Assembly (NCBI GenBank): GCA_030373045.1
Contig: JAUCPW010000018.1
Coordinates: 17,078-81,077 of the forward strand
DNA from: Candidatus Fermentibacter sp.
GTDB lineage: Bacteria > Fermentibacterota > Fermentibacteria > Fermentibacterales > Fermentibacteraceae
Length of the DNA: 64,000 bases
Direction: 5' to 3'
In this document: positions 1-64,000 of the stretch, one piece after another
How positions within the stretch are numbered: position 1 is the first letter of the stretch
How the letters are laid out: every line of letters starts with the position of its first letter
Program-made: the position numbers and the translations under genes
Notes under the pieces: model-generated
The model's database searches: none
What the model was told of the DNA's origin: nothing
Seen by the model: only the letters and a program-made list of their open reading frames with translations

Positions 1-1
1 C

Positions 2-826
2 CTGCACTACGGCGACATGACGGATTCCAGCGCGCTCAACAGGATCCTCGAGAAGTGCGGGCCCGACGAGATCTACAACCTCGCAGCGCAGAGCCACGTG
101 AGGATCTCCTTCGACATGCCGGAGTACACCGGAGACGTCGACGCCCTGGGTGTCGCGAGGCTTCTGGACGCAGTGAGGGAGGTGGGCCTGGCGCGGGAAT
201 GCAGGTTCTACCAGGCCTCCACCAGCGAGATGTTCGGATCGACGCCCCCCCCGCAGAGCGAACTGTCCCCGTTCAGTCCCCGGAGCCCCTACGCCGCCGC
301 CAAGCTGTACGCGCACTGGATGGTGGTGAACGCGAGGGAGGGTTACGGACTGCACGCCTCGAGCGGCATCCTCTTCAACCACGAGTCGCCCAGGCGGGGG
401 GAGAACTTCGTCACCAGGAAGATCGCCCTGGCCGCGGCCAGGATCTCGAAGGGGCTCCAGAAGCGGCTGGTGCTGGGCAACCTGGACGCCGGGCGCGACT
501 GGGGGCATGCCAGGGATTATGTTGAAGCCATGTACCTGATGCTCCGGCAGCCCTCGGGGGACGACTACGTGATCGCCACCGGCAGGATGCACACCGTCAG
601 GGAGTTCGCCGGGCTGGCCTTCGGCCGCCTCGGCCTGGACTACCGGGACTTCGTGGACACCGATCCGTCATACCTGAGACCCACCGAGGTGGACGCCCTG
701 CGCGGCGACCCCTCCAAGGCGGAGAGGGTCCTGGGATGGAAGCCCGCCACGACATTCGAGGATCTGGTGAACGAGATGGTGGACCACGAGGTCGGGAGCC
801 TGGAAGCGGGGAGCGCGGCGAGGTGA
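2..826 (+). CDS. gmd: GDP-mannose 4,6-dehydratase, 5'-truncated at window edge
   Basis: ORF 17..826 continues in frame back to nt 2 (…[33 protein letters not shown]…[47 protein letters not shown]…), the characteristic Gmd C-terminal half; stop TGA 824-826. Confidence 0.85.
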
Positions 827-2040
827 GGATCGCAACCATAGAGGCCTGGAGCGGTGCAGCCGGGGACATGTTCCTCGGAGCGCTGGCAGGGGCCGGCCTG
901 GACATGGCGAGGCTCGAGGCCGGGGTCAGGAAGGTCGTGCCCGAAGGCTGGGCCATGTCCGTGTCCGAGGTCAGGAGGGCCGGACAGGCCGGCACGCGGG
1001 TCTCGATCGGGACCGGCGCTCCGGCAGGCGGTCCCGGCGGGCACAGGCACCTCGCCGAGATACTGGGCATGATCGACAGGGCGGGGCTCTCCGCCCACGC
1101 CTCGACCCTCTGCAGAGATGCTTTCGAGACCCTCGCGGCAGCCGAAGCGAAGGTGCACGGCTGCGCCGTTGCGGACGTGCATTTCCACGAACTCGGCGCG
1201 ATCGACTCGATCGTGGACATCGCGGGCACGATGATCGGCTACGACATGCTGGGCATCACGGAGACCTGGTGCCCCGGGGTCTGCACGGGCTGGGGAACGG
1301 TCAACTGCGCCCACGGCGAACTGCCCGTGCCCGCTCCGGTGACGTCCGTCCTCCTCGAGGGGATACCGGTCGTCTCGGGTGCAGTGAAGGCCGAGATGAC
1401 CACTCCGACGGGCGCCGTCCTGCTCGCCACGCTGGTCGACCACTGGACCCCGCCTCCGCCGGCCATCTGGGACCGCACGGGCCTGGGTGCCGGTGCGTCG
1501 GACCACCCGTCCCCCAACCTGCTCAGGATAAGGCTCGGGACGCCCGGTGTGCCCTGCTGCCCGCGCATGGACGAGGCCGTGGAGCTCGTCACCCTCCTCG
1601 ACGACATGGACCCGAGGCTGTTCCCGAGGCTCCAGGAGGCGGTCATGGCCGCAGGTGCGGTCGACTGCTACGCGGCGCACTGCACCGGCCGCAAGGGAAG
1701 GCCTGCCGTCGAGATCACCGTGGTGTGCAGGGCCGAAGCCCTCGAGTCGTCCATCGACGCTCTCCTCCGAAACTCCACCACGCTGGGAGTGAGGATCAGA
1801 TCAGCCGGATTCCGCACCCTCGACAGGAGCTTCATCGAGGTGTCCACCCCCTGGGGCACAGCGCGCCTGAGGGCCGGAGTCGCTGGGCGGCGCTACGTCA
1901 ACGTCAACCCTGACTTCTCGGACTGCGAGGATCTCGCCAGGAGGGCAGGCCTGCCCGTGAGGGTGGTCCTGGACAGGCTCAAGACGATGGCCTCCGAGCT
2001 GGAGGGCAGAGAAGGCGGCGGCGATGCCGGAGATCCCTGA
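823..2040 (+). CDS. larC: LarC-like nickel-insertion protein (DUF111 family)
   Basis: GTG at 823 overlaps gmd stop (GTGA); N-terminus [27 protein letters not shown] matches the LarC N-terminal GxxGDMxLGAL pattern; internal [16 protein letters not shown] motif typical of LarC/DUF111; 405 aa, full-length fused form. Confidence 0.75.
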
Positions 2041-2704
2041 GGGCTACGACCCCGAGACTCCAGCCTTCGATCTCGCGCGCCGCAGGTTGAAGTCGGGGCT
2101 GCTGTTCGCCCTGGCTCTCGCCGCCTGCGGGGCTCTCGTCGTCTTCCTCTTCGGGCTCCAGCCCCCGATGCAGGGCACCGAACGGTATGCCGCCGTGGGC
2201 GACTTCCCTCCCGACCACGCCTGGTTCAACACCCCCGTTCCCATCAGCCTCTACGACGATCTCAGCGGCCATGTCGTGGTGATGCTCTTCAGCGAGTTCA
2301 GCCGCCTGTCCGATGTCCAGGATCTCTCCCTCTTCGACGACCTGGACGGGATCTATGCTGATCGCCCCGTTGAGATGATCGTGGTGTTCGTGCCTTCGGA
2401 CTCGACCGTCGAGTCATGGAGGAACACGGTCTCCGACTGGGGGATCCGGGTCCCCGTGATCGTGGATTCCGACGGGCTGGTGTCGCAGAGCATGATGGCG
2501 GACAGGTATCCGCTCGTGCAGGTCGTCGACTCCCACGGGCGCGTCGCGGGGCGCTACTACGAATCGTGGACCACGACCGACCTCGAGGGGGTCGTGAACG
2601 ACGTGCTGATGCTCGGGCAGGCGGGGCGCTCCCTGGCCAACGAGCCGTACGAGAACAGCCCGGGCGAGTTCATCCCGCCATCTCTGCGTGACGGCTCGCG
2701 ATGA
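2024..2704 (+). CDS. hypothetical membrane-anchored protein (one N-terminal TM; thioredoxin/redoxin-like fold suspected but no CxxC)
   Basis: ORF 2024..2704; hydrophobic segment LLFALALAACGALVVFLFGL; overlaps larC stop by 17 nt and hydE start by ATGA. Confidence 0.35.
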   Translation: MPEIPEGYDPETPAFDLARRRLKSGLLFALALAACGALVVFLFGLQPPMQGTERYAAVGDFPPDHAWFNTPVPISLYDDLSGHVVVMLFSEFSRLSDVQDLSLFDDLDGIYADRPVEMIVVFVPSDSTVESWRNTVSDWGIRVPVIVDSDGLVSQSMMADRYPLVQVVDSHGRVAGRYYESWTTTDLEGVVNDVLMLGQAGRSLANEPYENSPGEFIPPSLRDGSR

Positions 2705-3852
2705 TGCTGGCGGACGAGAAGCTCGCCGCGATCAGGTCCGGGGATGCCTGCGACCTCTCGAGGCGCGACCTCACGGACATCCTCGGCGCAGGCCCCTCCA
2801 TGGACGAACCCCTCTTCCACGCGGCATCCGCCGTTCTCGAGAGGACGGTCGGACCCGCCGTCTACCTCAGGGGGATAGTGGAGATCTCGAACGCCTGCCA
2901 GAAGAACTGCTTCTACTGCGGGCTCCGGAGGGACAACCCCGGGGTGGCCAGATACAGGATGTCCTCCGAAGAGGTTCTCGAGGCTCTCCAGGAAGGCTTC
3001 CGGGCCGGTCTGAGGTCGTTCCTGCTCCAGTCCGGCGAGATGCTGGGTGACGAGCACATCGAGACCGTCGCACAGGTGCTCTCGGAGTGCGGCAGGCTCT
3101 GGGGCGACTCCGTCAGGATGGTGCTCTCCCTCGGCGAGCTGCCCCGGGCCGTTCTCGACCGCCTGTGGGCCGCGGGGGGGAGGCGCTTCCTCCTTCGGAT
3201 CGAAACATCCGACCGGGAGCTGTACGGCAGGCTCCATCCCCGCGACGGCATCCACCGCTGGAGCGAGAGGGACGCCTGCCTCGGATACCTCTCCGCCTCG
3301 GGATGGCAGACCGGGAGCGGAGTCCTCGTGGGACTCCCCTGGCAGACGGTGGAGCACCTCGCGGGGGATCTCGAGTACCTGCGCGGGATCGACATCGACA
3401 TGTGCGGCATGGGCCCGTGGATAGAACACTCCGGTACGCCCCTCTTCGAGGCCCGGGACTCGGCCCCTCCGGTCAGGGAAAGAGTGTCGCTGACCCTGAG
3501 GATGATCGCTCTTCTGCGCATCATGATGCCGGAGATAAACATATCCGCCACGACCGCCCTCCAGACCCTCGATCCGGATGGTCTGGAGAAGGGGCTCCAG
3601 GCCGGAGCCAACGTCTTCATGCCCAACCTCACTCCGGCCAGGTTCAGGGAGAACTACAACCTCTACGAGGGCAAGGCTCTCGTCAGGGACGACCTGGAGA
3701 CGATCATCAGGTCGGGCAAGGCCAGGTGCGGCTCCGTGAGGAGGCTCCTGGTGCCTGACGATCCCGGGGATCCGCTCCACTACACCAGGAGGCTCGCGGC
3801 CCCCGGCAGAGGCGCAGAAGCCTCCGGAAAGGCGGACGGGGGAGTCCTATGA
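2701..3852 (+). CDS. hydE: radical SAM enzyme of the HydE family ([FeFe]-hydrogenase maturase HydE-like)
   Basis: IVEISNACQKNCFYCGLRRDNPGVARYRMSSEEV (CxxxCxxC followed by GLRRDN, HydE-type rather than BioB/HydG); LSLGELP…RFLLRIETSDRELYGRLHP; C-terminal LTLRMIALLRIMMPEINISATTAL…GANVFMPNLTP pattern of HydE; ATGA overlaps on both sides. Confidence 0.75.
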   Translation: MMLADEKLAAIRSGDACDLSRRDLTDILGAGPSMDEPLFHAASAVLERTVGPAVYLRGIVEISNACQKNCFYCGLRRDNPGVARYRMSSEEVLEALQEGFRAGLRSFLLQSGEMLGDEHIETVAQVLSECGRLWGDSVRMVLSLGELPRAVLDRLWAAGGRRFLLRIETSDRELYGRLHPRDGIHRWSERDACLGYLSASGWQTGSGVLVGLPWQTVEHLAGDLEYLRGIDIDMCGMGPWIEHSGTPLFEARDSAPPVRERVSLTLRMIALLRIMMPEINISATTALQTLDPDGLEKGLQAGANVFMPNLTPARFRENYNLYEGKALVRDDLETIIRSGKARCGSVRRLLVPDDPGDPLHYTRRLAAPGRGAEASGKADGGVL

Positions 3853-4193
3853 TCATCAGGTCTTCTTCCGACGTTAGGCCGCAGCATCTCTCGGACACCG
3901 GCTATTCGAAGGTCGCCAGCAGGCTCCTGGCCGGCACCCGGGACGGCTGCAACAAGATCACGCTCAGGATGCTCACGATCCAGTCCGGCGGGCACATCCC
4001 GAGGGAGGCCGCCAGGGGCGAGAGGGTCATATACGTGCTCTCGGGCGGTGGCGAATACGTCGATGCGGACGGGTTCGCCCACGAGATGAACGCAGGCGAC
4101 ACGGCCGCCGTGCCGGCCTGGGAGGTTTTCCACATGCAGAACAGAAGCGGCGGGGACCTGGTGCTGCTGATCGCTGCGGGGCCGAACCAGTGA
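3849..4193 (+). CDS. cupin-domain protein
   Basis: 114 aa; GERVIYVLSGGGEYVDADGFAHEMNAGDTAAVPAWEVFHMQN beta-sandwich cupin-like pattern; ATGA-coupled to hydE and larB. Confidence 0.45.
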   Translation: MIIRSSSDVRPQHLSDTGYSKVASRLLAGTRDGCNKITLRMLTIQSGGHIPREAARGERVIYVLSGGGEYVDADGFAHEMNAGDTAAVPAWEVFHMQNRSGGDLVLLIAAGPNQ

Positions 4194-5017
4194 CCCCGCG
4201 CGCGAAGCCCGATCCTTTCGAGGAGTACGTCAGGAAGGTGGCCTCGAGCTCCAAACCCCCTGCGGACAGCGAGGAGAAGCTCAGGGACGCCCTCGCCGGA
4301 CCCGTCGAGGCGCCATCGGGAGCTCCGGCCGCGCCGGTTCCCGATGCGCCGGAGCAGGCCGCCACCGCCCCCGCCGGCCCTCCCGCCACCCTCCCCCTGC
4401 CCGAGATCATCATGGGCGGAGGCCTTTCGCCCGTGGAGGTGCTGGCTCTCTTCAAGGCCCAGATCGAGAGGTCGGGCGGAGCGTTCGCGGCAGGGCTGGG
4501 AAGCGATGCCCTCGACCTGCTGAAGAAGGAGTTCCCCGACTGCAGGTACTCGCTGGAATGCATGGCCGTGTCCGCCGGCCCCCCCGCTCCCTCCCCGGCG
4601 GATCCGCGTTTCGTGGCGCTCGTGACGTCGGGCAGGGCCGACATGAAGGCGGCCGCCGAGGCCGAGTTCCTCCTGTCCGAATGCGGCGTGCCCTGTCACA
4701 TGTTCGTCGACTTCGGCTCCACCGGCATCCAGAGGCTGACCTCCTCGATGCAGGAGATAGGCGGAGCGGCGGTGTGCCTCGTGTTCGCGGGCATGGACGG
4801 GGGGCTGCCCTCGATACTCGGAGGTCTCTACGGAGGTCCGGTCGTCGCAGTGCCGACCTCGGGCGGTTCGCGCCCGCCGTTCGGCGGCATCGCCCCCCTG
4901 ATGTCCATGCTGGCCTCGGGCACGCCGGGCATAACCGTGGTCAGCATAGACAACGGCCTCGGAGCCGCTGCCGCTGCTGTCAGGATACTCGGCCTGCGCG
5001 GAGGTGCCGCCTCTTGA
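4190..5017 (+). CDS. larB: LarB-like pyridinium-3,5-biscarboxylic acid mononucleotide synthase (PurE-related)
   Basis: C-terminal half FVALVTSGRADMKAAAEAEFLLSECG…AVCLVFAGMDGGLPSILGGLYGGPVVAVPTSGGSRPPFGGIAPLMSMLASGTPGITVVSIDNGLGAAAAA matches the LarB signature (AGMEGALPSVVAG…PVIAVPTS…VVNIDNGFGAA); Pro/Ala-rich low-complexity insert in N-terminal part. Confidence 0.8.
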   Translation: MTPRAKPDPFEEYVRKVASSSKPPADSEEKLRDALAGPVEAPSGAPAAPVPDAPEQAATAPAGPPATLPLPEIIMGGGLSPVEVLALFKAQIERSGGAFAAGLGSDALDLLKKEFPDCRYSLECMAVSAGPPAPSPADPRFVALVTSGRADMKAAAEAEFLLSECGVPCHMFVDFGSTGIQRLTSSMQEIGGAAVCLVFAGMDGGLPSILGGLYGGPVVAVPTSGGSRPPFGGIAPLMSMLASGTPGITVVSIDNGLGAAAAAVRILGLRGGAAS

Positions 5018-5952
5018 AGTGCCTCGTGACGGGAGGAGCGGGCTTCATAGGCTCCAACCTCGTGCGGGCCCTTGTCGCACGGGGAGACGAGGTGCGGGTG
5101 CTGGACGATCTCTCTACGGGCCGCGCATCCAATCTGGAAGGCGTGGACTGCGAGTTCGTCCGTGGCGACCTCAGGGATGCCGGCGCGGTCGATGCCGCGG
5201 TGGCGGGATGCCTCAGGGTGTTCCATCTCGGAGCCCTCCCCAGCGTGCCCAGGTCGATCGCCGATCCCGTCAGGTCCAACGAGGTGAACGTGCTGGGGAC
5301 CCTGAACGTACTCGAGGCGTCGAGGCGCCGCGGGGTGGGGAGGGTGGTGTTCGCCTCCTCGTCGTCCATCTACGGCGACCAGCCCGTGCCGGTGAAGTCG
5401 GAGGACCTGCCGCCCAGGCCTCTCTCGCCCTATGCCGTCAGCAAGCTCGCGGCCGAGAAGTACTGCCAGGTCTTCCACGGCGTCTACGGCCTCGAGACCG
5501 TCTGCCTGAGGTACTTCAACGTCTTCGGTCCCCGCCAGGATCCCGGCAGCCCCTATGCCGCGGTCGTCCCGATATTCACGAAGAGGATCCTCGACGGGCT
5601 GCCGCCCCTGGTGAACGGCGACGGATGCCAGTCGCGCGACTTCACCTTCGTGGACAACGTGGTGGACGGCAATCTCAGGGCAGCCGAGGCCCGGGGCGCC
5701 GAGGGGCTGGTGATGAACGTCGCCTGCGGAGGCAGCATCCCGGTCAACACGCTCGCCTCCGAGATCGCGAAACTGCTGGGTCGGGAGGACCTCGCGCCCG
5801 TCCACGCCCCGGAGAGGGCGGGGGAGGTTCGCGACAGCAGGGCCGACATAGGCCTCGCCAGGAGGATACTCGGCTACGAGCCCTCGGTGGCGTTCGAGGA
5901 GGGGCTCAGGCGGACGGTCATGTTCATGGCCGGAGGCGGCGCCGGACCCTGA
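5014..5952 (+). CDS. NAD-dependent nucleotide-sugar epimerase/dehydratase (GalE/WbpP-like)
   Basis: TTG 5014 overlaps larB stop (TTGA); (M)[19 protein letters not shown] Rossmann start, SSSSIYGD…PYAVSKLAAE (YxxxK); the track's 4558 start is an upstream artefactual extension overlapping larB. Confidence 0.75.
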   Translation: MKCLVTGGAGFIGSNLVRALVARGDEVRVLDDLSTGRASNLEGVDCEFVRGDLRDAGAVDAAVAGCLRVFHLGALPSVPRSIADPVRSNEVNVLGTLNVLEASRRRGVGRVVFASSSSIYGDQPVPVKSEDLPPRPLSPYAVSKLAAEKYCQVFHGVYGLETVCLRYFNVFGPRQDPGSPYAAVVPIFTKRILDGLPPLVNGDGCQSRDFTFVDNVVDGNLRAAEARGAEGLVMNVACGGSIPVNTLASEIAKLLGREDLAPVHAPERAGEVRDSRADIGLARRILGYEPSVAFEEGLRRTVMFMAGGGAGP

Positions 5953-5954
5953 GG

Positions 5955-8027
5955 CTACCGGCCGGGGCCGAACGCCCCCGGCTGCCCGATGCTGACGGTC
6001 CAGGCCGACTGGCCGTCGGAACCGGTCCCCCATGAGATCCTGGCAGGCCCGGCCGGAGTCCTGGCGCCCACGGAAAGCCCGGCTCCCCAGGATTCCGAGC
6101 CTTCATCGGGTTCGAGCGGCGTCTCCCAGTCCCACGATCCGGCCGCCCGGACCGAGGCGAAGAACGGGCCCCTGAAGTCCCTGCTGAGGTCGAGTCCCAG
6201 GGCGAACCTCTCACGGGCCGGGAGCGAGTTCCATGCGTGCCCCGGAATGGCGTGGGCGACTGTGAGCCTGTCGTACTGCCATTCCTCCACGTCCCCCGAC
6301 GAGAGCCTGGTCCATCCCCAGAGCCTCGCCGAAGCCCTCCTCCCCATCGGCAGCACCCTCGCAAAGTCGATGTCGAGGATCTGGTGCACGTGCCTGAGAG
6401 GGCTCAGGGATATCTCGGCCCTCACCAGCCCTCCCTCCCTCGGGTTCATCGGGTCGTCCCAGGTCTGCGTCATGCCCCTTACGAAGATCCGGCCGAACGA
6501 ACTCCAGCCTGCGCCGGGGGAGCACCTGGCCGTGAGGCCCGTCCCGATCTGCGACAGCCCGAACCAGCTCAGCGATATGCCGTGCGCGAGCTCGGCCGAG
6601 AGCCTGTTCTCGACGCTCGGGTCCGAACCGCTGTCGGACGGGGCCGGGACGACCATCTGCCAGGTCGACAGGGCGAGCTGCTGGAAGAACCTGCTGCGGG
6701 GCGCGTGGTCCGTGCCCGACATCTCGGCGAACGCATATCCGTCGCCTCCGCCGAGGCCGAGCGAGACCCGCCGGCCCGTGTCCAGGAAGTTCCTGGTGCG
6801 GATGCCGAGCCTGCCCTCGAATCCGGTCTCGTTGTGATAGGCCATGCCCAGACCTATCTCCGACGGATCGCGCTCCTCGAGATGCATCGTGAGGCAGGCC
6901 GCCCCGTCGCCCGACCTCGAGATCTCCGGCCGCACCGATCCGAAGAGGCCCGAGGAATACAGCAGCTCGACCTCGTGCCTGAGGCTCGAGGGAGTGAGCG
7001 TGTCGCCCCGCGACACCTCCAGCCAGGGGAAGACGGCCCTCTCCGGGAGCCTCCTGAGCCCGCCGAGCATCACGTCTCCCACCACGGTCCGGCCGCCGGT
7101 CGCCGGGAGACGGCGGAATGGCCTCCCGGTCAGTTCGGGGTAGCTGTCGAGGAGTGCGAGCCCGGCCCTGTAGCCGGCCGCTATCAGGGAATCGGCGTCA
7201 CCGAAGTCCCAGAGGGCGGCCCCGCCCAGGTCTGGTCTCACGGTGTAGTCGGCCCGCCGTTCGTAGATCCCGTTCAGTGTGCCCATCAGAGCCTGCAGGG
7301 TGAGCGTCCCCGCCTCCAGCAGCGTGGGTTTCTCCGGCAGGGGGCCTCTTTCCGAGGAGACGTCGACCGCGATGACGGGCAGGCCCCAGGTGCGCGCCGC
7401 GATGTCGACCGGGAGGTTGTCGACCACGCCTCCGTCGACCAGGAGCATGCCCCCGTCCCTGACCGCGGGAAAGACAGCCGGGAAGGCCATCGAGGAGAGC
7501 ATTGCGGTGGACAGTTGTCCGGAATCGCTGACGATGCGGCTCCGGCTCTCCAGGTCGAAGGAGACGATGCGCACGGGCACGGGCAGGTCGTCGAAGCCGT
7601 ATCCCACACTGAGCTGCGTGAAGGAGGTGAGCGAGACGAGCAGGGATGCCACCCTCTGTGTGGAAACCGCGCCCGGGGGCAGCACCGGCGTCATGCCCCT
7701 GAGGCCGAGCGTGACGACCTCCATCTCGCCCTCGAGCCGCTGCGGCAGGAAGGACATCTCCCGCGAGGGCTCGGCGGAGAAGAGCTCTCCCCAGTCGATG
7801 CTCCGCGCTATGCTGTCGATCTGGGAGGCGGTCCAGCCCGATGCGTAGAGGCCCGCCACGAGACCGCCCATGCTGGTGCCGGCGACCGTCTTGACCGGGA
7901 CTCCCCGCTCCTCGAACGCGAGCAGCACGCCGACATGGGCCAGCCCTCTCGCCCCGCCCCCCGACAGGGCGACCGAGTACCCCTGCACCTGGGAAAGCAC
8001 GGCGGACATGAGCAGCATCCCCAGCAT
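5955..8027 (-). CDS. patatin-like phospholipase fused to C-terminal Omp85-type beta-barrel (PlpD-like, type Vd autotransporter architecture)
   Basis: N-terminal signal peptide then GGGARGLAHVGV (oxyanion), GTSMGG (GxSxG), LLVDGGVVDNLP (DGG catalytic Asp); C-terminal ~300 aa Gly/Trp/Ser-rich alternating pattern typical of an outer-membrane beta-barrel. Confidence 0.65.
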   Translation of the reverse strand: MLGMLLMSAVLSQVQGYSVALSGGGARGLAHVGVLLAFEERGVPVKTVAGTSMGGLVAGLYASGWTASQIDSIARSIDWGELFSAEPSREMSFLPQRLEGEMEVVTLGLRGMTPVLPPGAVSTQRVASLLVSLTSFTQLSVGYGFDDLPVPVRIVSFDLESRSRIVSDSGQLSTAMLSSMAFPAVFPAVRDGGMLLVDGGVVDNLPVDIAARTWGLPVIAVDVSSERGPLPEKPTLLEAGTLTLQALMGTLNGIYERRADYTVRPDLGGAALWDFGDADSLIAAGYRAGLALLDSYPELTGRPFRRLPATGGRTVVGDVMLGGLRRLPERAVFPWLEVSRGDTLTPSSLRHEVELLYSSGLFGSVRPEISRSGDGAACLTMHLEERDPSEIGLGMAYHNETGFEGRLGIRTRNFLDTGRRVSLGLGGGDGYAFAEMSGTDHAPRSRFFQQLALSTWQMVVPAPSDSGSDPSVENRLSAELAHGISLSWFGLSQIGTGLTARCSPGAGWSSFGRIFVRGMTQTWDDPMNPREGGLVRAEISLSPLRHVHQILDIDFARVLPMGRRASARLWGWTRLSSGDVEEWQYDRLTVAHAIPGHAWNSLPARERFALGLDLSRDFRGPFFASVRAAGSWDWETPLEPDEGSESWGAGLSVGARTPAGPARISWGTGSDGQSAWTVSIGQPGAFGPGR

Positions 8028-8125
8028 CGGTCTCCTCCGGAGGCTTTACCCGGCCGGGGCGGTCGGGTATCTTACTTTGGATTCACCTATCATACAGGAT
8101 CGCATACACTCAGAAGGGAGCCCCT

Positions 8126-10333
8126 GTGAAGCTTCTGCTGTCCATGCTGGCAGTCCTGGCTACCTGCTCATATGCCGGACTCACCACCGTCGAGACATCG
8201 GTCGACGGAGTCGTCCTCGACCTCGACACGCCCTCTCCCAGGTTCGTCGAGACCGGGCTGGACGGCGGAGTCTACACCGGCGTCATGGTCGACGGCGCCG
8301 AGAACCTGGCCGAGGCAGGCCTCCCGGCCCTGCCGGTCTTCAGGACCTGGATCATCGCACCCATCGGCGCCGACATCGATGTCTCCCTCTCGGGCGAGAA
8401 CATCAGCACCATGAACATCCCGGGCATCTCGGCCGTCGCCCCCGGCATCCCTTCCGTGCCGAAGGACATGCCGAGGGATTCGTATGATCTCGTGTTCGAT
8501 CCCGCCGTCTATGTACGGGGCGAGGCCTATCCCTCCTCCTGGGTGCGCCTGGTCGACGCCGGGATGATGCGCGGCCGCCGGCTGATCCTCGTCGAGGTCG
8601 CCCCGGTCCGCTGGAACCCGGCCGACCGCTCCGTCGATGTCCTGAACTCCGCCACGATCAGCCTCGGCTTCTCGGGCGGCGACCTGGGCGCCACGTTCTC
8701 CGAGGCCGAGAGGATGGCCGCCTCCGGCTTCGAGCCCCTGCTCTCCTCGATGGCCGTCAACTACGGCACCTTCAACTCCTTCGACGGCACCGACTCCCCG
8801 ATGGGCGGCTACCTGATCATCGCCCACCCCGACTTCTACGAGACCTCCATGGATGACTTCGTCACCTGGAAGTCCATGTGCGGCTATGAGGTGACGCTCG
8901 TCTCCACGGCCACCACCGGCTCCACCGCCGCCGAGATCGAGGCCTACATCCTCGACGCCCTCTCCACCTGGAGCACGCCTCCGCAGTACGTGCTCCTCGT
9001 GGGCGACACCGGCTTCGTCCCCGGCAACACCGCCACCGCCTACAGCGGCGTCACCGATCTCTACTACGTGACGCTCGACGACGGCGGCTGGGTGCCCGAC
9101 GCGTTCATCGGCCGCTTCTCCGTCACCACCACCGGTCAGGCCATCATGATGGCCGACAGGGTGATAGACTACGAGCAGTGGGCCTACTCGGGTTCGGGCG
9201 CCTGGCTGCAGAGCCAGGGCTGGATCGCAAGCAGCGACAACTCCAGCATCTCCGAGGGCACCCACAACTACTGCATCACCAATTATGCCGCGCCGCTGGG
9301 CTTCACTGCCGACAAGCTCTACCCGGCCACCTACGGCTCCACCGCCGCGGACGTGGTCACCGCAGTGAACCAGGGCGAGTCGATGCTGACCTTCTCCGGC
9401 CACGGCTCCCAGACGAGCTGGGGCGACATGTCGTTCGGATCGAGCAACTTCAACCAGCTCACCAACGACAACATGTTCCCGGGCGTCCTGTCGCACGCTT
9501 GCCTGACAGGCGACTACGGCACCGCCACAGCCTGGTGCGAGACCTGGACGAGGACTCCGAGCAAGGGCGGCCTCTGGTTCTGGGGTTCCGTCCCCTCCTC
9601 GTACTGGACCGAGGACGACGTCCAGGAAAAGGGCGAGTATCTCAACTTCCTCGGAAACGGCATCTACTGGCCGATGGGCTTCCTCAACGGCGGCAAGCTC
9701 TCGCTGTATGCCTACCTCAGCGGCGGCGGCCTCACCAAGTACTACTTCGAGGGCTACAACCTGATGGGTGACCCGTCCGTGGAGATGTGGACCTGGCAGA
9801 CCTCGGGCGGCGTGCCCATGACCATGAGCGTCTCGCACCCCGCCTCGATCAGCGGTTCAGGCCCTGTCACCGTCACGGTCTCCGGTGCCTCCGACGACGC
9901 GCTGGTCTGTCTCTACAAGGCCGGCGAGGTCCTCGAGCGCGACTGGACCACCGGTGGCAGCGTGACCCTGTACGTCGGCCCCGCCACCACCGGCACCATG
10001 AACGTCACGGTCCGCAGGCACAACTACAAGCCCTACATGGGCACGATCAGCGTCACCGGCGTCGGCATCGAGGGCGGCGAGCCCGCGGGCCCCTTCACGA
10101 TGAGCTTCGCCAATCCGATGCCCGCGGCCGGCGTCGTGGCCATCACGGGTGAAGGCGCTGCCACGCTCGAGGTGTTCGACCTCACGGGCAGGATCGTGGC
10201 GAGACCCTTCCAGGGCGATGTCTCCGGCACGATGTCCGTGAACGCCACCGAGGGCCTGGCTTCCGGCGTCTACTTCTTCAGGCTGACGGGTGCGGGCGAG
10301 ACGACCTCCCGCGCCGTGACGGTCATCCGCTAG
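8126..10333 (+). CDS. secreted cysteine peptidase family C25 (gingipain-like) with C-terminal T9SS-type sorting domain
   Basis: GTG start, signal peptide LLLSMLAVLATCSYA; C25 core YLIIAHPDFYE…YVLLVGDTGFVPG…MLTFSGHGSQTSWGD (His)…LSHACLTGDYG (Cys); C-terminal ~80 aa …LEVFDLTGRIVARPF…GVYFFRLTGAGETTSRAVTVIR resembling a Por secretion tail. Confidence 0.75.
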   Translation: MKLLLSMLAVLATCSYAGLTTVETSVDGVVLDLDTPSPRFVETGLDGGVYTGVMVDGAENLAEAGLPALPVFRTWIIAPIGADIDVSLSGENISTMNIPGISAVAPGIPSVPKDMPRDSYDLVFDPAVYVRGEAYPSSWVRLVDAGMMRGRRLILVEVAPVRWNPADRSVDVLNSATISLGFSGGDLGATFSEAERMAASGFEPLLSSMAVNYGTFNSFDGTDSPMGGYLIIAHPDFYETSMDDFVTWKSMCGYEVTLVSTATTGSTAAEIEAYILDALSTWSTPPQYVLLVGDTGFVPGNTATAYSGVTDLYYVTLDDGGWVPDAFIGRFSVTTTGQAIMMADRVIDYEQWAYSGSGAWLQSQGWIASSDNSSISEGTHNYCITNYAAPLGFTADKLYPATYGSTAADVVTAVNQGESMLTFSGHGSQTSWGDMSFGSSNFNQLTNDNMFPGVLSHACLTGDYGTATAWCETWTRTPSKGGLWFWGSVPSSYWTEDDVQEKGEYLNFLGNGIYWPMGFLNGGKLSLYAYLSGGGLTKYYFEGYNLMGDPSVEMWTWQTSGGVPMTMSVSHPASISGSGPVTVTVSGASDDALVCLYKAGEVLERDWTTGGSVTLYVGPATTGTMNVTVRRHNYKPYMGTISVTGVGIEGGEPAGPFTMSFANPMPAAGVVAITGEGAATLEVFDLTGRIVARPFQGDVSGTMSVNATEGLASGVYFFRLTGAGETTSRAVTVIR

Positions 10334-10358
10334 ATTCCCTGCAGGACAGGATCGAAAA

Positions 10359-10382
10359 CCGGCCCGGGGCGACCCGGGCCGG
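10359..10382. terminator. bidirectional intrinsic terminator hairpin between convergent C25 and addA genes
   Basis: perfect 10-bp stem ccggcccggg / cccgggccgg with gcga loop; on the minus strand it is followed by TTTT (preceded by aaaa on plus strand). Confidence 0.45.
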
Positions 10383-10387
10383 TTCCG

Positions 10388-13300
10388 TTACCGCGGGGAA
10401 GGCCTGAAGTCCCCGACGTGACGAGCGACCCCGGGTGACAGGAAGGCCAGCCACACCGAGACCTCGCGCCCGAGCGCGTCGGCCAGGTCCTGCCCGTAGC
10501 CGGCCTGCCTCGCGATGTATCCCGAAGCCGCGGATGGCACTTCCGCCTCAGTCACGGAGTCCGTCTTGTAGTCCAGTGCGAAGAGCCTCCCGCCCTGTTC
10601 CGCGAGGATGTCGACATAGCTCCGGAGGCAGCCCTGGCGGCCCCGGGTGATGTACGGATACTCCCTGAGGGCGCGGGCCGTCTTCCGGATGTCGAACGGC
10701 AGCTTCATCGCGAAGAGGTTCAGGACCAGTTCGATCACCCTGGCAGGGTCGGCGCCGGAAGTGTCGCGCAGGGGTCTCCTCGCATCCAGCCATGCCTCCG
10801 GCTCCGCCAGGTCGATCTTCTCCAGGATCCTGTGCACGGTGAGCCCCAGCCTGATGGCCGGAGACCCGTCGGAGGCGTCAGGCGCCGGCTCCTCCGGGAC
10901 GACGGCGGACAGAACGGGGAGCGGCCTCTCCGAAGGGACCTGCGCAGGATCGATCCTCCGGACCGCCCTGTGCACCAGACCTCCCGTTCCCGGGGCCTCC
11001 GAGACGTCCAGCAATCCGTTGTCCGCCTCCCAGGCTCCCCGCAGCGCATTCACGAGTATCCCGTCGAAGCCTTCGGGCGCACGAGGCGGATCCTCCCAGG
11101 CGGATCTCCGGACGAAGACCACGAGCCCAGTCCTTGCCCTCGTGAGTGCGACGTACACCAGGCGCCTGGCCTCCGCCGCATCCTGCTGCGCCTCCCTCTC
11201 CCTGAGCTCGTCGAGCAGCGGCGTGCCGAGGTCCGCACCGAAGGAGACGGCTGCCCTGCGGGCCTTCTCGTGGAGCAGGACGGGTCCTCTGGACCTCCTC
11301 GAATCGTGCTTCCCGAGGGGGGGGATGAGCATGACGCCGTCGAACGTTAGCCCCTTCGACTTGTGGATGGTGGTCACCGAGACGGTCCCCGGGGCAGTCA
11401 CGGGGGAAGGCTCCTCCAGTATCCCCTCTCCGGGGCCATCGGCGAGGGCCTCCCTAAGGTCGGCGAGCGAGGCGAAAGCCCCGCCCGCGGCCTGCTCGAT
11501 CAGAAAGCCCAGATTAGAGAGCCTCCGGTCGGGTTCCCATCCCGAGGCGGCGAGTACCGGTGCGATCTCGGTCTCGCAGAGCAGGAGATGGAGGAAGTCG
11601 CCGACCGGCATGCGGGCGGAGGCGCTGCGGAGCCGCGACAGCATCTCGCAGGCCCTGGCCGCCTGCGGTACCCTGCCGGCGAAGCCCTCCGGGAGCGAAG
11701 GCCATCCAGCGAGGCCCGCCGCCACCGCTCTCGTGATCTCACCGTCCTCCACACCGAAGAAGGGAGACCTCAGAGTGTGGATCAGAGCCCTCCCGTCACC
11801 CGGGAACGAAAGGCAGGAGAGCATCTCCCTCAGGTCGACGGTCTCCGGCCTCGCCTTGAATGTCCTCCCCACTGTCGCCGAGTACGGTATGCCGGCCTCC
11901 GACAGGCGTGCGAGAAGTATCCCCGCATGTGTCCCCGCCGTCATGAGGATGGCGGCCCCGCCCCGGGCGGGCTCCCCTTCCGGCCCGCACGCCAGGCTGC
12001 GGGCGCACCATCCGGCGGCCATGTCCACGAGTTCGCCGGGTGTCGGACCCGGATCGTCACCGGTCGCTGCATCGTCGAGAAGGACGACGACCGGTCTGGG
12101 GCCTTCGGGAGCGTCCGGCCGCGGCTCGAAATCCGAGTATCCGCAGTCGAAGGGGGAGGTGCCGCCGAAGATGAACGGCCCGGCCGCGTTGACCAGCGAG
12201 ACGATGGCGCGGCTGCTCCTGAAGCTCACGGTGATCCTCTCCGAGAGAGTGCCCGCCGTGTCGGCCTCGAAGCCCCGGCGCTCCTCGGCGTATAGCTCGA
12301 GATCGGCCTGCCTCCAGGCGTAGATCGACTGCTTCGGGTCGCCGACCACCGTTATCGACCCGCGCCCGTAGCCCCCGGAGCCCGCGAGGATGCTCCTGAA
12401 GATGGCGATCTGCTCTGAACTCGTGTCCTGGTATTCGTCCACGAGGAAATGGACGAACCTGGAGGAGATGGCCCTCCTCAGGTCCTCCGACTTCTCGAGC
12501 GCCCCGCACAGGCGCGAGAGTATCTCGTCGAAGGACAGGTTCGACCGGTCGGATGCCCGGATCGAGCGGAGCCGCTCCGTGAACGGGGGGACGAGGCGCT
12601 CGAACTGCTCCGCCAGCGGCAGCGAGCGGAGGATCACCTTGAACCGCCCGAAGAGGCTCTTCGCCTCGGCCAGGGTCCCGTCCGGCCATGAGGCCTTCCT
12701 GCCGCCCTGGAGATTGATGGCGCCGACGGCCCTGTCGATCGTGCCCGGCGGGGCGTGGCCGTCCAGCACGGGCCGGGCAAGTTCGATGAAGCAGGCGATC
12801 TTCGAGGCCATCGCATCGGTCGGATCGGCCTCACCGGCAAGAGCTTCCAGCCGGGCCAGCGCCGATGACGCGGCGGCACGGGCGCCGGCGCCGTCGCTGC
12901 TCAGAGAGGCGGCATCCCCCGCCCAGGGCCTGGAGGCGAGGGTCATCGCGATGCCCGGCAGGCTGCTGCCGCAGGCGGCGACGAGGTCGGCGCACCCGGC
13001 GAGCCTCGCGGGGTCCTCCAGCAGGTGCTCCTCCCAGAGCCTCGACAGGTCGGCTGAAGTGAAGGCGCACGCAGAGATCTCGAAGGAGGGGTCCGTGTCC
13101 GTGAGGTGCGGGTACTCCCTGAGCATCGAGGATGCGAAGGAGTGGATCGTCGTCACGTAGGCCCCCGGGATCTGCGCCGACAGCCTGCGCTTGAGCTCTC
13201 CTTCGCCGCCTTCGTCGGGCATTGCCGCGATCCTCGACCTGATCCGCCGCCTGAGCTCGGCCGCAGCCGCCTCGCCGAAGGTCAGGACCGCCATACTGTC

Positions 13301-13456
13301 GATGCCCCCGAAATGCCGCGCGAGCCGCATGACCCTGTCGGTCATCAGGAACGTCTTGCCGGTGCCGGCGCTGGCCTCGACGGACACGGACCGCGACACT
13401 TCGGAGACTATCATCTCCCTTGCGACGGCGTCGGCAGGGCGGGGGGGCTCAGGCAT
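10388..13456 (-). CDS. addA: AddA-like ATP-dependent helicase/nuclease (UvrD/REP helicase plus PD-(D/E)XK nuclease)
   Basis: N-terminal Walker A SVEASAGTGKTF, UvrD-type helicase body, C-terminal …LDYKTDSV…YIARQAGYGQDL nuclease motif; longest ORF starts at 13504 but ATG at 13456 (MPEPP…) gives an 8-nt overlap with addB stop; start uncertain. Confidence 0.65.
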   Translation of the reverse strand: MPEPPRPADAVAREMIVSEVSRSVSVEASAGTGKTFLMTDRVMRLARHFGGIDSMAVLTFGEAAAAELRRRIRSRIAAMPDEGGEGELKRRLSAQIPGAYVTTIHSFASSMLREYPHLTDTDPSFEISACAFTSADLSRLWEEHLLEDPARLAGCADLVAACGSSLPGIAMTLASRPWAGDAASLSSDGAGARAAASSALARLEALAGEADPTDAMASKIACFIELARPVLDGHAPPGTIDRAVGAINLQGGRKASWPDGTLAEAKSLFGRFKVILRSLPLAEQFERLVPPFTERLRSIRASDRSNLSFDEILSRLCGALEKSEDLRRAISSRFVHFLVDEYQDTSSEQIAIFRSILAGSGGYGRGSITVVGDPKQSIYAWRQADLELYAEERRGFEADTAGTLSERITVSFRSSRAIVSLVNAAGPFIFGGTSPFDCGYSDFEPRPDAPEGPRPVVVLLDDAATGDDPGPTPGELVDMAAGWCARSLACGPEGEPARGGAAILMTAGTHAGILLARLSEAGIPYSATVGRTFKARPETVDLREMLSCLSFPGDGRALIHTLRSPFFGVEDGEITRAVAAGLAGWPSLPEGFAGRVPQAARACEMLSRLRSASARMPVGDFLHLLLCETEIAPVLAASGWEPDRRLSNLGFLIEQAAGGAFASLADLREALADGPGEGILEEPSPVTAPGTVSVTTIHKSKGLTFDGVMLIPPLGKHDSRRSRGPVLLHEKARRAAVSFGADLGTPLLDELREREAQQDAAEARRLVYVALTRARTGLVVFVRRSAWEDPPRAPEGFDGILVNALRGAWEADNGLLDVSEAPGTGGLVHRAVRRIDPAQVPSERPLPVLSAVVPEEPAPDASDGSPAIRLGLTVHRILEKIDLAEPEAWLDARRPLRDTSGADPARVIELVLNLFAMKLPFDIRKTARALREYPYITRGRQGCLRSYVDILAEQGGRLFALDYKTDSVTEAEVPSAASGYIARQAGYGQDLADALGREVSVWLAFLSPGVARHVGDFRPSPR

Positions 13457-16400
13457 CCTCATCGACGCCCTCCGTACCGGCATCCCAGGAAGGCAGCTCG
13501 CCACCGGGCCCTCTTGTCGCGGCCAGCTTCGGCCCTATCCTCTCGTCCGGCCCCTTCCTGCAGAGCCCGGCCGCCCAGCAGCCCCTGCACGGGGCACCGG
13601 TGAGCGCTCCCGCGGGTGGGAACATGCCGGCACGGATCGAGCGCACCGCCGACTCCGCGCGCGACAGCGAGGCTTCCATCACCGGCCCGAGTTCGTCCCG
13701 CCCGAATGTGGTCTCGAGGGAGGGCTTCGAGGCATACAGCAGGCCGGCCCTGTCCACGGGCGTTCCTAGAGCTTCGAGGATCGCGGCGTAGAGAGGCACC
13801 TGGAGGTATTCGCCCCCGTCGATGCCCTTCCGCACGGCCCGGAGGCCCGGGGTCGCGCTGCCCGTCTTGAGATCGAGGACGACCCTCCCGGCCCCGTTGC
13901 GCAGGATCATGTCGATCCTTCCGGCGAGCTCGATGCCGCCCGCCCCGGTGCGTGCACGGCGCCCCGTCTCGATGGAATCATCCCCGTCGGGCTCCAGCCC
14001 CTCGTCCTCTAGGAAGGCCAGGATGCCTGCGAGCTCTGCCGCGGCCGCCTCCGCGAACCTTCCGGCGAGCACGGGGCTGCCCATCAGCCCTGCGAGATCG
14101 AGCTCCGCACAGGCCTGCGCGACCGCCCCGGAGGCCGGCCTGCCCGGCTCGGCGAGGCAGAGGGAGAGGGCTCTGTGCATGACGTTGCCCCTCGCTAGGG
14201 GGGGAGGCTTCGAGAGGATCGCCGCATCGCACGGTTCGGCCAGGTGCCAGAGCCTCGCGGCCATGTAGCGGAACGGGCAAGCCGCCCAGTCCTGGAGCCT
14301 GGAGGGCGAGAACGCGCCGTCGGCCAGCCCGGGCATCGCGCCCAGGATTCCGTCGCCAGGGCCGAACGGCGATCCGCGGTCGAGCCTGGAGGCCTCGACG
14401 GCGCAGGCCTCGGCGAAGAACGGCCTGTGCAGGGGGAGGGTCCCTCCGAAGGCGTCCCTGGTATCCGCCTGGCCGGCCCGTGAGCCCCCGAAATGGATGG
14501 AGACGGGGTCGGCCGGGAGCGTGGATGCACATCCCGCGAGCATTCCGGCGATCCGCTCCGAAGGCTCCACGAGGGGCTCGATGAACGGCGACCAGGAGAC
14601 CTCGCGGCCGGCGGCGTCCATGGTCATCCTCACCAGCGTGAGGCGCTCGCCAGCGCATTCCAGAACCTGCCTGAAGAGAAGAGCCTGCTCCGTCTCCCGC
14701 AGGGACGACGGAGGAAGCTCGAGGCCCTTCCGCAGAGCATCGGGCAGCCTGGGATCGTTCCTGGCCACCCCCGGCAGGACGTCCTCCTCGAGGCCGAACA
14801 CGATGACGTGGCGGAAGCTCGTGCCCCTGGCCTCCTCCATCTCGAGGAGCTCCACCGATCCCGGGGTGCCCGGCCTCTCCATGAAGACCGTCTCGAGGAT
14901 CACGTCCAGCATCTCCGCGAACCTGTCGAATCCGACGCTCCCGCGGTACACGGGCGCGGCGAGACCGGGGAGCGATCCGACCGCCGCTCCGGCATGGCCG
15001 TCCGGCCCGGTGAGGATCATCGCGGCCCTGCACAGACCTTCGAGCATGACCCCCGGCGGGGCGGTGCCGGGGATCAGTGCGTCACCTTCGAGGAGGGCCT
15101 TCGCGAGCGCGGAAGCCCGTGCGTGGACGGCCCCGTCGAGAGCCGCCATCCTTCCGAGCATCTCCCTGCCCCTTCTGACCCCCGATGCCTGCAATGCGAG
15201 CGCGATCTCGTCGGGCGAGGCCCGGAATGCGTCCGCCACCGCCGCCGAACCGGACACGCGGGTCAGCAGGCCGTGGTGGAAGTCGAGGTTCCTCAGCCTG
15301 GCGATGTCAGAGAGGAGCGAACCCGCGGGCAGGCTTCCGAGCCTGCACTTCCAGGGCCGGGCGACCGGGATCCCCTCCGCCCTGAGGAACGTCTCGACGG
15401 TTTCGAAGGCCTGTCCCTTCCCTACGACCGCGGTCTGCGAAGCGGGGATCCCTGATGCGGACGGACCCGCGAGAGAATCGATCACGGCCCTCGCGACCCC
15501 GGCCGGGCCGGGCGCGTTCACCAGCCTGAATCCCTCCGGGATGATCCTGATGTCGCCCGAAAGGAGGGCATCGGCAAACGTGAGGAACCGGGACGGGGGG
15601 CGGTTCGAGTCGGCGCGCATCCTGTCGCCGGCCCTGCCGTCCAGCAGGAGTCTCGTCGGCCTGCCGATCCCCTTCCAGGCTTCGAGGGCGGACGGGACCG
15701 GGCACATGAAGACCACGCAGGGGAGGGATTCGACCAGGTGCCTCAGCATGCGCCTCTGCAGGGGGTTCAGGTCGAGGAACCCGTAGAGGATGATCGAGCG
15801 GTACCGGGATGGCCGTGACGACAGGGCCGACATGGCGGCCTGGTCGTGAGTGCCGGGGAAGAGGCCCGTCCTGAGCCGCACATACTTCCGGAACGCGATC
15901 CCGACGGCCTCGACCGTGCTCCGTTCAGCCGCGGTGACGGGATCGCCCCCGGATTCGGATACGAAGGCGCTCACGTCGTAGGAGGCGGGATCTATGCCCC
16001 TGTCCAGCAGATCCTTCTCGAAGAATGCGGAAAGGGAGCGGGCGGCATGGGCGACGCCCGAGAGCGCGGAGTAGGGCAGTCCGGCCGGGATGGATCCCAT
16101 CGCATCCATGGCGAGCAGCGTGCGGTCAGCCTCGCCCGGGTCCTCGCAGGAGAAGGGATCGGAAGCGAGCCTGGCGGCGAGCTGGGGGAATCCGGGGAGA
16201 ACCTCCAGCCCCGGCAGGATTCCCTCGCCGGCATCGGCGAGCACCCGGAGGACCCTCCTCTGGAGGGCCGATCCCGCCGGGACGAGGGCTGCGGGGCCGA
16301 GGGCAAGGGCTCTGGAAACCTCGCCGGGAAGGACCGATTCGAGCGCCCTGTAGTGTCCTTCGATCAGTTTGAGCATGTTCGAAGATACCGGGCGACAGGG

Positions 16401-16505
16401 AACCCAGGGAGTCGACAGGCGGGAGGACGCGTTGAGCAGGTCGGGCGAGCAGGCTTCCGATGGCAGGAAACTCGTTGCGCTGAGGCAGAAGATGTCCTCG
16501 GCCAA
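13449..16505 (-). CDS. addB: AddB-like helicase-nuclease subunit (PD-(D/E)XK nuclease with C-terminal Cys cluster)
   Basis: C-terminal …VVLDLKTGSAT…YLQVPLYAAIL… plus CRGCWAAGLC cysteine cluster as in AddB iron-sulfur nuclease domain; alternative start at 16376 (MLKLIEGHY…) would remove the overlap with the divergent gene. Confidence 0.55.
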   Translation of the reverse strand: MAEDIFCLSATSFLPSEACSPDLLNASSRLSTPWVPCRPVSSNMLKLIEGHYRALESVLPGEVSRALALGPAALVPAGSALQRRVLRVLADAGEGILPGLEVLPGFPQLAARLASDPFSCEDPGEADRTLLAMDAMGSIPAGLPYSALSGVAHAARSLSAFFEKDLLDRGIDPASYDVSAFVSESGGDPVTAAERSTVEAVGIAFRKYVRLRTGLFPGTHDQAAMSALSSRPSRYRSIILYGFLDLNPLQRRMLRHLVESLPCVVFMCPVPSALEAWKGIGRPTRLLLDGRAGDRMRADSNRPPSRFLTFADALLSGDIRIIPEGFRLVNAPGPAGVARAVIDSLAGPSASGIPASQTAVVGKGQAFETVETFLRAEGIPVARPWKCRLGSLPAGSLLSDIARLRNLDFHHGLLTRVSGSAAVADAFRASPDEIALALQASGVRRGREMLGRMAALDGAVHARASALAKALLEGDALIPGTAPPGVMLEGLCRAAMILTGPDGHAGAAVGSLPGLAAPVYRGSVGFDRFAEMLDVILETVFMERPGTPGSVELLEMEEARGTSFRHVIVFGLEEDVLPGVARNDPRLPDALRKGLELPPSSLRETEQALLFRQVLECAGERLTLVRMTMDAAGREVSWSPFIEPLVEPSERIAGMLAGCASTLPADPVSIHFGGSRAGQADTRDAFGGTLPLHRPFFAEACAVEASRLDRGSPFGPGDGILGAMPGLADGAFSPSRLQDWAACPFRYMAARLWHLAEPCDAAILSKPPPLARGNVMHRALSLCLAEPGRPASGAVAQACAELDLAGLMGSPVLAGRFAEAAAAELAGILAFLEDEGLEPDGDDSIETGRRARTGAGGIELAGRIDMILRNGAGRVVLDLKTGSATPGLRAVRKGIDGGEYLQVPLYAAILEALGTPVDRAGLLYASKPSLETTFGRDELGPVMEASLSRAESAVRSIRAGMFPPAGALTGAPCRGCWAAGLCRKGPDERIGPKLAATRGPGGELPSWDAGTEGVDEDA

Positions 16506-17193
16506 CCCCTACGAACTCGGCCGGATGAGGGCGCAGGCGGTACGGCTGCTGTTCAGGCTCGGGAATCCTGCCGCCGCCATGGACGAGGCCAGGCTCCTGT
16601 GCGGGGAGCAGCCGGACAAGGCCTACTCCTGGATGGTATTCGGAGACGCCTGCGCCACTGCAGGCGCCTGGCGGGACGCCCTGGAGGCCTTCCTCAGGGC
16701 CGCGGCCCTCAGGAGGGAGGCGGGGCAGGAGGCCGAGGCGCTCAGGACCGAACTCGGTCCGGCATACCGCACCGCGGAGGGGCTGGGAGACATCGGGAGA
16801 TGTCTCGGCCTCTCGTCAGGAACGGGCGGGGGCCTGCTGGGGCGCACCCTGCATGCCAGGGCGCTCAGGCTCTCCGGGAAGGATTCATCCGTACCGGCGG
16901 CCCCTGCAGGGTCGGGGTTCCTCGTCGAGGGGCTCCATGTGCTCGAATCCTGCCACAGGGGAGCGAAACCCTACGGCCTGCCGGACATCGTCCTCGGCTG
17001 GGGAGCCTCGGAACCGGAGTGGAGATGGCGGATAATGGCCGAAGGGATGATCCTCTTCAGGGAGGCCGGCCTGGCGCAGAACCCCTGGAAGAAGCCCCTG
17101 GCGTCATTCGAGGGGCCGGTGCTGGATCCGCGGTACAGAGAGGAATCGAAGCTGGTCGCCGCCCTGATGGAGAAGAAACCGGCCGTGCCGTGA
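16492..17193 (+). CDS. hypothetical protein, TPR-like helical
   Basis: ORF 16369..17193; preferred start ATG 16492 (MSSANPYELGRMRAQ…) preceded by GAGG 9 nt upstream; the longer version would overlap addB. Confidence 0.35.
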   Translation: MSSANPYELGRMRAQAVRLLFRLGNPAAAMDEARLLCGEQPDKAYSWMVFGDACATAGAWRDALEAFLRAAALRREAGQEAEALRTELGPAYRTAEGLGDIGRCLGLSSGTGGGLLGRTLHARALRLSGKDSSVPAAPAGSGFLVEGLHVLESCHRGAKPYGLPDIVLGWGASEPEWRWRIMAEGMILFREAGLAQNPWKKPLASFEGPVLDPRYREESKLVAALMEKKPAVP

Positions 17194-17267
17194 CCGGCCG
17201 TTTCTGATTAGGATACGAATCCCGGCTCGACCGGGGAACCACAGCCATTCATCGGAGGATCTCTCAT

Positions 17268-18503
17268 ATGGCTACTATCAAACCGTTCATGGGTCTCAGG
17301 CCGCGACAGGGCATGGCGGAGAAGGTCGCCGCCCCGCCGTACGACGTCCTCGATTCCGACGAGGCGCGGGAGATGGCCGCGGGGAACCCGTGGAGCATCC
17401 TGCACTGCACGAAGCCCGAGATCGATCTGGACGGCTCGATGGATCTCTACGACGACAGGGTCTATGCGAAGGGGGCCGAGAACCTCCGCAGGTTCATCGA
17501 GGAGGGAGTGCTGGTCCAGGACGACGTCCCGACCTTCTACTTCTACAGGCAGACCATGGGGACCCACTCCCAGACCGGCCTCGTGGCCTGCGCCTCGATC
17601 GAGGACTACGAGAAGGATGTCATCAAGAAGCACGAGTTCACCCGAAAGGACAAGGAACTCGACAGGATAAGGCACATCGAGGCCCAGAACACGCAGATCG
17701 GACCAGTCTTCCTCGCCTACAGGGACGTGCCCGCGATGGAGGAGGCCAGGGCGCGGGTCTGTGCCGCAGCCCCCGACTGCGACTTCACTTCGGCCGACGG
17801 GGTGGGCCATGCCTTCTGGGTGGTCAGGGATCCAGGGCTCGTGGACGACATAGTCCGCGTCTTCCAGGCGATCCCGTTCCTCTACGTGGCCGACGGGCAC
17901 CACAGGAGCGCCGCAGCGACGATCATCGGCCAGAAGAGAAGGGCCGCCAATCCGGCCCATACCGGACGCGAGGAGTACAACTTCTTCCTCAGCGTGATCT
18001 TCCCGCAGAGCAACCTCCAGATCATGCCCTACAACAGGGTCGTCGCCGACCTCTCGGGCCACTCCCCCGAGGAGTTCATGAGGCTCGTGTCGGGCAACTT
18101 CAGGATCTACGAGGACCCCGCCCCCACTCCCGCCGAGACCGGACACTTCTCGATGTACATCGGAGGCAGGTGGCTCGGCCTGGAGGCCCTCCGCGGCAGC
18201 TACCGGGCCGACGATCCCGTCGGGAGCCTGGATGCCAGCATCCTCCAGCGGAACCTCCTGGCCCCCATCCTGGGTATAGATGATCCGAGGACCAGCAGGA
18301 GGATCAACTTCGTCGGAGGCATCAGGGGTACCGGCGAGCTCGTGAAGCTCGTCGACTCCGGGAGGTATGCGGTGGCTTTCTCGCTCCATCCCGTTACCAT
18401 GGACCAGCTCCTGTCGGTGGCCGACAGCGGGAACGTGATGCCGCCGAAGTCTACGTGGTTCGAGCCGAAGCTCCGCAGCGGGCTCGTGGTCCACCAGCTC
18501 TAG
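17268..18503 (+). CDS. DUF1015-family protein
   Basis: 411 aa, strong SD (ggagg…ATG); MATIKPFMGLRP…YVADGHHRSAAA motif typical of DUF1015. Confidence 0.6.
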   Translation: MATIKPFMGLRPRQGMAEKVAAPPYDVLDSDEAREMAAGNPWSILHCTKPEIDLDGSMDLYDDRVYAKGAENLRRFIEEGVLVQDDVPTFYFYRQTMGTHSQTGLVACASIEDYEKDVIKKHEFTRKDKELDRIRHIEAQNTQIGPVFLAYRDVPAMEEARARVCAAAPDCDFTSADGVGHAFWVVRDPGLVDDIVRVFQAIPFLYVADGHHRSAAATIIGQKRRAANPAHTGREEYNFFLSVIFPQSNLQIMPYNRVVADLSGHSPEEFMRLVSGNFRIYEDPAPTPAETGHFSMYIGGRWLGLEALRGSYRADDPVGSLDASILQRNLLAPILGIDDPRTSRRINFVGGIRGTGELVKLVDSGRYAVAFSLHPVTMDQLLSVADSGNVMPPKSTWFEPKLRSGLVVHQL

Positions 18504-18513
18504 CGAAGCAGCC

Positions 18514-18999
18514 ATGAGAACGGCCTGGATCCTCCTCCTCCCGGCTGCCTGCGCCCTGATCACCGCCTCGTGCGGGGGGAGCGACGCCTCCCGCGCGGTG
18601 GAGCGGTTCGCGGATGCACTGGCGGATTCCTCCTACGACGAGGCATGGCAGCTTGTCACGCCCTCGAGCAGGCAGCTCTACGACTCCACCGTCGTGATAC
18701 TCCATCATTTCGGGTACGCGGAGGCGCTGACGCCGCTGACTGAGCTGGCCGGCGAAATGACCGAGGAGGAGTTCCAGGCCCTCGACGGGCGCCGGCTCTT
18801 CTCCCTGATGGTGGCTCGCTCGGAGACCGCTCACGCCCTGAGCACATCTATCAGGTCGGTCACTTACAGGGATTCGACCCTGGCCGTGGTAGTGGTGAGA
18901 ACCGGCGAGGGGCCGCAGGAGGTCCCCGTCAGGCTGGTGGAAGGCGCCTGGCTGGTCGATCTGACGGGCCTCGCGCCACCCGCAGAGGAAGGGGAATAG
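18514..18999 (+). CDS. predicted lipoprotein
   Basis: signal peptide ending in lipobox-like LITASC; 161 aa. Confidence 0.5.
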   Translation: MRTAWILLLPAACALITASCGGSDASRAVERFADALADSSYDEAWQLVTPSSRQLYDSTVVILHHFGYAEALTPLTELAGEMTEEEFQALDGRRLFSLMVARSETAHALSTSIRSVTYRDSTLAVVVVRTGEGPQEVPVRLVEGAWLVDLTGLAPPAEEGE

Positions 19000-19000
19000 C

Positions 19001-19321
19001 ATGCCGGGCGTAACAAGGGGCTGGGTCGTCTGGACGGTGGTTCTCGGTTCTCTCGGGCTCTTCCTCATGCTCTGGGGCTTCGGCGTGCACGTGGGCCGCT
19101 GGTGGCCGATCCTGCTGTCGATGGGGGGTGTCGCATCGCTCTGCAGGGGGATCGACCGCAGGGAGAACGGGGTGCTCGGATTCCTGCTGATCGGGTGGGG
19201 GATCATCGGGGTGCTGGCCCTTCACCACGGCCTGCTCGGGATCGTGGCGATCCTCCCGTTCCTTCTCGGGGCCCTGGTGCTCTGGATACCGATCGCGATC
19301 CTGATCGCCCCCCGCCGCTGA
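19001..19321 (+). CDS. small integral membrane protein (3-4 predicted TM)
   Basis: 106 aa, hydrophobic stretches VVWTVVLGSLGLFLMLWGF, GFLLIGWGIIGVLAL, IVAILPFLLGALVLWIPIAILIA. Confidence 0.45.
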   Translation: MPGVTRGWVVWTVVLGSLGLFLMLWGFGVHVGRWWPILLSMGGVASLCRGIDRRENGVLGFLLIGWGIIGVLALHHGLLGIVAILPFLLGALVLWIPIAILIAPRR

Positions 19322-19335
19322 CCCCCCCATCCGGT

Positions 19336-19367
19336 CGGTGTCAGAGGAAAAAATGTAAAGTAATCAG
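19336..19367. repeat. left terminal inverted repeat of IS-like element
   Basis: matches reverse complement of 20426-20457 at 31/32 positions. Confidence 0.6.
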
Positions 19368-19400
19368 GGTAATTGATGATCGAGCGAATTTAAATGTGAA

Positions 19401-19420
19401 GGCCGGTCGCATGACCGGCC
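19401..19420. repeat. perfect 8-bp stem hairpin (ggccggtc GCAT gaccggcc) inside the element, upstream of tnpA
   Basis: read directly; lies between the left inverted repeat and the AGGAGG RBS of the transposase gene. Confidence 0.4.
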
Positions 19421-19443
19421 TGTCCTTATAAGGAGGGGCGGGG

Positions 19444-20418
19444 ATGGGTCGTCGAGTGAGACTCGATCAGACGGATTCTCTGCACCACGTGATGACGAGG
19501 ACCGTCGAGAGAAGGCCGCTGTTCGAGGATGACACCGACAGAGTCGCATTTCTCGATGTGCTTTCCAGGGTCTGCTCGCTGACCGGCACGAGGATTCTCG
19601 CCTGGGCGCTGATGGGAACCCACGTCCATCTCCTCGTGAGATGCGCCGAGTATCCCCTTTCCGGCTTCATGCAGCAGATTCTGTCGAGCTATGCCCGCTG
19701 CTTCAACCGGAGGCACGACAGGACCGGCCATCTCTTCGAAGACAGGTTCAGATCGATCCTGGTCAACGACGAGAGCTACCTTCTGTCCGTCATCCGGTAC
19801 ATCCATCTCAATCCCGTGGCGTCGGGGATGTTGGATTCCGTGGAAACTCTCGGGAAGTATCCCTGGACCGGCCATAGAGCCGTTGTCACAGGTGTCGCGA
19901 TCGACGGTCAGGACATCGACGGGGTGCTGTCGCTCTTCGGAGGGAGCAGGAGTGAAGCCCTGTCGTCATATCTCAACATGATGGAATCGGATTCTCCGGC
20001 ATGGGAGTACGGAGGAGAGGGTTTCATCCTCGGAAGGAAGGGTGTTGTCAGCAGCAGGCTGTCAGATCTGATCTCGATGGACTCCCCTCGCCGGACAGGA
20101 CTGCTGGGGGATGTGGAGTCCAGTGCAGCTGTCGCAAGATCTGTGGTCGGATCGGTTTCGATCGATGTGAGGAACAGGGCGGCCGAACACGAAAAGGTCG
20201 AGTCAATCCTGAGCGAGACTCTCTCGAGGTTCAATCTGAGTCCCGGGGTTCTCACAGGGAATTCTCGAAGGGGTTCAGTCACACAAGCTCGAGCATATGC
20301 GGCCAGACGCCTCGTGACAGAGGCGGGGCTGAGTTTCACTGAAACGGGCAGGTTGCTCGGGATGACCAGACAGGGCGTGAACTATCTATTGAACTGCAAG
20401 ACGATAATAGTCCGATAA
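19444..20418 (+). CDS. tnpA: IS200-like HuH (Y1) tyrosine transposase with C-terminal DnaA-C-type helix-turn-helix
   Basis: AGGAGG RBS; …RPLFEDDTDRVAFLDVL…LAWALMGTHVHLLV (HuH), RYIHLNPV (catalytic Tyr region) as in IS200/REP-associated Y1 transposases; C-terminal RAYAARRLVTEAGLSFTETGRLLGMTRQGVNY resembles DnaA C-terminal HTH. Confidence 0.7.
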   Translation: MGRRVRLDQTDSLHHVMTRTVERRPLFEDDTDRVAFLDVLSRVCSLTGTRILAWALMGTHVHLLVRCAEYPLSGFMQQILSSYARCFNRRHDRTGHLFEDRFRSILVNDESYLLSVIRYIHLNPVASGMLDSVETLGKYPWTGHRAVVTGVAIDGQDIDGVLSLFGGSRSEALSSYLNMMESDSPAWEYGGEGFILGRKGVVSSRLSDLISMDSPRRTGLLGDVESSAAVARSVVGSVSIDVRNRAAEHEKVESILSETLSRFNLSPGVLTGNSRRGSVTQARAYAARRLVTEAGLSFTETGRLLGMTRQGVNYLLNCKTIIVR

Positions 20419-20425
20419 CACGAAA

Positions 20426-20457
20426 CTGATTACTTGACATTTTTTCCTCTGACACCG
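20426..20457. repeat. right terminal inverted repeat of IS-like element
   Basis: ctgattacttgacattttttcctctgacaccg. Confidence 0.6.
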
Positions 20458-20471
20458 GACGGAGGCGGGGC

Positions 20472-22802
20472 ATGATGGTGATGACGGTGGCGGTTGCTCT
20501 GATCGCGGGCCTTCCGGGGCCAGCCGATGTTTTCGACTGGCCGGCCTTCCCCGGGCCCGGCATGGTCGAGACGGTCAACCCGGCCTGCCTGGCGTGGCAG
20601 CCCGACATGCTCCTCTCGGTCGGGCTCCCGTCCAGCGACAGCTCACTGCACCGGCCCGACCGCGTCTTCCTCGGCGCGCCCGGTGTCGGTTTCTCGGGCT
20701 GGTGGGAGAACGGGGGCGATCTCAGGAGGTTCACCGCCGGATCCGCCTTCGGGATCGGCGGGAGCCTGGCCGCCGGAGCCGCCTATTCGTGGATGGATCC
20801 GGTCTCGGGCGGGCCCTGGGACGGGGTCGGATCCTGGGACATCGGTCTCTCGTTCCGGCCCTCGGCCATGATCTCCGCCGGCCTGGTCCGCCACGGGGGA
20901 TACGACGGCGGTTCCGTGGAGGGAGACGCATCCCTGAGAGCCGGCCTGGCCGTCAGACCCCTGGGGGACCGGCTGACCTTCACCGGCAACGCTGTGACCG
21001 GCGAAGACTTCGACGATTTCGAGTTCGACGGAGGCCTGGAATACAGGCCAGTTCCGGGGGCCGCGATCAGGCTCGGCCTCGCCGAGGACCGTGTGTCCGC
21101 CGGGATCTCCACCGACTTCGGGCATCTCGGCGCCGCCTTCGCGGGCCTCGCCCAGGATGACGAGTACTCAGGCGGCCGGGCGGAGATCCGGCTGACGTCC
21201 TCCCCCCGTGCGGGCATCCTCCCGCGCCGGCACACATACGTGAGGATAGAGACGGGAACGACCCGAGAGGAGCCCTCCCGCGCCTTCCTGGGCCCGGTCG
21301 GGCGCAGCTTCTCCGAGGAGATCCTGCTGGTGGAGCGGGCGGTCGAGGATCCGTCGGTCGACGGGTTCATAGTCGAGACCGACGGGGGAACCGGCACCGC
21401 CGCGCAGGCAGAGGAGCTGAGGACCCAGCTCGCCCGGGCCAGGGGAATGGGCAAGCAGGTCGTGGTCTACTCCGGTTCCCCCGGCAACATCGAATGCTAC
21501 CTGGGCAGCTCGGGCACCGAGTTCTGGATGCACCCCGCCGGCGAGACGTTCCTCACCGGTTTCGCCGCCCACGGCATCTTCATCCGCGACCTGCTCGACA
21601 ACATCGGGCTCTACCCGGACCTCGTGCGGATAGGCGAGTACAAGAGCGCCGCCGACATGCTGACCCGGTCCGACATGTCCGAGGCCCAGAGGATCGCCGA
21701 GACAGCCCTGCTAGAATCCTTCCACACCGAGCTCTTCCGGGCCCTGACGGACGGCCGCGGCCTCGAGCCGCCGCAGATGGTCTCCCTGCTCGAGGAGGGG
21801 ATGCTGAACCCTCGCGAGGCCGTCAGCGCCGGGCTCGTCGACAGCACCGCCTACCCCGACGAGATCCAGGAGAGGCTTTCCGAGACCAACGGTCACGGAA
21901 TAGCGGTGCAGAGCCTGGACGAGTACGGGAACTCGATCCCGGTCGGCGACGCCTGGGGTCCCGAACCCCGAATAGCCGTCATAGTGGCCACCGGCTTCAT
22001 CACCCGCGGCTCGAGCGGCTACTCGTTCCCCCTGGGCGAGACCATGGGCAGCGAGACGATCTGCGGGCTCGTCAGGAGCGCGGCAGCGCGGCCCGGCGTG
22101 AAGGCCGTCGTCATCCGCATAGACTCGGGCGGCGGAGACAGCTTCGCCTCCGAGGAGATGCTGCACTGCATCGAGGACGTTTCCGACGAGATGCCCGTAG
22201 TCGTCTCGATGGGAGGCGTCGCAGCCTCCGGGGGATACTACATGGCCTGCGGCGCCGACAGCATCTTCGCCGACGACTTCACGATCACCGGCTCCATAGG
22301 TGTCATCGGGGGGAAGATCGCGGCGGGAGACCTGCTCGACAGGATCGGCGTCGACGTGGAGACGGTCTCGCCCTATCCGATGGCCGACATGTTCAGCATC
22401 TTCTCGAGATTCTCCGACGCCCAGAGGGAGAACGTCGAGGAGTCGGTCGGCCACTGCTACGACCTTTTCACTCAAAGGGTGGCCGAAGGCCGCGGCATGA
22501 CCCCGGCTCAGGTCGATTCGATCGGCCGGGGACGCGTCTGGTCGGGATCCGACGCCGTGGAGATCGGCCTCGTCGACAGGATCGGCGGTCTGGCCGACGC
22601 GGTGCGCTGCGCGGCGGGCATGGCCGGGCTGGACGATGACTGGGTGCCCGCCGTGGAGGTGTATCCCAGGCCGGGCCTGTTCGAGGGATTCAGCATGAGC
22701 CCGTTCGGCGGCGCCTCGTTGCTCGATCTCGAGAGCCTGCTGGAGCAGGTGTCGGCCTTCGACAGGCCGCTCTACCTGATGCAGCCGATCGTGGTCGAGT
22801 GA
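20472..22802 (+). CDS. sppA: signal peptide peptidase SppA (protease IV, two S49 domains) with an N-terminal Gly-rich extension
   Basis: two ClpP/S49-like repeats: …GKQVVVYSGSPGNIECYLGSS… and …VVVSMGGVAASGGYYMACGADSIFADDFTITGSIGVIGGK…; ~230 aa extension precedes first S49 domain. Confidence 0.7.
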   Translation: MMVMTVAVALIAGLPGPADVFDWPAFPGPGMVETVNPACLAWQPDMLLSVGLPSSDSSLHRPDRVFLGAPGVGFSGWWENGGDLRRFTAGSAFGIGGSLAAGAAYSWMDPVSGGPWDGVGSWDIGLSFRPSAMISAGLVRHGGYDGGSVEGDASLRAGLAVRPLGDRLTFTGNAVTGEDFDDFEFDGGLEYRPVPGAAIRLGLAEDRVSAGISTDFGHLGAAFAGLAQDDEYSGGRAEIRLTSSPRAGILPRRHTYVRIETGTTREEPSRAFLGPVGRSFSEEILLVERAVEDPSVDGFIVETDGGTGTAAQAEELRTQLARARGMGKQVVVYSGSPGNIECYLGSSGTEFWMHPAGETFLTGFAAHGIFIRDLLDNIGLYPDLVRIGEYKSAADMLTRSDMSEAQRIAETALLESFHTELFRALTDGRGLEPPQMVSLLEEGMLNPREAVSAGLVDSTAYPDEIQERLSETNGHGIAVQSLDEYGNSIPVGDAWGPEPRIAVIVATGFITRGSSGYSFPLGETMGSETICGLVRSAAARPGVKAVVIRIDSGGGDSFASEEMLHCIEDVSDEMPVVVSMGGVAASGGYYMACGADSIFADDFTITGSIGVIGGKIAAGDLLDRIGVDVETVSPYPMADMFSIFSRFSDAQRENVEESVGHCYDLFTQRVAEGRGMTPAQVDSIGRGRVWSGSDAVEIGLVDRIGGLADAVRCAAGMAGLDDDWVPAVEVYPRPGLFEGFSMSPFGGASLLDLESLLEQVSAFDRPLYLMQPIVVE

Positions 22803-23716
22803 GCGGAGGGCTCCTGCCGGAGGCGGCCGATCCCGCCTCCTACAGGGATGCGAAGAGCAGTTCGGACTTCGTGCCTGCGGCGGCCGAGATCTGCCGCAGG
22901 CACGGGATCCCGCAGTCGGGGCTCGCGAGGGCGGATTCGGGGACGCATCTGGTCTTCATGCTTCCCGGGATGGCGATCAAGGTGTTCGCGCCGCTCTGGC
23001 CGGAGGACTTCGAGGCGGAACGGGCCGCGCTTCGAGCCATGGGCGGCGGACCCTTCCCCGCGATAGCCCACGAGGGCACCCTGGAGAGCTGGCCCTATCT
23101 CGTCATCACCAGGATCCCCGGCAGACCGGCGAGGGATCTCTGGCCGCTCCTGCCGCGCAGCGGAAAGGAATCCCTGCTGCACGAACTCGGCGGCCTGCTG
23201 CGCGGGCTGCACCGGACCCCGGTTCCATCGGCCCTGCAGACCGACTGGCCCGCATTCGCATCCGGTCTGGAAGCCACGCTGGAATCCCGGAACGACCCGC
23301 CGTCCGCCGGGTGGAGGGACTGGCTGCTGGACCGCGCGCACCTCGATCCGGGCCCCTTCGAGCCGGTGCTCCTCCACGCTGACGTCACCTGGGACCATGT
23401 GTTCGCCATGCGCGACGGCGACGGCATCCGCCTCTCGGGGCTCATCGACTTCGGCGACGCCATGTCCGGGCATCCCCTGTACGAGTTCGGAGCCCCTCTC
23501 CTCTACATGTGCTTCGGGGAACCGGACCTCACATGGAGCCTGCTGTCCGGCTACGGGCTCCCGAGGAGCCCCGGGACGGCTCGAAGCGTGCTCGCTTGCA
23601 GCCTGCTCCACAGGTTCGGAAGGCTCGGGCGCTGGCTCGAGAAGGTGCCGGTCGCCGACGGCAGGGCCTTCGAGGAGGCCCTTTTCGGCTTCGACCCGGG
23701 GTGTTCCGGCTCCTAG
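22799..23716 (+). CDS. phosphotransferase-family protein (APH/choline-kinase-like fold)
   Basis: GTG start overlapping sppA stop; …VLLHADVTWDHVF…GLIDFGDAMSG resembles the HxDxxxxN / DFG motifs of APH-type kinases, with a nonstandard catalytic-loop sequence. Confidence 0.5.
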   Translation: MSGGLLPEAADPASYRDAKSSSDFVPAAAEICRRHGIPQSGLARADSGTHLVFMLPGMAIKVFAPLWPEDFEAERAALRAMGGGPFPAIAHEGTLESWPYLVITRIPGRPARDLWPLLPRSGKESLLHELGGLLRGLHRTPVPSALQTDWPAFASGLEATLESRNDPPSAGWRDWLLDRAHLDPGPFEPVLLHADVTWDHVFAMRDGDGIRLSGLIDFGDAMSGHPLYEFGAPLLYMCFGEPDLTWSLLSGYGLPRSPGTARSVLACSLLHRFGRLGRWLEKVPVADGRAFEEALFGFDPGCSGS

Positions 23717-24759
23717 AACTCCCCGGAGCCCAGGGACATCCCCATGTGGAAGCCCTCGGGGGAAAGGGCCGTCAGGTCCAGCTTGACCGCGATCCCGTCC
23801 ACCGCGAGGGAGAGCCCGACCCCCGCGTCGGGATGCCAGCGGTCCCATCTTATTCCGCCGAAACTGTCGGACGCCTGTCCGGCATCCCCGAACAGGGCCG
23901 CCCCGACAGTCGCCAGCGGCTGTCCGGTCGCGGGGTCGGCCGCGAGATCGAAGAGCGGCCTGCGGAGCTCGATGTTGGCCACCGTCATCCACGATCCGGA
24001 GAATCTGTCGTCTGCGTATCCCCGCAGGAGCTGGTCCGGACCCAGGAACGGAAGGTAGGGGAGGGGCGTGGCATCTACGCCGTGATGGTGCGCCAGGTCG
24101 TACCTTAGAGCGAGCAGCGCATCTCCGCCCAGCGGCAGGTAGGCCACCCTCTCCAGGTCTCCGGTCCAGTACTCCGCTGCCTCTCCGCGCTGCCAGTCGA
24201 AGCGGACCCGGATGTCCTCACAGACCGGGATCGGGCACGAGCTCGACTGGATCTCCACTGACGGCCCCGCTGTCCACTCGGAGGATGCCAGGAGGCCCGG
24301 CAGCCCGCTCCAGAGTCCGCCCTCCTCGAAACCGAAGGCGGAGGAATGGCGCACCTCGGCGCCGAGCCTGACCTGCACCGGGCCGAAGGTCTGCGCGCGT
24401 CCGATGGCGACGGCGTCCCTCTCCCTGTCGTACTCGAGGCTGGAGTCCGGATCGCCCGAGTTGCCCCAGCCGTAGAAGTCCCTCCCGAGCCTCTGGTCGT
24501 GGCTGCCCGTGAGGTACCACGAGCTCCCTGCCGCCGGGAGCCTCACGCCGAAGGATTCGTACTGGCCGCCGCGGGTGGTGCCGTAGGCCGTCAGGGAGAA
24601 CGAGGCGGGAGACGTCCCGCCCGTGACCGCCTCGAACCTGCCTCCGTAGAGCAGGCCCGACCCGGAGGAGTAGCTGACCAGCGGAAGGGCTGCCCAGCCG
24701 GCCTCCGCGCCCGCCGACAGCATTCCTGCCATCAGTGGGAAGAAGTGATGGAACTTCAT
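23713..24759 (-). CDS. outer-membrane beta-barrel protein (Omp85/D15 surface-antigen-like barrel suspected)
   Basis: signal peptide MKFHHFFPLMAGMLSAGAEA; alternating Gly/aromatic pattern; C-terminus …GMSLGSGEF ends in Phe, typical of OMP barrels. Confidence 0.45.
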   Translation of the reverse strand: MKFHHFFPLMAGMLSAGAEAGWAALPLVSYSSGSGLLYGGRFEAVTGGTSPASFSLTAYGTTRGGQYESFGVRLPAAGSSWYLTGSHDQRLGRDFYGWGNSGDPDSSLEYDRERDAVAIGRAQTFGPVQVRLGAEVRHSSAFGFEEGGLWSGLPGLLASSEWTAGPSVEIQSSSCPIPVCEDIRVRFDWQRGEAAEYWTGDLERVAYLPLGGDALLALRYDLAHHHGVDATPLPYLPFLGPDQLLRGYADDRFSGSWMTVANIELRRPLFDLAADPATGQPLATVGAALFGDAGQASDSFGGIRWDRWHPDAGVGLSLAVDGIAVKLDLTALSPEGFHMGMSLGSGEF

Positions 24760-24874
24760 CTGCCCCCTCCAGTATCAGGCCATATATTCGAAGATCGGGC
24801 CGTCCCGCCGCATGGCAGGCATCCGGTCCGGGGGTTTATACTCATACCGGAACCCCTCAAGGAGGCTTGGCTTG

Positions 24875-25579
24875 ATGAGGCCTCTGGCCGTCGTCCCGAC
24901 CTACAACGAGATATCCAACATCAGGCGGCTCATACCCGCCATTCTCGACCTGCCCGGCTCTCCCTGCATCCTCGTCGTCGACGACAGCAGCCCGGACGGC
25001 ACGGGCGACGCAGTCCGCGAATTCGAGCACACAGGCAGGGTCCACCTCCTGACCAGACCCCAGAAGAAGGGTCTCGGGCAGGCCTATGTCGCGGGCTTCC
25101 GCTGGGCGCTCGAGCACGGGTACGATCCCATCATCCAGATGGACGCCGACTTCTCCCACGACCCCGGCAAGGTGCCCGAACTGACGGCGGCCCTGGCCGA
25201 CCACGACTTCGCCCTGGGCTCGCGGTACTGCAGCGGCGTGAACGTGGTCAACTGGCCGCTGTCCAGGCTCCTGCTGTCCTATTTCGCCAACGTCTACACC
25301 CGTCTGATAACCGGCCTGCCCGTCACCGACGCCACCGGCGGATTCAAGGCGTTCAGGAGGGAAGCCCTCGAGAAGCTCGACCTCGACGGCATCCGCTCGG
25401 ACGGCTACTCGTTCCAGATCGAGGTGACTTACAAGCTGGCGAAGGCGGGATGCAGCGTGGTCGAAGTACCCATCATCTTCGTCGACCGCCACGCGGGCAC
25501 CTCCAAGATGACCAGGAGCATCGTCTGGGAGGCGGTCTGGATGGTCTGGCGCCTGAAGTTCCCCTGGCTCTCCCGATGA
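24875..25579 (+). CDS. polyprenol-phosphate glycosyltransferase, GT2 (Ppm1/DPM1/GtrB-like)
   Basis: ATG 24875 with GGAGG 9 nt upstream (track's 24812 start is an extension); MRPLAVVPTYNE…ILVVDDSSPDGTGD…QMDADFSHDP… GT2 DxD pattern of polyprenyl-P-sugar synthases. Confidence 0.7.
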   Translation: MRPLAVVPTYNEISNIRRLIPAILDLPGSPCILVVDDSSPDGTGDAVREFEHTGRVHLLTRPQKKGLGQAYVAGFRWALEHGYDPIIQMDADFSHDPGKVPELTAALADHDFALGSRYCSGVNVVNWPLSRLLLSYFANVYTRLITGLPVTDATGGFKAFRREALEKLDLDGIRSDGYSFQIEVTYKLAKAGCSVVEVPIIFVDRHAGTSKMTRSIVWEAVWMVWRLKFPWLSR

Positions 25580-27813
25580 CCCTGCCGGCCCTGGCCCTCG
25601 TCATCCTCGCTGCATCGCCGGAGGTCGGGGAGTGGAACCTCCTGACGTCCATGACCCATGTGAGATCGGCGCAGGCCACCCCCGACGGCCTCTGGTGCGC
25701 CACGTCGGGCGGGGTCTTCTTCTATTCCTTCTCGGGCGGATTCCAGACCGAGTACCGCTACCCCGGCGACCTTCCCCACTTCGCCGTGGACGACGTCCTC
25801 CTCGACACCCAGGGCAGGCTCTGGTGCGCCACGGAGGACGGCCTGGCCCTGCTCGAGAACGGCGAGTGGACCGTGTACACCTCCTTCGAGGGGATCCCGG
25901 GCTCCGGCGCGGTGACGGATGTGGAGCAGGCCGGGTCCTGGATCTGGGCCGGGTCGGACGGCGGCCTGGCGCGATGGGACGGCACCGGGTTCCTGCATCT
26001 CGACGAGGATCTCACCCAGGGCGGCTTCCCCGCGGATGAAGTCGACGCCCTCGCACAGAGGGACGATTCGCTCTGGATAGCCACCGGGCTCGGAGTCTTC
26101 TCGCTCGATCTGGGCGCGAGCCCGTTCTCGAAGGATTCGTGGCATCTCTGGCCGGGGACGCAGGGCCTGGGGATCGAGGGATTCCTGGCCGCCCCCGACA
26201 GCCTGTACGGATTCGGCACGGGCGGCGTCTTCAGGAGGGATGCCGCCGCATGGACGGTGCTCCTCGACTATTCGGGCTCTGCCGACAGCACGGTGATGGA
26301 TCTCGTCCAGACCCCGGACGGGCTCCTGGCGGCATGCTACGGAGTGCGCCGCAGGATCTCCGGAACCGTCTGGGAGCCCTGGGGAGAGGGCTTCCCCCCC
26401 GGCACCCAGGCCACGTTCCTCGCCGTGGGCGGGGGCTCGGTCTGGTGCGGCGAGGGCTCCCTCCACTGGACCAATACCGACTACGGCAGGGGGCTCGCAC
26501 GGCTCGACTCGGGGATATGGACCACGCTGCAGATCCCGGGGCTGCCCGCGAGGAGCTGCTATCAGCCGGCCTTCGTCGACGGCGTGTTCTACTCCGGCAG
26601 CCACAACGCCGGGCTCATGGCCCGCTACGGCGACACCTGGACGACCTTCGACCAGGAGGACGGCCTCCCCACCACGCTGCGCGTCTACCCGGCCGTCGAG
26701 GCCCCGGGCGGGACGGTATGGACCGCCAGCTACCACTACGGCCTGACCTGGGTCGACGACGGAGGCACGCCAGGAGGTTCCGACGACAGCCTGGTCACAT
26801 TCGTGAGCGACAGCACCGGGATGCCGCCCTCGGTCACCCAGATCGAGTGCCCTCTCCTCAACAACCAGGTAGTCTGCCTGGTGTCGGATGGCGGGACGCT
26901 CTGGATCGGCCACGAGCCCTTCTGGTCCGCTCCCGGCGAACCGAGCGGGATCTCGGTCTGCGTGGGCGACCCCGCCTCGGGCGACCTCCAGTGGGCCACC
27001 TTCGGGGAAGGAGAGGGGCTAGCCTCGGGCAACATCCGCTCCCTTTACAGGCATGGAGCGGGCGGCCTGTGGATCGCATTCTCGGGTGACGCCGGGTGCC
27101 AGTACCTCGACTTCGCCGGCACGCCCCTCGTGCACTCCGACGACACCTGGCTCCCCGCACCGGGCCAGGCGTACGGAGCATCCCAAGGGCTCCCCTCGAA
27201 CCAGGTCTTCTCGTTCTGCGACGACGCCCAGGGGGGCGTCCTCGTCGGGACGGGCGCCGGGCTCGCCCGGTGGGATCCGTCGACCGGCTTCTCCATCGTC
27301 GAAGGCGTTTCCGGGACCATCAAGGCCCTCGCCCTGGACGGCGACGGCACGGCATGGTGCCTGGGCACCTCCGGCATCTCGGCGGTCGATGGAGCCTCGG
27401 TGGCGTACTACTCCGAGTCGAACTCGCCGTTCATCCCCTCCGGCAGGGTCGAGAACGAGTTCGCCCTCTGGGATGAGGAGTCGGGAAGGATGATGCTCTC
27501 CTCGGCCATCGGATTCTGGGTCCTCGATACGGGAGCCGGCTCCGGGGCCTCGAGCGGGCCCTCGTTCTACCCCCAGCCCTTCCTGCCGGGCGACGGGAGC
27601 GTCCTGCGCCTCGCCGGGGCGGGCGAGGGGCCCGTGGAGGTGGGGCTCTACTCGGTGGACGGAGCGTTCATCACGTCGGTGGAGGCCGCCTCCCCGGACG
27701 AATGGTACTGGGACGGGGCTTCCGGGGGTGAAACCGTGGCAGGCGGCATCTATCTGGCATTGATCGTGTCGGAATCGGGAACTGCAGTCTCAAAGCTGGC
27801 GGTAGTCAGATGA
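25576..27813 (+). CDS. secreted beta-propeller repeat protein with C-terminal FlgD-Ig / T9SS-type sorting domain
   Basis: ATG 25576 overlaps upstream stop (ATGA); signal peptide MTLPALALVILAAS; repeated …GLW/LWCAT…G…W… propeller-like repeats; C-terminal FYPQPFLPGDGSVLRL…VGLYSVDGAFI…WYWDGASGGETVAGGIYLALI… CTD. Confidence 0.6.
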   Translation: MTLPALALVILAASPEVGEWNLLTSMTHVRSAQATPDGLWCATSGGVFFYSFSGGFQTEYRYPGDLPHFAVDDVLLDTQGRLWCATEDGLALLENGEWTVYTSFEGIPGSGAVTDVEQAGSWIWAGSDGGLARWDGTGFLHLDEDLTQGGFPADEVDALAQRDDSLWIATGLGVFSLDLGASPFSKDSWHLWPGTQGLGIEGFLAAPDSLYGFGTGGVFRRDAAAWTVLLDYSGSADSTVMDLVQTPDGLLAACYGVRRRISGTVWEPWGEGFPPGTQATFLAVGGGSVWCGEGSLHWTNTDYGRGLARLDSGIWTTLQIPGLPARSCYQPAFVDGVFYSGSHNAGLMARYGDTWTTFDQEDGLPTTLRVYPAVEAPGGTVWTASYHYGLTWVDDGGTPGGSDDSLVTFVSDSTGMPPSVTQIECPLLNNQVVCLVSDGGTLWIGHEPFWSAPGEPSGISVCVGDPASGDLQWATFGEGEGLASGNIRSLYRHGAGGLWIAFSGDAGCQYLDFAGTPLVHSDDTWLPAPGQAYGASQGLPSNQVFSFCDDAQGGVLVGTGAGLARWDPSTGFSIVEGVSGTIKALALDGDGTAWCLGTSGISAVDGASVAYYSESNSPFIPSGRVENEFALWDEESGRMMLSSAIGFWVLDTGAGSGASSGPSFYPQPFLPGDGSVLRLAGAGEGPVEVGLYSVDGAFITSVEAASPDEWYWDGASGGETVAGGIYLALIVSESGTAVSKLAVVR

Positions 27814-28790
27814 TCAGGGCAAGACAGCTCGAGTTCGGTGACAGGGAGAGGTGGGCGGAATTCGTCAGGCTCTCCTCCAACGGCACCCTCTTCCACCTCC
27901 CGGAATTCTTCGACTACCACCCGCCCGGGCGGTTCGACAACCATCACGTGGTCCTCGAGGACGAGGGCGACGGCTCGTTCGTCGCGATCGCCACCGGGGC
28001 CCTGTCCACCGTGAACGGCGAGCGCTGGTTCAGATCGTATCCCGGGGCGTCGTGGGGCGGCCTGGTACTCAACGACGGCGCCGGGCTGGAGACGGTCGAG
28101 GAGTGCGTCGACGCACTGATCGCCCATGCGAGGGGCCTGGGCGCGGCCGGGATGGAGATGACCTCCCCGCCCCTCGTCTATCACAGGCGCCCGTCGAACT
28201 ACCTCGACTTCGCCCTGGTCAGGCGCGGCTTCACGTACCGGAAGAGGGAGCTCACCGCGGTCATCGACCTCGGCAGGATGGGCGACGAGGTGGAGCTGGC
28301 GTTCCGCGACGCCGCCAGGAGGGGAGCCTCCCGGGCCAGGAGGATGGGCATCGAGGTCTTCGAGGAGCCTGACTTCTCCGCCTTCTACCCGGTGCTCGAG
28401 ACGAACCTCCAGGAGCGCCACGGGGTGAGGCCGACGCACACCATCGAGGAGCTCGAGAGGCTGAGAGACCTCCTGGGCCCCGGCATGATCACGCAGTTCG
28501 TGGCGAGGGGCGAGCAGGGCGTCCTGGCCGGGATGGTGATGTTCAGGTGCAACCCCAGGGTCACCCTGGCCTTCTACATCTCGCACGACGCGCGATTCCA
28601 GGCCCTGCGCCCGGTCAACCTGGTGTACCAGGAGGTGATCAGGTGGGCGAGGGACTCGGGCTACAGGCACCTCGACCTCGGCACATTCACCCTCGACATG
28701 CAGGTGAACCGCGGGCTCTGCCGCTTCAAGGAGTCGTTCAGCGCCAGGGGCCATTTCAGGGACACCTTCACGGGCAGGATAGACGGATGA
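27810..28790 (+). CDS. FemAB-family (GNAT-fold) aminoacyl/acyl transferase
   Basis: ATGA-coupled; 326 aa with two-lobed GNAT-like pattern (…LFHLPEFFDYH…; …VLAGMVMFRCNPRVTLAFYISHD…) as in FemAB/Acetyltransf_6-type proteins. Confidence 0.5.
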   Translation: MIRARQLEFGDRERWAEFVRLSSNGTLFHLPEFFDYHPPGRFDNHHVVLEDEGDGSFVAIATGALSTVNGERWFRSYPGASWGGLVLNDGAGLETVEECVDALIAHARGLGAAGMEMTSPPLVYHRRPSNYLDFALVRRGFTYRKRELTAVIDLGRMGDEVELAFRDAARRGASRARRMGIEVFEEPDFSAFYPVLETNLQERHGVRPTHTIEELERLRDLLGPGMITQFVARGEQGVLAGMVMFRCNPRVTLAFYISHDARFQALRPVNLVYQEVIRWARDSGYRHLDLGTFTLDMQVNRGLCRFKESFSARGHFRDTFTGRIDG

Positions 28791-28800
28791 CCGGAGGGGC

Positions 28801-30060
28801 ATGATCCCTCCCGCCTCCCGGTCGCTGCTGATATGGATAGCGCTCACGGGGCTCGTGTTCGGGGGCAGGCTCTGCACTACCGACGTCCTCGCCCAGCTCC
28901 AGGTCGCGCAGTCGTTCACGGGGGCGAGGCCCTTCCTCACCGCCTCCGACGGCTGGACGGTCGAAGGCGTCGACGGGCGGAGCTACGTCCCCCACGGGAT
29001 CGGATACTCCGTCCTCCTGCTGCCTGCCGCCCTGGCGGGCCTCGCCGCCGGGGAGGCAGTGGCCAGGATCTCGACGGCTCTGACGTGTGCAGCCCTTTCC
29101 GCCTGTCTGTTCGCGGTATGGAGGTCGCTGTGCGTGTCCGTGAACGGAGCCCCGCCTCCGGCATGGAAGGCCCTCGCCGTGATGACCGGCGGCATGGCGC
29201 TCGTATATGCCCGGCTTCCCTTCGACGTCACCGCCGCAGCGCTCCTGTGCACGGCGTCGCTCTGTGCGGCTTCATCCGGAAGGGACCGTGCCGCCGGCTT
29301 CCTGATCGGGGCCGCGCTGCTGGTGCGGCTCGACAGCGCGGTGTTCCTCCCTTCGCTCGTGTACGGGTGGAGGCGGGGCGCGAGGCTCGTCCCGGGCGTC
29401 GCATGCGCCCTCGCGCTGATCGCGGCGGCGAACCTGTACCGGTTCGGATCGATTCTTTCGGACGGGCACTCCCAGGACCCGGCCATGGCCCTGGAACCCG
29501 GGCTGGCCGGGCTCGCGGGCCTTCTCGCCAGCCCGGGCAAGGGGCTCGTCTGGTTCGCTCCGGTCGTGCTCCCCGCGGCATCGCGCCACAGGGGGTGGAG
29601 GCTGGCCGCCCCGCTCGCATTCAGCCTCGTCCTCCATTCCATGCTGCACGACTGGACGGGCGGTACGGGATGGGGCCCGAGGTTCCTGTTCCCGGCCCTG
29701 CCGGCGTTCCTCGTCCCGCTTGCGGCTCCGCGCCGGGAGGGGGGCCTCTTCGGGCTGACGGCGGCCTGGGGCGTCATCCTGACAGTCGCCGCCGTCTGGT
29801 CCAATCCATCGGTGATCGAGAGATCCCTCGGAGCCGACGCCTTCGAGGACCCGACGAGGCAGGCCGTGATCTGGCAGCCGTCGAGATCGCCCCTGCTCCA
29901 CTCGGTCTCGTCGATCGGCTCGGGCACCCCGGACCTGTTCTGCCTCGGGGTGCTGGCAGAGTCGCGCACCGCCGGCACGGCCGCCTGCATCATGCAGGGC
30001 GCATGGGTCCTCGGCGCCCTGGCCCTGGCCGGGGCGCGCCGCAGGGGAGGCCCTGGATGA
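28801..30060 (+). CDS. polytopic membrane protein (candidate Wzy-type polymerase or GT-C glycosyltransferase)
   Basis: 419 aa, ~10 hydrophobic segments, no soluble-domain motifs recognised. Confidence 0.4.
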   Translation: MIPPASRSLLIWIALTGLVFGGRLCTTDVLAQLQVAQSFTGARPFLTASDGWTVEGVDGRSYVPHGIGYSVLLLPAALAGLAAGEAVARISTALTCAALSACLFAVWRSLCVSVNGAPPPAWKALAVMTGGMALVYARLPFDVTAAALLCTASLCAASSGRDRAAGFLIGAALLVRLDSAVFLPSLVYGWRRGARLVPGVACALALIAAANLYRFGSILSDGHSQDPAMALEPGLAGLAGLLASPGKGLVWFAPVVLPAASRHRGWRLAAPLAFSLVLHSMLHDWTGGTGWGPRFLFPALPAFLVPLAAPRREGGLFGLTAAWGVILTVAAVWSNPSVIERSLGADAFEDPTRQAVIWQPSRSPLLHSVSSIGSGTPDLFCLGVLAESRTAGTAACIMQGAWVLGALALAGARRRGGPG

Positions 30061-31136
30061 GAATCCTCCACGTCTCTCCCCAGAACTACACCGGGGTGCT
30101 CGCGCTGTATCCGAAGGGGCATCGCGCCCTCGGCCACGAGAGCCGCCTCGTCACGTTCTTCAGGGCGGGCAACAGGTACGAGGAGGACATCTGCCTCGAG
30201 CTGCCCTTCGTGGGCCCCATGGAGTGGCTCTGGAAGGTGAAGAGGCTGGTGGGCGCCGGGAGCATGAGGGTGCCCTTCACCGGAACCAGTGACAGGATCA
30301 CCTGGACGCCGGGCCTGCTCGAAAGGCTCCTGCTCTCGCTCCGGAACGCCGTCTGGACCCCCCGGATAGACAGGGCGCGGAGGCGCTGGTCCCTCGACGA
30401 CTTCGACATCTACCACTACGAGGGAGGCATGAGCTTCTACAGGGACGGCAGGGACGTCACGCGCCTGAAGGCCGCCGGGAAGAGGATCGTGTCGAACTAC
30501 CACGGTCTCGATCTGAGGATGAGGGGGGCGATCAGGCCGGTCTGGGACGCCACCGACGTCCACGTCACGTGCGAGTTCGACCTCTTCAGGAGATATGACG
30601 AGCTGGAGTACATGTTCCTGCCGTTCGACCCCTCGCTCATGCCCCCGCGGGGGCCCGACGGAGGGACCGTGAGGATCTGCCATGCCCCCCGCATACGCGA
30701 GGTGAAGGGGACCGCGACGGTCATCGAGGCGGTCGAGCGTCTCTCCCGCCGGATGCCCGTGGAGCTGGTGCTGATCGAGGGCCTGCCGCACGCCAGGGCG
30801 CTCGCCCTCAAGGCTTCCTGCCACATATCGATAGACCAGATCGCGAGCGGAGAGATGGGTTACGGGGTGAACTCGCTGGAGAGCCTCTCGATGGGGATCC
30901 CCACGGTCACCAACCTGTCGGAGGAGTACAGGGACTTCATACCCGACCACCCGTTCGTCCTGGCGACCCCCGATACCCTCGGAGCGGTCCTCGGGGAGCT
31001 CGTCCTCGATCCCGGCATGAGGTCGAGATATGGTGCCGCCGGCCCGCCCTGGATCGATGCGCGGCACCACTGGCTGAAGGTGGCCCGCGACATTCACGCC
31101 CTCTACCGCAGGATGGGATGGGAGAGCGATGGCTGA
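30057..31136 (+). CDS. glycosyltransferase family 1 (GT-B)
   Basis: ATG 30057 overlapping upstream stop (ATGA); C-terminal …SLSMGIPTVTNLSEE… GT-B sugar-donor binding half. Confidence 0.6.
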   Translation: MRILHVSPQNYTGVLALYPKGHRALGHESRLVTFFRAGNRYEEDICLELPFVGPMEWLWKVKRLVGAGSMRVPFTGTSDRITWTPGLLERLLLSLRNAVWTPRIDRARRRWSLDDFDIYHYEGGMSFYRDGRDVTRLKAAGKRIVSNYHGLDLRMRGAIRPVWDATDVHVTCEFDLFRRYDELEYMFLPFDPSLMPPRGPDGGTVRICHAPRIREVKGTATVIEAVERLSRRMPVELVLIEGLPHARALALKASCHISIDQIASGEMGYGVNSLESLSMGIPTVTNLSEEYRDFIPDHPFVLATPDTLGAVLGELVLDPGMRSRYGAAGPPWIDARHHWLKVARDIHALYRRMGWESDG

Positions 31137-32514
31137 CGGGCTCCGCAGGGAGACGCTGCTGTACGGGCTCTCGACGATCGTGAGCGGCCTCGTGATGCTC
31201 GCTTTCCTGCCCTTCATGTCGGAATGGCTCGATCCGGCGGAGGCGGGCGAGTCGGGCGTCCTCAGGATCACCGCCGAGGTCTTCGCCGGCATCGCGGTGC
31301 TCGGGCTGCCCGTGGGCATCGTCAGGCTCTGGAGCCGGGATGGTGTTTCGAAGCGGGCGGTGGTGATCCGCGCCGCCTCAGGCACCGTCGCGGCGGCGGC
31401 GATCCTGGGTGCGGCCGCATTCCTGCTGTCGCCGTGGCTCAGGTCGGTGCTCAGCATATCGACGCCTTCGGGCCTCCTCCACGCCTGCCTGCTGGGTACC
31501 GGGGCCGCCCTGGTGCAGGTCGCACTCACCTTCCACAGGGCGGACGGCAGGGCGGGGAGCTATTTCTGGGTTCAGGCCGCGCGCGGGCTCCTCTCGCTGG
31601 CCCTGCTGCCCCTCCTCCTTCTCGCGGGGGCCGGAGGGGTCAACTCGTTCCTGGCCGCGAGGTGGGTACCGGCGATGCTGGCGGCCGCGACCGCCATCCT
31701 GGTCGCCCTGCATTTCGCAGGCCCCTCTCCGGGGAGCGCGAAGGGCCTCCTCCGCTACAGCCTGCCCCTGGTGCCCGCGGGGCTGGCGATGCTCGTACTC
31801 TCGTCCGCGGACATGATGATGCTCAGGAGCATGGCCCCCGATCTCCTCGAGAGCGGCTACTACGAATGGTCGTCTTCGGCCTGCATGGCCCTGACGCCGC
31901 TGACCATAGGATTCGGGATGGCCTGGCACAGGAGGGTCTTCGGAGCCGCCGGCCAGCCGGGAGGGCTCGCCAGGCTGGGCAGGCAGGCGCTCGCCTTCAT
32001 CGTCGTGCTCGAGGCCGCCGCCCTGCTGCTGGCCCTGTCCTCGCGCGAGCTCGTGGAGCTGGTCGGAGGCCCGGACTACTCTGGTGCGGCCCGGGTGCTC
32101 CCCATTCTCGCCGGATCGGCCGCCCTGTACGGGGTGTTCATCGTGGCGCAGACCGGCCCTCTGCTCTCGGGCAGGACCTGGCAGGTCTCGATGGCCACGG
32201 TCATAGGCGCATTCGGCAACATCGTCTTCAACTACAGGCTGATACCGCTCTACGGCGCTTCGGGCGCCGCACTGGCCACCCTGGGCACCAATCTCTTCAT
32301 GGCCGCGAGCCTCTTCTGGACTGGCCGCGCATCGTTCCCCGCGAACGCTCCGCTGATCGCGCTCGTCATGGCCGTCCCGGCCGCGATGGGCCCCGTCTCG
32401 ACGCTCTCCCTCCCGCTCAGGGCGACGATCGCAGTCGCGTGGACAGCCGGCTCGGCGCTCCTGTGCCGCGCCCTGCTCCGGGAGGACGCCCGGGAGGAGG
32501 GCGGGGATGCCTGA
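31129..32514 (+). CDS. wzx: Wzx-like oligosaccharide flippase (MOP superfamily)
   Basis: 461 aa, ~12-14 TM, polysaccharide-biosynthesis-protein pattern. Confidence 0.55.
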   Translation: MADGLRRETLLYGLSTIVSGLVMLAFLPFMSEWLDPAEAGESGVLRITAEVFAGIAVLGLPVGIVRLWSRDGVSKRAVVIRAASGTVAAAAILGAAAFLLSPWLRSVLSISTPSGLLHACLLGTGAALVQVALTFHRADGRAGSYFWVQAARGLLSLALLPLLLLAGAGGVNSFLAARWVPAMLAAATAILVALHFAGPSPGSAKGLLRYSLPLVPAGLAMLVLSSADMMMLRSMAPDLLESGYYEWSSSACMALTPLTIGFGMAWHRRVFGAAGQPGGLARLGRQALAFIVVLEAAALLLALSSRELVELVGGPDYSGAARVLPILAGSAALYGVFIVAQTGPLLSGRTWQVSMATVIGAFGNIVFNYRLIPLYGASGAALATLGTNLFMAASLFWTGRASFPANAPLIALVMAVPAAMGPVSTLSLPLRATIAVAWTAGSALLCRALLREDAREEGGDA

Positions 32515-33454
32515 TCAGACGCCAGCAGTATCGGTGCAGGTCCCGGTCAGGAATCCGGGGGCCGCCTTCGCGGCCTTTCTCGGCTCGCTGTCCGTGCAGG
32601 GAGCGGGCGGGACGGAATACGAACTGATCGTGGTCGACGACGGCAGCGACGAACCCGTGGGCGAACGCTTCGACCTGCGCCCGGAGGGCTGCACGAGGAT
32701 GGAACTCGTCAGGCTCCAGGGGCGCGGCAACAGGCCCCGGGCGAGGAACGCGGCCCTCGAGGCCTCGAAGGCGCCGGTGTCGTTCTTCACCGACGCTGAT
32801 CTGAGGCTGGCTCCGGGCGTCCTGGCGGGACACGCCGCCTTCCACGGATCCCGCGGAGGCAGGGCCGTGCTTCGCGGCCTGCGGATCAACGCCTGGTCGG
32901 TCTCCGCCACCCGCTGGCAGAAGTGGTTCGACACGAGGGCGGGCGGAGCCGGAGGCACTCTCTCCGCCATGCCCTGGAGGCACTTCGTAACCGGGAACGC
33001 ATCGGTGCCGAGGGATCTGGCCGTGGAGGCGGGGCTCTTCGACGAGATGATAACGGGCTACGGGGGCGAGGACACCGAGTTCGCATACCGGCTCCACCTC
33101 GCCGGGGCCTCGTTCTTCCGCGACCCGTCCCTGAGGGCGGACCATCTCGACGACGTGTCGGTGCGCAGGCATTCCGCGAAGATGGAGGAGTACGGTTCTA
33201 CAGGCCTGGCGTACACCCTCTCGAAGCACCCCGGGCTCGTCGGGCTGCTGGGAACCGCCTGGGTCCCGGAGCACGCGCGGGGTCCGGCCGGACGCCTGAG
33301 GGCCGCTCTGGTGAAGGCCGCCGTCTCCGACCCCGTCTACCGTTCGATCCTGCGCTTGATGGAGCTCGTGGGCCGTCCGGGCCTCCTGTTCACATATCTA
33401 TCGGTCGGAGCATGTCTTCGCGGCTACACCCGGAGGAGCCATGACGGAACCTGA
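32507..33454 (+). CDS. glycosyltransferase family 2
   Basis: …YELIVVDDGSDEP… and …GYGGEDTEFAYRL… GT2 motifs. Confidence 0.6.
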   Translation: MPDQTPAVSVQVPVRNPGAAFAAFLGSLSVQGAGGTEYELIVVDDGSDEPVGERFDLRPEGCTRMELVRLQGRGNRPRARNAALEASKAPVSFFTDADLRLAPGVLAGHAAFHGSRGGRAVLRGLRINAWSVSATRWQKWFDTRAGGAGGTLSAMPWRHFVTGNASVPRDLAVEAGLFDEMITGYGGEDTEFAYRLHLAGASFFRDPSLRADHLDDVSVRRHSAKMEEYGSTGLAYTLSKHPGLVGLLGTAWVPEHARGPAGRLRAALVKAAVSDPVYRSILRLMELVGRPGLLFTYLSVGACLRGYTRRSHDGT

Positions 33455-34379
33455 CGCCATCGGAGCCCTGTCCGCAGCCTTCCCCGGCCGCATCCGCACG
33501 GCCCACCTGGCCGACCTGACGACATGGCGCATCGGAGGTGAAGCTTCGGTCATGGAGGCCGACTCGCCGGGGATGCTCGAGGAGGTCACCGGAACTGCGA
33601 GGGATCTGGGCGTCGGCATCTTCGTCCTGGGCCGGGGCTCCAACATCCTGGCCTCCGACTCCGGTTGCGACGGGCTCGTCATCAGGCTCTCCGGTGCATT
33701 CCGCCAGGTCCTGTGGCGGAGGGAAGGCGACCTGTGGAGGGTCGAGGCGGGCGCATCCGCCATGCTCCCGGGTCTTGCCGGCGCTTCGTGCATGAAGGGC
33801 GCGGCAGGGCTGGAGTTCGCCGCGGGCATACCGGGCACCGTCGGCGGGGCTGTCTTCATGAACGCCGGGGCCTACGGGGCCAGCATCTCCGAACTGGTGT
33901 CCTCCGTCCGGTTCCTGTCGGAGAAGGGATGGGCGACGGCGGGCAGGGAGGGATGCGGGTTCGGGTACAGGACGAGCGCCTTCCAGTCGTCCTCCGGAAT
34001 CGTGGCTTCGGTCGTCCTCGAACTCCGCGCCGGGGACGCGGCCGCCCTCATGGAGTCCGCATCGGGCATCCTCCGGAAGCGGCGGGAGTCGTTCCCCCTC
34101 GAGCTGCCCAATGCAGGCAGCGTGTTCAGGAGGACGGAGGGGGCTCCTCCCCCCGGCAGGCTCATCGAGGAGGCCGGGCTCAAGGGCAGGAGGGCGGGGG
34201 GAGCCATGATATCCGACCTGCACGCCAACTTCATCGTGAACACGGGAGGTGCCTCATCGGGCGACGTCACCGACCTCGTGGGGGATGCCAGGAGGGCGGT
34301 CTACGAGACGTCGGGGGTCTCCCTGGTCGAGGAGATCAGGTATCTCGGCCGCTTCGGCGGACAGACCGAGGGGCGTTAG
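33441..34379 (+). CDS. murB: UDP-N-acetylenolpyruvoylglucosamine reductase (MurB) homologue
   Basis: FAD-binding …GIFVLGRGSNILASD…, …AGIPGTVGGAVFMNAGAYG…, C-terminal …GGAMISDLHANFIVNTGGASSGDV… MurB pattern. Confidence 0.7.
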   Translation: MTEPDAIGALSAAFPGRIRTAHLADLTTWRIGGEASVMEADSPGMLEEVTGTARDLGVGIFVLGRGSNILASDSGCDGLVIRLSGAFRQVLWRREGDLWRVEAGASAMLPGLAGASCMKGAAGLEFAAGIPGTVGGAVFMNAGAYGASISELVSSVRFLSEKGWATAGREGCGFGYRTSAFQSSSGIVASVVLELRAGDAAALMESASGILRKRRESFPLELPNAGSVFRRTEGAPPPGRLIEEAGLKGRRAGGAMISDLHANFIVNTGGASSGDVTDLVGDARRAVYETSGVSLVEEIRYLGRFGGQTEGR

Positions 34380-34381
34380 CC

Positions 34382-35332
34382 ATGGCAAGGACACTGGCAG
34401 GTGGAATGGTGCTCGATGACGGCCCCATCCTCGTCACGGGCGCCGCGGGTTTCGTCGGGCGCCACCTCATGTATCAGCTCGAGATGGGCGCGGGCGACTT
34501 CGCCACCGACCTCGGCGACTCCTTCGAGGCGCCGCCGGGAGTCGCCCGGCTCTCGTGGAGGCTGCCCGGAGGTCCTGTTCCGGATGCGCTCGGCGGAGGC
34601 GCGAGGTACATCGTCCACCTGGCCGGAGTCTCCTCCGTCGCCCATTCGGGGATGGACGCAGCGGGCATCTACACGGTCAACACCGCCGGGACGGCCGCCA
34701 TGCTCGAATGGGCCGTCTCGTCGTCCCCCGGCGCGAGGATCCTCTTCGTGAGCTCGTCGGAAGTCTACGGCTCGTCGTCCGGCCTGCTGACCGAGTCCTC
34801 TCCCGTCGCGCCCAGGAACGCATACGGCGGCAGCAAGGCCGCCGCCGAGGAAGCGGTCAGGCAGTTCGCCAGGTCCTCCGGCATGGACATCGTGATCGCC
34901 CGACCCTTCCCCCACTTCGGTCCGTGGCAGGATCCCCGGTTCGCCCTCCCCTCCTTCTGCCGGAGGTTACTCGAGGCCGCCAGGAGCGGGCCGCCTTCGA
35001 TCTCCGTCGGCAACCTCGCGCCCGTGAGGGATTACACCTATATAGGCGACGTCGTGGAGGCCTACTCGATCCTCCTCGCAAGAGGGAGGGCCGGGACGGT
35101 CTACAACATCGCGAGCGGGGAGGGCCGCACGATGGCCTCGATCCTGGAAATCCTGATCGGGATGTCGGGATCGGCCGTCGAAGCGGTACCCGATCCCTCC
35201 CTGCTGAGGGAATCCGACGTTTCCGTCCAGGTCGGCAGCGCCTCCCGCATGGAGGCACTCGGCTGGAGGAGGAGATACACTCTCGAGGAGGGGCTGCGCC
35301 TCCTCCTCGGCTGGTGGGGGGAGAGGACATGA
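34382..35332 (+). CDS. NAD-dependent epimerase/dehydratase (GDP-4-keto-6-deoxymannose reductase Rmd-like)
   Basis: ATG 34382 (track's 33665 start is an extension through murB); ILVTGAAGFVGRHL…SSSEVYG…AYGGSKAAAE. Confidence 0.55.
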   Translation: MARTLAGGMVLDDGPILVTGAAGFVGRHLMYQLEMGAGDFATDLGDSFEAPPGVARLSWRLPGGPVPDALGGGARYIVHLAGVSSVAHSGMDAAGIYTVNTAGTAAMLEWAVSSSPGARILFVSSSEVYGSSSGLLTESSPVAPRNAYGGSKAAAEEAVRQFARSSGMDIVIARPFPHFGPWQDPRFALPSFCRRLLEAARSGPPSISVGNLAPVRDYTYIGDVVEAYSILLARGRAGTVYNIASGEGRTMASILEILIGMSGSAVEAVPDPSLLRESDVSVQVGSASRMEALGWRRRYTLEEGLRLLLGWWGERT

Positions 35333-37491
35333 ACCTCCTGGTGATGGCTGCCGTCTCTGCGGTTTCTCCTTCTCAGTGGACCCACTACGCCCATTTCGGC
35401 AGCGTGGCGGACATCGTCTCCTCGGGAGGCTCGGTGGTCTGCGCCTCCACCGGCGGAGTGGCCTTCGGCACGATAGGTGAAGCCGGACTCACCGCCTGGG
35501 ATTCCGTGTGGACCTATCCCGGCGAGCTGTCCCATTCCAACTGCAGATGCCTGGCGGCCGAACCGGACGGATCGATCTGGGTCGGGACCTGGGGCGGAGG
35601 GATAGATCTCTTCAGGCCGGGCTCGGGCTTCACCCACTTCGGCCAGCTCGAGGGGCTTCCCATCTCCCAGCAGATCAACGCGATACTGCCCGATACATCC
35701 GTCTTCGCCGCCACCACCCAGGGGCTCGCGATAATGGAGTACGCGTACTTCCAGACCTGGACCGGGCTCAGCACGGGGGGCGGGCTCACGTCCGACATCG
35801 TGAAGTGCCTGGCTCCCTCCGACTCGGGCCTGTTCGTCGGCACCGAGGCCGGAATCTCCCATCTCGGGGCCGGGCTGTACCCCGGAAGCCCCTCCTCCTG
35901 GACCATGTACCCGGAGATGGACGGGAAGAAGCTCCGTGAGTTCGCATGGTGCTCGGACACCCTCTGGGCCGCCGCTGACGACGGGCTGTACTTCCTGCCC
36001 CCGGGAAGCGGGACATGGGCCGAGGATGCAACCTTCCCGCTCGACGAAGCCCTGTGCCTGGCCTCCGACGGCACCGACCTGGCTGCGGGCTCCGGCTGGC
36101 TCGCGAACGTCAGGGAGGGCGGCGTCTGGACATCCCGTACCGTCAGGGGCGGGCAGGACGTGAAGGCCATCGCATTCGGCCCGGGCGGGCTCGTCTGCGC
36201 CGGGGTCTCCAACGAGCTGGACGCCGACGATTCAGGGGCGGGCATAGGCGTCCGCTGGAACGATTTCTACGTTCTGTCCGCGCCCGCCGGGATCCCTTCC
36301 TGCACGATCCATTCCGTGACGCTCGCGGACGACGGGACCTGCTGGGTGACGACCGAGAACATGGGAGCGGGGGTTCTGATGGACGGCTCGTGGGTCTCCT
36401 ACCTGTCGGTCCTCCCGGGCGAGCACCAGGTATTCACGAGCGAGAGCCAGCCCGGGGGATCGGTGTTCATCTCCCCCTACGCCTACGGCGTGGCATGGCT
36501 CGACAATTCCGGCACCCCGGAGACCTCCGACGACACGGTCATCGACCTGAACATCGGGAACAGCGGCCTGCTGAGCGACAGGATCCGCGCGATCGACAGG
36601 GCCCCGACCGGAGAGACCTGGTTCGGACAGACCCAGGTCGCCCCGGGAGAGGCGGCCGGGGTCACCCGCCTCGACTGGACCCCCGGCGAGACGTCGGGTG
36701 CCTCCTGGGTCTCCTGGACGGCTTCCGACGGGCTGCCTGCCGGCGCCGTCCAGGCCGTCTTCGGCCTGCCGGGAGGGAGCGCCTGGGTCGGAACAGCCAC
36801 CGGGCTGGCCCTCGCAGGCCCGGCCGTCGGCCAGGTCTCCGCCGTCATGGATGCCTCGGACGGGTTGCCGGACGACGAGGTCACCGCCCTCGCCCTGGCC
36901 AGGACGGGTCGGCTGTTCGTGGGCACGGCATTCGGCCTGGGCGTGGTCGAACCGGGCGCCCTCACGGCCGGAGAGGTCGAAGGGGTGGACGGGGCGGTCA
37001 CCGCCCTCGTGGAGGACAACACGGGATCCGTCTGGGCGGCTACCGACGAGGCTCTGTACAGGATACTGCCCGGAGGCGGGCTGGAGGAGTACAACACCCT
37101 CAACTGCCCCCTGCTGTCGACCGTGATGCACGACCTGGCCTGCGACAGGGACTCCGGCCTCCTCTACATCGGCACCGATCACGGCATGTGGCGGGTCGAT
37201 CTCGGCGAGGGGCTCGGCGGCGACGGGGGCGGGGCTGTCATCTACCCCAACCCGTTCATGCCGGGCGAGGGCGAAGTCCTGGGCGTGGCGGGGCTTCCGG
37301 ACGTCCCCACGACCATCCGGGTGTTTGACCTGACCGGCGCTCTTGTTTATGAGTTCGCGTCCCCCGACAGGGACGGCATCGCCTGGGACGGCACGGATTC
37401 GGGCGGCGAGCCCGCATCGTCGGGCGTCTATCTCGTCCAGGTCGTCCAGGACGGCTACGATGCCCTGACCGGGCTGGCCCTGGTCCGATAG
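35329..37491 (+). CDS. secreted beta-propeller repeat protein with FlgD-Ig / T9SS-type CTD (paralogue of 25576..27813)
   Basis: ATG 35329 overlapping upstream stop (ATGA); propeller-like repeats; C-terminal VIYPNPFMPGEGEVLGVAGLPDVPTTIRVFDLTGALVYEF…IAWDGTDSGGEPASSGVYLVQV… CTD. Confidence 0.6.
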   Translation: MNLLVMAAVSAVSPSQWTHYAHFGSVADIVSSGGSVVCASTGGVAFGTIGEAGLTAWDSVWTYPGELSHSNCRCLAAEPDGSIWVGTWGGGIDLFRPGSGFTHFGQLEGLPISQQINAILPDTSVFAATTQGLAIMEYAYFQTWTGLSTGGGLTSDIVKCLAPSDSGLFVGTEAGISHLGAGLYPGSPSSWTMYPEMDGKKLREFAWCSDTLWAAADDGLYFLPPGSGTWAEDATFPLDEALCLASDGTDLAAGSGWLANVREGGVWTSRTVRGGQDVKAIAFGPGGLVCAGVSNELDADDSGAGIGVRWNDFYVLSAPAGIPSCTIHSVTLADDGTCWVTTENMGAGVLMDGSWVSYLSVLPGEHQVFTSESQPGGSVFISPYAYGVAWLDNSGTPETSDDTVIDLNIGNSGLLSDRIRAIDRAPTGETWFGQTQVAPGEAAGVTRLDWTPGETSGASWVSWTASDGLPAGAVQAVFGLPGGSAWVGTATGLALAGPAVGQVSAVMDASDGLPDDEVTALALARTGRLFVGTAFGLGVVEPGALTAGEVEGVDGAVTALVEDNTGSVWAATDEALYRILPGGGLEEYNTLNCPLLSTVMHDLACDRDSGLLYIGTDHGMWRVDLGEGLGGDGGGAVIYPNPFMPGEGEVLGVAGLPDVPTTIRVFDLTGALVYEFASPDRDGIAWDGTDSGGEPASSGVYLVQVVQDGYDALTGLALVR

Positions 37492-37499
37492 GAGGCGCG

Positions 37500-38249
37500 A
37501 TGAAGGGAGTCATCCTCGCCGGAGGCCTGGGTACGAGGCTCAGACCCCTCACCAACATCACGAACAAGCATCTGCTCCCCCTGTACGACAAGCCCATGAT
37601 CTTCTACCCGATCAACACTCTCGTCGGTGCCGGGATCACCGAAGTGATGATCGTGACGGGCGGCAACAGCGCGGGAGACTTCCTCAGGCTGCTGGGCGAC
37701 GGCTCCCAGTTCGGTCTCCGCATCCTCAACTACGCCTACCAGGTCCGCGAGGGGGGGATAGCCGAGGCCATCGGGCTGACCAGCGCCTTCGTCGGCGGCG
37801 ACAGGTTCGTGGTCATCCTCGGGGACAACATCCTCGAAGGCTCCATAAGGCCTTATGTCGAGGCCTTCGAGCGTCAGGCCGGAGGGGCGCGCATCCTGCT
37901 GAAGGAGGTGCCCAATCCCAGGGACTACGGAGTCGCCGAACTCGACGGGAGCAGGGTGGTCTCGATCCAGGAGAAGCCGGCCGAACCGCGGAGCAGCCAC
38001 GCCGTGATAGGCGTCTACATGTACGACGGCTTCGCGTTCGACTTCATCGGGAGGCTCAAGCCCTCGGCCCGGGGCGAGCTGGAGGTCACCGACCTCAACA
38101 ATGCCTATCTCGAAAGAGGGCTGCTCCAGGCCGATGTCCTCGAGGGCTGGTGGAGCGATGCCGGGTCGAGCATCGACGGCTACCTCGAGGCCAACGTCAG
38201 GGTGGCCGAACTCTCGCGCAGATCGGCGTGCGGAGGGACGGCGGGATGA
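37500..38249 (+). CDS. sugar-1-phosphate nucleotidyltransferase (RmlA-like, short form)
   Basis: MKGVILAGGLGTRLRPLTNITNKHLLPL…. Confidence 0.7.
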   Translation: MKGVILAGGLGTRLRPLTNITNKHLLPLYDKPMIFYPINTLVGAGITEVMIVTGGNSAGDFLRLLGDGSQFGLRILNYAYQVREGGIAEAIGLTSAFVGGDRFVVILGDNILEGSIRPYVEAFERQAGGARILLKEVPNPRDYGVAELDGSRVVSIQEKPAEPRSSHAVIGVYMYDGFAFDFIGRLKPSARGELEVTDLNNAYLERGLLQADVLEGWWSDAGSSIDGYLEANVRVAELSRRSACGGTAG

Positions 38250-39280
38250 GGATCCTGGTGACGGGAGGCGCCGGCTTCATAGGCAGCAACTTCGTGAGGC
38301 ACCTGGCCTCCGAGCGCCGGGGATGGTCCATCCGCGTCCTGGACAAGCTGACCTATGCGGGCAGGCGCGAGAACCTCGCCGGCCTGGAATCCCCCGGGCC
38401 CGTCGAATTCATGCAGGGTGACATCTGCGATCCCGGCGATGCCCGGAAGGCTGTCGAGGGGTGCTCGGCCGTCGTGAACTTCGCCGCGGAGACCCACGTC
38501 GACCGATCCATCGACGACCCGTCGGCATTCGTGAGAACGGACGTGGAGGGGGTCAGGACCCTGCTCGAAGCCTTCAGGAGTTCCGGAGGCGACCTCTTCC
38601 TGCAGATCTCCACCGACGAGGTGTACGGCAGCGTCGAGGAGGGGAGGTCCTCGGAGGACGACCCGCTCGCGCCCAGGAGCCCCTACGCCGCGTCCAAGGC
38701 TGGCGGGGAGCTTCTCGCGATGAGCTTCTTCCATACCTGGGGGGTCCCGGTCGTGGTGACCCGGGCCTCCAACAACTACGGACCCCGCCAGTATCCCGAG
38801 AAGCTGATCCCCCTGTTCGTGACCAACTGCCTCGAGGGGCTGGAACTGCCTGTCTACGGAGACGGTCTGAACCGGAGGGACTGGCTGCATGTGGAGGATC
38901 ACTGCAGGGCCCTCCTGGCCGTTCTCGAGAGGGGGACCCCCGGCAGGGTCTACAACATCGGGGCCGGCGAGGAGCACACGAACCTCGAAGTCACCCGGGC
39001 CGTGCTCCGGCTGACCGGTACGGATCCCTCCAGGGTGAGGATGATAGAGGACAGGCCCGGGCACGACAGGAGATACGCGCTGGACATCTCCCGGATCGCA
39101 GGCGAACTGGGCTGGTCCCCCGCCGTCGGATTCGAGGAGGGATTGTCGGCCACGGTCGACTGGTACCGCGGGAACCGGGCCTGGTGGGAGGAGATCAAGA
39201 GCGGACGGTTCCGCGAGTACTACCTGTCGATGTACGGGCGGAGGCTCGCTTCGAGCCGCGGCATGGGAGGCGGGTCTTGA
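38246..39280 (+). CDS. rmlB: dTDP-glucose 4,6-dehydratase
   Basis: ATGA-coupled; [20 protein letters not shown]…VLDKLTYAG…[10 protein letters not shown]…. Confidence 0.75.
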
Positions 39281-40212
39281 GGGTTCTCGTGACCGGGGGG
39301 GCCGGCTTCATCGGAAGCCATCTCTGCGACAGGCTGGTGGCCGACGGGCACGACGTCGTGGCTCTGGACAACCTGATCACGGGCAGCACGGACAACATAG
39401 CCCACCTGGCCGGGAACCCGCGCTTCAGGTTCATCCACCACGACGTCACCGAATACATCTTCGTGAGCGGTCCGCTCGACTTCGTCTTCCACCTCGCCTC
39501 TCCGGCGAGCCCCGTGGACTACCTGACTTATCCCATTCAGACCCTCAAGGTAGGCGCCCTGGGCACCCACAAGGCGCTCGGGCTCGCACTCGAGAAGGGG
39601 GCCGGATTCCTGCTCGCCTCCACGAGCGAGGTCTACGGCGATCCGCTCGTGCATCCGCAGTCCGAGGACTACTGGGGCAACGTCAACCCGGTGGGGCCGA
39701 GGGGTGTGTACGACGAGGCCAAGAGGTTCGCCGAAGCTCTGGCCTTCGCGTACATGCGCTACCACGGGCTCGGGGTCAGGATCGCGCGCATCTTCAACAC
39801 CTACGGCCCCAGGATGAGGGCCGACGACGGCCGGGTGGTCCCGGCCTTCATCTGCCAGGCCCTGCGCGGCGAGGATCTGACGGTCTTCGGCGACGGGAGC
39901 CAGACCAGGAGCTTCTGTTACGTTTCCGACACGGTCGACGGCCTGATCAGGCTGGCCCGCGGAGGCGACCCCGGGCCGGTCAACATAGGCAACCCCGACG
40001 AGATGACCGTTCTTCGCTTCGCCGAGACCATAAGGGACATGATAAGCGGGTCGGGGAGGATCGTGTTCGAGCCCCTCCCGGTCGACGACCCCAGGATCAG
40101 GAGACCAGACATATCGCGGGCGGAATCATCCCTCGGGTGGACGCCGCGGGTAGGATTCGACGAGGGCGTCTCCGGTACCATTTCGTACTTCAGGGAGAAG
40201 CTATGCCTCTGA
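39277..40212 (+). CDS. uxs: UDP-glucuronate decarboxylase (UDP-xylose synthase)
   Basis: TTG 39277 with GGAGG 6 nt upstream, overlapping rmlB stop (TTGA); (M)[19 protein letters not shown]…LDNLITGS…IFNTYGPRM…. Confidence 0.7.
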
Positions 40213-41372
40213 ACACGGCCCTCCTCCTCGCCGCCACGGCGACCCTGTCGCTCCCGGCCCAGACGTCGTCGACGGCTGCGGTCCCGTCCCATGCCTTCGA
40301 GCCTGCCGACCGGGATGCGTACATCCTCGGCCCCGGAGACGTGCTCGACGTCATCGTGGAGGGAGGCGCCACCCCGGCCGTCCTGGCCTCGGGCCTGTTC
40401 CCGCAGTCGGTCTGCACGGTTTCCTCCGACGGCGTGCTCGCCGTATCGGGCATCGGGCAGGTCTCCGTCGAGGGCCTGACCATCGCGGAGGCCGAGATCG
40501 AGCTCGCGAGGCTCACCCGCAGCTACTACCCGGGCATGCGGATCGGCATCTCCCTCTCGACGCCCCGCCTCGTGAGGGTGAGGGCGTCAGGTGCGGTCTC
40601 GACACCCGGCATCTATGCCATGTACGCTCTCCAGAGCGTCTCCGACCTCCTCGTCGAGGCCGGCGCCACCGCGGCCTGCTCCAGGACCGGGTGGGTGTTC
40701 TCCGACGGCGACTCGCTCCATTTCGACCTCAGAACCGATCCCGTGACCCACATGCCCGTGTCGGATCCCCTCCTCGCGGGGGGCACGACGGTGATGTTCT
40801 CCACGTGCGAGCATCCCGCCTATGTCGTCAGACCCGCGCAGGAGGCGGTCGAGGGTGTTCCGGCGGTGTCGATGATCCAGGCATGGGAGGTGGAGCGCCC
40901 CCTCGAACTCGCGCTGTTCCTCGAGATGACGGGCGGAGCGGGGGCGGACTTCGACCCCGGGCGTTCGGGGCTGCTGCACGGCGGAACCCTGGCGCCGATC
41001 TGGGGCGTCGACGGGCTGGCGGACCTCTTCGTGGAAGCGGGCGACACCCTGTTCCTCGCCGGAGCGGAGACGAAGGTGACTGTCGCCGGGGCGGTGGCGG
41101 CCCCGGGATTGCATGACTGGATCGCAGGCCTCGCCGCGAGCGACTATGTCGGCCTTTCCGGGGGTGCCCTCCCGGATGCGGCCCTTGGCGGAATGAGGAT
41201 AGTGAGGGACGGAGAGATCATCGCCTCGGGAAGGGATGCCTCCGGTATCGAGCCGTCCCCTGGCGACATGGTCGAAGTCCCGTTCAAATGGGCGACCAGG
41301 AGCATGAGCATGTTCGTGATACTGGGTTCGGTGGTAAGCGCCGCCGCCATAATCATCAACCTCAGCCAATGA
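40203..41372 (+). CDS. wza: Wza-like polysaccharide export protein
   Basis: signal peptide; [13 protein letters not shown] (poly_export motif); SLBB-like repeats; C-terminal TM. Confidence 0.65.
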
Positions 41373-42598
41373 GCACCGAAGACACCAGCCTCGGCGGACT
41401 GGCCGGCGAAGCCCTCCTGCTGATCGCGAGGAGCGTCAGGAAGCTGGCCGTCTTCTGCTTCACGGTGGCCGTCTGCACCGCCGTCTACACCCTGGTGGTC
41501 AAGCCGAGGTTCGAGGCCACGGCCATCGCCTCCGTCCCCGGAGCCTCCTCCTCGGGCGGGCTGTCCGCCCTGACCGGGCTCATTCCCGGCGCTCTGGGAG
41601 GCTCCCTCGGCGACCTCGCCTCGAGCCTCCCGATGGAGATCGGGACTCCGTCGGGCACGGACATCACGGTTGTCGAGGCGGTCCTCTCCTCCCGCCAGGT
41701 GATGGAACGGATCGTGATAAGTTATGACCTGATGCGGAGATGGCACTGCAGGTCGATGGACGACACGCTGAAGAAGCTCTCGAAGAGAGTCAGCGCGACC
41801 CTCACCACCGACGGGCTCTTCGTGGTGACGGCCTCCGGAGAGACCCGCGAGGAGGCTGCCTCCATGGCCTCGGACATCATCACCTTCGCCGACGAGGAAC
41901 TGGCCGTGATGGTGACGAGCCGCGCCCGCAGGGCCAGGATGGAGGCCGAGCACCTGCTGGCGGCCGCGCGCGATTCTCTCGAAGCAGCCCAGGAGAGGCT
42001 CGAGGCGTTCAGGGCCGCGACCGGCCTGATACTCCCGGAGGAACAGGGCGCCGCAATGGTCCAGGCCCTGGGCCAGGTCGAGGCGGAACTCCTTCTGGCG
42101 AGATCTGAGCTGTCCGGGGCTGCCGCCACCCTGTCGCCGGGGAGCCCGGCGGCCAGGGAGCTCGCCGCGCGCGTCGGCTCCCTCGAGAGCGACCTCGCTC
42201 TCAGGCTGGGGGCGGGCGACAGCCTGAGCGTGTTCCCCGCCATGGACAGCCTCCCGGCCGGGATGCGCCAGTACGGGAACCTCTACCTTGACGTGGAGAT
42301 GAAGACCACTCTGGTGCTGATGCTGACTCAGCAGCTCGAGACCCTGAGGATCGAGGAAGCCCGCGAGAGCCCCACCCTCGAGATCGTGCAGCCGCCGGTG
42401 GCGCCCAAGCAGAGGGTCTTCCCGAAACGCACCCTCATGGTCCTCGAGTTCACGGCCATCGCCTTCATCCTCGGCTGCCTCTGGCTGACGGTCGTGGCAT
42501 ACCTTCGCAGGCTCTCGAGAGACCCTGCCAAGGCCGAGTTCTGGAGGCAGTTCTCCGGGGCGATACTCGAGCAGATCCCCGCCCGCCGGAGCCGCTGA
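41369..42598 (+). CDS. wzz: polysaccharide co-polymerase / chain-length determinant (Wzz/PCP family, no kinase domain)
   Basis: ATGA-coupled; N-terminal TM, long coiled-coil periplasmic region, C-terminal TM (LMVLEFTAIAFILGCLWLTVVAYL). Confidence 0.55.
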   Translation: MSTEDTSLGGLAGEALLLIARSVRKLAVFCFTVAVCTAVYTLVVKPRFEATAIASVPGASSSGGLSALTGLIPGALGGSLGDLASSLPMEIGTPSGTDITVVEAVLSSRQVMERIVISYDLMRRWHCRSMDDTLKKLSKRVSATLTTDGLFVVTASGETREEAASMASDIITFADEELAVMVTSRARRARMEAEHLLAAARDSLEAAQERLEAFRAATGLILPEEQGAAMVQALGQVEAELLLARSELSGAAATLSPGSPAARELAARVGSLESDLALRLGAGDSLSVFPAMDSLPAGMRQYGNLYLDVEMKTTLVLMLTQQLETLRIEEARESPTLEIVQPPVAPKQRVFPKRTLMVLEFTAIAFILGCLWLTVVAYLRRLSRDPAKAEFWRQFSGAILEQIPARRSR

Positions 42599-42606
42599 GA
42601 CCCGAG

Positions 42607-43908
42607 GTGATCCAGGAGATCAGGGCGTCCTGGGGGAGGCTCGTGTCCATCGGCCTCCCGGTCGTGTTGAGCCAGGGGACGAACGCCGTCTGGGGCGTGG
42701 TGACGCTCCTCGTCGCGAGGGTCCTCCCCGAGCCGCAGTATGCCGCGTTCTCCCTGGCCAAGACCGTCGAGATCCTGGCCGTCACGATCGGCGGCGGCTT
42801 CGTCATGCAGGCCCTCCTGAAGTATGCCTCCGAAGGCTCCGGCAGGCGTGCCGAGACCGTGAACTCGGCGGCGGCCCTCGCGCTCGCCCTGACGGTGGCG
42901 GGAGCAGGTCTGCTCCTCGCGTGCGGAGGCCTGATACAGTCCTTCTACAGCGAGATCCCGCTCGCCGGCCTGCCCGTGGTCCTCTCGCTCATGGTCCTCT
43001 CGGAGGGCGTCTGCGCCATCCCCCGGAACAACCTCCTCGCCGTGCAGAAGACCCGGCAGGTGATGTGGGGGGACATCACCGGTTTCGCCGTGAGGATCTC
43101 GATAGTCCTCTTCCTGGCGTTCTCTGGCAGGCTCTCCTCCCCGCATCCCATCTTCCTGGCCCAGACCCTCTCGAATGCGGCATGCCTGCTGGTCCTCGTC
43201 CGGGGCGGGGGCAGGTTCTTCGAGAGGGGAGCCCGGGTCGCGCGGGAGAGCCTGACCAGGGTGTGGAGGTTCTCGGTCTACACCCTGGGGACGTCGCTCG
43301 CCGCCTACATCTACTCCTGGACCGACATACTGATGCTCGGGCGGATGGCTCCCGGTGACGTCGCGACATACGGTGTCGCCCGGAGCCTCACCAGTTTCGT
43401 GGCGAGCCTCAACCAGGCCGCGAACATCGTGCTGCTTCCGCTCGCCTCGAGGATGCACACGACCGGACGGACCCCCGGGGTGGCCGCGAGGACCTGGCAG
43501 GGGATCATCCTGGTGGAGGCCGTCCAGCTCCCCTTCATAGCCATTTTCGCGATCTTCCCGAGGCAGATCCTCGATCTCCTGTTCGAGGGCAGGTACAGCG
43601 AAGGCTGGGCGGTCGTGACGGTGCTCGCCCTGCTGAATCTGGTCAAGCCTGTCGGGAGCCTCTTCTCCTCCACCGCATGCGGGCTGGGCAGGCCGGAGTA
43701 CTCCCTACGCTCGGTGCTGCTCACCGCGCTTCTCAACGTCGGCCTCAACGCGCTGCTGATACCCAGGTTCGGAGGGCTGGGGGCCGCCTATGCGACCGTG
43801 GTCTCGATGCTGGCGGGCGGGCTGGCGATCTACCTCGCGGTCACCTCGTATCTGAAGAGGCACACGGACGGATCCGGAGAGGCTGCGGCGGGTTCCGGCG
43901 CGGACTGA
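42607..43908 (+). CDS. second Wzx/MOP-family polysaccharide flippase-like membrane protein
   Basis: GTG start; 433 aa, ~12 TM. Confidence 0.5.
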   Translation: MIQEIRASWGRLVSIGLPVVLSQGTNAVWGVVTLLVARVLPEPQYAAFSLAKTVEILAVTIGGGFVMQALLKYASEGSGRRAETVNSAAALALALTVAGAGLLLACGGLIQSFYSEIPLAGLPVVLSLMVLSEGVCAIPRNNLLAVQKTRQVMWGDITGFAVRISIVLFLAFSGRLSSPHPIFLAQTLSNAACLLVLVRGGGRFFERGARVARESLTRVWRFSVYTLGTSLAAYIYSWTDILMLGRMAPGDVATYGVARSLTSFVASLNQAANIVLLPLASRMHTTGRTPGVAARTWQGIILVEAVQLPFIAIFAIFPRQILDLLFEGRYSEGWAVVTVLALLNLVKPVGSLFSSTACGLGRPEYSLRSVLLTALLNVGLNALLIPRFGGLGAAYATVVSMLAGGLAIYLAVTSYLKRHTDGSGEAAAGSGAD

Positions 43909-43941
43909 GCGGGATGCGCCCGCCTTCCATCCCCGTCGGGG

Positions 43942-44937
43942 TCAGGATCCCGGTTTCTCTCCTGCGGGCGCGGACGGCCGGGTGCAGAACCAGTGCAGGA
44001 AGATCCCGTCGGGTATCCTCCCGGCTGCCCTGACGAGAACCGCGAGCACCGCCCAGGCGAAGACGGTCCTGGCCGCGAAGACCCCCCAGGCGCTTGCCCC
44101 CAGCGAGAGCATCAGCAGGCTGTCCTCCACGAGGCTGTGCGCGAGGCCCATCAGGCACAGCGAGAAGAAGACGTCCCTCGGGGGGATGGAACCCGATCTC
44201 GCCCCGGAGATGATCAGCCCGCCGCCGTAGGAGAGCCCGAGTATCATCCCGAAGATCGTGATGGTGGAAGCTGAGGGGCCTATCCCCATCGATACGAGGA
44301 CGGGGCGCAGACCCCTGTCCAGCAGGTCCGTGAAGCCGGTTCTCCTGAGGATCTTCAGGAGGGCTATGAGCGCAGTGACTATCAGGAAGATCGACAGCAG
44401 GTTCTTCACCTGCCCCAGGGCCCATGCCCCCAGCCCCGCTCCGGCTGCCGCCGCAGGCTGCCAGAGGATCCGCGCCTCTCCGCCGAGCATGCCCAGGGCG
44501 TCGAAGATCGAGGACAGGGCGGCTCCGATGACGATAGCGCCACCCACCCTGAGGGGCAGCATGATCCTCATCCTCGCCCCGGCCTGCCTTGCGACGCCGA
44601 GCTCCACGGGCAGGGAGTGGGCGACCAGCATCATAGTGCAGACCACGGTGACCTGGGCGACCGTCATGTGGAGGGGAGGGGCCACCGACACGAAGGTCAC
44701 TATCCCGCCGTACAGGTTGGTGATCATGGCCGTGGCCCAGACGAGCCCCATGCTGCCGGGAAGGCCCACGACCGCCATCAGGGGCGAGAGCAGCCTTCCC
44801 GCCAGGTCCACGGCGCCGGTTTCCTCGAGGATCTTCACCGCGATCACGACGGGGATCATGATGCGGAAGAGCACCAGGCTGACCGCCAGGGACTCCTTCA
44901 GGAGGGCCAGGATCCGCGACGGGATTCGGCCGGGCAC
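43942..44937 (-). CDS. membrane protein with nucleoside-recognition (Gate) domains (YjiH/SpmA-B-like)
   Basis: GTG start overlapping upstream stop by 1 nt; two Gate-like hydrophobic halves. Confidence 0.45.
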   Translation of the reverse strand: MPGRIPSRILALLKESLAVSLVLFRIMIPVVIAVKILEETGAVDLAGRLLSPLMAVVGLPGSMGLVWATAMITNLYGGIVTFVSVAPPLHMTVAQVTVVCTMMLVAHSLPVELGVARQAGARMRIMLPLRVGGAIVIGAALSSIFDALGMLGGEARILWQPAAAAGAGLGAWALGQVKNLLSIFLIVTALIALLKILRRTGFTDLLDRGLRPVLVSMGIGPSASTITIFGMILGLSYGGGLIISGARSGSIPPRDVFFSLCLMGLAHSLVEDSLLMLSLGASAWGVFAARTVFAWAVLAVLVRAAGRIPDGIFLHWFCTRPSAPAGEKPGS

Positions 44938-45665
44938 TAGAGGAGGAGCCTGAAGCCCAGGACCGCGAAGCTCACCATGGTGAAGTTGCGTGACTGATCG
45001 ACGTCCGCTCCTCCCTCGAGGAACCTCCAGCCCATCGAGAGCCTGGCGTCCCTGTCGAAGGCCCAGCCCAGGCCCGCGAAGACGTCCTCGGCCCTGCCCA
45101 CCGGCCCGGCGAGCGCGTCACCGTCGAGCAGCACGTGGAGTGGACCGGAGGCCCTCCAGTCGAGGCCGAAGCTCACCAGGGGGACGAAGCCGGTGTTCTC
45201 GGTGGAAGCCGAGAGGCCGCCTCCCTCGAGGCTTATCGAGGCGTCCCTGATCTTGGCCGATGCGCCGAGGCTGATGCGCATGCCATCCCTGTCGACCACC
45301 GCGTATCTGTAGGTGAGCCTGTAGGAGTCGAACCTGTAGTCGGCCGTGATTTCGGTACCCTCCGGGAACGTGGTGTCGTCGAACAGGATGTCCTCTTCGA
45401 CGACGCCGTTCGATTCGATGCGGAGGGGGGCCGCGAAGAGGCTGATCTCGCTGCGCCCGGACGAAATTCCGCACCTCAGCCTGAAGAAGAGGGCGGGATC
45501 GGCATCCAGGTCGTCGGTGAGGGAGATGTCGTCACCGGTCTCCCCGGGGACCCTCACATCGTTGTAGACCGACCAGCCCATGCCGGTCTCGGAGTCCACG
45601 AACCATCCCGCGAAAGCCGCCGGCGCCGGCAGGAACGCGATCATCACGACGGGGGGCAGTTTCAT
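44937..45665 (-). CDS. small secreted / outer-membrane beta-barrel protein
   Basis: ATG 45665 (MKLPPVVMIAFLPAPAAFAGW… signal peptide); 242 aa; only the 3' 243 codons of the artefactual 1027-aa track ORF 44937..48020 look protein-like. Confidence 0.45.
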   Translation of the reverse strand: MKLPPVVMIAFLPAPAAFAGWFVDSETGMGWSVYNDVRVPGETGDDISLTDDLDADPALFFRLRCGISSGRSEISLFAAPLRIESNGVVEEDILFDDTTFPEGTEITADYRFDSYRLTYRYAVVDRDGMRISLGASAKIRDASISLEGGGLSASTENTGFVPLVSFGLDWRASGPLHVLLDGDALAGPVGRAEDVFAGLGWAFDRDARLSMGWRFLEGGADVDQSRNFTMVSFAVLGFRLLL

Positions 45666-45749
45666 CACGATCCTTCCGTTGGTCCCACCGCGTGAAGATA
45701 ACCCCCCGGGGCCTCTCCATGCTATCCTAGACGCAGGCGGGAGGGCTTC

Positions 45750-47180
45750 ATGGATCTGACCGAAATGCTCTTCGAGACGTTCCGGGAATCCGGCAGGCAG
45801 CTCTTCCTCGTCGGAGGAACGGTGCGCGACAGATTGCTGGGACTTCCGCCCGGCGACCTGGATTTCGCCACCGATGCCTCCCCTGACGAAACTTCCCGCA
45901 TCCTGCAGGGTGCCGGGATCAGGACCCTCGATGTCGGCAGGCGGTTCGGCACGATCACCGCGATGGTCGACGGCCCGGACGGCGTGAGCAGGGCGGAGAT
46001 CACAACCTACAGGTCGGAGAGGTACGAGAAGGGCTCCCGCAAGCCCGGAGTGCGCTTCGGATGCTCCCTGGAGGCCGACCTCCTCCGCAGGGACTTCACT
46101 GTCAACGCAATCGCGATGGGCCCCGACGGCTCGCTGGTGGATCCCTCCGGCGGCGTGGCGGACCTCTCGGCGGGGGTACTCCGGACTCCCGGCGACCCCT
46201 TCGTGACGATCGCCGAGGATCCTCTCAGGAGCCTCAGGGCGGCAAGGTTCTCGGGACGTTTCGGTTTCTCGGTGCAGGCCGACCTGGCCGGGGCTGTCCG
46301 GCGGGAGGCCGGGGCCCTCCGCGACGTTTCCGTCGAGAGATGGCTGAGAGAGCTCGACTCCATGCTCGAGACCCCCGACGGCGAGGGAGCCGCGGCCTGC
46401 ATGAGGTGCCTCGTGGACCTCGGCCTGCTCCCCGTCGTCCTCCCCGAGATCGCTCCCCTCGCGTGCAGCGACGGCGAGGATCCGGGCGAGCACCATGTCC
46501 AGGGCGTGTGGAGCCATACCCTGTGCGTCCTGGCGAAGACCCCGCCCAGGCTCGTTCCGAGATGGGCCGCCCTCTTCCACGACTCGGGCAAGCCCTTCCG
46601 CCGCACGGTCGACGCCGGCGGATCCGTGCACTTCCACGGGCACCCGGAGATCGGGGCCGAACTGGCCATGCTCGCCGGCGGCAGGCTGAGATTCCCCAAG
46701 GCCAGGAGGATGGACGTCGCCGGCCTCGTACGGCTGCACCAGAGGCCTGCGGAATACTCTCCGGGCTGGGGCGACGGTGCGGTCAGGAGGCTTGCCAGGG
46801 ATGCGGGAGACCTGCTGGAGGACCTCCTCGTGCTCTCCGAGGCCGATTCCTCGTGCCGGGCTCCGGATTCGGCCGGAGACAGGGCCGTGAGGCTCGCCGA
46901 ACTCCGGAGAAGGCTCAGGATGGACCCCGTCGCCTCCTCCGGAAGACTCGTCCCCGGCGAGGTCGGCGAGTTCCTGGCGAGGGAGCTCGGGCCGGGAGGG
47001 GGCCGCGAGACCGGAGCGCTGCTCGCCGTCCTGGAGGAGATGGTTCTGTCCGGTTCGATCCCTCCCGATGCCGGACCGGAAGTCTTCCTGGAGGCTCTCG
47101 GGCGCTACCGGGGACGGTCGTCCGGGAGCCCCCCGGAGAAGAGCGACGAAGGCTCGATCACGACCGACGGGGAGCCGTAG
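45750..47180 (+). CDS. cca: CCA-adding tRNA nucleotidyltransferase / poly(A) polymerase family with HD domain
   Basis: …LFLVGGTVRDRLLGLPPGDLDFATDA…RRDFTVNAIA… and HD region …HHVQGVWSHTL…LFHDSGKP…. Confidence 0.75.
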   Translation: MDLTEMLFETFRESGRQLFLVGGTVRDRLLGLPPGDLDFATDASPDETSRILQGAGIRTLDVGRRFGTITAMVDGPDGVSRAEITTYRSERYEKGSRKPGVRFGCSLEADLLRRDFTVNAIAMGPDGSLVDPSGGVADLSAGVLRTPGDPFVTIAEDPLRSLRAARFSGRFGFSVQADLAGAVRREAGALRDVSVERWLRELDSMLETPDGEGAAACMRCLVDLGLLPVVLPEIAPLACSDGEDPGEHHVQGVWSHTLCVLAKTPPRLVPRWAALFHDSGKPFRRTVDAGGSVHFHGHPEIGAELAMLAGGRLRFPKARRMDVAGLVRLHQRPAEYSPGWGDGAVRRLARDAGDLLEDLLVLSEADSSCRAPDSAGDRAVRLAELRRRLRMDPVASSGRLVPGEVGEFLARELGPGGGRETGALLAVLEEMVLSGSIPPDAGPEVFLEALGRYRGRSSGSPPEKSDEGSITTDGEP

Positions 47181-48682
47181 TCGAGGCTGACGACGAACCT
47201 CGCCAGTATGCCGGTGCCGATGACCCCGTCGCAGCTCGAGACCACGGGCATGTCGCCGAGGCTCCCGCACTGCCCGGCCGGGACAGTGAAGCTCCCCAGC
47301 GTGATGCCCTCCACCCCGAACAGCACCGAAGTCCTCGTGCCGCCGACACCCTCCACGGCGACCTCCGAAGTCTCCCTCCCCTCGAGGAACGAAGGGTGCG
47401 ACTCGAGGAAGGCGTCGGAGAAGTGGAGCGCGCCTCCGGCCCCCGTGTCGAGCACGAGCCTGACCGGTACCGAGTCCTCGAGGACGGCCTCGATCACGAG
47501 GAGGTTCATCACCTTCACGGCCGGCAGCACGCTCGAACCGGGTGGCGGTGACCAGCCGGCCCGTTCGTGCAGCGTGACCGTACCGGAGCCGTAGTCGATG
47601 CAGGTGACGAAGCGGCCGAGGAAGTCGTAGCCCAGGATCATCCCGATGTGCCGACCCGTGGACGGGAAGAAGGCCTCGTCCAGATCCATCAGGGGAAGGG
47701 TCTGACCGGTGACCGTCGCGCCCAGGGCCGTGTACTCCGGCACCTCCGCGAAGCCGAAGGTTTCGGTCCCGCCCACTCCGACCGCGCTGAATTCGCCCGT
47801 GGGCGAGAGGCCGATGCCGGCCGCGGCGCGTACGTCGAGGACCGTGGCCCCGGCTCCCGAATCGAGCAGTATGTCCACATCCCTCCCGCACACCGAACCG
47901 CGGAGGAAGATGTGCTGCCCTTCGAGCTCGAATCCGTACGGGGTCCCCGGCTGCCGGAGGACGGCGTCCCCCGGGCGGGATGCCACCATGAAGACGCTGT
48001 CGGGGATGGGGATGTCGCACTCGACCAGGACGCTCGTCGAGCTCGTCACCTGTCCCAGGGCCGGTATGCTGTCGCGCGTCGAGGAGGGGAAGAGGAGCCC
48101 TCCCGATTCGCGGAACCCCACCGGCATCGAGAACATCGCGAGCCCCATGGCCTCGGTGCGCATGAGCAGGGGCAGCCCGGAGCCTCGGGATACGTAGTAG
48201 GTGACGGGCACGCCGCCCGCCTCGAACGCCAGGGGGATTGCGCTCTCCCCGGCTATCACGGTGTCGGGGCCTGCGGTCAGCCCGGACCCGCCGGGATCGA
48301 GGAATGCGTCCTGGAAGACCGTCATCCTCGCGAGCGCCGCCTGCGATCCCGAGACCTCGTCGCCGGCAGTCAGGGCTCCGTTCCTGTCGACCGACCAGAC
48401 GCTGTCACCCGAGATCAGCAGATCCTGCGACACGGGGCCCACACGCATCGATATCCTGCCGGCGAAGGGCTCCCTGACCCACCAGGACTCGCTCGTCCCC
48501 GAGAGGCCCGCCATGTGGACGCTGTCGATCGTGTGGAGGGTGGAGAGCGCCTCGAGCGCCTCCCGGCCGCCCAGGGCCCTCAGGTAGGCCTCGGCCGCCT
48601 CGTCGACCCCGCCGTCCGGAACGGGTCGCGAACAGCCCGCCGCCATCAGCAGGGCGGCCCCTGCAGCGAGATGCATCCTCAA
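47105..48682 (-). CDS. lipoprotein with two retropepsin-like aspartyl protease domains
   Basis: signal peptide + lipobox AAGCS; two clan-AA active-site motifs ILLDSGAGATVL and LVLDTGAGGALHF. Confidence 0.55.
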   Translation of the reverse strand: MRMHLAAGAALLMAAGCSRPVPDGGVDEAAEAYLRALGGREALEALSTLHTIDSVHMAGLSGTSESWWVREPFAGRISMRVGPVSQDLLISGDSVWSVDRNGALTAGDEVSGSQAALARMTVFQDAFLDPGGSGLTAGPDTVIAGESAIPLAFEAGGVPVTYYVSRGSGLPLLMRTEAMGLAMFSMPVGFRESGGLLFPSSTRDSIPALGQVTSSTSVLVECDIPIPDSVFMVASRPGDAVLRQPGTPYGFELEGQHIFLRGSVCGRDVDILLDSGAGATVLDVRAAAGIGLSPTGEFSAVGVGGTETFGFAEVPEYTALGATVTGQTLPLMDLDEAFFPSTGRHIGMILGYDFLGRFVTCIDYGSGTVTLHERAGWSPPPGSSVLPAVKVMNLLVIEAVLEDSVPVRLVLDTGAGGALHFSDAFLESHPSFLEGRETSEVAVEGVGGTRTSVLFGVEGITLGSFTVPAGQCGSLGDMPVVSSCDGVIGTGILARFVVSLDYGSPSVVIEPSSLFSGGLPDDRPR

Positions 48683-48706
48683 GTCTCTCTCCAGTCCGCC
48701 GGCAGG

Positions 48707-49726
48707 TCACCGGCCTCCGGGGATGAACGGCAGCCTGCCCGCCCCCGCGGATTCGAGGAGCGCGAACAGGATGCCGCTCCTGTCGGCGCCGGCGAACGAG
48801 GCCGACAGGGCTATGCCGATGTCGGCCTCCCGGCCGGCGTGGTAGACGCTGAGCTCGTGCCCGCAGGCGGCGCCGAGGTCCCAGAGAGGGATGACGTCGC
48901 ACGGGCAGTGTCCGATGGCGCGCAGGCTGTCGGTTCTGAACAGCAGGGGGTCGACCGGCAGGCCGGGGATGCCGTCGAGCAGCACGTTCCATGCGTGGAA
49001 GACCAGGCTGTCTCCCCTGCGGACCAGCCCGCCCTCCACCCCGGCGCGTATCCCCTCCTTCCGGGCCTCCTCCATGAACTCGACGGCCATGTCCAGGCAC
49101 GGCCCCGTGCCGGTGAAGGAGTCGGGCATCCCGACGCCCGCGGCGATGGCGAGGATATCGTCGAACCTCTCCCTGCCCAGGCTTCCCGGAAGGGGTCTGA
49201 AGGTGTGGGGGGACTGGACGATGTGGAGCATCACGGGCAGCTCGACCGTCTCGCCGGGTGCCAGCACGGGTATGTGCGCGAGGAGACTGCCGCCGTCCCG
49301 GCGGAAGGGGCCGTAGAGCATCGTGAGGGACTGGCAGGGGGGATGGGGCCTGGGCAGCGGCATCACGACGGTGAGATCCCGGGCGTCCGAGGAGCCCAGG
49401 TTGGTGATCCCTGCCGTGAGCACGAGCAGAGTGTCGAAGGGGACCGAGCCAGCCATCCTGTCGGAGAGCCAGGACCTCGTGGCCGGATCCTCCGCTCCCC
49501 CGAGGGCTATCCCGTAGGCGGACGCCGCCTCCTCGAACCTCCCCGCCGCCTCCAGCAGGCTGGCGAAGAGGATGGGCCCGTCCCCGCCCTGCCTCGCCGC
49601 GAGCTCGGCGAACAGGATCGCCTCCTCCGGGATCTCCGCGATGCCCGCGAGCTTCCTGCACGAGTCGGCGGGCGAGACGGAGAAGGAGGCGAGCAGCAGG
49701 GCGCCGAGGGATGCGGCCGGGATCAT
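48707..49726 (-). CDS. transglutaminase-like cysteine-protease superfamily protein
   Basis: signal peptide; …GTGPCLDMAVEFMEEARKEGIRAG… (Cys), …VFHAWNVLLDG… (His) suggest TGase-core Cys-His-Asp. Confidence 0.4.
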   Translation of the reverse strand: MIPAASLGALLLASFSVSPADSCRKLAGIAEIPEEAILFAELAARQGGDGPILFASLLEAAGRFEEAASAYGIALGGAEDPATRSWLSDRMAGSVPFDTLLVLTAGITNLGSSDARDLTVVMPLPRPHPPCQSLTMLYGPFRRDGGSLLAHIPVLAPGETVELPVMLHIVQSPHTFRPLPGSLGRERFDDILAIAAGVGMPDSFTGTGPCLDMAVEFMEEARKEGIRAGVEGGLVRRGDSLVFHAWNVLLDGIPGLPVDPLLFRTDSLRAIGHCPCDVIPLWDLGAACGHELSVYHAGREADIGIALSASFAGADRSGILFALLESAGAGRLPFIPGGR

Positions 49727-50961
49727 CCCCGGAGGCCCCTCAGGGGGTCGAGCGACGCCGCCCTGAAGGCCGGGACGGCCGCGGACGCCAGGCTGAGGAG
49801 GAGGGAGGCCGCGCAGGTCGCCGCCACGCTGGCGGGCACGACGGATACGGGTATGTGCTCATGGAAGGAATAGACGTCCGGCAGCGTCAGGATCCCGGCG
49901 CCCCCGACCAGCCAGCACCCCGTGAGGCCCAGGGCCAGCCCGGCCGAGACCCCGATCAGGCCGACCAGGGCACCCTCCCAGATGAAGACCGAGAGGATCA
50001 GCCGGCTGGATGCGCCCATCGCCTTGAGTATTGATATGTCGCGGCGCCGTTCGACGACCGAGCGCGCGATGGTCCCGGTGATGTTGAAGGTCGCGACGAG
50101 CGTGATGAGGAGTATCGCCGCGAAGGAGCCCATCTTCTCGAGCTGCATGGATGCGGCCAGGGAGGGGTTCTTCTCCTTCCACGTACGCAGCCTGACGCTG
50201 TCGGGCACGACCGGCCCGAGCAGCTCCGCCGCCTCCTCGGGGGAGACGCCGTCCTCGAGTCCCACCGCGATCCCGGAGCAGCCCCCCCGCGGGAGGAACA
50301 TCCTGGCGGCCAGCTCCATCGGGACATAGGCCAGGGCCCTGTCGTTGACGGGCAGGCCGGTCTCCACCGCGCCCGCGAGCACCGCCCTGCCTATCGCGAA
50401 TCCCCGCGAAGTGAAGAACGACTCCGGTGGGAAGAAGATGAGGGTGTCGCCGAGGGGATGATAGAGGTCCTCGGCGAGATAGAGACCCGTGACCGTGCAG
50501 GGGAACCCGTCCGCCGCGAGCAGCCTGGGCTCTCCGTAGACCAGGTTGCTGTCGAGCCCGGACGAGGAGATGCCCGTGACCGGGTCGATCCCCCTGATCC
50601 TGCAGCCCGTCTCGAGGTCCCTCGAGGGGAGCCTGACGATGGCCTCGCCCTCGATGTACGGTGAAACCGAGGCTATCCCCGGGACTTCGCCGATTACGGC
50701 CAGGACCGAATCCGGGATGAAGAGCGCGCCGCCCGAACCGGGCACTATCTCCAGCGGGGCCTCGGCCGTGGTCACCGATCCCGAGATGAAGCCCTCGAGG
50801 CCCTCCATCACGCCCATGACTATGATGAGGGCCGCCACCCCGAGCGCGACTCCGGAGATGCTGACCACCGAGGCCAGCGCCACCGTGCGCCTCTCGGGGT
50901 GCCGCCTCATGTATCTCCAGGCGAGATGCCACGAAAGGGAACCCATAACGCCTCCAGGCAT
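49723..50961 (-). CDS. FtsX-family ABC transporter permease (LolC/E / MacB-like)
   Basis: 412 aa; N-terminal TM, large periplasmic domain, C-terminal 3-TM FtsX bundle (…ILKAMGASSRLILSVFIWEGALVGLIG…). Confidence 0.65.
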   Translation of the reverse strand: MPGGVMGSLSWHLAWRYMRRHPERRTVALASVVSISGVALGVAALIIVMGVMEGLEGFISGSVTTAEAPLEIVPGSGGALFIPDSVLAVIGEVPGIASVSPYIEGEAIVRLPSRDLETGCRIRGIDPVTGISSSGLDSNLVYGEPRLLAADGFPCTVTGLYLAEDLYHPLGDTLIFFPPESFFTSRGFAIGRAVLAGAVETGLPVNDRALAYVPMELAARMFLPRGGCSGIAVGLEDGVSPEEAAELLGPVVPDSVRLRTWKEKNPSLAASMQLEKMGSFAAILLITLVATFNITGTIARSVVERRRDISILKAMGASSRLILSVFIWEGALVGLIGVSAGLALGLTGCWLVGGAGILTLPDVYSFHEHIPVSVVPASVAATCAASLLLSLASAAVPAFRAASLDPLRGLRG

Positions 50962-51027
50962 ATCATGTAATATGCGGAGCCCCGGGCGCGCGGGGCTTGC
51001 CCCGCCGGAGGCGGGTGCGATAGTATC

Positions 51028-54000
51028 GTGTTTTCGGGGGGAGAATCCTTGATCCTTCTGCTTCTGGCGACAGCCCTGGCCCTGCCTGAGGGGCAGGCAG
51101 GCGTGCTCTCCGACGTCCGGTCGGGGTCCGCGGGCTTCTCGGCCACTGTGGAGGTCCCCGGGCCGTCATTCCGGTCCGACGGGGACGTCTACTACCCCGT
51201 GATCCCCGGCTTCTCCTCCTGGGCGGTCGAAGGCGGCCTGGTCAGGCCATGCATCGTCTTCTACGTGCCGCTACCCCCTGGCGCGTCGCCCGAGCTCGCC
51301 TTCACGGTCGAGGACAGGAGGGAGGCGCCCCCCGCCCCGCGGGGAAGGCCGGCGGTCTCTCCGCACCTCGAAGGCACGGGCCTGTCCACCGTCACGGTCT
51401 ACGATGACCGGGCATCGGCACCCCCTCCCGCCGTGGTCGAGATGTCGGTCGTGAGGGCAATGGGTGTCGATCTGGCCCAGGTCAGGATCAGCCCGTTCGA
51501 CGGGGAGGGATACGGCGACTATGCCGGATCGGTCGGCATCTCCCTGGAATGGGGGGGAGCGCCCGGCTCGGAGCCCCTCTCCGACGGCCCACTTTCGCTG
51601 ATATGCCCCGGGGGCGTGGTATGGTGGCCCCACAGGGCGCAGAGAACGGCCGCCAGCCCCTTCTGGGGGATGCCCTGGGCGCGGATCGAGACCTCGGTCG
51701 GCGGCTGCCACGTGCTCACCGGCGCGATGCTCGACTCCGCCGGAGTAGACATCCTCGGAGCCGACTCCCAGACCCTGCGGATGCTGACCGGCCCCGGTCT
51801 CATGTTCGACCTGGAATGGCGCGACGAGACGCATGCCGCATCCGAGACCTCGATACTCGTCCTCGACGGCGGCGACGGCTCCTTCGACGCCGCGGACAGC
51901 ATCCTGTTCGTGGGCAGGGCCCTGTGGCGCTTCGAGCCTTCGCCGGAATCGACGCCTCCGCTCGGGCGCCTCTCGCACAGGTACGACACGCGGAACGTCT
52001 ACTGGCTGACCTGGGGCGGCGAGCCCGGCCGGATGATGGAGAGCGTACCGTCCTCCCCGGACGGCTCCCCGGCATGGCCGGGCGACCTCCTCGCCCCCCT
52101 CTTCGTCGAACAGGAGGCCTTCTGGCTGCCGGGCCACGAAATCGAGACCGGATGGGTATGGACCGAGCTCTCCACGAGCTACGACTCCTACTTCCCGTTC
52201 ATGGCCGAGAGGGTCGGGGAGCCGGCCGACATCCTCCTGTCGTTCGTCCCGGACGAGAATGTGACGGGACAGCTGAGGATCACCCTCAACGGCGACTCGG
52301 TGGGCGGCTGCTCGTTCTCGGGCTACCCTCCCCCCTTCACCGTGCTCCTCGAGGACGTCGGGATCGCCGAAGGATCCAACACCATCATCACGCACCTGAC
52401 CCTTACGGGCGGCAGCGGGAGCATCTACTTCGACAACATGACCGTCTCGTACCCCAGGCTTCCCGCGGATGCCGGCGGGGCCGACCTCCTGCCTTCGGGC
52501 GCCCCCGACGGGAGGTACACGCTCTCGCTCGGCCTGGAAGGCGACGGACCTGCCAGGGTTTTCGACTGCTCCAGGCACTATGCGGTCGACCTGCTCGACG
52601 GCGCCTCCGATCAGGGCGGCACGGTAAGCCTCTCCCTCGACATCGGGCAGGAATCGCGCCTGCTGGCAGTCCGCCCCGGCGACCTCAGGACGCCCAGTTC
52701 CATCTCCCCCGCCGAACCGGGCAGGATAGTCGGCACCCTCGACGGCGCCGACGCGGTGATCATCGCGGCGGACATCCTCGCCGAAGCCTCGGCCCCTCTC
52801 GAGGCGCTCATGGAGGCGGGGGGGCTCCAGGCGGAACTCGTCACCCTGGGCGAGGTCTACGACGAATTCGGCCAGGGCGTGGCCGATCCCGGAGCAGTGA
52901 GGTCGTTCATATCATGGGCCCTGGACACGTGGGACCCCGCGCCATCCGACTTCATCTTCGTTGGCGACGGGCACTACGACGTGCTGAACCGCAACTCCCC
53001 CGAGCCGTGCCTCTTCCCGCCGTGGCTGAAGCTCGGCAACTCGGACCAGCTCTTCGACGACTTCTACGTCATGACGACCCCCGGCCAGTTCCTGCCGGAG
53101 GCCTCCCTCTCGCGCATCCCCGCCGACTCCCCTCAGGACGTGTCCGTCTTCGTCGCCAAGGCCGCGGCCTACCGCTCGGGAGATGCCGCGGGGGCCTGGA
53201 GCGACAGGATACTCCTCACTGCGGACGACGAGTGGGGAAACGGTACCCCGAGCGAGACGTGGCACACGTACACATGCGAACTGCTGGCGGACAGCTGCAT
53301 CTCTCCGATGTACGACAGGGGCAAGTTCTACCTCATCGAGTACCCCTGGCCCGAGAGCGGCACGCATCCCTTCAAGCCCGAGGCCCAGGAGGACTACGTC
53401 GAAGCCCTTTCCGAAGGCTGGCTCGCCGTCCTGTTCTTCGGGCACGGCTCGCACGACCAGATCTGCCACGAGAAGCTACTGGTCAACAGCGACATAGCCC
53501 GGATCGACAACGGCCCCAGACAGCCCGTGATGGTCTTCGCGAGCTGCGACGTGGGGAGCTTCGAGCTCGTCTCCGCCGACTGCATGTCGGAGGAGTTCGT
53601 CCTGAACCCCGGCGCCGGGGCCATAGCGACCATCGGGGCCACCCGGGGAACGAACGCCAACGAACCGCTCTTCGAGGACTTCTGCTCGATGCTCTTCGAC
53701 GGGACGTCGGCCACCGGCACCGGGCAGGCCCTCTGGGCGTCGAAGCTGCTGAACCCGTTCCAGAACTCCTACTACTACGTGCTCTTCGGAGACGGGACGA
53801 TGAGGCCGATGCGGCCGGCATCCGGAACCCAGGTCGCGCTCGGCGGCGACGCCATTCTCCGCGGCAGGGTGAATCCCCTCGAGGCCTCGTACCCCTCGGA
53901 CTGCCTGGCCAGGGTCCGTGTCACCGAGAGCGCCGCCTGGACGGAGTACACCTGCCTTGGCGGAAACCTGATCGAATACCTGAAGTACGGCTCGACGGCC

Positions 54001-54810
54001 TTCTCGGGCTCCTTCCTGACCTCCGGGGGCCTGCTGGACCTCGACTTCTTCATGCCCCTCCAGTCCGACACCGGCGCGTACGGGAGGGCGGCGGCCCTGG
54101 GGATGTCCGATGCGGGCGGCGTCTCCGACTGGCTGGAATGGGTCCCGGTCGCGGACTCCGGCGGCTATGCGGCGGACTCCACGGGGCCTCTGATAGAGCA
54201 GAGCCTCGAAGGCTGCGCGGGCGAGTCCCCGGTCACGGGACCGGACCCCGTGTTCCAGGCTGACCTGTCCGATCCGAGCGGCATATGCACCTTCGGGGGG
54301 GGGGCCGGCAGGTCGATCCTGATCAACCTCGACTCCCAGGCCTTCGATCTGAGCGCCTTCTTCGCCTATGACCAGGGCAGCTCGACGGCCGGGAGCCTCG
54401 AGTACCAGCTCCCGCACCTGCTCGAAGGGCCCCATAGGATCATCATGGCCGCCTGGGACGGCATGGGCAACTTCTCCCGCGACACCCTCGACTTCCAGGT
54501 CGTCGAGGATACCGGCGTCTCGCTCGACGAGTTCCTGGTGTACCCCAACCCCTCCGCGGGCCCTGTCTGCTTCAGCTTCAGGGCCTCCACGGACGGCTCC
54601 GCGAAGGTATCCATCTACACGATCGCGGGCAGGCGCATCAGGGAGATCTCGAGCGACCTCTCCGCGGGCTACTGCCAGGTCCTGTGGGACGGGCTCGACG
54701 CCGACGGCGACGAACCGGCCAGCGGAGCCTACCTGTTCGTGCTGGGATTCGAGGGAGACGGCGGCTCCGTGACGGAACGCGGGGTCATCGCCCTTGCAAG
54801 GGACGGGTGA
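51028..54810 (+). CDS. giant peptidase C25 (gingipain-like) with FlgD-Ig / T9SS-type CTD
   Basis: GTG start, signal peptide; …ILLTADDEWGNG…VLFFGHGSHDQICHE (His)…VFASCDVGSFE (Cys); C-terminal LVYPNPSAGPVCFSFRAS…VSIYTIAGRRIREIS…VLWDGLDADGDEPASGAYLFVL… CTD. Confidence 0.7.
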   Translation: MFSGGESLILLLLATALALPEGQAGVLSDVRSGSAGFSATVEVPGPSFRSDGDVYYPVIPGFSSWAVEGGLVRPCIVFYVPLPPGASPELAFTVEDRREAPPAPRGRPAVSPHLEGTGLSTVTVYDDRASAPPPAVVEMSVVRAMGVDLAQVRISPFDGEGYGDYAGSVGISLEWGGAPGSEPLSDGPLSLICPGGVVWWPHRAQRTAASPFWGMPWARIETSVGGCHVLTGAMLDSAGVDILGADSQTLRMLTGPGLMFDLEWRDETHAASETSILVLDGGDGSFDAADSILFVGRALWRFEPSPESTPPLGRLSHRYDTRNVYWLTWGGEPGRMMESVPSSPDGSPAWPGDLLAPLFVEQEAFWLPGHEIETGWVWTELSTSYDSYFPFMAERVGEPADILLSFVPDENVTGQLRITLNGDSVGGCSFSGYPPPFTVLLEDVGIAEGSNTIITHLTLTGGSGSIYFDNMTVSYPRLPADAGGADLLPSGAPDGRYTLSLGLEGDGPARVFDCSRHYAVDLLDGASDQGGTVSLSLDIGQESRLLAVRPGDLRTPSSISPAEPGRIVGTLDGADAVIIAADILAEASAPLEALMEAGGLQAELVTLGEVYDEFGQGVADPGAVRSFISWALDTWDPAPSDFIFVGDGHYDVLNRNSPEPCLFPPWLKLGNSDQLFDDFYVMTTPGQFLPEASLSRIPADSPQDVSVFVAKAAAYRSGDAAGAWSDRILLTADDEWGNGTPSETWHTYTCELLADSCISPMYDRGKFYLIEYPWPESGTHPFKPEAQEDYVEALSEGWLAVLFFGHGSHDQICHEKLLVNSDIARIDNGPRQPVMVFASCDVGSFELVSADCMSEEFVLNPGAGAIATIGATRGTNANEPLFEDFCSMLFDGTSATGTGQALWASKLLNPFQNSYYYVLFGDGTMRPMRPASGTQVALGGDAILRGRVNPLEASYPSDCLARVRVTESAAWTEYTCLGGNLIEYLKYGSTAFSGSFLTSGGLLDLDFFMPLQSDTGAYGRAAALGMSDAGGVSDWLEWVPVADSGGYAADSTGPLIEQSLEGCAGESPVTGPDPVFQADLSDPSGICTFGGGAGRSILINLDSQAFDLSAFFAYDQGSSTAGSLEYQLPHLLEGPHRIIMAAWDGMGNFSRDTLDFQVVEDTGVSLDEFLVYPNPSAGPVCFSFRASTDGSAKVSIYTIAGRRIREISSDLSAGYCQVLWDGLDADGDEPASGAYLFVLGFEGDGGSVTERGVIALARDG

Positions 54811-54856
54811 CGGTCCGGGGGCGCGCGCCCCGGACAGGCCGTCCGGAGTTGGACAA

Positions 54857-64000: not shown

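Follow-up and report, generated by a model that had tools for sequence, protein, structure and literature searches.

A conserved envelope-glycan operon with two PorZ-like genes in Candidatus Fermentibacter and its possible role in T9SS cargo anchoring

A closely packed block of genes for sugar activation, glycosyl transfer and polysaccharide export, with two secreted proteins embedded in it, raises the question of whether such a locus builds an ordinary capsule or serves a more specific purpose at the cell surface. The block studied here occupies positions 24875-43908 of a 64-kb stretch of Candidatus Fermentibacter DNA (the window) and consists of 16 + strand ORFs, g1 to g16 (Table 1). Fifteen core genes and a lineage-specific second flippase constitute one operon, which is very likely a conserved envelope-glycan operon. 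We infer its function from metagenome-assembled sequence, the source of all evidence presented, and whether it makes, exports and presents a glycan that anchors T9SS cargo is close to an even call, if anything slightly under.

Gene organization and conservation

All 16 ORFs have a GC3 of 0.84-0.94, a coding signature, in a genome of 68% GC. The 15 junction distances (-4, -4, +10, -4, -8, -8, -14, +2, -4, +8, -4, -4 (TTGA), -10, -4 and +8 nt) comprise seven 4-nt overlaps, four overlaps of 8-14 nt and four gaps of 2-10 nt, and each agrees with the original prediction. Its count of 17 genes was a miscount, as 15 junctions give 16 genes and so does its own list of contents. Near-complete translational coupling, which had been put forward as a property of the locus, is right as far as the junctions go but is largely a genome-wide trait: of the 19 co-directional junctions elsewhere in the window, 13 do not exceed 10 nt and 11 are overlaps, so the genome habitually lets stop and start codons overlap. 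The one feature that stands out is the series of 15 tight junctions without a break (~0.68^15, ~0.003), which resembles one long operon. Relatives at 49-61% GC keep the tight junctions too. Start codons are backed by ortholog lengths for g1, g3, g5, g10, g11, g12 and g13, whose alignments to orthologs open at residue 1-5; for g14 and g15 the choice of start is less secure.

Upstream, AAGGAGG lies 13 nt before the g1 ATG, and the divergent neighbor (NCBIfam Omp85_fam 58.4 bits, under the cut-off of 200) has an opposite-strand counterpart with 32% identity upstream of g1 in Hyd24-12 UBA6080. The 3' limit is a convergent - strand gene at 43942-44937, after a gap of 33 nt. The proposed check for internal promoters and terminators gave no excess of either, with no sigma-70-like promoters against 0.9 expected, in a scan that may not fit promoters of the FCB group (Fibrobacteres-Chlorobi-Bacteroidetes superphylum), and three terminator-like hairpins against 4.0 expected.

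The order of g1 to g15 is identical in five other genomes of the uncultured phylum Fermentibacteria, or Hyd24-12 (L001, L002, L003, L009, which is Hyd24-12 UBA6080, and L091), with protein identities of 33-85% and loci of 49-61% GC, and both propeller genes, g2 and g10, keep their positions in genomes spanning 49-68% GC. Capsule and O-antigen loci are usually variable between strains, unlike this fixed order. The locus was first described as a surface-glycan locus, which is accurate for one tightly packed co-directional block of biosynthesis and export genes, though not for a variable one, since its order is fixed phylum-wide.

Table 1. Positions of the operon genes and associated features within the window
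Feature	Coordinates	Strand	Remarks
Omp85-like outer-membrane protein, 348 aa	23713..24759	-	Divergent upstream neighbor, outside operon; conserved boundary
Divergent intergenic region, 115 nt	24760..24874	.	Presumed promoter region; only sizeable non-coding gap on 5' side
g1: soluble GT2 polyprenyl-phosphate-sugar synthase, DPM1/Ppm1-like, 234 aa	24875..25579	+	Glycos_transf_2 99 bits
g2: PorZ-like paralogue A, 745 aa	25576..27813	+	Signal peptide, Reg_prop propellers, T9SS-type C-terminal domain
g3: Fem/VimA-family (Acetyltransf_6) transferase	27810..28790	+	Acetyltransf_6 43.5 bits, FemAB 22.3 bits
g4: GT-C fold membrane glycosyltransferase, ArnT/PimE/ALG9-like, 419 aa	28801..30060	+	Fold match of AlphaFold model
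g5: divergent GT-B (GT4-like) glycosyltransferase, 359 aa	30057..31136	+	Weak Glyco_transf_4 and Glycos_transf_1 matches
g6: MOP/Wzx-type flippase candidate, multi-spanning, 461 aa	31129..32514	+	HfsF 29.7 bits; ~10 hydrophobic segments
g7: GT2 glycosyltransferase, EpsD-like	32507..33454	+	Glycos_transf_2 39.7 bits; EpsD 93.3 bits, below cut-off
g8: MurB, UDP-N-acetylenolpyruvoylglucosamine reductase	33441..34379	+	NF010480 269.8 bits vs cut-off 259
g9: extended SDR, Rmd-like 4-keto-6-deoxyhexose reductase	34382..35332	+	Solved relatives 2PK3, 6X3B
g10: PorZ-like paralogue B, 720 aa	35329..37491	+	Two seven-bladed propellers and T9SS type A C-terminal domain
g11: sugar-1-phosphate nucleotidylyltransferase, RmlA-like, 249 aa	37500..38249	+	NTP_transferase 168 bits
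g12: RmlB, dTDP-glucose 4,6-dehydratase	38246..39280	+	TIGR01181 418.7 bits vs cut-off 365.1
g13: UDP-glucuronate decarboxylase (UDP-xylose synthase), TTG start	39277..40212	+	Human UXS1 match
g14: Wza-type outer-membrane polysaccharide export protein	40203..41372	+	Poly_export 43.6 bits vs 28; SLBB 24.8 bits
g15: polysaccharide co-polymerase (PCP), Wzz/KpsE-like	41369..42598	+	BexC/KpsE family 51 bits
g16: Wzx/MOP flippase	42607..43908	+	Polysacc_synt_3 51.1 and Polysacc_synt 44.3 bits, both above cut-off
PorU-like T9SS sortase 1, 1260 aa	51028..54810	+	Peptidase_C25 195 bits and C-terminal domain; proposed glycan user
PorU-like T9SS sortase 2, 1248 aa	54857..58603	+	Peptidase_C25 209 bits; NF033707 364.5 bits

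Sugar precursors and glycan export

Homology shows which activated sugars the operon provides: a dTDP-4-keto-6-deoxyhexose (g11 and g12), a 6-deoxyhexose via g9, UDP-xylose (g13) and UDP-MurNAc (g8). Several of the enzyme assignments originally made here hold: g12 exceeds the curated RmlB cut-off, g13 matches human UXS1 over its full length (E 1.7e-113, 382 bits) with 72-76% identity across the phylum and alignments that open at residue 1, and the best match of g9 is the GDP-6-deoxy-D-lyxo-4-hexulose reductase (Rmd) 2PK3 (E 1.9e-44), with 6X3B as a further match. A GDP-mannose 4,6-dehydratase gene is found at positions 2-826 of the window. The RmlA-like label of g11 is justified by its NTP_transferase domain but not by two curated RmlA models, against which it reaches 230 and 226 bits (cut-offs 320 and 360), and RmlC and RmlD are absent; L-rhamnose is therefore not predicted. 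The MurB homologue g8, correctly recognized as such, lies above both curated cut-offs (for TIGR00179, 191.9 bits vs 144.5) and occupies the same position in six of six genomes. It may be simply the housekeeping MurB, and the muramic-acid-like lactyl sugar once proposed is needless for explaining it.

For export, g14 has a signal peptide and a C-terminal hydrophobic helix in its hydropathy profile besides the Poly_export match that upholds its identification as Wza, and g15, previously called Wzz, stands as a PCP through its BexC/KpsE match and two hydrophobic (transmembrane) segments without a kinase domain; its GNVR (23.4 bits) and Wzz (16.4 bits) scores are below cut-off. The ortholog of the flippase candidate g6 in L002 matches Polysacc_synt, and the Polysacc_synt profiles bear out g16 as a Wzx. 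The latter is present in L091, the relative with 53% identity, is missing after g15 in L001, L002, L003 and L009, and is regarded as a lineage-specific addition outside the 15-gene core. As first reported, no priming phosphoglycosyltransferase and no Wzy were recognizable among the scanned ORFs of the window.

PorZ-like proteins and their genetic neighborhoods

The genes g2 and g10 encode full-length paralogues (26% identity, E 1e-48) with the predicted architecture of PorZ, namely two beta-propellers and a T9SS C-terminal domain. Their family profile finds PorZ 5M11 at E 1.7e-24 in a single-stretch alignment (profile 44-724 vs 5M11 37-758). For g10, 5M11 is also the top PDB sequence match, and its structural model (pLDDT 90) matches 5M11 over the full length at TM 0.67, compared with ~0.35 for sensor propellers. 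Of the NCBIfam equivalog models, the two proteins match PorZ alone, at 33.5 bits (g2) and 79.7 bits (g10), and the position of both scores far under the curated cut-off of 260 counts against the anchor reading. Reg_prop is matched by g2 at 58.5 bits, and Pfam PorZ_N_b_propeller by neither protein. The suggestion that these "secreted cargo-type" proteins are mere passengers was not borne out, as they are conserved PorZ-like paralogues with a 5M11 match and fixed positions.

A neighborhood of DPM1-like GT2, PorZ-like and Fem-like transferase genes recurs in other high-GC metagenomic lineages (L004, L089 and L090), which additionally have YfhO-type GT-C and GT4 genes, and again in another contig (P0088). 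In a set of 80 metagenome loci, the propeller has a Fem-like ORF as its neighbor in seven, each belonging to the type in which the match extends into the C-terminal domain, and in none of the 63 sensor-kinase-type loci; a g1-like GT2 (55-59% identity) lies upstream in five, again all of the C-terminal-domain type. Against the anchor reading, the L004-type Fem-like and GT4 genes correspond to g3 and g5 at the level of the family only, and Bacteroidota-type PorZ loci have no Fem-like neighbor.

The original prediction implied a conventional capsule or exopolysaccharide locus of the Wzx/Wzy type for a deoxyhexose and xylose polymer, the propellers being unrelated T9SS cargo. Wza, PCP, Wzx flippase, nucleotide-sugar enzymes and GT2 and GT4-like transferases are indeed all there, and PorZ and VimA membership falls under curated cut-offs. 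Such a locus is nonetheless unlikely, given that gene order including both propellers is kept across 33-85% identity and 49-68% GC, that the scanned ORFs offer no Wzy or priming transferase, and that other lineages repeat the grouping of a propeller with DPM1-like GT2 and Fem-like genes, never where the propeller is of the sensor type.

Glycosyltransferases and the Fem/VimA-family enzyme

The polyprenyl-P-sugar synthase assignment of g1 is confirmed by its closest solved relative, the dolichol-P-mannose synthase (DPMS) 5MLZ (E 3.4e-29), followed by ArnC. The protein lacks a hydrophobic segment, has sub-threshold matches to AglJ, PpgS and ArnC, and is 73-85% identical in other Fermentibacteria. 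Its partner, g4, had been recorded as a polytopic membrane protein, which is correct as to the membrane but missed its identity. While a Pfam scan of g4 gave no match, distant homologues have PMT, PMT_2 or GT87 domains, and the top folds for its AlphaFold model (pLDDT 93.5) are ArnT 5F15 (E 1.8e-5, TM 0.54), PimE, ALG9, AftB and AglB, so that, judging from the model, g4 is a GT-C glycosyltransferase. Its candidacy as Wzy was rejected in favor of the GT-C fold.

Alternatively, g1 and g4 could O-glycosylate secreted proteins in the periplasm, with g2 and g10 as dedicated glycoprotein substrates or as surface-layer components held by the exported glycan. The proximity of g1 to dolichol-P-mannose synthase fits this, as do the PMT or PMT_2 domains of distant g4 homologues, which are named GT39, the g1-like GT2 that immediately precedes the propeller in four or more lineages and the bona fide PorZ gene that adjoins a PMT_2 gene in L005. 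We consider protein glycosylation improbable, however, because the top structures for g4 are ArnT, with a lipid A acceptor, and PimE, with a glycolipid acceptor, Pmt ranking much lower, and because Wza, PCP, flippases, the Fem-like gene and the nucleotide-sugar set would be left without explanation.

The FemAB-like call for g3 agrees with its FemAB and Acetyltransf_6 matches. Its nearest solved relatives are the aminoacyl-tRNA-dependent peptide synthases 9wqy and 9wqw, followed by FemX, and the enzyme is probably aminoacyl-tRNA dependent. It is conserved at 61-64% identity across the phylum and matches TIGR03019 over residues 14-310 at 38.5 bits, far below the cut-off of 260, which counts against the anchor reading. 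VimA, reported to provide the linking sugar with its Ser or Gly amine, is also reported to match TIGR03019 (PMC7468200), and g3 would be VimA-like through the common family Acetyltransf_6/TIGR03019. The operon has no VimE-type deacetylase, Wbp genes or aminotransferase, which counts against the anchor reading; therefore, no operon gene is assigned to the proposed amino-sugar acceptor of g3.

The adjacent g5 is 64-68% identical across the phylum and matches PimB' at an E of only about 1. Its homologue directly follows that of g3 in Edwardsbacteria, Latescibacteria and a third contig, a conserved pair which in the first two has no adjacent propeller and lies beside MurNAc-L-Ala amidase and glutamate racemase genes. 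Together with MurB here, this neighborhood hints at a peptidoglycan link and counts against the anchor reading. In a housekeeping operon of mixed envelope functions, with ties to peptidoglycan and no specific link to T9SS attachment, g8 would be the sole MurB of the cell, g3 would perform FemX-like branching of a muropeptide or MurNAc-containing precursor, and the remaining genes would make a wall-associated polymer. Consistent with this are the fixed place of g8 and its score above the MurB equivalog cut-off, the matches of g3 to FemX models and a FemX structure, the Amidase_3 and glutamate racemase genes adjoining the pair in Edwardsbacteria, and the L004 locus, which borders on the dcw cluster of cell division and cell wall genes. 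This too has a low probability, as g3 scores higher against TIGR03019 than against FemX (22.7 bits) and as two conserved PorZ-like genes and the specific propeller/Fem-like adjacency would go unexplained.

T9SS context and a proposed attachment pathway

PorZ hands A-LPS to PorU (PMC8545088). Seven kb downstream of the operon are two PorU-like sortases, paralogues with 41% identity, the first of which reaches 358 bits against NF033707 T9SS_sortase (model positions 7-1076 of 1095; cut-off 420). The C-terminal domains of g2, g10 and the PorU-like proteins align with each other. Counting against the anchor reading, PorK/L/M/N, Sov, PorV and PorQ/PorP were not recognized in the 64-kb window, and the PorU pair is absent from the examined downstream sequence in L001-L003; linkage of sortases and operon may be particular to this genome.

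As the operon combines a VimA-like enzyme with a pair of PorZ-like surface proteins, its probable product is a sugar anchor for T9SS proteins. A lipid-linked glycan, started by a priming transferase encoded elsewhere, would be assembled on the cytoplasmic face by the GT-B g5 and the GT2 g7, and g3 would add an amino acid, leaving a free amine on the glycan. After flipping by g6, and in this lineage also g16, the GT-C g4 may decorate it in the periplasm with the polyprenyl-phosphate-carried sugar made by g1, and g14 and g15 would transport it to the cell surface. There, g2 and g10, exported via their own T9SS C-terminal domains, would bind the glycan and transfer it to the PorU-like sortases at 51028-58603, which would cleave the C-terminal domain from the cargo of the T9SS and couple the C terminus thus exposed to the glycan amine. 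The operon would thus be a putative functional counterpart of the A-LPS/Wbp-Vim/PorZ-PorU attachment pathway of Porphyromonas gingivalis, differing from it in the glycan and in a Wza/PCP export route.

The T9SS proteins of the window have one common class of C-terminal domain. A gingipain-like C25 peptidase is also encoded in the window.

Operon architecture

The glycan operon examined here is a variation on the known theme of T9SS attachment and surface glycans. It joins PorZ-like, VimA-like, DPM1/GT-C and Wza/PCP genes beside PorU-like genes, a phylum-conserved combination that is undescribed in the literature searched, in which we found no paper on Fermentibacteria and T9SS together. Candidatus Fermentibacter belongs to the phylum Fermentibacteria (Hyd24-12) of the FCB (Fibrobacteres-Chlorobi-Bacteroidetes) superphylum. 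To our knowledge, the fixation of T9SS cargo has been worked out only in a few Bacteroidota, where its genes are scattered.

Translation of the intervals implied by the original prediction gave 16 uninterrupted plus-strand ORFs (g1-g16, numbered 5' to 3'), all with a GC3 of 0.84-0.94, the codon-position GC pattern that genuine genes show at the 68% GC of this sequence. The predicted coordinates and distances of the junctions (-4, -4, +10, -4, -8, -8, -14, +2, -4, +8, -4, -4 (TTGA), -10, -4 and +8 nt) are exact at all 15. Seventeen genes had been announced, which is a miscount, since 15 junctions separate 16 genes and the accompanying list of contents also sums to 16; apart from that number, the structural observation was essentially right. 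For most genes, the TTG-initiated g13 among them, the chosen start codon is backed by the lengths of orthologs and by where alignments begin.

The near-complete coupling claimed for the locus holds at 15 of 15 junctions but is not special to it, as 13 of the 19 co-directional junctions in the rest of the window are also at most 10 nt long and 11 of the 19 overlap. Tight packing and translational coupling are ordinary for this genome; the unbroken run of 15 junctions is the sole unusual packing feature and looks like one long operon. Searches for signals that would split the locus agreed with the prediction of a single unit: sigma-70-like sites numbered 0 against 0.9 expected from shuffled sequence, with a consensus that may not suit FCB-group bacteria, and terminator-like hairpins 3 against 4.0 expected, which is no excess. 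Co-directional genes, junctions of at most 10 nt, no surplus of terminator-like hairpins and an arrangement kept in relatives all point to one operon, co-transcription itself being predicted. No riboswitch, other RNA or tRNA was found in the window.

Features of the window and of loci in other lineages (cut-offs in brackets)
Feature	Position (strand)	Description	Matches
Seven-gene run	2-5952	GDP-mannose 4,6-dehydratase, LarC-like nickel-insertion, redoxin-like, radical SAM, cupin, AIR-carboxylase (LarB-like), SDR epimerase; overlaps of 4 or 17 nt	
GDP-mannose 4,6-dehydratase	2-826	cut by window edge	
Gingipain-like C25 peptidase	8126-10333	T9SS C-terminal sorting domain	Propeptide_C25, Peptidase_C25, C25 Ig-like domain
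AddAB-like pair	10388-16505 (-)	UvrD-type helicase (1038 aa) and PD-(D/E)XK nuclease protein (1018 aa)	
Co-directional gap	19322-20471	1150 nt, weak codon-position GC signal	
IS200-like Y1 transposase ORF	19444-20418 (+)	324 aa; C-terminal weak DnaA-type helix-turn-helix	Y1_Tnp 52.6 bits
APH-family kinase gene	22799-23716 (+)	just 5' of operon	
Omp85-like gene	23713-24759 (-)	divergent flank, between kinase gene and operon	
Glycan operon	24875-43908 (+)	g1-g16	
g1		GT2, DPM1-like	nearest solved relative dolichol-P-mannose synthase 5MLZ, E 3.4e-29, then ArnC
g6		probable second flippase	
g7		GT2, EpsD-like	
g8		MurB	269.8 bits (curated, 259)
g9		Rmd-type reductase	2PK3, E 1.9e-44; GDP-mannose 4,6-dehydratase gene at 2-826
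g11		RmlA-like	230 (320) and 226 (360) bits, under both curated cut-offs
g12		RmlB	418.7 bits (365)
g13		UDP-glucuronate decarboxylase, TTG start	human UXS1, E 1.7e-113, 382 bits
g14		Wza-type exporter	Poly_export 43.6 (28)
g15		candidate PCP with two membrane-spanning segments	weak: GNVR 23.4 (27.7), Wzz 16.4 (25.5), BexC/KpsE 51 (437)
g16		Wzx flippase	Polysacc_synt_3 51.1 (23)
Convergent flanking gene	43942-44937 (-)		
PorU-like sortase 1	51028-54810	1260 aa	Peptidase_C25 195 bits; NF033707 358 bits (420)
PorU-like sortase 2	54857-58603	1248 aa	Peptidase_C25 209 bits; NF033707 364.5 bits (420)
TPR protein	58641-59813	390 aa, after the PorU-like pair	
L004 block	15760-22193	GT2/PorZ-like/Fem-like/GT4, immediately 5' of dcw cluster (mraZ, rsmH, PBP, murE, murF)	
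L005 pair	8288-12259	bona fide PorZ gene head-to-head with PMT_2-family GT-C gene; 42% GC	PorZ_N_b_propeller
L006 (Edwardsbacteria)	10001-14569	adjacent homologues of g3 (46% identical) and g5 (36-37%), then Amidase_3 (MurNAc-L-Ala amidase) and Asp/Glu racemase genes	
L008 (related to L006)	10001-14163	as L006	

Sugar-nucleotide, transferase and export genes

Most of the predicted gene functions were upheld by profile and structure searches. MurB, RmlB and UDP-xylose synthase are assigned to their families, RmlA-like g11 being the exception among the sugar-nucleotide genes. The combination of Wza-type exporter and Wzx flippase expected of a Wzx/Wzy locus is present in g14 and g16, and the two-transmembrane topology of g15 fits a PCP of the Wzz family, with all three of its profile scores below the cut-off. 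In line with the original prediction, neither a WbaP/WecA-type priming phosphoglycosyltransferase nor Wzy was recognised among the ORFs scanned across the window.

The gene listed only as a polytopic membrane protein, g4, can now be read more narrowly, through a predicted-structure match to the GT-C fold. It matched no Pfam family and no curated GT-C family model, and a profile of its homologues found no match among PDB sequences; distant homologues bear PMT, PMT_2 or GT87 domains. Its predicted structure is confident (pLDDT 93.5), and the significant fold matches are all GT-C enzymes, namely ArnT, PimE, ALG9, AftB and AglB. In the first external loop of this multi-spanning protein an acidic residue is conserved as well: D28, which follows the first helix, is nearly invariant across 27 homologues. 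A role as Wzy or WaaL, that is as polymerase or ligase, was ruled out, every significant fold match being GT-C. Because the confident model matches GT-C enzymes only, g4 is modelled as the membrane partner of g1, using the lipid-linked sugar that g1 would supply.

Such pairs are known from Ppm1/Pmt, ArnC/ArnT and PimE systems, with which the operon shares a DPMS/ArnC-like g1 and a GT-C-fold g4 whose best matches are ArnT and PimE. The operon might serve a Ppm1/Pmt-like protein glycosylation with the propeller proteins g2 and g10 as substrates, a reading that we consider improbable. Unlike the members of those pairs, g4 fits no curated GT-C model and g1 is devoid of the membrane anchor of ArnC and GtrB.

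Two PorZ-like propeller proteins

The proteins g2 and g10, initially described as "cargo-type", are better read as full-length PorZ-like paralogues, given their matches to PorZ models and structure and their C-terminal domain. They are related over their full length (26% identity, E 1e-48), and each consists of a signal peptide, Reg_prop propellers and a T9SS type A C-terminal domain. PorZ (NF052228) is the only NCBIfam equivalog that they match, with 79.7 bits for g10 and 33.5 bits for g2 against a cut-off of 260, and Pfam PF21544 (PorZ_N_b_propeller) matched neither at E <= 0.01. The best PDB sequence match of g10 is PorZ 5M11 (E 1.5e-15). A g10 model based on 26 homologues (pLDDT 90, pTM 0.89) also has 5M11 as its highest-ranking Foldseek match, along its entire length (TM 0.67/0.65), against a TM of only ~0.35 for the sensor propellers of Bacteroides hybrid two-component systems, to which it is related in sequence. 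A g10 family profile, in which one true PorZ-domain protein (P0075) is included, aligns with 5M11 in a single stretch, 44-724 against 37-758, and the profile of the g2 family aligns with positions 493-758 of the structure. The predicted architecture is that of PorZ, in which ~750 aa form two beta-propellers of seven blades each and, at the C terminus, a beta-sandwich T9SS domain. Being PorZ-like in modelled architecture yet failing the curated membership tests, g2 and g10 are therefore said to resemble PorZ. Public annotation calls a g10 ortholog only a "T9SS type A sorting domain-containing protein".

Conservation and gene association

The order of g1-g15 is identical, with similarly tight junctions, in L001, L002, L003 (Aegiribacteria), L009 (Hyd24-12 UBA6080) and L091, relatives' loci with a GC content of 49-61%. 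Identity across these relatives is 33-42% for g14, 37-44% for g10, 72-76% for g13 and 73-85% for g1. As g16 occurs only in the nearer relative L091, the core comprises 15 genes; the divergent Omp85-like neighbour is conserved also in L009. Thus g1-g15 represent a core envelope operon whose order is fixed at such divergence, unlike that of capsule and O-antigen loci.

With Wzx/Wzy-dependent, group 1-type capsule/EPS loci of the Wza-Wzb-Wzc kind the operon shares a Wza-type exporter, Wzx-type flippase(s) and co-directional nucleotide-sugar and transferase genes, alongside a candidate two-transmembrane PCP, as would be expected of an ordinary EPS locus carrying passenger cargo. That explanation is an unlikely one, as the gene order is fixed across the phylum here and hypervariable there, and the cross-lineage association described below also argues against it. 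The operon further differs from those loci by being without Wzy, priming phosphoglycosyltransferase, Wzc kinase and Wzb phosphatase, and by its embedded MurB, Fem-like and two secreted propeller genes.

Loci of a 70% GC lineage (L004, L089 and L090) have the order GT4, YfhO-type GT-C, g1-like GT2 (55% identical), GT2 with CoA_binding_3, PorZ-like, FemAB-like and GT4, the PorZ-like protein being 729-730 aa long with the same C-terminal domain. The association with loci of this type is at the family level only, because BLASTP of g3 and g5 against their Fem-like and GT4 genes found no homology. The lineage of P0088 has genes for a PglF-like dehydratase and a FemAB-like protein after that of a propeller protein bearing the C-terminal domain.

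Metagenome contigs scanned with an alignment of non-Fermentibacteria propellers yielded 80 loci, 17 of them double propellers with a match reaching the C-terminal domain and 63 of sensor-kinase type. Fem-like ORFs, found by HMM, were counted if directly or one gene downstream of the propeller. They neighboured the propeller in seven loci, every one of the C-terminal-domain type, and in no sensor-type locus (63 loci, 650 kb); under our own grouping (7 of 8 usable loci, 0 of 63), the Fisher p is ~6e-9, with independent lineages numbering ~4 rather than 7. A single clade, 64-75% identical to P0087, accounts for most of the positive loci. Five loci have a g1-like GT2 (55-59% identity) upstream of the propeller, and these too are without exception of the C-terminal-domain type. 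No Fem-like neighbour was seen at Bacteroidota-type PorZ loci, and the PorZ/PMT_2 pair of L005 echoes the operon's link between propeller and GT-C genes.

The Fem-like transferase and its neighbours

The g3 protein carries a GNAT domain of Acetyltransf_6/FemAB type over its C-terminal half (PF13480, 43.5 bits; cut-off 22). Its best curated match, TIGR03019, spans 14-310 of 326 residues with 38.5 bits against a cut-off of 260. XrtA/PEP-CTERM EPS loci have their own TIGR03019 FemAB protein, EpsE-type exporter and chain-length determinant, and their models are the weak best matches of g3, g14 and g15. Here the T9SS C-terminal domain is the sorting signal, and a PorU-like protein is the candidate for the transpeptidase; no exosortase or PEP-CTERM protein was found in the window.

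The nearest solved relatives of g3 are aminoacyl-tRNA-dependent peptide synthases and FemX. The g3-g5 pair is also kept, without a propeller, in Edwardsbacteria and Latescibacteria, with amidase and glutamate racemase genes adjoining, a placement that hints at a possible muropeptide-like substrate for the Fem-like/GT-B pair. An envelope operon of mixed content linked to peptidoglycan, with g3 acting like FemX, would accommodate these neighbours and the embedded MurB; we consider this reading improbable. MurB may simply be the housekeeping enzyme. A contig scan anchored on it, which works by exact peptide patterns, returned one Fermentibacteria locus (L009) and 79 unrelated MurB loci, mostly of Firmicutes.

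T9SS context

The two PorU-like sortase genes lie 7 kb downstream of the operon as tandem paralogues (41% identical). Their NF033707 alignments extend over profile positions 7-1076/1080 of 1095 and are full-length, though below the cut-off. Together with the duplicated PorZ-like genes, they hint at two attachment complexes. The gingipain-like peptidase is likely a T9SS cargo in a non-Bacteroidota genome, and one class of C-terminal domain is common to all five domain-bearing proteins of the window. PorV, PorQ/PorP and core genes of the T9SS motor and ring were not recognised in the window, even at E <= 1, and a conserved linkage of the PorU pair to the operon was not seen in the downstream flanks of L001-L003.

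A possible route of cargo attachment

In P. gingivalis, PorZ binds A-LPS and hands it to the PorU sortase (PMC8545088), while VimA, which matches TIGR03019, installs the Ser or Gly amine of the linking sugar, the acceptor (PMC7468200). That a Fem-like enzyme may build the acceptor for a protein-sorting transpeptidase has already been raised for XrtA/PEP-CTERM loci (PMC7468200).

The operon and its surroundings share with T9SS attachment in P. gingivalis a two-propeller surface protein with C-terminal domain, cargo with type A C-terminal domains, and a Fem/TIGR03019-family transferase (VimA-like g3) beside a GT4-like transferase, to which comes a candidate C25-family sortase of PorU type. VimA is likewise near VimF in P. 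gingivalis, whose pathway combines PorZ, PorU, PorV and PorQ with A-LPS and with VimA, VimE and VimF as linking-sugar enzymes of the Wbp/Vim set. The differences are several. The phylum is not Bacteroidota, PorZ-like and PorU-like proteins each occur as two paralogues, and the PorZ-like genes lie inside a glycan operon rather than scattered. Wza-type and candidate PCP export components stand in place of the O-antigen ligase/LPS route, and the sugar set is 6-deoxyhexose and xylose, with a DPM1-like/GT-C step in addition. VimE, Wbp and WbpS are absent: no VimE-type CE4 deacetylase, Wbp enzyme or aminotransferase was found in the operon or the window ORFs scanned, and the operon is without an amino-sugar pathway. 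Conservation and gene association are observed here, and the curated cut-offs for PorZ, PorU and VimA (TIGR03019) are missed.

By analogy, the operon would make a lipid-linked glycan of 6-deoxyhexose, xylose and possibly other sugars, which g3 would aminoacylate, g6 flip, the g1/g4 pair decorate in the periplasm, and g14 and g15 export. The two propeller proteins would then present the glycan to the two PorU-like enzymes, and T9SS cargo would become attached to it. Enzyme identities rest on homology, and the order of steps, the substrates and the link to cargo attachment are what we infer. In the most far-reaching form of this reading, Fermentibacteria and several uncultured high-GC lineages would use a non-LPS anchor, a Wza/PCP-exported glycan with a Fem-installed amine, PorZ-like adaptors encoded in the operon, and two parallel PorZ-like/PorU-like complexes; we put it forward tentatively, as possible but rather unlikely. 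In a bolder version, the acceptor would be a MurNAc-containing, muropeptide-like unit, suggested because of the embedded MurB and the peptidoglycan-gene neighbours of g3 homologues. It would parallel Gram-positive sortases, which anchor proteins to Fem-built cross-bridges on lipid II.

The adaptor, the proposed amine-maker, and glycan synthesis and export are thus found together in a conserved operon of an uncultured phylum, close to candidate sortases. This neighbourhood lends independent support to the models of PorZ as glycan shuttle and of VimA in building the linking sugar, and suggests that something other than LPS can serve as the anchor. It also names a concrete, testable gene set, and the trio of DPM1-like GT2, PorZ-like and Fem-like genes could mark T9SS attachment modules outside Bacteroidota.

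Other loci in the window

It is conceivable, by analogy with AmgK-type MurNAc kinases, which are APH family members, that the APH-family kinase gene beside the operon is tied to the MurB and nucleotidylyltransferase genes. The seven-gene run at the window's start mixes sugar-nucleotide genes with nickel-pincer-cofactor-like ones. The downstream gene of the AddAB-like pair probably has a mis-set start, given the 56-nt overlap of the two predicted ORFs. The only long co-directional gap in the window holds the Y1 transposase ORF, which may be a REP-associated tyrosine transposase or an IS remnant.

Follow-up and report, generated by a model that had tools for sequence, protein, structure and literature searches.

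Several of the closest described counterparts of the locus studied here belong to the Porphyromonas gingivalis type IX secretion system (T9SS). Within that system, A-LPS is brought to the PorU sortase by PorZ (PG1604, PDB 5M11), a member of the PorU-PorV-PorZ-PorQ attachment complex. PorZ binds A-LPS, on which its interaction with PorU depends (PMC8545088), and its C-terminal domain (CTD) stays uncleaved (PMC8545088, PMC5121618). In the Wbp/Vim linking-sugar pathway of P. gingivalis and T. forsythia, VimA determines whether the linking sugar carries Ser or Gly (PMC7468200), and vimF has been proposed to transfer the aminoacylated sugar (PMC13086638). Genes of the TIGR03019 type, a FemAB family of XrtA/PEP-CTERM exosortase EPS loci, also occur where one locus brings together a sorting transpeptidase and a polysaccharide (Veith et al., PMC7468200). 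We analyzed a 64,000-nt stretch of DNA (the window, whose positions serve as coordinates throughout) in which an earlier note had proposed a parallel arrangement, with a secreted propeller protein as the cargo of an anchor glycan made by the surrounding genes. The host lies outside Bacteroidota, as that note had held: the named relatives are all Candidatus Fermentibacteria, Aegiribacteria or Sabulitectum. We assign a probability of about 0.5 to the reading that positions 25576-28790 encode two parts of a T9SS attachment module, embedded in the very operon responsible for the module's glycan substrate. Given two PorZ-like copies in a surface-sugar operon and an adjoining amino-acid-adding enzyme, this is probably the first T9SS anchor-glycan locus seen outside Bacteroidota.

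The proposed coupling is borne out for three genes, which encode a GT2, a propeller protein of 745 aa and a FemAB-like protein of 326 aa. The GT2 stop and propeller start share ATGA at 25576-25579, and the propeller stop and FemAB-like start share ATGA at 27810-27813. Overlaps of this type recur at 30057, 35329 and 38246, and we therefore regard them as ordinary operon packing rather than a special signal. The three genes head a tightly packed operon of ~19 kb; as had been claimed, it continues downstream with glycan-assembly genes on the same strand, which either overlap or stand no more than 10 nt apart. The first gene (24875..25579, + strand) encodes a GT2 of the polyprenyl-phosphate sugar synthase type (PF00535, 98.7 bits). 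This assignment agrees with the type given earlier, and the top NCBIfam matches (AglJ, PpgS and Dol-P-hexose transferase) are of that type, but each falls below its cut-off. Directly after the FemAB-like gene, in all Fermentibacterota loci examined, is a 419-aa polytopic membrane protein (28801..30060, +) with at least seven hydrophobic segments; no Pfam family matched any of five orthologues, and it may be an enzyme of the GT-C, polymerase or ligase type. A GT4-like gene is followed by a 461-aa flippase of the Wzx/MurJ superfamily (31129..32514, +; at least nine TM segments; HfsF-like over its full length, E 3e-7; weak Polysacc_synt match in relatives). The operon continues with a second GT2 (32507..33454, +; PF00535 39.7 bits; EpsD-like 93 bits, below cut-off), murB (33441..34379, +) and an SDR sugar epimerase/dehydratase (34376..35332, +), whose NDP-sugar dehydratase and epimerase family matches are all below cut-off and whose position is held by a 309-316 aa Epimerase gene in relatives.

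The distal part of the operon consists, by family matches, of + strand genes for an RmlA-like (37500-38249) and an RmlB-like (38246-39280) NDP-sugar enzyme, a UDP-xylose-synthase/4,6-dehydratase-like SDR (39277-40212), a Wza-like export protein (40203-41372; Poly_export), a Wzz/GNVR-like export protein (41288-42598; GNVR) and a Wzx/MATE-type flippase (42607-43908; Polysacc_synt_3). One relative locus (L011) has the same sugar-enzyme trio, Wza and Wzz, without the last flippase. Genes for Wza, Wzz, Wzx, RmlA and RmlB are typical of exopolysaccharide or O-antigen operons. Such an operon might have no functional tie to secretion, with the Fem-like protein as a generic polymer-decorating acyltransferase and the propellers as unrelated neighbors; PorZ and PorU HMM scores below their curated cut-offs (see below) are in keeping with that. 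We consider this explanation improbable: such loci are usually variable, whereas here 15 genes keep their order between relatives with ~41% identity in the propeller gene, and the Fem and PorZ folds are specific rather than generic.

The propeller protein (25576..27813, +), here PorZ-like protein 1, comprises a short signal peptide, two seven-bladed Reg_prop propellers (approximately residues 17-652; PF07494, 58.5 bits) and a C-terminal beta-sandwich. In its AlphaFold (AF2) model (pLDDT 88.7, pTM 0.82), ~57 strands precede residue 652. A Foldseek search of the PDB with this model returned PorZ 5M11 as the top and best global match (E 5.4e-25; TM 0.61 both ways, full length), whereas the runners-up, HTCS sensors, reached a TM of 0.31-0.36. 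The family profile also matches 5m11 (E 1.5e-13) and is collinear with PorZ through the C-terminal ~280 residues. The architecture is that of PorZ: a pair of seven-bladed propellers and then a CTD sandwich of seven strands. The lengths are close (758 aa for the 5M11 chain versus 745 aa and, for a paralogue, 720 aa). The propeller repeats, on the other hand, are nearer in sequence to the Reg_prop sensors of hybrid two-component systems than to PorZ.

A T9SS-type CTD had been claimed for this protein, and several lines of evidence place one at residues ~660-745 (27553..27810, +). The dedicated CTD models TIGR04183, PF18962 and PF13860 gave no match to the protein at E<=0.1, but the NCBIfam PorZ model extends to its C terminus (residues 581-745 on model positions 589-757, E 1.6e-8), the AF2 sandwich spans residues 663-743, and Foldseek agrees. 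The CTD can also be aligned with those of four other proteins encoded in the window, namely the paralogue, two PorU-like proteins and a C25 peptidase; all share YPxPF, WDG, G-Y and terminal V-R motifs. A signal peptide, a CTD-like domain and a gene inside the glycan operon are what one would expect if the propeller were T9SS cargo with a cleaved CTD, co-expressed with its own anchoring glycan; CTD cleavage is not readable from sequence. This interpretation, that of the earlier note, is improbable. The protein belongs to a family of fixed length (739-777 aa) that is syntenic in every Fermentibacterota locus examined, strictly so across the phylum, and that has a paralogue in the same operon; its global fold is that of PorZ, whose CTD stays uncleaved; and the C25 peptidase is far more cargo-like. 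From its fixed length, synteny and PorZ architecture and fold, PorZ-like protein 1 is probably a component of the T9SS machinery, not cargo.

The paralogue, PorZ-like protein 2 (35329..37491, +; 720 aa), is full length, ends in a T9SS type A CTD (TIGR04183, 24.3 bits; cut-off 23) and is 26% identical to protein 1 over the full length (E 1e-50). By sequence it resembles PorZ more strongly, with a family profile match to 5m11 of E 4e-26. All relatives examined have a 714-723 aa orthologue at the same operon position, so that both PorZ-like families are fixed in length and operon position, and their named members are all Fermentibacterota. The PorZ equivalog HMM gives only 33.5 bits for protein 1 and 79.7 bits for protein 2, versus a cut-off of 260, which we counted against the attachment-module reading. 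Also unlike PorZ, the two paralogues both lie within a glycan biosynthesis operon, in a Fermentibacterota host rather than in Bacteroidota. Neither a PorQ nor a PorV gene was seen near the PorZ-like genes.

The FemAB-like gene (27810..28790, +) encodes a Fem-type tandem-GNAT transferase, and the family assignment made earlier holds in substance: Acetyltransf_6 (PF13480) scores 43.5 bits (cut-off 22), and Pfam FemAB 22.3 bits, just below its cut-off of 24. It is not a generic GNAT, having the Fem tandem-GNAT fold and a remote homology to the VimA family. Its AF2 model (pLDDT 93.2) matches Sba18 (E 1.6e-17) and Weissella FemX (TM 0.76-0.77) in Foldseek, and like FemX it has no FemA coiled-coil arm. 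The family profile matches the aminoacyl-tRNA-dependent peptide synthases 9wqw/9wqy, which acylate an amino sugar (E 7e-12, Sbb17), and FemX (E 4e-4). The transferase is thus probably aminoacyl-tRNA dependent. It differs from these enzymes in its setting, a Gram-negative FCB-group bacterium and an operon of glycan and T9SS-component genes. The best NCBIfam match is TIGR03019, nearly full length (residues 14-310 on model positions 2-274), but at 38.5 bits it is far below the cut-off of 260, and no exosortase or PEP-CTERM protein was seen in the window.

The proposed kinship with VimA stands as remote homology; orthology is not supported. The Fem-type and VimA families align collinearly in hhalign (83.6%, E 8e-6, 257 columns) at 19% identity; BLASTP is not significant, and we counted it against the attachment-module reading that the likeness shows only at profile level. 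The two proteins are alike in length (322 aa for VimA versus 326 aa), in PF13480 in the C-terminal half and in a weak TIGR03019 match (29.6 versus 38.5 bits), and both genes have a GT4 gene close by. Unlike the family here, which matches Fem-type enzymes, the VimA family matches no solved structure by sequence. As to other enzymes of the Wbp/Vim pathway, tblastn and family scans of the window revealed no VimE, VimF or Wbp homologue. These scans gave no source for an acceptor amine (neither a VimE-like deacetylase nor a Wbp enzyme, an aminotransferase or an initiating phosphoglycosyltransferase), which also counts against the attachment-module reading. The nearby GT4-like (GT-B) glycosyltransferase (30057..31136, +) has a family profile that matches the GT4 structures 5i45 (E 3.7e-8) and PglA 8dvz (E 6e-5). 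In loci of Edwardsbacteria and Latescibacteria, its orthologues (36-44% identity) adjoin the Fem orthologue or lie close to it; it is a dedicated partner of the Fem gene, kept across three phyla. The pair parallels vimA with vimF, with no detectable sequence relation between the GT4-like protein and VimF.

This wider distribution bears on another explanation, in which a conserved pathway of the cell wall or the envelope at large, such as a peptidoglycan branch or another essential glycolipid, would employ the Fem-type enzyme together with the GT4-like protein, MurB and the flippase and would have nothing to do with T9SS anchoring. The propellers would then be surface proteins, secreted by the T9SS, that bind glycan and act on the polymer or sense it, or would be merely co-located. 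Canonical Fem enzymes act on peptidoglycan precursors, and FemX is among the best structural matches; the nearest PDB sequence matches, however, are not FemX but Sba18/Sbb17, solved with the amino-sugar compound streptothrisamine. The Fem orthologues are highly conserved (57-97% within the phylum, 45-49% between phyla). The adjacency of propeller and FemAB-like genes, which the earlier note had suggested checking, is conserved across Fermentibacterota but does not extend to Edwardsbacteria-type loci, where the Fem/GT4-like pair lacks a propeller neighbor and lies beside an AmiC-type amidase (Amidase_3) and a glutamate racemase (Asp_Glu_race). This peptidoglycan context in sister phyla keeps the cell-wall explanation alive. 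Here, too, the pair is near a bona fide MurB (UDP-N-acetylenolpyruvoylglucosamine reductase), which passes its equivalog cut-offs (NF010480, 269.8 bits, cut-off 259; TIGR00179, 191.9 bits, cut-off 144.5) and whose position is identical in all Fermentibacterota loci examined. Both contexts count against the attachment-module reading. Against the cell-wall explanation, a dedicated GT-B glycosyltransferase and a Wzx-type flippase accompany the Fem gene, as in a relative locus (L010) in which a homologue of the 461-aa flippase adjoins the pair, and these would be needless for peptidoglycan branching. Moreover, two PorZ-fold genes are fixed in the operon phylum-wide, and the sole characterised PorZ binds the anchor glycan (PMC8545088). 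We judge a cell-wall role rather unlikely.

The PorU sortase on which the proposal of an anchor glycan depended is represented in the window by two tandem PorU-like genes with CTDs, encoding proteins of 1260 aa (51028..54810, +) and 1269 aa (54794..58603, +) that are 41% identical to each other. As in PorU (6ZA2), NF033707 matches at full length and the catalytic His and Cys motifs of C25 peptidases are intact, as GHG and (A/S)(S/T)CD. The first protein (NF033707, 358 bits, model 7-1076 of 1095; Peptidase_C25, 195 bits) matches PorU 6ZA2 at E 2.4e-26, with GHG at residue 805 and ASCD at 838; the second (364.4 bits) has GHG at residue 806 and ATCD at 839. The pair differs from PorU in its tandem duplication and in NF033707 scores below the curated cut-off of 420. 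These scores were counted against the attachment-module reading, as was the finding that in one relative the 10 kb downstream of the operon contain no PorU genes. Of the suggested porU, porV and porZ homologues, two PorU-like and two PorZ-like genes were thus found, but no PorV gene adjoins the PorU-like pair; the next gene encodes a TPR-like protein. A gingipain-like C25 peptidase (8126..10333, +; Peptidase_C25 180 bits, Propeptide_C25, Peptidase_C25_C) bears a T9SS CTD (TIGR04183, 29 bits; cut-off 23) and is a plausible true T9SS cargo. The locus is linked to type IX secretion.

The reading of 25576-28790 as part of an attachment module draws on the PorZ fold, the machinery-like conservation, the PorU-like sortases and the cargo-like C25 protein, together with the Fem fold, the VimA link, the GT4-like partner and the published PorZ and VimA precedents. 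From the original idea that the locus makes the anchor glycan for CTD cargo, the T9SS link, the Fem fold and remote VimA homology survive; the propeller as cargo and orthology to VimA are not supported, and VimE, VimF and Wbp homologues were not found in the window. In the mechanism we envisage, the operon glycosyltransferases, flippases and NDP-sugar enzymes would build a lipid-linked surface glycan, on which the GT4-like partner would install an amino sugar and the Fem-type enzyme would add an amino acid to that sugar. After export, the two PorZ-like proteins, using their paired seven-bladed propellers for glycan binding and their CTDs for T9SS export and surface retention, would catch the glycan on the cell surface and hand it over to both PorU-like sortases. 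The sortases would then cut the cargo CTD and link the new C terminus to the added amino acid through its free amine.

Divergent from the operon is a gene for an Omp85-family outer-membrane barrel without POTRA domains (23713..24759, - strand; NF047779 Omp85_fam, 58.4 bits, E 8.5e-16), with a signal peptide and a C-terminal Phe. Nothing points to its being PorV or PorQ, and a 344-355 aa gene occupies the equivalent divergent position in four relative loci (L001, L002, L005 and L006). The first GT2 gene probably starts at ATG 24875 rather than at 24812, as judged from an AAGGAGG 9 nt upstream of that ATG and a resulting product of 234 aa, versus 235-248 aa in relatives.

The GT2, propeller and FemAB-like genes lie at the start of a 16-gene block on the + strand (24875-43908) in which gaps or overlaps between genes are no larger than 10 nt. 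The block opens with the GT2, PorZ-like protein 1 (25576-27813, 745 aa), the Fem-type transferase (27810-28790, 326 aa), a polytopic membrane protein (28801-30060) without any family match, a GT4-like protein (30057-31136) and a flippase. A second GT2, a bona fide MurB (33441-34379), an SDR and PorZ-like protein 2 (35329-37491, 720 aa) follow, and the end comprises RmlA-like, RmlB-like and UXS-like genes and then Wza, Wzz and Wzx. In family scans, the nearest named relatives of the upstream GT2 were polyprenyl-phosphate sugar synthases, in line with the assignment made in the earlier note. The translational coupling described there is real, with the GT2 stop and the start of the 745-codon ORF sharing an ATGA at 25576-25579 and the stop of the latter and the start of the 326-codon ORF sharing another at 27810-27813. 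Because similar 4-nt overlaps recur at 30057, 35329 and 38246, this coupling is ordinary operon packing.

The G+C content across the window is 63-71%, and we chose real reading frames by third-position G+C. Longest-ORF calls were misleading at three places (24812 versus 24875, 34555 versus 35329 and 38461 versus 39277). For the GT2, 24875 is the probable start. The 978-aa ORF at 34555-37491 was rejected as a single gene, being composed of the SDR gene in another frame (34376-35332) and the 720-aa paralogue starting at 35329; likewise, the 583-aa ORF at 38461-40212 resolves into the RmlB-like and UXS-like genes, the latter starting at 39277. Scanning the operon for promoters and terminators was uninformative, with more sites in shuffled controls than in the operon, and a tRNA scan of the window returned no tRNA genes.

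PorZ-like protein 1 contains Reg_prop repeats according to the family scan. Its AF2 model, built on 36 orthologues (pLDDT 88.7), has approximately 57 strands before residue 652, forming approximately 14 four-stranded blades, and a sandwich at residues 663-743; it thus presents the two seven-bladed beta-propellers and the seven-stranded C-terminal domain (CTD) beta-sandwich of PorZ. The best Foldseek match in the PDB was Porphyromonas gingivalis PorZ (5M11; E 5.4e-25, TM 0.61 both ways, full length). The next matches, Bacteroides hybrid two-component sensor domains, had similar E-values but TM scores of just 0.31-0.36, so the overall arrangement is matched by PorZ only. The family profile and PorZ also align collinearly across the C-terminal 280 residues (E 1.5e-13). 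The NCBIfam PorZ model (NF052228) scored 33.5 bits for protein 1 and 79.7 for protein 2, both under the 260-bit equivalog cut-off, and aligned only to the C-terminal ~150-170 residues of each (the last 165 in protein 1). PorZ-like protein 2 aligns with protein 1 over the full length as a paralogue at 26% identity (E 1e-50); its match to PorZ is the stronger of the two (family profile E 4e-26 to 5M11), and it exceeds the cut-off of the TIGR04183 type A CTD model (24.3 bits versus 23). For protein 1, the CTD proposed in the earlier note stands in part: the sandwich is present in the model and the C-terminus shares aligned motifs with other CTDs in the window, whereas the CTD HMMs (TIGR04183 and PF18962) gave no match at E<=0.1.

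PorZ is a component of type IX secretion (T9SS), not a cargo; it has two seven-bladed propellers, its CTD is uncleaved, it binds the anchor glycan A-LPS, and its interaction with PorU is A-LPS-dependent (PMC5121618, PMC8545088). The earlier note had taken the propeller for the cargo of the system and the operon for the maker of its anchor glycan. With PorZ as the one match to its overall arrangement, we consider a cargo role for the propeller improbable. Database searches delineated a tight family around protein 1 (739-777 aa, 39-92% identity), beneath which identity falls sharply to Reg_prop sensor kinases at ~25%. Its named members come from Candidatus Fermentibacteria, Aegiribacteria and Fermentibacteraceae, with the exception of one bin labelled Gemmatimonadaceae, and all are annotated as hypothetical proteins. 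Fermentibacterota is a phylum of the FCB group.

The earlier note also proposed an HMM check of the FemAB-like product. The protein scores over the cut-off for Acetyltransf_6 and just under it for Pfam FemAB (PF02388; 22.3 bits versus a gathering threshold of 24, over the C-terminal 80 residues only); a precomputed PF02388 match is present in many orthologues. Its family profile retrieved the aminoacyl-tRNA-dependent peptide synthases Sbb17 and Sba18 at E 7e-12 and FemX at E 4e-4. The AF2 model (pLDDT 93.2) has the tandem-GNAT Fem fold and matched Weissella FemX in Foldseek at TM 0.76-0.77; the other top matches were FemA and Sba18/Sbb17, the last two being structures solved with streptothrisamine, an amino-sugar compound. 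By these profile and fold matches to FemX, Sba18 and Sbb17, the protein is a Fem-type tandem-GNAT enzyme, not a generic acetyltransferase.

VimA decides between Ser and Gly on the linking sugar, and its TIGR03019 match has been noted (Veith et al., PMC7468200); VimF is the proposed transferase for the aminoacylated sugar (Veith et al., PMC13086638). The reaction characteristic of VimA is the transfer of Ser or Gly onto the C-2 amine of this sugar. For comparison, we used a published vimF primer to retrieve, out of a metagenome contig, the bcp-recA-vimA-vimE-vimF-aroG locus of P. gingivalis. The VimA product of this contig is 97% identical to the database P. gingivalis protein, and the VimE product passed the NCBIfam VimE equivalog. 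The parallel with VimA drawn in the earlier note holds at the level of remote homology: BLASTP found no significant similarity between VimA and the Fem-type protein, but hhalign aligned the two families with 83.6% probability (E 8e-6, 257 collinear columns, 19% identity), and both proteins have a C-terminal-half match to PF13480 and a weak match to TIGR03019. As judged from sequence, VimA and the Fem-type protein stand far apart in a single superfamily, in gene pairs that are analogous, and are at best candidate orthologues. The genomic setting of VimA, with the VimE deacetylase, VimF and Wbp enzymes, does not recur around the Fem-type gene within the window. In a tblastn search of the window, P. 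gingivalis VimA, VimE and VimF gave nothing at E 1e-3, and family scans found no CE4, DUF7033, aminotransferase or WbpA/B-type genes there. The GT4-like protein was considered as a VimF orthologue and set aside, no relation being detected at the sequence level.

A search for PorU, as the earlier note had suggested, revealed two tandem genes for PorU-like sortases (51028-58603), 7 kb beyond the operon. Both products align with nearly all of NF033707 (model positions 7-1076 and 7-1080 of 1095), scoring 358 and 364.4 bits, under the curated cut-off of 420; the first (51028-54810) matches PorU 6ZA2 at E 2.4e-26. Both retain the GHG and xxCD motifs, and hence the catalytic His and Cys of the C25 fold, and both carry CTDs; they are 41% identical to each other. 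The two PorU-like and two PorZ-like paralogues may form two parallel attachment pairs. The gene after the sortases (58641-59813) was rejected as PorV, encoding a soluble, helical, TPR-like protein. A gingipain-like protein at 8126-10333, consisting of a C25 propeptide, a C25 peptidase domain, an Ig-like domain and a T9SS type A CTD, is probably a protease exported as T9SS cargo, here in a genome from outside Bacteroidota. The 64-kb window contains no translocon or motor genes (SprA/Sov, PorV, PorK/L/M/N). PorZ-like and PorU-like genes co-occur in the window. We regard it as improbable that the block, with its Wza, Wzz and Wzx genes, is a plain EPS operon.

The adjacency of propeller and FemAB-like genes is kept in all four other Fermentibacterota loci compared, which include a Sabulitectum relative and in which the propeller gene is 41-68% identical. 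Each has the Omp85-like gene on the opposite strand, then GT2, PorZ-like 1, Fem, membrane protein, GT4-like, flippase, GT2, MurB, SDR, PorZ-like 2 and RmlA; in the one locus followed further (L011), RmlB, UXS, Wza and Wzz also keep their order. The Fem/propeller junction remains tight in these relatives, with 1- or 4-nt overlaps, and murB is fixed mid-operon throughout the phylum. In L011, no PorU gene lies within 10 kb downstream of the operon, so linkage of PorU to the operon is not conserved.

The Fem-type protein is far more conserved (57-97% identity within the phylum) than the propeller, and has orthologues in Edwardsbacteria and Latescibacteria at 45-49% identity. In the loci examined from those phyla, the propeller gene is absent beside the Fem gene, and a GT4-like orthologue (36-44% identity) comes directly, or one gene, after it (L003 and L004, both 10001-12052; L009, 5329-9663; L010, 7380-10942). 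A homologous flippase comes next in one such locus, and in Edwardsbacteria-type loci an AmiC-type amidase and a glutamate racemase follow the pair. These peptidoglycan neighbors favor the main rival explanation, that the Fem, GT4-like and MurB genes act in a pathway for the cell wall or another part of the envelope and that the propellers are associated surface lectins; likewise, the source of the acceptor amine is not visible in the window. We hold this to be a serious, if unlikely, alternative.

Our preferred reading, to which we assign a probability of about 0.5, is that the operon would produce a surface glycan bearing an amino-acid-decorated sugar, that its two PorZ-type products would present this glycan to PorU-type sortases, and that the sortases would attach cargo to it by transpeptidation. 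We infer all of these functional steps, and the PorZ, PorU and TIGR03019 scores all fall under curated cut-offs. A more speculative version, which we rate lowest, is that Fermentibacterota T9SS sortases use a Gram-positive-style nucleophile, namely an amino acid or short peptide added by the Fem-type enzyme to a MurNAc-type or peptidoglycan-precursor-like lipid-linked glycan. Such an addition would explain MurB in the operon, and the two PorZ/PorU pairs would on this view be dedicated to separate acceptors or separate classes of cargo. If true, type IX secretion would be tied, by convergence or by ancestry, to the chemistry of sortases and lipid II.

To our knowledge, T9SS cargo anchoring has been worked out solely in Porphyromonas, Tannerella and Prevotella, where the linking-sugar, PorZ and PorU genes are scattered. 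Throughout Fermentibacterota, a single operon brings two PorZ-type genes together with glycan assembly genes and the gene for a Fem-type aminoacyl transferase. Our literature search retrieved no paper joining "type IX secretion" with Fermentibacter*. The arrangement is new as a variant of a known system, not as a new kind: it combines duplicate PorU genes with duplicate PorZ-type genes whose place is fixed in a glycan operon that also encodes a Fem-type transferase. If the preferred reading is correct, it would provide independent genomic support for PorZ as a glycan shuttle, extend covalent glycan anchoring beyond Bacteroidota, and supply a compact gene set for reconstituting the anchor pathway. 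The analysis also gives an identity to two Fermentibacterota families now labelled hypothetical proteins, and flags the Fem and GT4-like pair as a cross-phylum module kept in several FCB candidate phyla.

Several other features of these loci were recorded. In the Edwardsbacteria contig L003, a 1032-aa protein without a Pfam domain (1321-4419) ends in a T9SS-type CTD resembling the ones carried by the PorU-like proteins and by PorZ-like protein 2, so Edwardsbacteria too have proteins that bear CTDs. A 423-aa gene in L009 was rejected as a homologue of the operon's membrane protein, being a TPR protein whose apparently invariant columns arise by chance. PorQ is the docking partner of PorZ, but neither it nor any PorP-family gene turned up in the window; the operon's divergent neighbor is an Omp85-family barrel without POTRA (23713-24759, - strand), which occupies this position in every Fermentibacterota locus examined. 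Export or docking are possible roles for it. It was discounted as PorV or PorQ, Omp85_fam being its sole match and the PDB search empty. An APH-family kinase (22799-23716), whose position is not kept in all relatives, adjoins sppA. The RmlA-like nucleotidyltransferase (37500-38249) has a weak MurU match (76 bits versus a cut-off of 250), and together these two genes faintly recall the AmgK/MurU MurNAc-recycling pair. Between a DUF1015 gene cluster and sppA lies an IS200/IS605-type Y1 transposase ORF (19444-20418; PF01797, E 6e-14), which looks like a recent insertion, since the corresponding position in L001, the closest long relative, carries no gene. On the - strand, 5955-8027 encodes a 690-aa protein that joins a patatin-like phospholipase N-terminus to a BamA/POTRA-like region.

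Follow-up and report, generated by a model that had tools for sequence, protein, structure and literature searches.

PorZ-like propeller proteins in a conserved polysaccharide operon of Fermentibacteria: candidate glycan shuttles for T9SS cargo anchoring

PorZ is a protein of the T9SS attachment complex that is held at the cell surface by a PorQ-type barrel and that keeps its CTD, which PorU leaves uncut. To our knowledge, the biochemistry behind its role as a glycan shuttle comes from P. gingivalis alone, where porZ is unlinked to glycan genes, and vimA and porZ are not adjacent in Porphyromonas. A literature search found no description of a gene cluster that joins PorZ to vimA, and a search for Fermentibacteria together with T9SS or type IX secretion likewise found nothing. 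PorZ binds A-LPS, delivers it to PorU, and promotes the interaction with PorU (PMC8545088). The Ser/Gly on the linking sugar is put there by VimA, a protein that matches TIGR03019 (Veith et al. 2020, PMC7468200). Glycan-binding Reg_prop beta-propellers also occur in pairs in hybrid two-component sensors of Bacteroides (BT4663, BT3049, and BT4673; 4A2L, 3V9F, and 3OTT), which are periplasmic dimers.

The window considered here is the whole stretch of 64,000 nucleotides of Candidatus Fermentibacter sp. DNA that was analyzed. It encodes two proteins, prop1 and the target prop2 (Table 1), that are similar to PorZ of P. gingivalis (PG1604 / PG93) in size (720–745 aa here, ~760–776 aa there) and in having a signal peptide, two tandem Reg_prop beta-propellers, and a C-terminal beta-sandwich T9SS CTD with the motifs YPNP, GxY, and K(L/I)AxVR; PorU-type sortase genes also lie in the same genome region. 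They are unlike PorZ in that identity to it is ~17–21%, the protein is duplicated into two ancient paralogues, and the host belongs to the Fermentibacteria, outside Bacteroidota. In addition, the genes sit inside a conserved polysaccharide operon with an adjoining FemAB/VimA-like gene, unlike the canonical Ignavibacteria PorZ that was examined.

Table 1. Features of the window, with positions counted from its first nucleotide
Feature	Position	Strand	Remarks
GT2 glycosyltransferase, polyprenyl-phosphate sugar synthase-like	24812..25579	+	first operon gene; ATGA-coupled to prop1
prop1, PorZ-like protein 1, paralogue	25576..27813	+	745 aa; architecture as prop2
FemAB-family / Acetyltransf_6, TIGR03019-like, VimA-like	27810..28790	+	ATGA-coupled to prop1
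Polytopic membrane protein, candidate polymerase or GT-C-like enzyme	28801..30060	+	at least 8 hydrophobic segments; faint GT87 match in orthologue
GT4-like glycosyltransferase	30057..31136	+	weak matches only
Wzx-like flippase	31129..32514	+	Polysacc_synt match in orthologues; 10 hydrophobic segments
GT2 glycosyltransferase	32507..33454	+	–
MurB (UDP-N-acetylmuramate dehydrogenase)	33441..34379	+	269.8 bits, passes cut-off 259
NAD-dependent epimerase/dehydratase-family SDR	34382..35332	+	ATGA-coupled to target; best NCBIfam match 123 bits vs cut-off 365
prop2, PorZ-like protein 2, target	35329..37491	+	720 aa; signal-like N-terminus, two beta-propellers ~17-625, T9SS type A CTD ~637-720
RmlA-like sugar-1-phosphate nucleotidylyltransferase	37500..38249	+	230 bits, below cut-off
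dTDP-glucose 4,6-dehydratase RmlB	38246..39280	+	418.7 bits, passes cut-off 365.1
UXS/ArnA-like SDR	39277..40212	+	–
Wza-like outer-membrane polysaccharide export protein	40203..41372	+	Poly_export, SLBB
Wzc/PCP-like chain-length or export protein	41369..42598	+	GNVR; BexC/CtrB/KpsE-like
Second Wzx/MATE-like flippase	42607..43908	+	last operon gene; not at that position in every species
PorU-like T9SS sortase 1	51028..54810	+	Peptidase_C25 plus CTD
PorU-like T9SS sortase 2	54794..58603	+	paralogue of sortase 1 in tandem, 41% identity

Two divergent homologues of PorZ

The target is a genuine gene. Its translation is free of stops, and its codon-position GC (0.65/0.54/0.87) is coding-like for a window of 68% GC. 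The in-frame upstream extension (34555..35328) has a codon-position GC of 0.87/0.60/0.57, a pattern that marks it as non-coding in this frame and so confirms 35329 as the start. This ATG forms an ATGA overlap with the stop codon (TGA) of the SDR gene before it, with a Shine-Dalgarno-like GGAGAGG immediately 5', and prop1 is coupled in the same way to the GT2 gene before it. The initial annotation had noted the coupling of the target, which was seen again here, but its name for the upstream reductase, “Rmd-like,” was unsupported, the product being a generic SDR (Table 1).

The same annotation proposed that the two propeller genes, 7.5 kb apart with prop1 upstream, are paralogues. Their products align over full length, well beyond the CTD (26% identity, 760 columns, E 1e-51), and a propeller HMM built from the target orthologues, run against the whole window, matched prop2 and prop1 alone (889 and 261 bits). 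AF2 models (pLDDT 91.5 and pTM 0.90 for the target; 86.2 and 0.80 for prop1) have the same order in both proteins, namely a short hydrophobic N-terminus outside the fold (pLDDT < 50), two beta-propellers, and a C-terminal beta-sandwich, and together with the family scores they bear out the domain order first proposed. Reg_prop repeats (Pfam PF07494) were matched at E 8.1e-18 and 1.9e-16 in the two proteins. The N-terminal signal of the target is short and without a basic n-region. For the CTD, the proposed FlgD-Ig type stands as far as the T9SS type A sorting domain model TIGR04183, which the target passes (24.3 bits at residues 638–709; curated cut-off 23), but not for Pfam FlgD_ig itself (20.9 bits, under the cut-off of 27), and a Pfam search gave zero match to PF18962. 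The CTD of prop1 has no direct match to any of these three models; it matches an HMM of the target-orthologue CTD (58 bits) and the section of the PorZ model that covers the CTD. The YPNP, GxY, and KLAxVR motifs of the target CTD are common to PorZ-family CTDs.

Each of the two is a divergent homologue of PorZ. The best sequence match of the target among solved structures is P. gingivalis PorZ (5M11, E 1.5e-15), and 5M11 is also the top Foldseek match of both AF2 models over the whole chain (E 7.7e-29, TM 0.68; E 4.7e-31, TM 0.67). A profile of the orthologues aligned by hhalign to a PorZ-family profile end to end, including the CTD (probability 100, E 9.6e-60, 673 columns), and in a crude neighbor-joining tree, drawn without bootstrap values, the proteins cluster with PorZ-like proteins, separate from sensors. 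We file them as PorZ-like rather than as PorZ equivalogs because they fail the NCBIfam cut-off and PF21544 is absent. Model NF052228 (“T9SS anionic LPS delivery protein PorZ”; curated cut-off 260 bits) gave 79.7 bits for the target and 33.5 bits for prop1, with only the C-terminal 150–165 residues matched, compared with 378.6 bits, end to end, for the Ignavibacteria protein P0075. Neither protein matches the Pfam domain PorZ_N_b_propeller (PF21544) at E <= 1, which canonical PorZ-family proteins have. The initial label of “cargo” is probably wrong, since PorZ uses its CTD but keeps it.

When sequence alone is searched, sensor kinases score above PorZ-like proteins, and the best non-orthologous matches are hybrid sensor kinases. 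Together with the Reg_prop repeats, this would suit a two-component system whose periplasmic sensor domain has been split from its kinase. However, the hhalign alignment of the orthologue profile with histidine-kinase sensor domains (E 5.2e-40, 513 columns) covers the propellers only. A Pfam search of the target found no match to PF07495 (Y_Y_Y), HisKA, or HATPase, there is no receiver, and no segment reaches the transmembrane threshold in a hydrophobic-segment scan; the T9SS CTD stands where Y_Y_Y would be. The Bacteroides sensors have a Y_Y_Y domain, a membrane anchor, and a kinase, and their propellers are oriented differently relative to one another (Foldseek TM only ~0.35 for BT4663-type sensor domains), whereas the target is a predicted T9SS-exported surface protein. 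A kinase gene adjoins the target orthologue in none of 34 Fermentibacteria loci. The sensor-kinase reading was rejected on this architecture and is hardly credible. The initial description of a sensor-like, Y_Y_Y-type propeller thus holds for the Reg_prop fold, with glycan binding known for the closest characterized relative, but not for the Y_Y_Y domain.

A processing role was also suggested at first. Polymer-trimming enzymes occur in EPS operons, and GH74 xyloglucanases (2CN3, 4LGN) are among the Foldseek matches (TM 0.54). On this view the protein would be a double-propeller hydrolase or lyase, for instance of GH74 type, which acts outside the cell to trim or remodel the operon polysaccharide. 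Against this, neither Pfam nor NCBIfam gave a glycoside hydrolase or lyase family match at E <= 1, the repeats are Reg_prop and not BNR/Asp-box, and sequence and profile homology point to PorZ and sensor domains, which are non-enzymatic. We found no evidence for an enzymatic function, and the GH74-type reading, rejected for want of a hydrolase family match, is very improbable.

A polysaccharide operon with invariant gene order

The operon (24812..43908) has 16 genes with junctions of −14 to +10 nt. It shares glycosyltransferases, a flippase, a polymerase-like protein, Wza-like and PCP-like proteins, and dTDP-sugar genes with Wzx/Wzy capsule or EPS loci that have Wza–Wzc (group 1-like), and adds to them the two PorZ-like proteins, the FemAB-like gene, and murB. 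Typical capsule loci are hypervariable, whereas gene order here is invariant among the loci judged, being identical in all sufficiently long loci among 34 Fermentibacteria species. These species loci were recovered by a genome-contig scan with an orthologue-only alignment, which detects target orthologues only and not a third PorZ. The target orthologue is present in all 34, and prop1 is absent from two (L032, L041). The order kept across the phylum upholds the argument that two propeller genes inside one glycan operon are no coincidence, and the RmlA-like, RmlB, and UXS/ArnA-like products fit the dTDP/UDP-sugar branch that had been proposed downstream of the target. Fermentibacteria are uncultured.

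The fastest-evolving genes are those for the propeller proteins, Wza, and Wzc (31–55% identity in most species loci, versus 60–75% for the cytoplasmic enzymes), which fits envelope exposure. The operon probably makes the sugar that both PorZ-like proteins would bind. The ligand of PorZ, the phosphorylated branched mannan of A-LPS, is not assignable here by default, because the sugar genes of the operon point to dTDP-/UDP-derived sugars.

Sortases, a FemAB-like neighbor, and cargo anchoring

The two PorU-like sortase genes lie 13.5 kb downstream of the target, and their products match NF033707 over full length (358 and 364 bits, under the cut-off of 420). Five ORFs in the window bear a CTD. The window showed neither PorV nor PorQ genes nor any of the T9SS core, and no PorP/SprF-family gene was recognized in it. 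As PorQ/PorV candidates we considered a 348-aa barrel (23713..24759), which gave Omp85-family matches only, and a 390-aa ORF (58641..59810), which found no support; the two together yielded Omp85-family and TPR matches only, and neither was retained. The finding takes its meaning from the two sortase genes and the FemAB/VimA-like gene, all overlooked in the initial annotation.

The FemAB-like protein encoded beside prop1 matches TIGR03019 over nearly its full length at 38.5 bits, far under the cut-off of 260, and FemX at 22.7 bits. As in the Wbp/Vim pathway with VimA (P. gingivalis / T. forsythia), the gene for a putative aminoacyl/acyl transferase of the FemAB family (TIGR03019-like) accompanies glycan genes and genes for T9SS attachment proteins. 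Unlike that pathway, no Wbp-pathway, aminotransferase, or VimE-like deacetylase genes are among the operon genes, so the operon alone cannot make a Porphyromonas-type linking sugar. Moreover, VimA is likened through family and not sequence: no Bacteroidota VimA was among the 120 best matches of a homologue search, and the link is consequently at family level only.

Similar arrangements recur in other lineages. At three loci (L007, L043, L044), CTD-bearing PorZ-like genes lie inside glycosyltransferase clusters. At two of these (L007, L044), a TIGR03019 FemAB-like gene (78.8 and 59.1 bits, respectively) is directly 3' of the PorZ-like gene, and the module lies directly upstream of mraZ; at L007, a 55%-identical homologue of the first GT2 gene of the operon also adjoins the PorZ-like gene. 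The canonical Ignavibacteria PorZ (L042) is outside any glycan cluster, and the Edwardsbacteria and Latescibacteria FemAB-like homologues have no PorZ-like neighbor. Linkage of PorZ to glycan genes is therefore lineage-restricted and not a general property of PorZ.

Some genes of the FemAB-like family lack a PorZ-like neighbor and adjoin genes for peptidoglycan (Amidase_3, racemase, dcw cluster, MurB), so the family may be cell-wall related. The cluster could serve peptidoglycan or a wall-linked polymer, with the PorZ-like proteins acting on that polymer and not on a T9SS anchor glycan. In keeping with this, the MurB of the operon passes its equivalog cut-off, the Edwardsbacteria FemAB-like homologues adjoin Amidase_3 and an Asp/Glu racemase, and two of the recurrent modules precede mraZ. 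However, proteins with a T9SS CTD end up on the outer surface and not at the peptidoglycan, Wza and Wzc indicate polymer export across the outer membrane, and the FemAB-like protein is nearer to the PEP-CTERM/VimA-type family than to FemX. A wall-polymer role is improbable on these grounds.

We lean, with some reserve, toward prop2, with prop1, acting at the surface as a shuttle of glycan for the anchoring of cargo by sortase. The target would be exported by Sec via its short signal peptide, would use its type A CTD for passage of the outer membrane by the T9SS, and would presumably stay on the cell surface. Its two beta-propellers may bind the polysaccharide made and exported by its own operon (glycosyltransferases, Wzx-like flippases, polymerase-like protein, Wza, Wzc), as the association of both PorZ-like genes with glycan genes suggests. 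Through a putative PorU interaction, the target would present this glycan to one or both PorU-like sortases, which would remove the CTD of T9SS cargo and join the cargo to the glycan. The FemAB-family enzyme may supply the amino-acid nucleophile on a linking sugar, as VimA does in Porphyromonas.

Several of the same observations would also suit an ordinary T9SS cargo protein, a surface lectin or capsule-retention factor with a Wzi-like role, whose propellers hold the exported polysaccharide, whose CTD serves its own export and is cleaved, and which takes no part in sortase attachment. The Wza/Wzc export route is typical of capsule or EPS, the target CTD, being type A, is of the kind that cargo has, the PorZ equivalog cut-off was failed, one paralogue is dispensable in two species, and the propellers are fast-evolving, as surface-exposed binding proteins are. 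However, the collinear, end-to-end homology with the PorZ family, CTD included, exceeds that with any other group, two PorU sortases are encoded close by, and a simple lectin role would not account for the VimA-like FemAB gene that recurs as a partner. A lectin role is possible, if on the whole unlikely.

The shuttle reading has a bolder extension, which we consider doubtful. There may be two parallel attachment modules, each of one PorZ-like and one PorU-like protein, with the anchor-glycan pathway (sugar activation, a FemAB-made amino-acid linking sugar, polymerization, and Wza export) held in one phylum-wide operon together with its shuttles. Because modules of PorZ-like, FemAB-like, and glycosyltransferase genes recur in other non-Bacteroidota lineages, such co-encoding could be ancestral and the scattered layout of Porphyromonas derived. 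If the two-module reading is true, it would name the long-unknown T9SS anchor-glycan locus outside Bacteroidota.

Curated PorZ models miss the Fermentibacteria branch, so that annotation of candidate FCB phyla captures too few components of T9SS attachment. The operon provides independent genomic evidence for the link between PorZ and glycan, as well as a concrete candidate locus for a T9SS anchor glycan outside Bacteroidota. With two PorU-like genes alongside, the natural paralogue pair offers a handle on how attachment specificity evolves.

Gene structure and kinship with PorZ

In the initial annotation, a second propeller-CTD gene, ATGA-coupled to its upstream neighbor, was proposed for the locus that we call PorZ-like 2 (coordinates in the table), and the reading frame bears this out. 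In a window of 63–71% GC (2-kb windows), its translation runs for 720 residues with zero internal stops, and its codon-position GC is 0.65/0.54/0.87. We take 35329 to be the true start because the in-frame 5' extension has a GC pattern typical of another reading frame. The ATG and the stop of the preceding gene share an ATGA, with a GGAGAGG motif just before it, and the same kind of coupling joins PorZ-like 1 to its GT2 gene. The proposed paralogy of the two proteins was upheld by BLASTP, which aligned them along their whole length (26% identity, E 1e-51); a propeller HMM built from orthologues of PorZ-like 2 matched exactly two ORFs in the window, namely this pair.

The expected order of a signal-like N-terminus, propellers, and a CTD was also recovered. 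The AlphaFold2 model (44 input sequences; pLDDT 91.5, pTM 0.90) opens with a disordered, hydrophobic stretch, continues through two propellers, and closes with a beta-sandwich, and Pfam found Reg_prop repeats in PorZ-like 2 and PorZ-like 1 (E 8e-18 and 2e-16). The description of the CTD as FlgD-Ig-type stood in part: the NCBIfam T9SS type A sorting domain (TIGR04183) scored 24.3 bits, barely over its cut-off of 23, but the Pfam FlgD_ig match fell below threshold. In both PorZ-like families, orthologues included, the signal-like N-termini are short (about 12–17 residues; 35329..35380 and 25576..25630 in the window) and in most cases have no basic n-region, in contrast to canonical PorZ with its MKK... 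start; the leaders of the PorU-like proteins are more ordinary.

Among solved structures, the top sequence match of PorZ-like 2 was P. gingivalis PorZ (5M11, E 1.5e-15), followed by Bacteroides hybrid-sensor periplasmic domains. Foldseek against the PDB also ranked 5M11 first over the whole chain of the model (E 7.7e-29, TM 0.68), as it did for PorZ-like 1 (pLDDT 86.2, TM 0.67). BT4663-type sensors reached a TM of only about 0.35 because their domain arrangement differs. The relationship to PorZ is settled by profile–profile comparison: the orthologue profile matched a PorZ-family alignment (Ignavibacteria and Bacteroidota proteins, all with PF21544) with probability 100 and E 9.6e-60 over 673 columns, which start at blade one and reach the final CTD residue, whereas sensor kinases matched at E 5.2e-40 over the propellers only. 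We see barely any prospect that PorZ-like 2 is a detached sensor domain. YPNP, GxY, and KLAxVR motifs in the CTD are common to PorZ-like 2 and PorZ-family proteins, and from these motifs and the profile match we judge it to be a divergent PorZ homologue. It is filed as PorZ-like rather than PorZ because the Pfam scan gave no PF21544 match and the curated equivalog cut-off was missed; on model NF052228 (cut-off 260), PorZ-like 2 and its paralogue had partial matches of 79.7 and 33.5 bits, confined to the C-terminal 150–165 residues. In a crude neighbor-joining tree without bootstrap values, the two paralogue clades of Fermentibacteria come out as sisters, amid PorZ-like proteins and apart from sensors.

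A conserved polysaccharide operon

Junctions among the 16 window genes of the polysaccharide-synthesis and export cluster measure −14 to +10 nt, and we therefore regard them as one operon. Gene order was identical at every locus with a long enough contig when the cluster proteins were searched against all loci by tblastn. Together, the junctions and the order kept across species confirm that PorZ-like 2 is embedded among sugar-nucleotide and glycan genes, as the initial annotation had it.

Features of the window, with operon genes numbered in order (1–15, conserved order across loci)
Feature	Coordinates	Strand	Remarks
Gingipain-like protease	8126..10333	+	Propeptide_C25, Peptidase_C25, Ig-like domain, type A CTD
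UvrD-like helicase (1038 aa) and PD-(D/E)XK nuclease-domain protein (1018 aa)	10388..16505	-	Long genes, slight overlap; resemble AddAB-type helicase-nuclease pair
IS200-like Y1 transposase-domain protein	19444..20418	+	324 aa; a few kb upstream of operon
SppA-like peptidase	20472..22802		Follows transposase-domain gene
APH-family kinase-like gene	22799..23716		Follows SppA-like gene
Outer-membrane barrel protein	23713..24759	-	348 aa; Omp85-family matches only; no POTRA region
Operon	24812..43908	+	16 genes
1 GT2		+	
2 PorZ-like 1	25576..27813	+	745 aa
3 FemAB-like	27810..28790	+	
4 Polytopic membrane protein		+	
5 GT4-like		+	
6 Wzx-like	31129..32514	+	Flippase-like
7 GT2		+	
8 MurB	33441..34379	+	269.8 bits; curated equivalog cut-off 259
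9 SDR		+	
10 PorZ-like 2	35329..37491	+	
11 RmlA-like		+	
12 RmlB		+	
13 UXS-like SDR		+	
14 Wza		+	
15 Wzc-like		+	
16 Final Wzx/MATE-like flippase	42607..43908	+	Position not retained in all species
PorU-like sortase 1	51028..54810	+	Peptidase_C25 + CTD, about 1260 aa
PorU-like sortase 2	54794..58603	+	Peptidase_C25 + CTD, about 1260 aa

PorZ-like 2 is conserved across the phylum. Protein searches gave 43 clusters of full-length orthologues (37–98% identity), every named one from Candidatus Fermentibacteria or Aegiribacteria, and a genome scan, with each species represented once, gave 34 loci, every named one labelled Fermentibacteria, Aegiribacteria, or Hyd24-12; the window itself is about 98% identical to MAG RA.bin127. 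The gene is kept at 34/34 loci, while PorZ-like 1 is absent in two species (L032, about 1590..3321; L041, about 1642..3406), where GT2 runs straight into the FemAB-like gene and the remainder of the operon, including PorZ-like 2, is intact. The most divergent operon products are the propeller proteins, Wza, and Wzc (31–55% identity in most species loci, against 60–75% for the cytoplasmic enzymes), as would be expected for envelope-exposed proteins.

The two flippase-like genes have Polysacc_synt and MATE/MurJ-like matches and may reflect export of two lipid-linked intermediates. At one species locus (L005, 17354..18853), the Wzc-like gene is followed directly by an inserted gene for a Glug-repeat protein that carries a T9SS CTD. 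The divergently oriented barrel gene at the operon start occupies this position in L032 and L041 too (35% identity), and its product is a possible anchor for the PorZ-like proteins.

Sortases and a putative glycan shuttle

Five ORFs in the window carry a CTD by HMM. The gingipain-like protease, whose CTD scored 29 bits on TIGR04183 (cut-off 23), is likely T9SS cargo. The tandem PorU-like proteins, 41% identical to one another, matched PorU model NF033707 over its full length at 358 and 364 bits, below the cut-off of 420. The presence of two sortases and two PorZ-like proteins suggests paired modules. PorV, PorQ, and core T9SS genes were not recognized within the window.

PorZ binds A-LPS polysaccharide, and loaded PorZ interacts with the PorU sortase, which swaps the cargo CTD for glycan; PorZ retains its own CTD (PMC8545088, PMC5121618). 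A Ser or Gly carried by the linking sugar provides its amino group as nucleophile; VimA, a match to FemAB family TIGR03019, attaches this amino acid (PMC7468200). On homology and operon logic, we lean toward PorZ-like 2 being a surface glycan shuttle: it would bind the operon's polysaccharide, stay at the surface, and hand the glycan over to the PorU-like sortases, and the FemAB-like enzyme would possibly build the nucleophile. The failed curated-model tests and the absence of Wbp and VimE genes from the operon are weaknesses of this reading. A protein with a T9SS sorting domain could instead be ordinary cargo, here a capsule-retaining lectin, which we consider unlikely though worth weighing. 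That PorZ-like 2 is a glycan-processing enzyme seems very improbable.

PorZ-like and FemAB-like genes in other lineages

Several PorZ-like proteins of other lineages have 730–770 aa, the same CTD, and 76–156 bits on the PorZ model. At two of these loci (L007 and L043), the gene lies inside a glycosyltransferase cluster, after a gene homologous to GT2 gene 1 of the operon (55% identity in L007). The pairing of PorZ-like and FemAB-like genes recurs. In L007 (10001..15553), a FemAB/Acetyltransf_6 gene matching TIGR03019 comes right after the PorZ-like gene, ahead of a pair of GT4 genes and then the dcw cluster, and in L044 (8001..15859), from a MAG labelled Verrucomicrobiae, PorZ-like, FemAB-like (TIGR03019), GT4, GT4, and further genes end upstream of mraZ. 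Both modules sit immediately 5' of the mraZ/dcw cell-division cluster. Canonical Ignavibacteria PorZ, at the one locus inspected (L042), is outside any glycan cluster.

FemAB-like homologues (45–48% identity) in Edwardsbacteria (L045, 8001..13498) and Latescibacteria (L046, 7380..10942) have no PorZ-like neighbor; the former is near Amidase_3 and Asp/Glu racemase genes, the latter beside a flippase and an unknown 366-aa protein. These contexts hint at a cell-wall-related role for the FemAB-like family. Together with MurB, which is inside the operon at all loci long enough to judge, they allow a wall-related reading in which PorZ-like 2 acts in a wall-linked polymer, to which we give little credence beside the shuttle.

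In the literature searched, we found nothing on a T9SS of Fermentibacteria, nor any account of PorZ genes that lie within glycan operons or are paired with genes like vimA. What is new here is the co-encoding of duplicated, divergent PorZ-like proteins with the pathway of their presumed ligand. Drawn by inference from uncultured organisms, this is a testable genomic link that is useful to T9SS specialists.

What the first reader, a model, noticed from the sequence alone, without database searches (positions are those of the whole stretch)
47105..50961. FtsX permease – transglutaminase-like protein – dual retropepsin-like lipoprotein operon
Three minus-strand genes are tightly linked: ATGA-type overlap at 49723-49726 and a 24-nt gap at 48683-48706. 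An FtsX/LolCE-type permease has no adjacent ATPase. A secreted transglutaminase-core protein has a Cys…His…Asp arrangement. A lipoprotein carries two clan-AA aspartyl-protease motifs (DSGAG and DTGAG), which would form a single-chain pseudo-dimer like pepsin but built from retropepsin-like halves. FtsX-family permeases are known to regulate periplasmic hydrolases (FtsEX with EnvC/PcsB); this could be an analogous envelope-remodelling or protein-processing module.
Basis: partly seen in the sequence, partly recalled or inferred. Interest (0 to 1): 0.5.

Follow-up and report, generated by a model that had tools for sequence, protein, structure and literature searches.

The report
LolF permease–transglutaminase-like–aspartic protease cluster
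A lipoprotein-export permease gene in an uncultured Fermentibacter overlaps by four bases a phylum-specific transglutaminase-like enzyme gene and is followed by an aspartic-protease lipoprotein gene, an arrangement kept across the whole phylum that hints at an undescribed helper of outer-membrane lipoprotein handling.

Summary
The three minus-strand genes are real, tightly packed, and have no internal terminator motif. The window comes from Candidatus Fermentibacter (phylum Fermentibacterota).

- **Gene 1** is a LolF/LolC/LolE-type lipoprotein-release permease, not FtsX proper. No ABC ATPase gene lies in the 64 kb window or in 51 fetched loci.
- **Gene 2** has no Pfam hit above threshold. Its model is a TPR-like domain, a DUF11-like beta-sandwich and a transglutaminase-like core. 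Cys210 and His244 are invariant and Asp259 nearly so. The full-length family was found only in Fermentibacterota.
- **Gene 3** is a lipoprotein. It has a LolA/LolB-fold domain followed by a single-chain, pepsin-like aspartic protease made of two retropepsin-like lobes, with Asp274 and Asp412 invariant. A homologous Bacteroides fragilis structure (9IY9) already exists. The usual C-terminal PDZ domain is missing here.

Across species genomes of the phylum, the permease stop overlaps the gene 2 start by 4 nt in 36 of 38 loci. PorU sortase genes lie divergently upstream. The protease follows in about 31 of 41 loci.

Most likely this is a LolDF-type lipoprotein extractor, with its ATPase encoded elsewhere, plus co-expressed accessory envelope hydrolases. 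The parts are known kinds. The conserved coupling is apparently undescribed, and its function is inferred. Interest is moderate.

The parts
49723..50961 (-). LolF/LolC/LolE-type permease (type VII ABC / MacB superfamily). Four predicted TM segments with a large periplasmic domain (about residues 53-280) between TM1 and TM2. Probable true start is ATG 50946 (407 aa).
   Evidence: Pfam FtsX 1.1e-17 and MacB_PCD 8.5e-13. TIGR02212 lolCE E 4.9e-56 full length, but 190 bits against a cutoff of 362. PDB LolF 6e-31, LolE 1.7e-28, LolC 1.2e-25. Hydropathy. GGAGG before the second ATG. NCBI homolog is 407 aa.
49723..49726 (-). ATGA stop/start overlap between the permease and the transglutaminase-like gene (translational coupling).
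   Evidence: Sequence. A 4-nt overlap (ATGA/GTGA/TTGA) is kept in 36 of 38 Fermentibacterota loci.
48707..49726 (-). Phylum-specific 339-aa protein. Layout: short N-terminal hydrophobic segment, TPR-like helices (residues about 19-93; 49448-49672), DUF11-like beta-sandwich (97-171; 49214-49438), transglutaminase-like core (185-311; 48794-49174).
49097..49099 (-). Cys210 codon, putative catalytic nucleophile (GPC motif).
   Evidence: Invariant in 30 sequences. Codon checked.
48995..48997 (-). His244 codon (FHAW motif), putative catalytic His.
   Evidence: Invariant. Codon checked.
48950..48952 (-). Asp259 codon, putative third triad residue, 15 residues after His244.
   Evidence: Conserved in at least 90% of sequences. 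Codon checked.
47105..48682 (-). Lipoprotein with a signal peptide plus lipobox (Cys17, 48632-48634), a LolA/LolB-fold domain (about residues 24-235; 47978-48613) and two retropepsin-like lobes (about 240-372, 47567-47965; about 384-511, 47150-47533) that form a pepsin-like single chain. Probable start is ATG 48676. The C-terminal PDZ domain of most orthologs is absent.
47861..47863 (-). Asp274 codon (DSGAG), catalytic Asp of lobe 1.
   Evidence: Invariant in 34 sequences. Codon checked.
47447..47449 (-). Asp412 codon (DTGAG), catalytic Asp of lobe 2.
   Evidence: Invariant in 34 sequences. Codon checked.
50962..51027 (.). Short divergent intergenic region between the permease gene and porU. 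It holds a CATATTA element and a GCAAGCCC element conserved upstream of the permease gene in other genomes, and a 20-nt palindrome at 50978-50997.
   Evidence: Sequence. Palindrome. Comparison of nine orthologous intergenic regions.
51028..54810 (+). PorU-like type IX secretion sortase (Peptidase_C25), divergently transcribed. A conserved neighbour of the cluster.
   Evidence: Pfam C25 2.5e-57. NF033707 T9SS_sortase E 9e-107, 358 bits against a cutoff of 420. Present upstream in nearly all loci.
54794..58603 (+). Second PorU-like C25 paralog in tandem.
   Evidence: Pfam C25 1.4e-61 and FlgD_ig. Paralog pair conserved.

Best explanation
This is a phylum-wide conserved envelope gene cluster of Fermentibacterota built around the lipoprotein-release permease.

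**Shown**
- Gene 1 encodes a LolF/LolCE-type permease.
- Its stop codon overlaps the start of a phylum-restricted protein made of a TPR-like domain, a beta-sandwich and a transglutaminase-like core with a conserved Cys-His-Asp triad.
- A lipoprotein gene usually follows. That protein has a LolA/LolB-fold domain fused to a single-chain, two-lobed retropepsin-type aspartic protease. It normally carries a PDZ domain, which is lost in this species.
- Two PorU-type T9SS sortase genes lie divergently upstream.

**Inferred**
- The permease works as a LolF homodimer with a LolD-type ATPase encoded elsewhere, and extracts mature lipoproteins from the inner membrane.
- The transglutaminase-like enzyme is made in a fixed ratio with LolF through translational coupling. 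It acts at or near the permease as an accessory hydrolase or transamidase on lipoproteins or other envelope proteins.
- The protease lipoprotein is itself a Lol substrate. It serves as an envelope processing or quality-control protease, using its LolA-like pocket to bind acyl chains and, in most species, its PDZ domain to bind C-termini.
For: **Identity of the parts**
- Permease.
- Transglutaminase-like protein.
- Protease.

**Linkage**
- No internal terminator motif.
- The 4-nt stop/start overlap is kept in 36 of 38 genomes even though the start codon varies between ATG, GTG and TTG.
- The protease gene lies -22 to +27 nt after gene 2 in about 20 genomes, and is downstream on the same strand in about 31 of 41.
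- Genes beyond the cluster differ between lineages. The adjacency is therefore selected rather than inherited block synteny.

**Unlinked ATPase is plausible**
- No ABC ATPase lies in the window or in 573 kb of fetched loci.
- In H. pylori, lolF also has no identified adjacent lolD (PMC7240156).
- The conserved cytoplasmic motif ERRRDISILKAMGA between TM2 and TM3 aligns with Acinetobacter LolF DKKSDIAILRTLGA. That this segment contacts the ATPase is my own knowledge of the family, not tested here.
- JGI names orthologs 'lipoprotein-releasing system permease protein'.
Against: - No LolD, LolA or second LolCE paralog could be looked for genome-wide, so a housekeeping role for this permease is not proven.
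- TIGR02212 scores below its curated cutoff.
- The transglutaminase-like protein has an atypical N-terminus: 10-14 hydrophobic residues, with K/R before them in only 3% of family members against 91% in the protease family. Export to the periplasm is therefore uncertain.
- The protease gene is absent within 6 kb in 7 genomes and is separated by an inserted gene in about 10.
- Homologs of the protease in other phyla stand alone, so its tie to LolF is looser than that of gene 2.
- There is no expression, interaction or activity data.
Confidence: 0.5

Rival explanations
1. FtsEX-like mechanotransmission module. The permease, with some ATPase, does not transport lipoproteins. Instead it uses ATP-driven movements of its periplasmic domain to switch on the transglutaminase-like enzyme, the aspartic protease or both, as FtsEX does with EnvC or PcsB.
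For: - The permease belongs to the same MacB/FtsX superfamily.
- A strict 4-nt coupling with a hydrolase-like protein that carries a protein-binding TPR domain fits a stoichiometric partner.
Against: - Full-length similarity is to LolF/LolE/LolC. FtsX models match only the C-terminal TM region, at 44 bits against a cutoff of 225.
- There is no adjacent FtsE-like ATPase.
- No coiled-coil EnvC/PcsB-type adaptor is present.
- Export of the partner is unproven.
Confidence: 0.15
2. Type IX secretion accessory module. The cluster works with the divergently transcribed PorU sortases. For example, LolF could deliver T9SS lipoprotein components, or the two hydrolases could process T9SS cargo or the cell-surface anchor.
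For: - PorU-like genes lie divergently upstream in nearly every locus with enough sequence, sharing a short intergenic region.
- Lol components are needed for T9SS and gliding in Bacteroidota (PMC11885536).
Against: - Neither hydrolase has a T9SS C-terminal sorting domain.
- Divergent adjacency does not show co-regulation.
- No literature ties Fermentibacteria to T9SS.
Confidence: 0.15
3. Functionally unrelated neighbours. A housekeeping lolF, a stand-alone cysteine hydrolase and a stand-alone envelope protease merely share a transcript or a conserved syntenic block.
For: - The protease family occurs alone in other phyla and has moved or been lost from the cluster in several lineages.
- Unrelated genes (a metallophosphoesterase and others) are inserted in about 10 genomes.
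Against: - The 4-nt overlap between permease and gene 2 is kept in 36 of 38 genomes at only 38-63% protein identity, while outer flanks are reshuffled.
- Gene 2 was found only in this position: all 41 genome loci encoding it are Fermentibacterota, and every one with enough upstream sequence has the permease gene directly before it.
Confidence: 0.12
4. The transglutaminase-like protein is a lipoprotein-modifying acyl- or amidotransferase. It would use its Cys-His-Asp triad through an acyl-enzyme thioester, as arylamine N-acetyltransferases do, to prepare substrates for LolF. That would make it a functional stand-in for Lnt or Lnb.
For: - The catalytic triad is conserved.
- Coupling to the gene for the permease that, in E. 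coli, needs fully acylated substrates is obligatory (the E. coli requirement is my own knowledge).
- The N-terminal hydrophobic segment could hold the protein at the membrane.
Against: - There is no direct evidence.
- The protein has no membrane domain of the kind seen in Lnt.
- Presence or absence of Lnt or Lnb in these genomes could not be checked.
- The closest structure is annotated only as a putative cysteine protease.
Confidence: 0.06

Closest known systems
LolDF / LolCDE lipoprotein extractor (LolF of Acinetobacter and Helicobacter pylori; LolC and LolE of E. coli)
   Same: - Full-length alignment of 400 residues: LolF E 6e-31, LolE 1.7e-28, LolC 1.2e-25.
- Same Pfam pair MacB_PCD plus FtsX and a four-TM layout.
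- As in H. pylori, no lolD lies next to lolF.
   Different: - It scores below the TIGR02212 equivalog cutoff.
- It is never next to an ATPase in this phylum.
- It is translationally coupled to a transglutaminase-like gene, which I did not find described for any Lol system.
FtsEX with EnvC, PcsB, RipC or CwlO (hydrolase-activating type VII ABC systems)
   Same: - Same permease superfamily.
- A hydrolase-like partner is encoded alongside.
   Different: - Only the C-terminal TM region matches FtsX models.
- There is no FtsE.
- The partner has a transglutaminase-like and TPR architecture, not a coiled-coil plus LytM or CHAP domain.
3ISR, putative cysteine protease (transglutaminase-like enzyme) of Cytophaga hutchinsonii; Pfam Transglut_core proteins preceded by a DUF11-like domain
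   Same: - Cys-His-Asp arrangement.
- The family profile retrieves Transglut_core proteins, three of which also show a weak, sub-threshold DUF11 match before the core.
   Different: - Only 12-14% identity.
- An extra N-terminal TPR-like domain.
- Pfam models are not reached.
- Restricted to Fermentibacterota and always placed after lolF.
- The function of 3ISR is itself unknown.
LapG-type bacterial transglutaminase-like cysteine proteinases (periplasmic proteases that release an adhesin from its ABC-based secretion system)
   Same: An analogy from my own knowledge: a periplasmic Cys-His-Asp transglutaminase-fold protease working next to an ABC-type envelope machine on a surface protein.
   Different: - No Pfam match to the LapG family at E up to 10.
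- No LapD-like regulator or giant adhesin lies nearby.
- Not tested further.
9IY9, 'exported protein / putative endopeptidase' of Bacteroides fragilis; Pfam Asp_protease_2 (clan AA, retropepsin-like)
   Same: - Single chain with two retropepsin-like lobes.
- The profile aligns both lobes, E 8.8e-9, with DTGAG in lobe 1 and DTG in lobe 2.
- The next-best sequence matches are DDI1, SASPase and HIV proteases.
   Different: - The Fermentibacter protein is a lipoprotein with a roughly 210-residue LolA/LolB-fold N-terminal domain.
- Most of its orthologs add a C-terminal PDZ domain.
- No publication on 9IY9 was found.
LolA3 of Porphyromonas gingivalis and 'outer membrane lipoprotein-sorting protein' structures (3BK5, 3BUU; Pfam PF17131 TP_0789-like)
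   Same: - Distant homologs carry a weak PF17131 hit.
   Different: - Here the fold is fused to a protease rather than being a free chaperone.
- No Pfam hit in the window protein itself.
- The function of LolA3 is itself unknown, and it does not pair with LolB (PMC13103446).
RseB/MucB with DegS (envelope-stress proteolysis)
   Different: - There the parts are separate proteins and the protease is a serine protease.
- Here they are one polypeptide with an aspartic protease.
- No anti-sigma factor is evident nearby.

Membership tests
LolC/LolE/LolF lipoprotein-release permease | MacB-type topology: four TM helices with a large periplasmic domain between TM1 and TM2 (Pfam MacB_PCD plus FtsX). | tested here: met
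   Both Pfam domains are above their cutoffs. Hydropathy segments fall at about 25-60, 274-300, 320-360 and 370-399.
LolC/LolE/LolF lipoprotein-release permease | Score at or above the curated equivalog cutoff of TIGR02212 (lolCE). | tested here: not met
   190.4 bits against a cutoff of 362.45, although E is 4.9e-56 and coverage is full length. This is expected for a distant phylum, but it means strict equivalog status is not shown.
LolC/LolE/LolF lipoprotein-release permease | Closest experimentally characterised relatives are Lol permeases, matched over the full length. | tested here: met
   The top PDB sequence hits are LolF, LolE and LolC (E 6e-31 to 1e-25, residues 9-411). The next hits, YtrF and others, have E above 7e-6 and cover only the C-terminal part.
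LolC/LolE/LolF lipoprotein-release permease | Partner ATPase LolD. | tested here: inconclusive
   No ABC ATPase lies in the 64 kb window or in 51 loci totalling 573 kb. The rest of the genome could not be searched. H. pylori is a precedent for an unlinked lolD.
LolC/LolE/LolF lipoprotein-release permease | LolA-binding Hook and Pad in the periplasmic domain, and lipoprotein extraction activity. | not tested
   The Hook region aligns with a 2-residue gap against Acinetobacter LolF, but residue-level criteria were not evaluated. Activity cannot be tested with these tools.
FtsX (cell-division permease) | Match to FtsX family models at their cutoff, and an adjacent FtsE. | tested here: not met
   NCBIfam FtsX models score 32-44 bits against cutoffs of 225-255, and only over residues about 265-396. 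There is no adjacent ATPase.
Transglutaminase-like superfamily (Pfam Transglut_core / Transglut_core3) | Pfam gathering score. | tested here: not met
   Transglut_core3 scores 14.7 bits (cutoff 26, E 0.029). Transglut_core scores 13.3 bits (cutoff 23, E 0.1). Both fall at the expected place, residues 204-251. Two orthologs carry a precomputed PF13471 hit.
Transglutaminase-like superfamily (Pfam Transglut_core / Transglut_core3) | Papain-like transglutaminase core fold. | tested here: met
   [not shown]
Transglutaminase-like superfamily (Pfam Transglut_core / Transglut_core3) | Conserved Cys-His-Asp triad in the canonical order and spacing. | tested here: met
   C210 (GPC) and H244 (FHAW) are invariant. 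D259 is conserved in at least 90% of 30 sequences. The geometry in the model was not inspected.
Transglutaminase-like superfamily (Pfam Transglut_core / Transglut_core3) | Profile-level sequence link to bona fide family members. | tested here: met
   The family profile retrieves small proteins (E 1.6e-6 to 9.5e-4) over positions about 185-260. Their own Pfam hits are Transglut_core at E down to 2e-21.
Clan AA retropepsin-like aspartic protease (Pfam Asp_protease_2) | Pfam gathering score for each lobe. | tested here: inconclusive
   Lobe 1 scores 46.7 bits against a cutoff of 24.3 (met). Lobe 2 scanned alone scores 20.3 bits, E 9.5e-4 (just below).
Clan AA retropepsin-like aspartic protease (Pfam Asp_protease_2) | D-T/S-G-A catalytic motif, one per lobe, conserved. 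| tested here: met
   DSGAG (D274) and DTGAG (D412) are present. Both Asp are invariant in 34 homologs down to 25% identity.
Clan AA retropepsin-like aspartic protease (Pfam Asp_protease_2) | Two lobes packed as a pepsin-like pseudo-dimer in one chain. | tested here: met
   [not shown]
LolA/LolB superfamily (N-terminal domain of the protease) | Open beta-barrel with helical plug fold. | tested here: met
   [not shown]
LolA/LolB superfamily (N-terminal domain of the protease) | Sequence-family membership, and the signature residues of LolA (Arg) or LolB (exposed Leu). | tested here: not met
   There is no Pfam hit for residues 1-239 even at E 10. Only distant homologs have a weak PF17131 hit. 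Signature residues were not examined. This supports the fold only, not a LolA or LolB function.
Bacterial lipoprotein | Signal peptide ending in a lipobox with an invariant Cys. | tested here: met
   The N-terminus reads MRMHLAAGAALLMAAG-C17. A lipobox Cys is present in nearly all Fermentibacterota orthologs, while homologs in other phyla have plain signal peptides.
Type IX secretion cargo | C-terminal sorting domain (Por_Secre_tail or similar). | tested here: not met
   Neither hydrolase has such a Pfam hit. The domain is detected in another protein of the window (8126-10333).

The most novel reading that the evidence does not exclude
The transglutaminase-like protein is an obligatory, previously unknown accessory enzyme of a LolF-based lipoprotein trafficking machine. 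It would be a Cys-His-Asp hydrolase or acyl/amidotransferase that modifies or trims lipoproteins or T9SS-linked surface proteins as they are extracted. The LolA-fold aspartic protease lipoprotein would act as the downstream quality-control arm. That would be a new layer of the Lol pathway in an FCB-superphylum lineage.
Probability: 0.12. Interest if true: 0.75.

Novelty: new variant of a known kind. Interest (0 to 1): 0.4.

Why it matters
Lipoprotein trafficking outside Proteobacteria is being actively re-examined. Recent examples are LolF homodimers and the newly found LolA and LolB homologs in Bacteroidota.

A lolF gene that overlaps a catalytically intact transglutaminase-like gene in nearly every sampled genome of a phylum points to a candidate accessory factor that no model organism has. 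The cluster also sits next to T9SS sortases and a LolA-fold protease. If the link is functional, it would connect lipoprotein extraction to covalent or proteolytic processing of envelope proteins.

The practical limit is that Fermentibacterota are uncultured, so tests would have to be heterologous or computational. If the link is not functional, the finding reduces to correct annotation of three envelope genes.

Tried and rejected
- **Pfam and NCBIfam on the middle protein.** Direct scans gave nothing at E 0.01 and only sub-threshold hits at E 10. The profile against PDB sequences found only designed TPR proteins.
- **PDB sequence search with the whole protease.** phmmer found nothing. The full-length profile was swamped by PDZ hits. 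A protease-only profile was needed to reach 9IY9.
- **AlphaFold-database fold search.** The library was unavailable.
- **Walking beyond the window to look for lolD.** Two look-ups failed because my ORF starts do not match the recorded gene calls, and I abandoned the attempt.
- **The third homology search, on the permease.** It returned only orthologs at 51% identity or more, so it said nothing about paralogs.
- **Literature.** There were no papers joining Fermentibacteria with type IX secretion, retropepsin-like with PDZ and lipoprotein, or mentioning 9IY9. A search joining transglutaminase-like with LolC/LolE listed nothing relevant among the ten best hits. A review that holds both terms does not contain the phrase in the held part of its text.
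- **Signals in the region.** There were no Rfam families and no sigma-70 promoter or intrinsic terminator motifs.
- **Rejected readings.** It is not FtsX proper, not T9SS cargo (no sorting domain), and not a gene-calling artefact of a high-GC genome (third-position GC 0.89-0.92, orthologs in 41 genomes).

Full report
**Observation**

The three minus-strand ORFs exist as described: 49723-50961 (412 aa), 48707-49726 (339 aa) and 47105-48682 (525 aa). Their third-position GC is 0.89-0.92, as for the other real genes of this 68% GC window.

The permease stop TGA (49723-49725) and the next ATG (49724-49726) form an ATGA overlap. The gap before the third gene is 24 nt from the TTG start.

- Permease: ATG at 50946, preceded by GGAGG. 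The identical NCBI protein is 407 aa.
- Protease: ATG at 48676. Its 96% identical ortholog is 523 aa.

No intrinsic-terminator-like or sigma-70-like motif lies in 46800-51300, and there is no Rfam match. The operon ends at the third gene, whose 3' end overlaps a convergent CCA-adding enzyme gene (45750-47180) by 76 nt.

**Source organism**

The middle protein is 100% identical to a hypothetical protein of a Candidatus Fermentibacter MAG. All relatives of it come from Fermentibacterota: Fermentibacter, Aegiribacteria and Sabulitectum.

**Gene 1, the permease**

- Pfam finds FtsX (1.1e-17) and MacB_PCD (8.5e-13).
- NCBIfam's lolCE model aligns end to end (E 4.9e-56) but stays under its equivalog cutoff, at 190 against 362 bits. 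FtsX models match only the C-terminal membrane part at 32-44 bits.
- Among solved structures, the best full-length matches are LolF of Acinetobacter (6e-31), LolE (1.7e-28) and LolC (1.2e-25).
- Hydropathy gives the expected four TM segments around a large periplasmic domain.

So it is a LolF/LolCE-type permease rather than FtsX proper.

No ABC ATPase (Walker A plus LSGGQ) is encoded in a real frame anywhere in the 64 kb, and Pfam scans of the neighbours agree. None occurs in any of the 51 fetched loci, 573 kb in all. An unlinked ATPase has a precedent: in H. pylori no lolD has been identified next to lolF (PMC7240156).

**Gene 2, the transglutaminase-like protein**

No Pfam or NCBIfam family reaches threshold. 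At E 10, only Transglut_core3 (0.029) and Transglut_core (0.1) appear, at residues 204-251.

An alignment of 30 family members shows invariant Cys210 (GPC) and His244 (FHAW), and Asp259 in at least 90%.

The AlphaFold model (pLDDT 87.3, pTM 0.82) has three parts:
- six helices, residues about 19-93;
- a beta-sandwich, residues 97-171;
- an alpha/beta core, residues 185-311.

A family profile searched against 1.84 billion representatives gave three kinds of hit:
- about ten full-length representatives only, so this is a small family;
- many giant repeat proteins over the sandwich; the one I scanned is made of DUF11 repeats;
- small proteins over the core, whose own Pfam hits are Transglut_core at E down to 2e-21.

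Localisation is less clear. The N-terminus is a hydrophobic run of 10-14 residues followed by an invariant SPxDS. It is as hydrophobic as the lipoprotein signal peptides of the protease family, but K/R precedes it in only 3% of members against 91%, and no TM-length segment is present. Export is likely but not shown.

**Gene 3, the protease lipoprotein**

- Pfam finds Asp_protease_2 at residues 262-354 (5e-12). The C-terminal third scanned alone gives a second, just sub-threshold hit (9.5e-4).
- Asp274 (DSGAG) and Asp412 (DTGAG) are invariant in 34 homologs down to 25% identity.
- The AlphaFold model has pLDDT 91 and pTM 0.86.
- A protease-only profile aligns both lobes with 9IY9 (E 8.8e-9), followed by DDI1, SASPase and retroviral proteases.

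The 'single-chain pseudo-dimer of retropepsin-like halves' is thus right. It is not new, because a homologous structure has been deposited.

The lipobox Cys is conserved in the phylum's orthologs, whereas homologs in other phyla have plain signal peptides. Most orthologs are about 610 aa with a C-terminal PDZ domain. The window protein and its close relatives lack it, as do some other 515-529 aa lineages.

**Conservation of the arrangement**

A pattern-plus-tblastn scan of one genome per species returned 41 loci, all Fermentibacterota.

- In every locus with enough sequence, the permease gene immediately precedes gene 2, and a PorU-like gene lies divergently upstream.
- The permease stop and the gene 2 start overlap by 4 nt (ATGA, GTGA or TTGA) in 36 of 38 loci. 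The two exceptions have a disrupted permease gene.
- The protease gene follows on the same strand in about 31 of 41 loci.
  - In about 20 it is directly adjacent, at -22 to +27 nt.
  - In about 10 it comes after an inserted gene, usually a Tat-signal metallophosphoesterase.
  - In 7 it is absent within 6 kb.
- Genes further out differ between lineages. In another phylum the protease homolog stands alone.

The conserved core is therefore porU(s) <> lolF-gene 2, with the protease as a frequent third member.

**Interpretation**

Domain identities, conservation and coupling are shown. What follows is inferred.

I think the most likely reading is a LolDF-type lipoprotein extractor whose ATPase is encoded elsewhere. 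It would be co-expressed with a stoichiometrically coupled transglutaminase-like accessory enzyme and with an envelope protease that is itself a lipoprotein. That protease combines an acyl-chain-binding fold, a protease and usually a PDZ domain. This mix resembles RseB plus DegS-type envelope surveillance, an analogy from my own knowledge.

The rivals are:
- a T9SS-linked module;
- mere neighbourhood;
- a lipoprotein-modifying transferase.

None can be excluded. The genome-wide Lol inventory, protein-protein interfaces, localisation and transcripts could not be obtained here.

**Novelty and score**

Each protein belongs to a known superfamily, and the double-retropepsin architecture has a solved homolog. 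The new element is the phylum-wide, translationally coupled pairing of a LolF-type permease with a lineage-specific transglutaminase-like enzyme, beside PorU sortases and a LolA-fold protease. I found no description of it.

I rate it a new variant of a known kind with moderate interest (0.4). The most novel reading is a new enzymatic accessory of the Lol pathway, with a probability of about 0.12.

Noticed in passing
window 47105-47180: The 3' ends of the protease gene (-) and the CCA tRNA nucleotidyltransferase gene (45750-47180, +) overlap convergently by 76 nt. The overlap coincides with loss of the PDZ domain that most orthologs of the protease carry. Close relatives (L011, L049) show the same arrangement.
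   Followed up: partly
window 51028-54810 and 54794-58603: Two tandem PorU-like Peptidase_C25 paralogs of about 1260 aa each, about 40% identical to one another. In other Fermentibacterota a SIR2-family gene sits between them (L001, L003, L005); it is absent here.
   Followed up: partly
window 50962-51027; L011-L018 intergenic regions: Upstream of the permease gene, a CATATTA element about 10-20 nt before the Shine-Dalgarno sequence and a GCAAGCCC element further upstream recur across genomes. This is possibly the promoter. The window also has a 20-nt palindrome (50978-50997), shared by L011 but not seen in the more distant genomes compared.
   Followed up: partly
L018 7070-7852; L030 7055-7819; L032, L037, L038, L042, L051: In about seven genomes a 255-288 aa calcineurin-like metallophosphoesterase is inserted between the transglutaminase-like gene and the protease gene. 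Several copies start with a Tat-type signal (MNRRAFLKTAAA...). In L017 a 592-aa multi-TM protein on the opposite strand sits there instead.
   Followed up: no
window 48707-49726, residues 1-22: The transglutaminase-like family has an unusual N-terminus: a very hydrophobic run of 10-14 residues with almost never a K/R before it, followed by an invariant SPxDS. It is unclear whether this is an atypical signal peptide, a membrane tether or part of the fold.
   Followed up: partly
window 44937-45647 (-): A 236-aa ORF with a signal peptide and an alternating, beta-barrel-like sequence has no Pfam hit. It looks like a small outer-membrane protein. It is hidden inside a spurious 1027-aa ORF typical of high-GC DNA, and its stop overlaps the start of the next gene (43942-44937, Gate-domain membrane protein).
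   Followed up: no
window 8126-10333: A third Peptidase_C25 protein (735 aa), gingipain-like, with a C25 propeptide, an Ig-like domain and a T9SS C-terminal sorting domain. It is a likely T9SS cargo protease.
   Followed up: no
window 736-5017: LarC-like nickel insertion protein, a radical SAM protein and an AIR-carboxylase-like (LarB-type) protein lie together, suggesting a nickel-pincer cofactor cluster.
   Followed up: no
window 37500-43908: A polysaccharide synthesis and export block: sugar nucleotidyltransferase, dehydratase, Wza-like Poly_export/SLBB protein, GNVR chain-length protein and a Wzx-type flippase.
   Followed up: no
L048 5043-5998 (Candidatus Sabulitectum silens) and L016: The permease gene appears split by a frameshift in L048 and is truncated or shifted in L016. 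These are the only two loci without the 4-nt overlap. Assembly error and genuine pseudogenisation were not distinguished.
   Followed up: no
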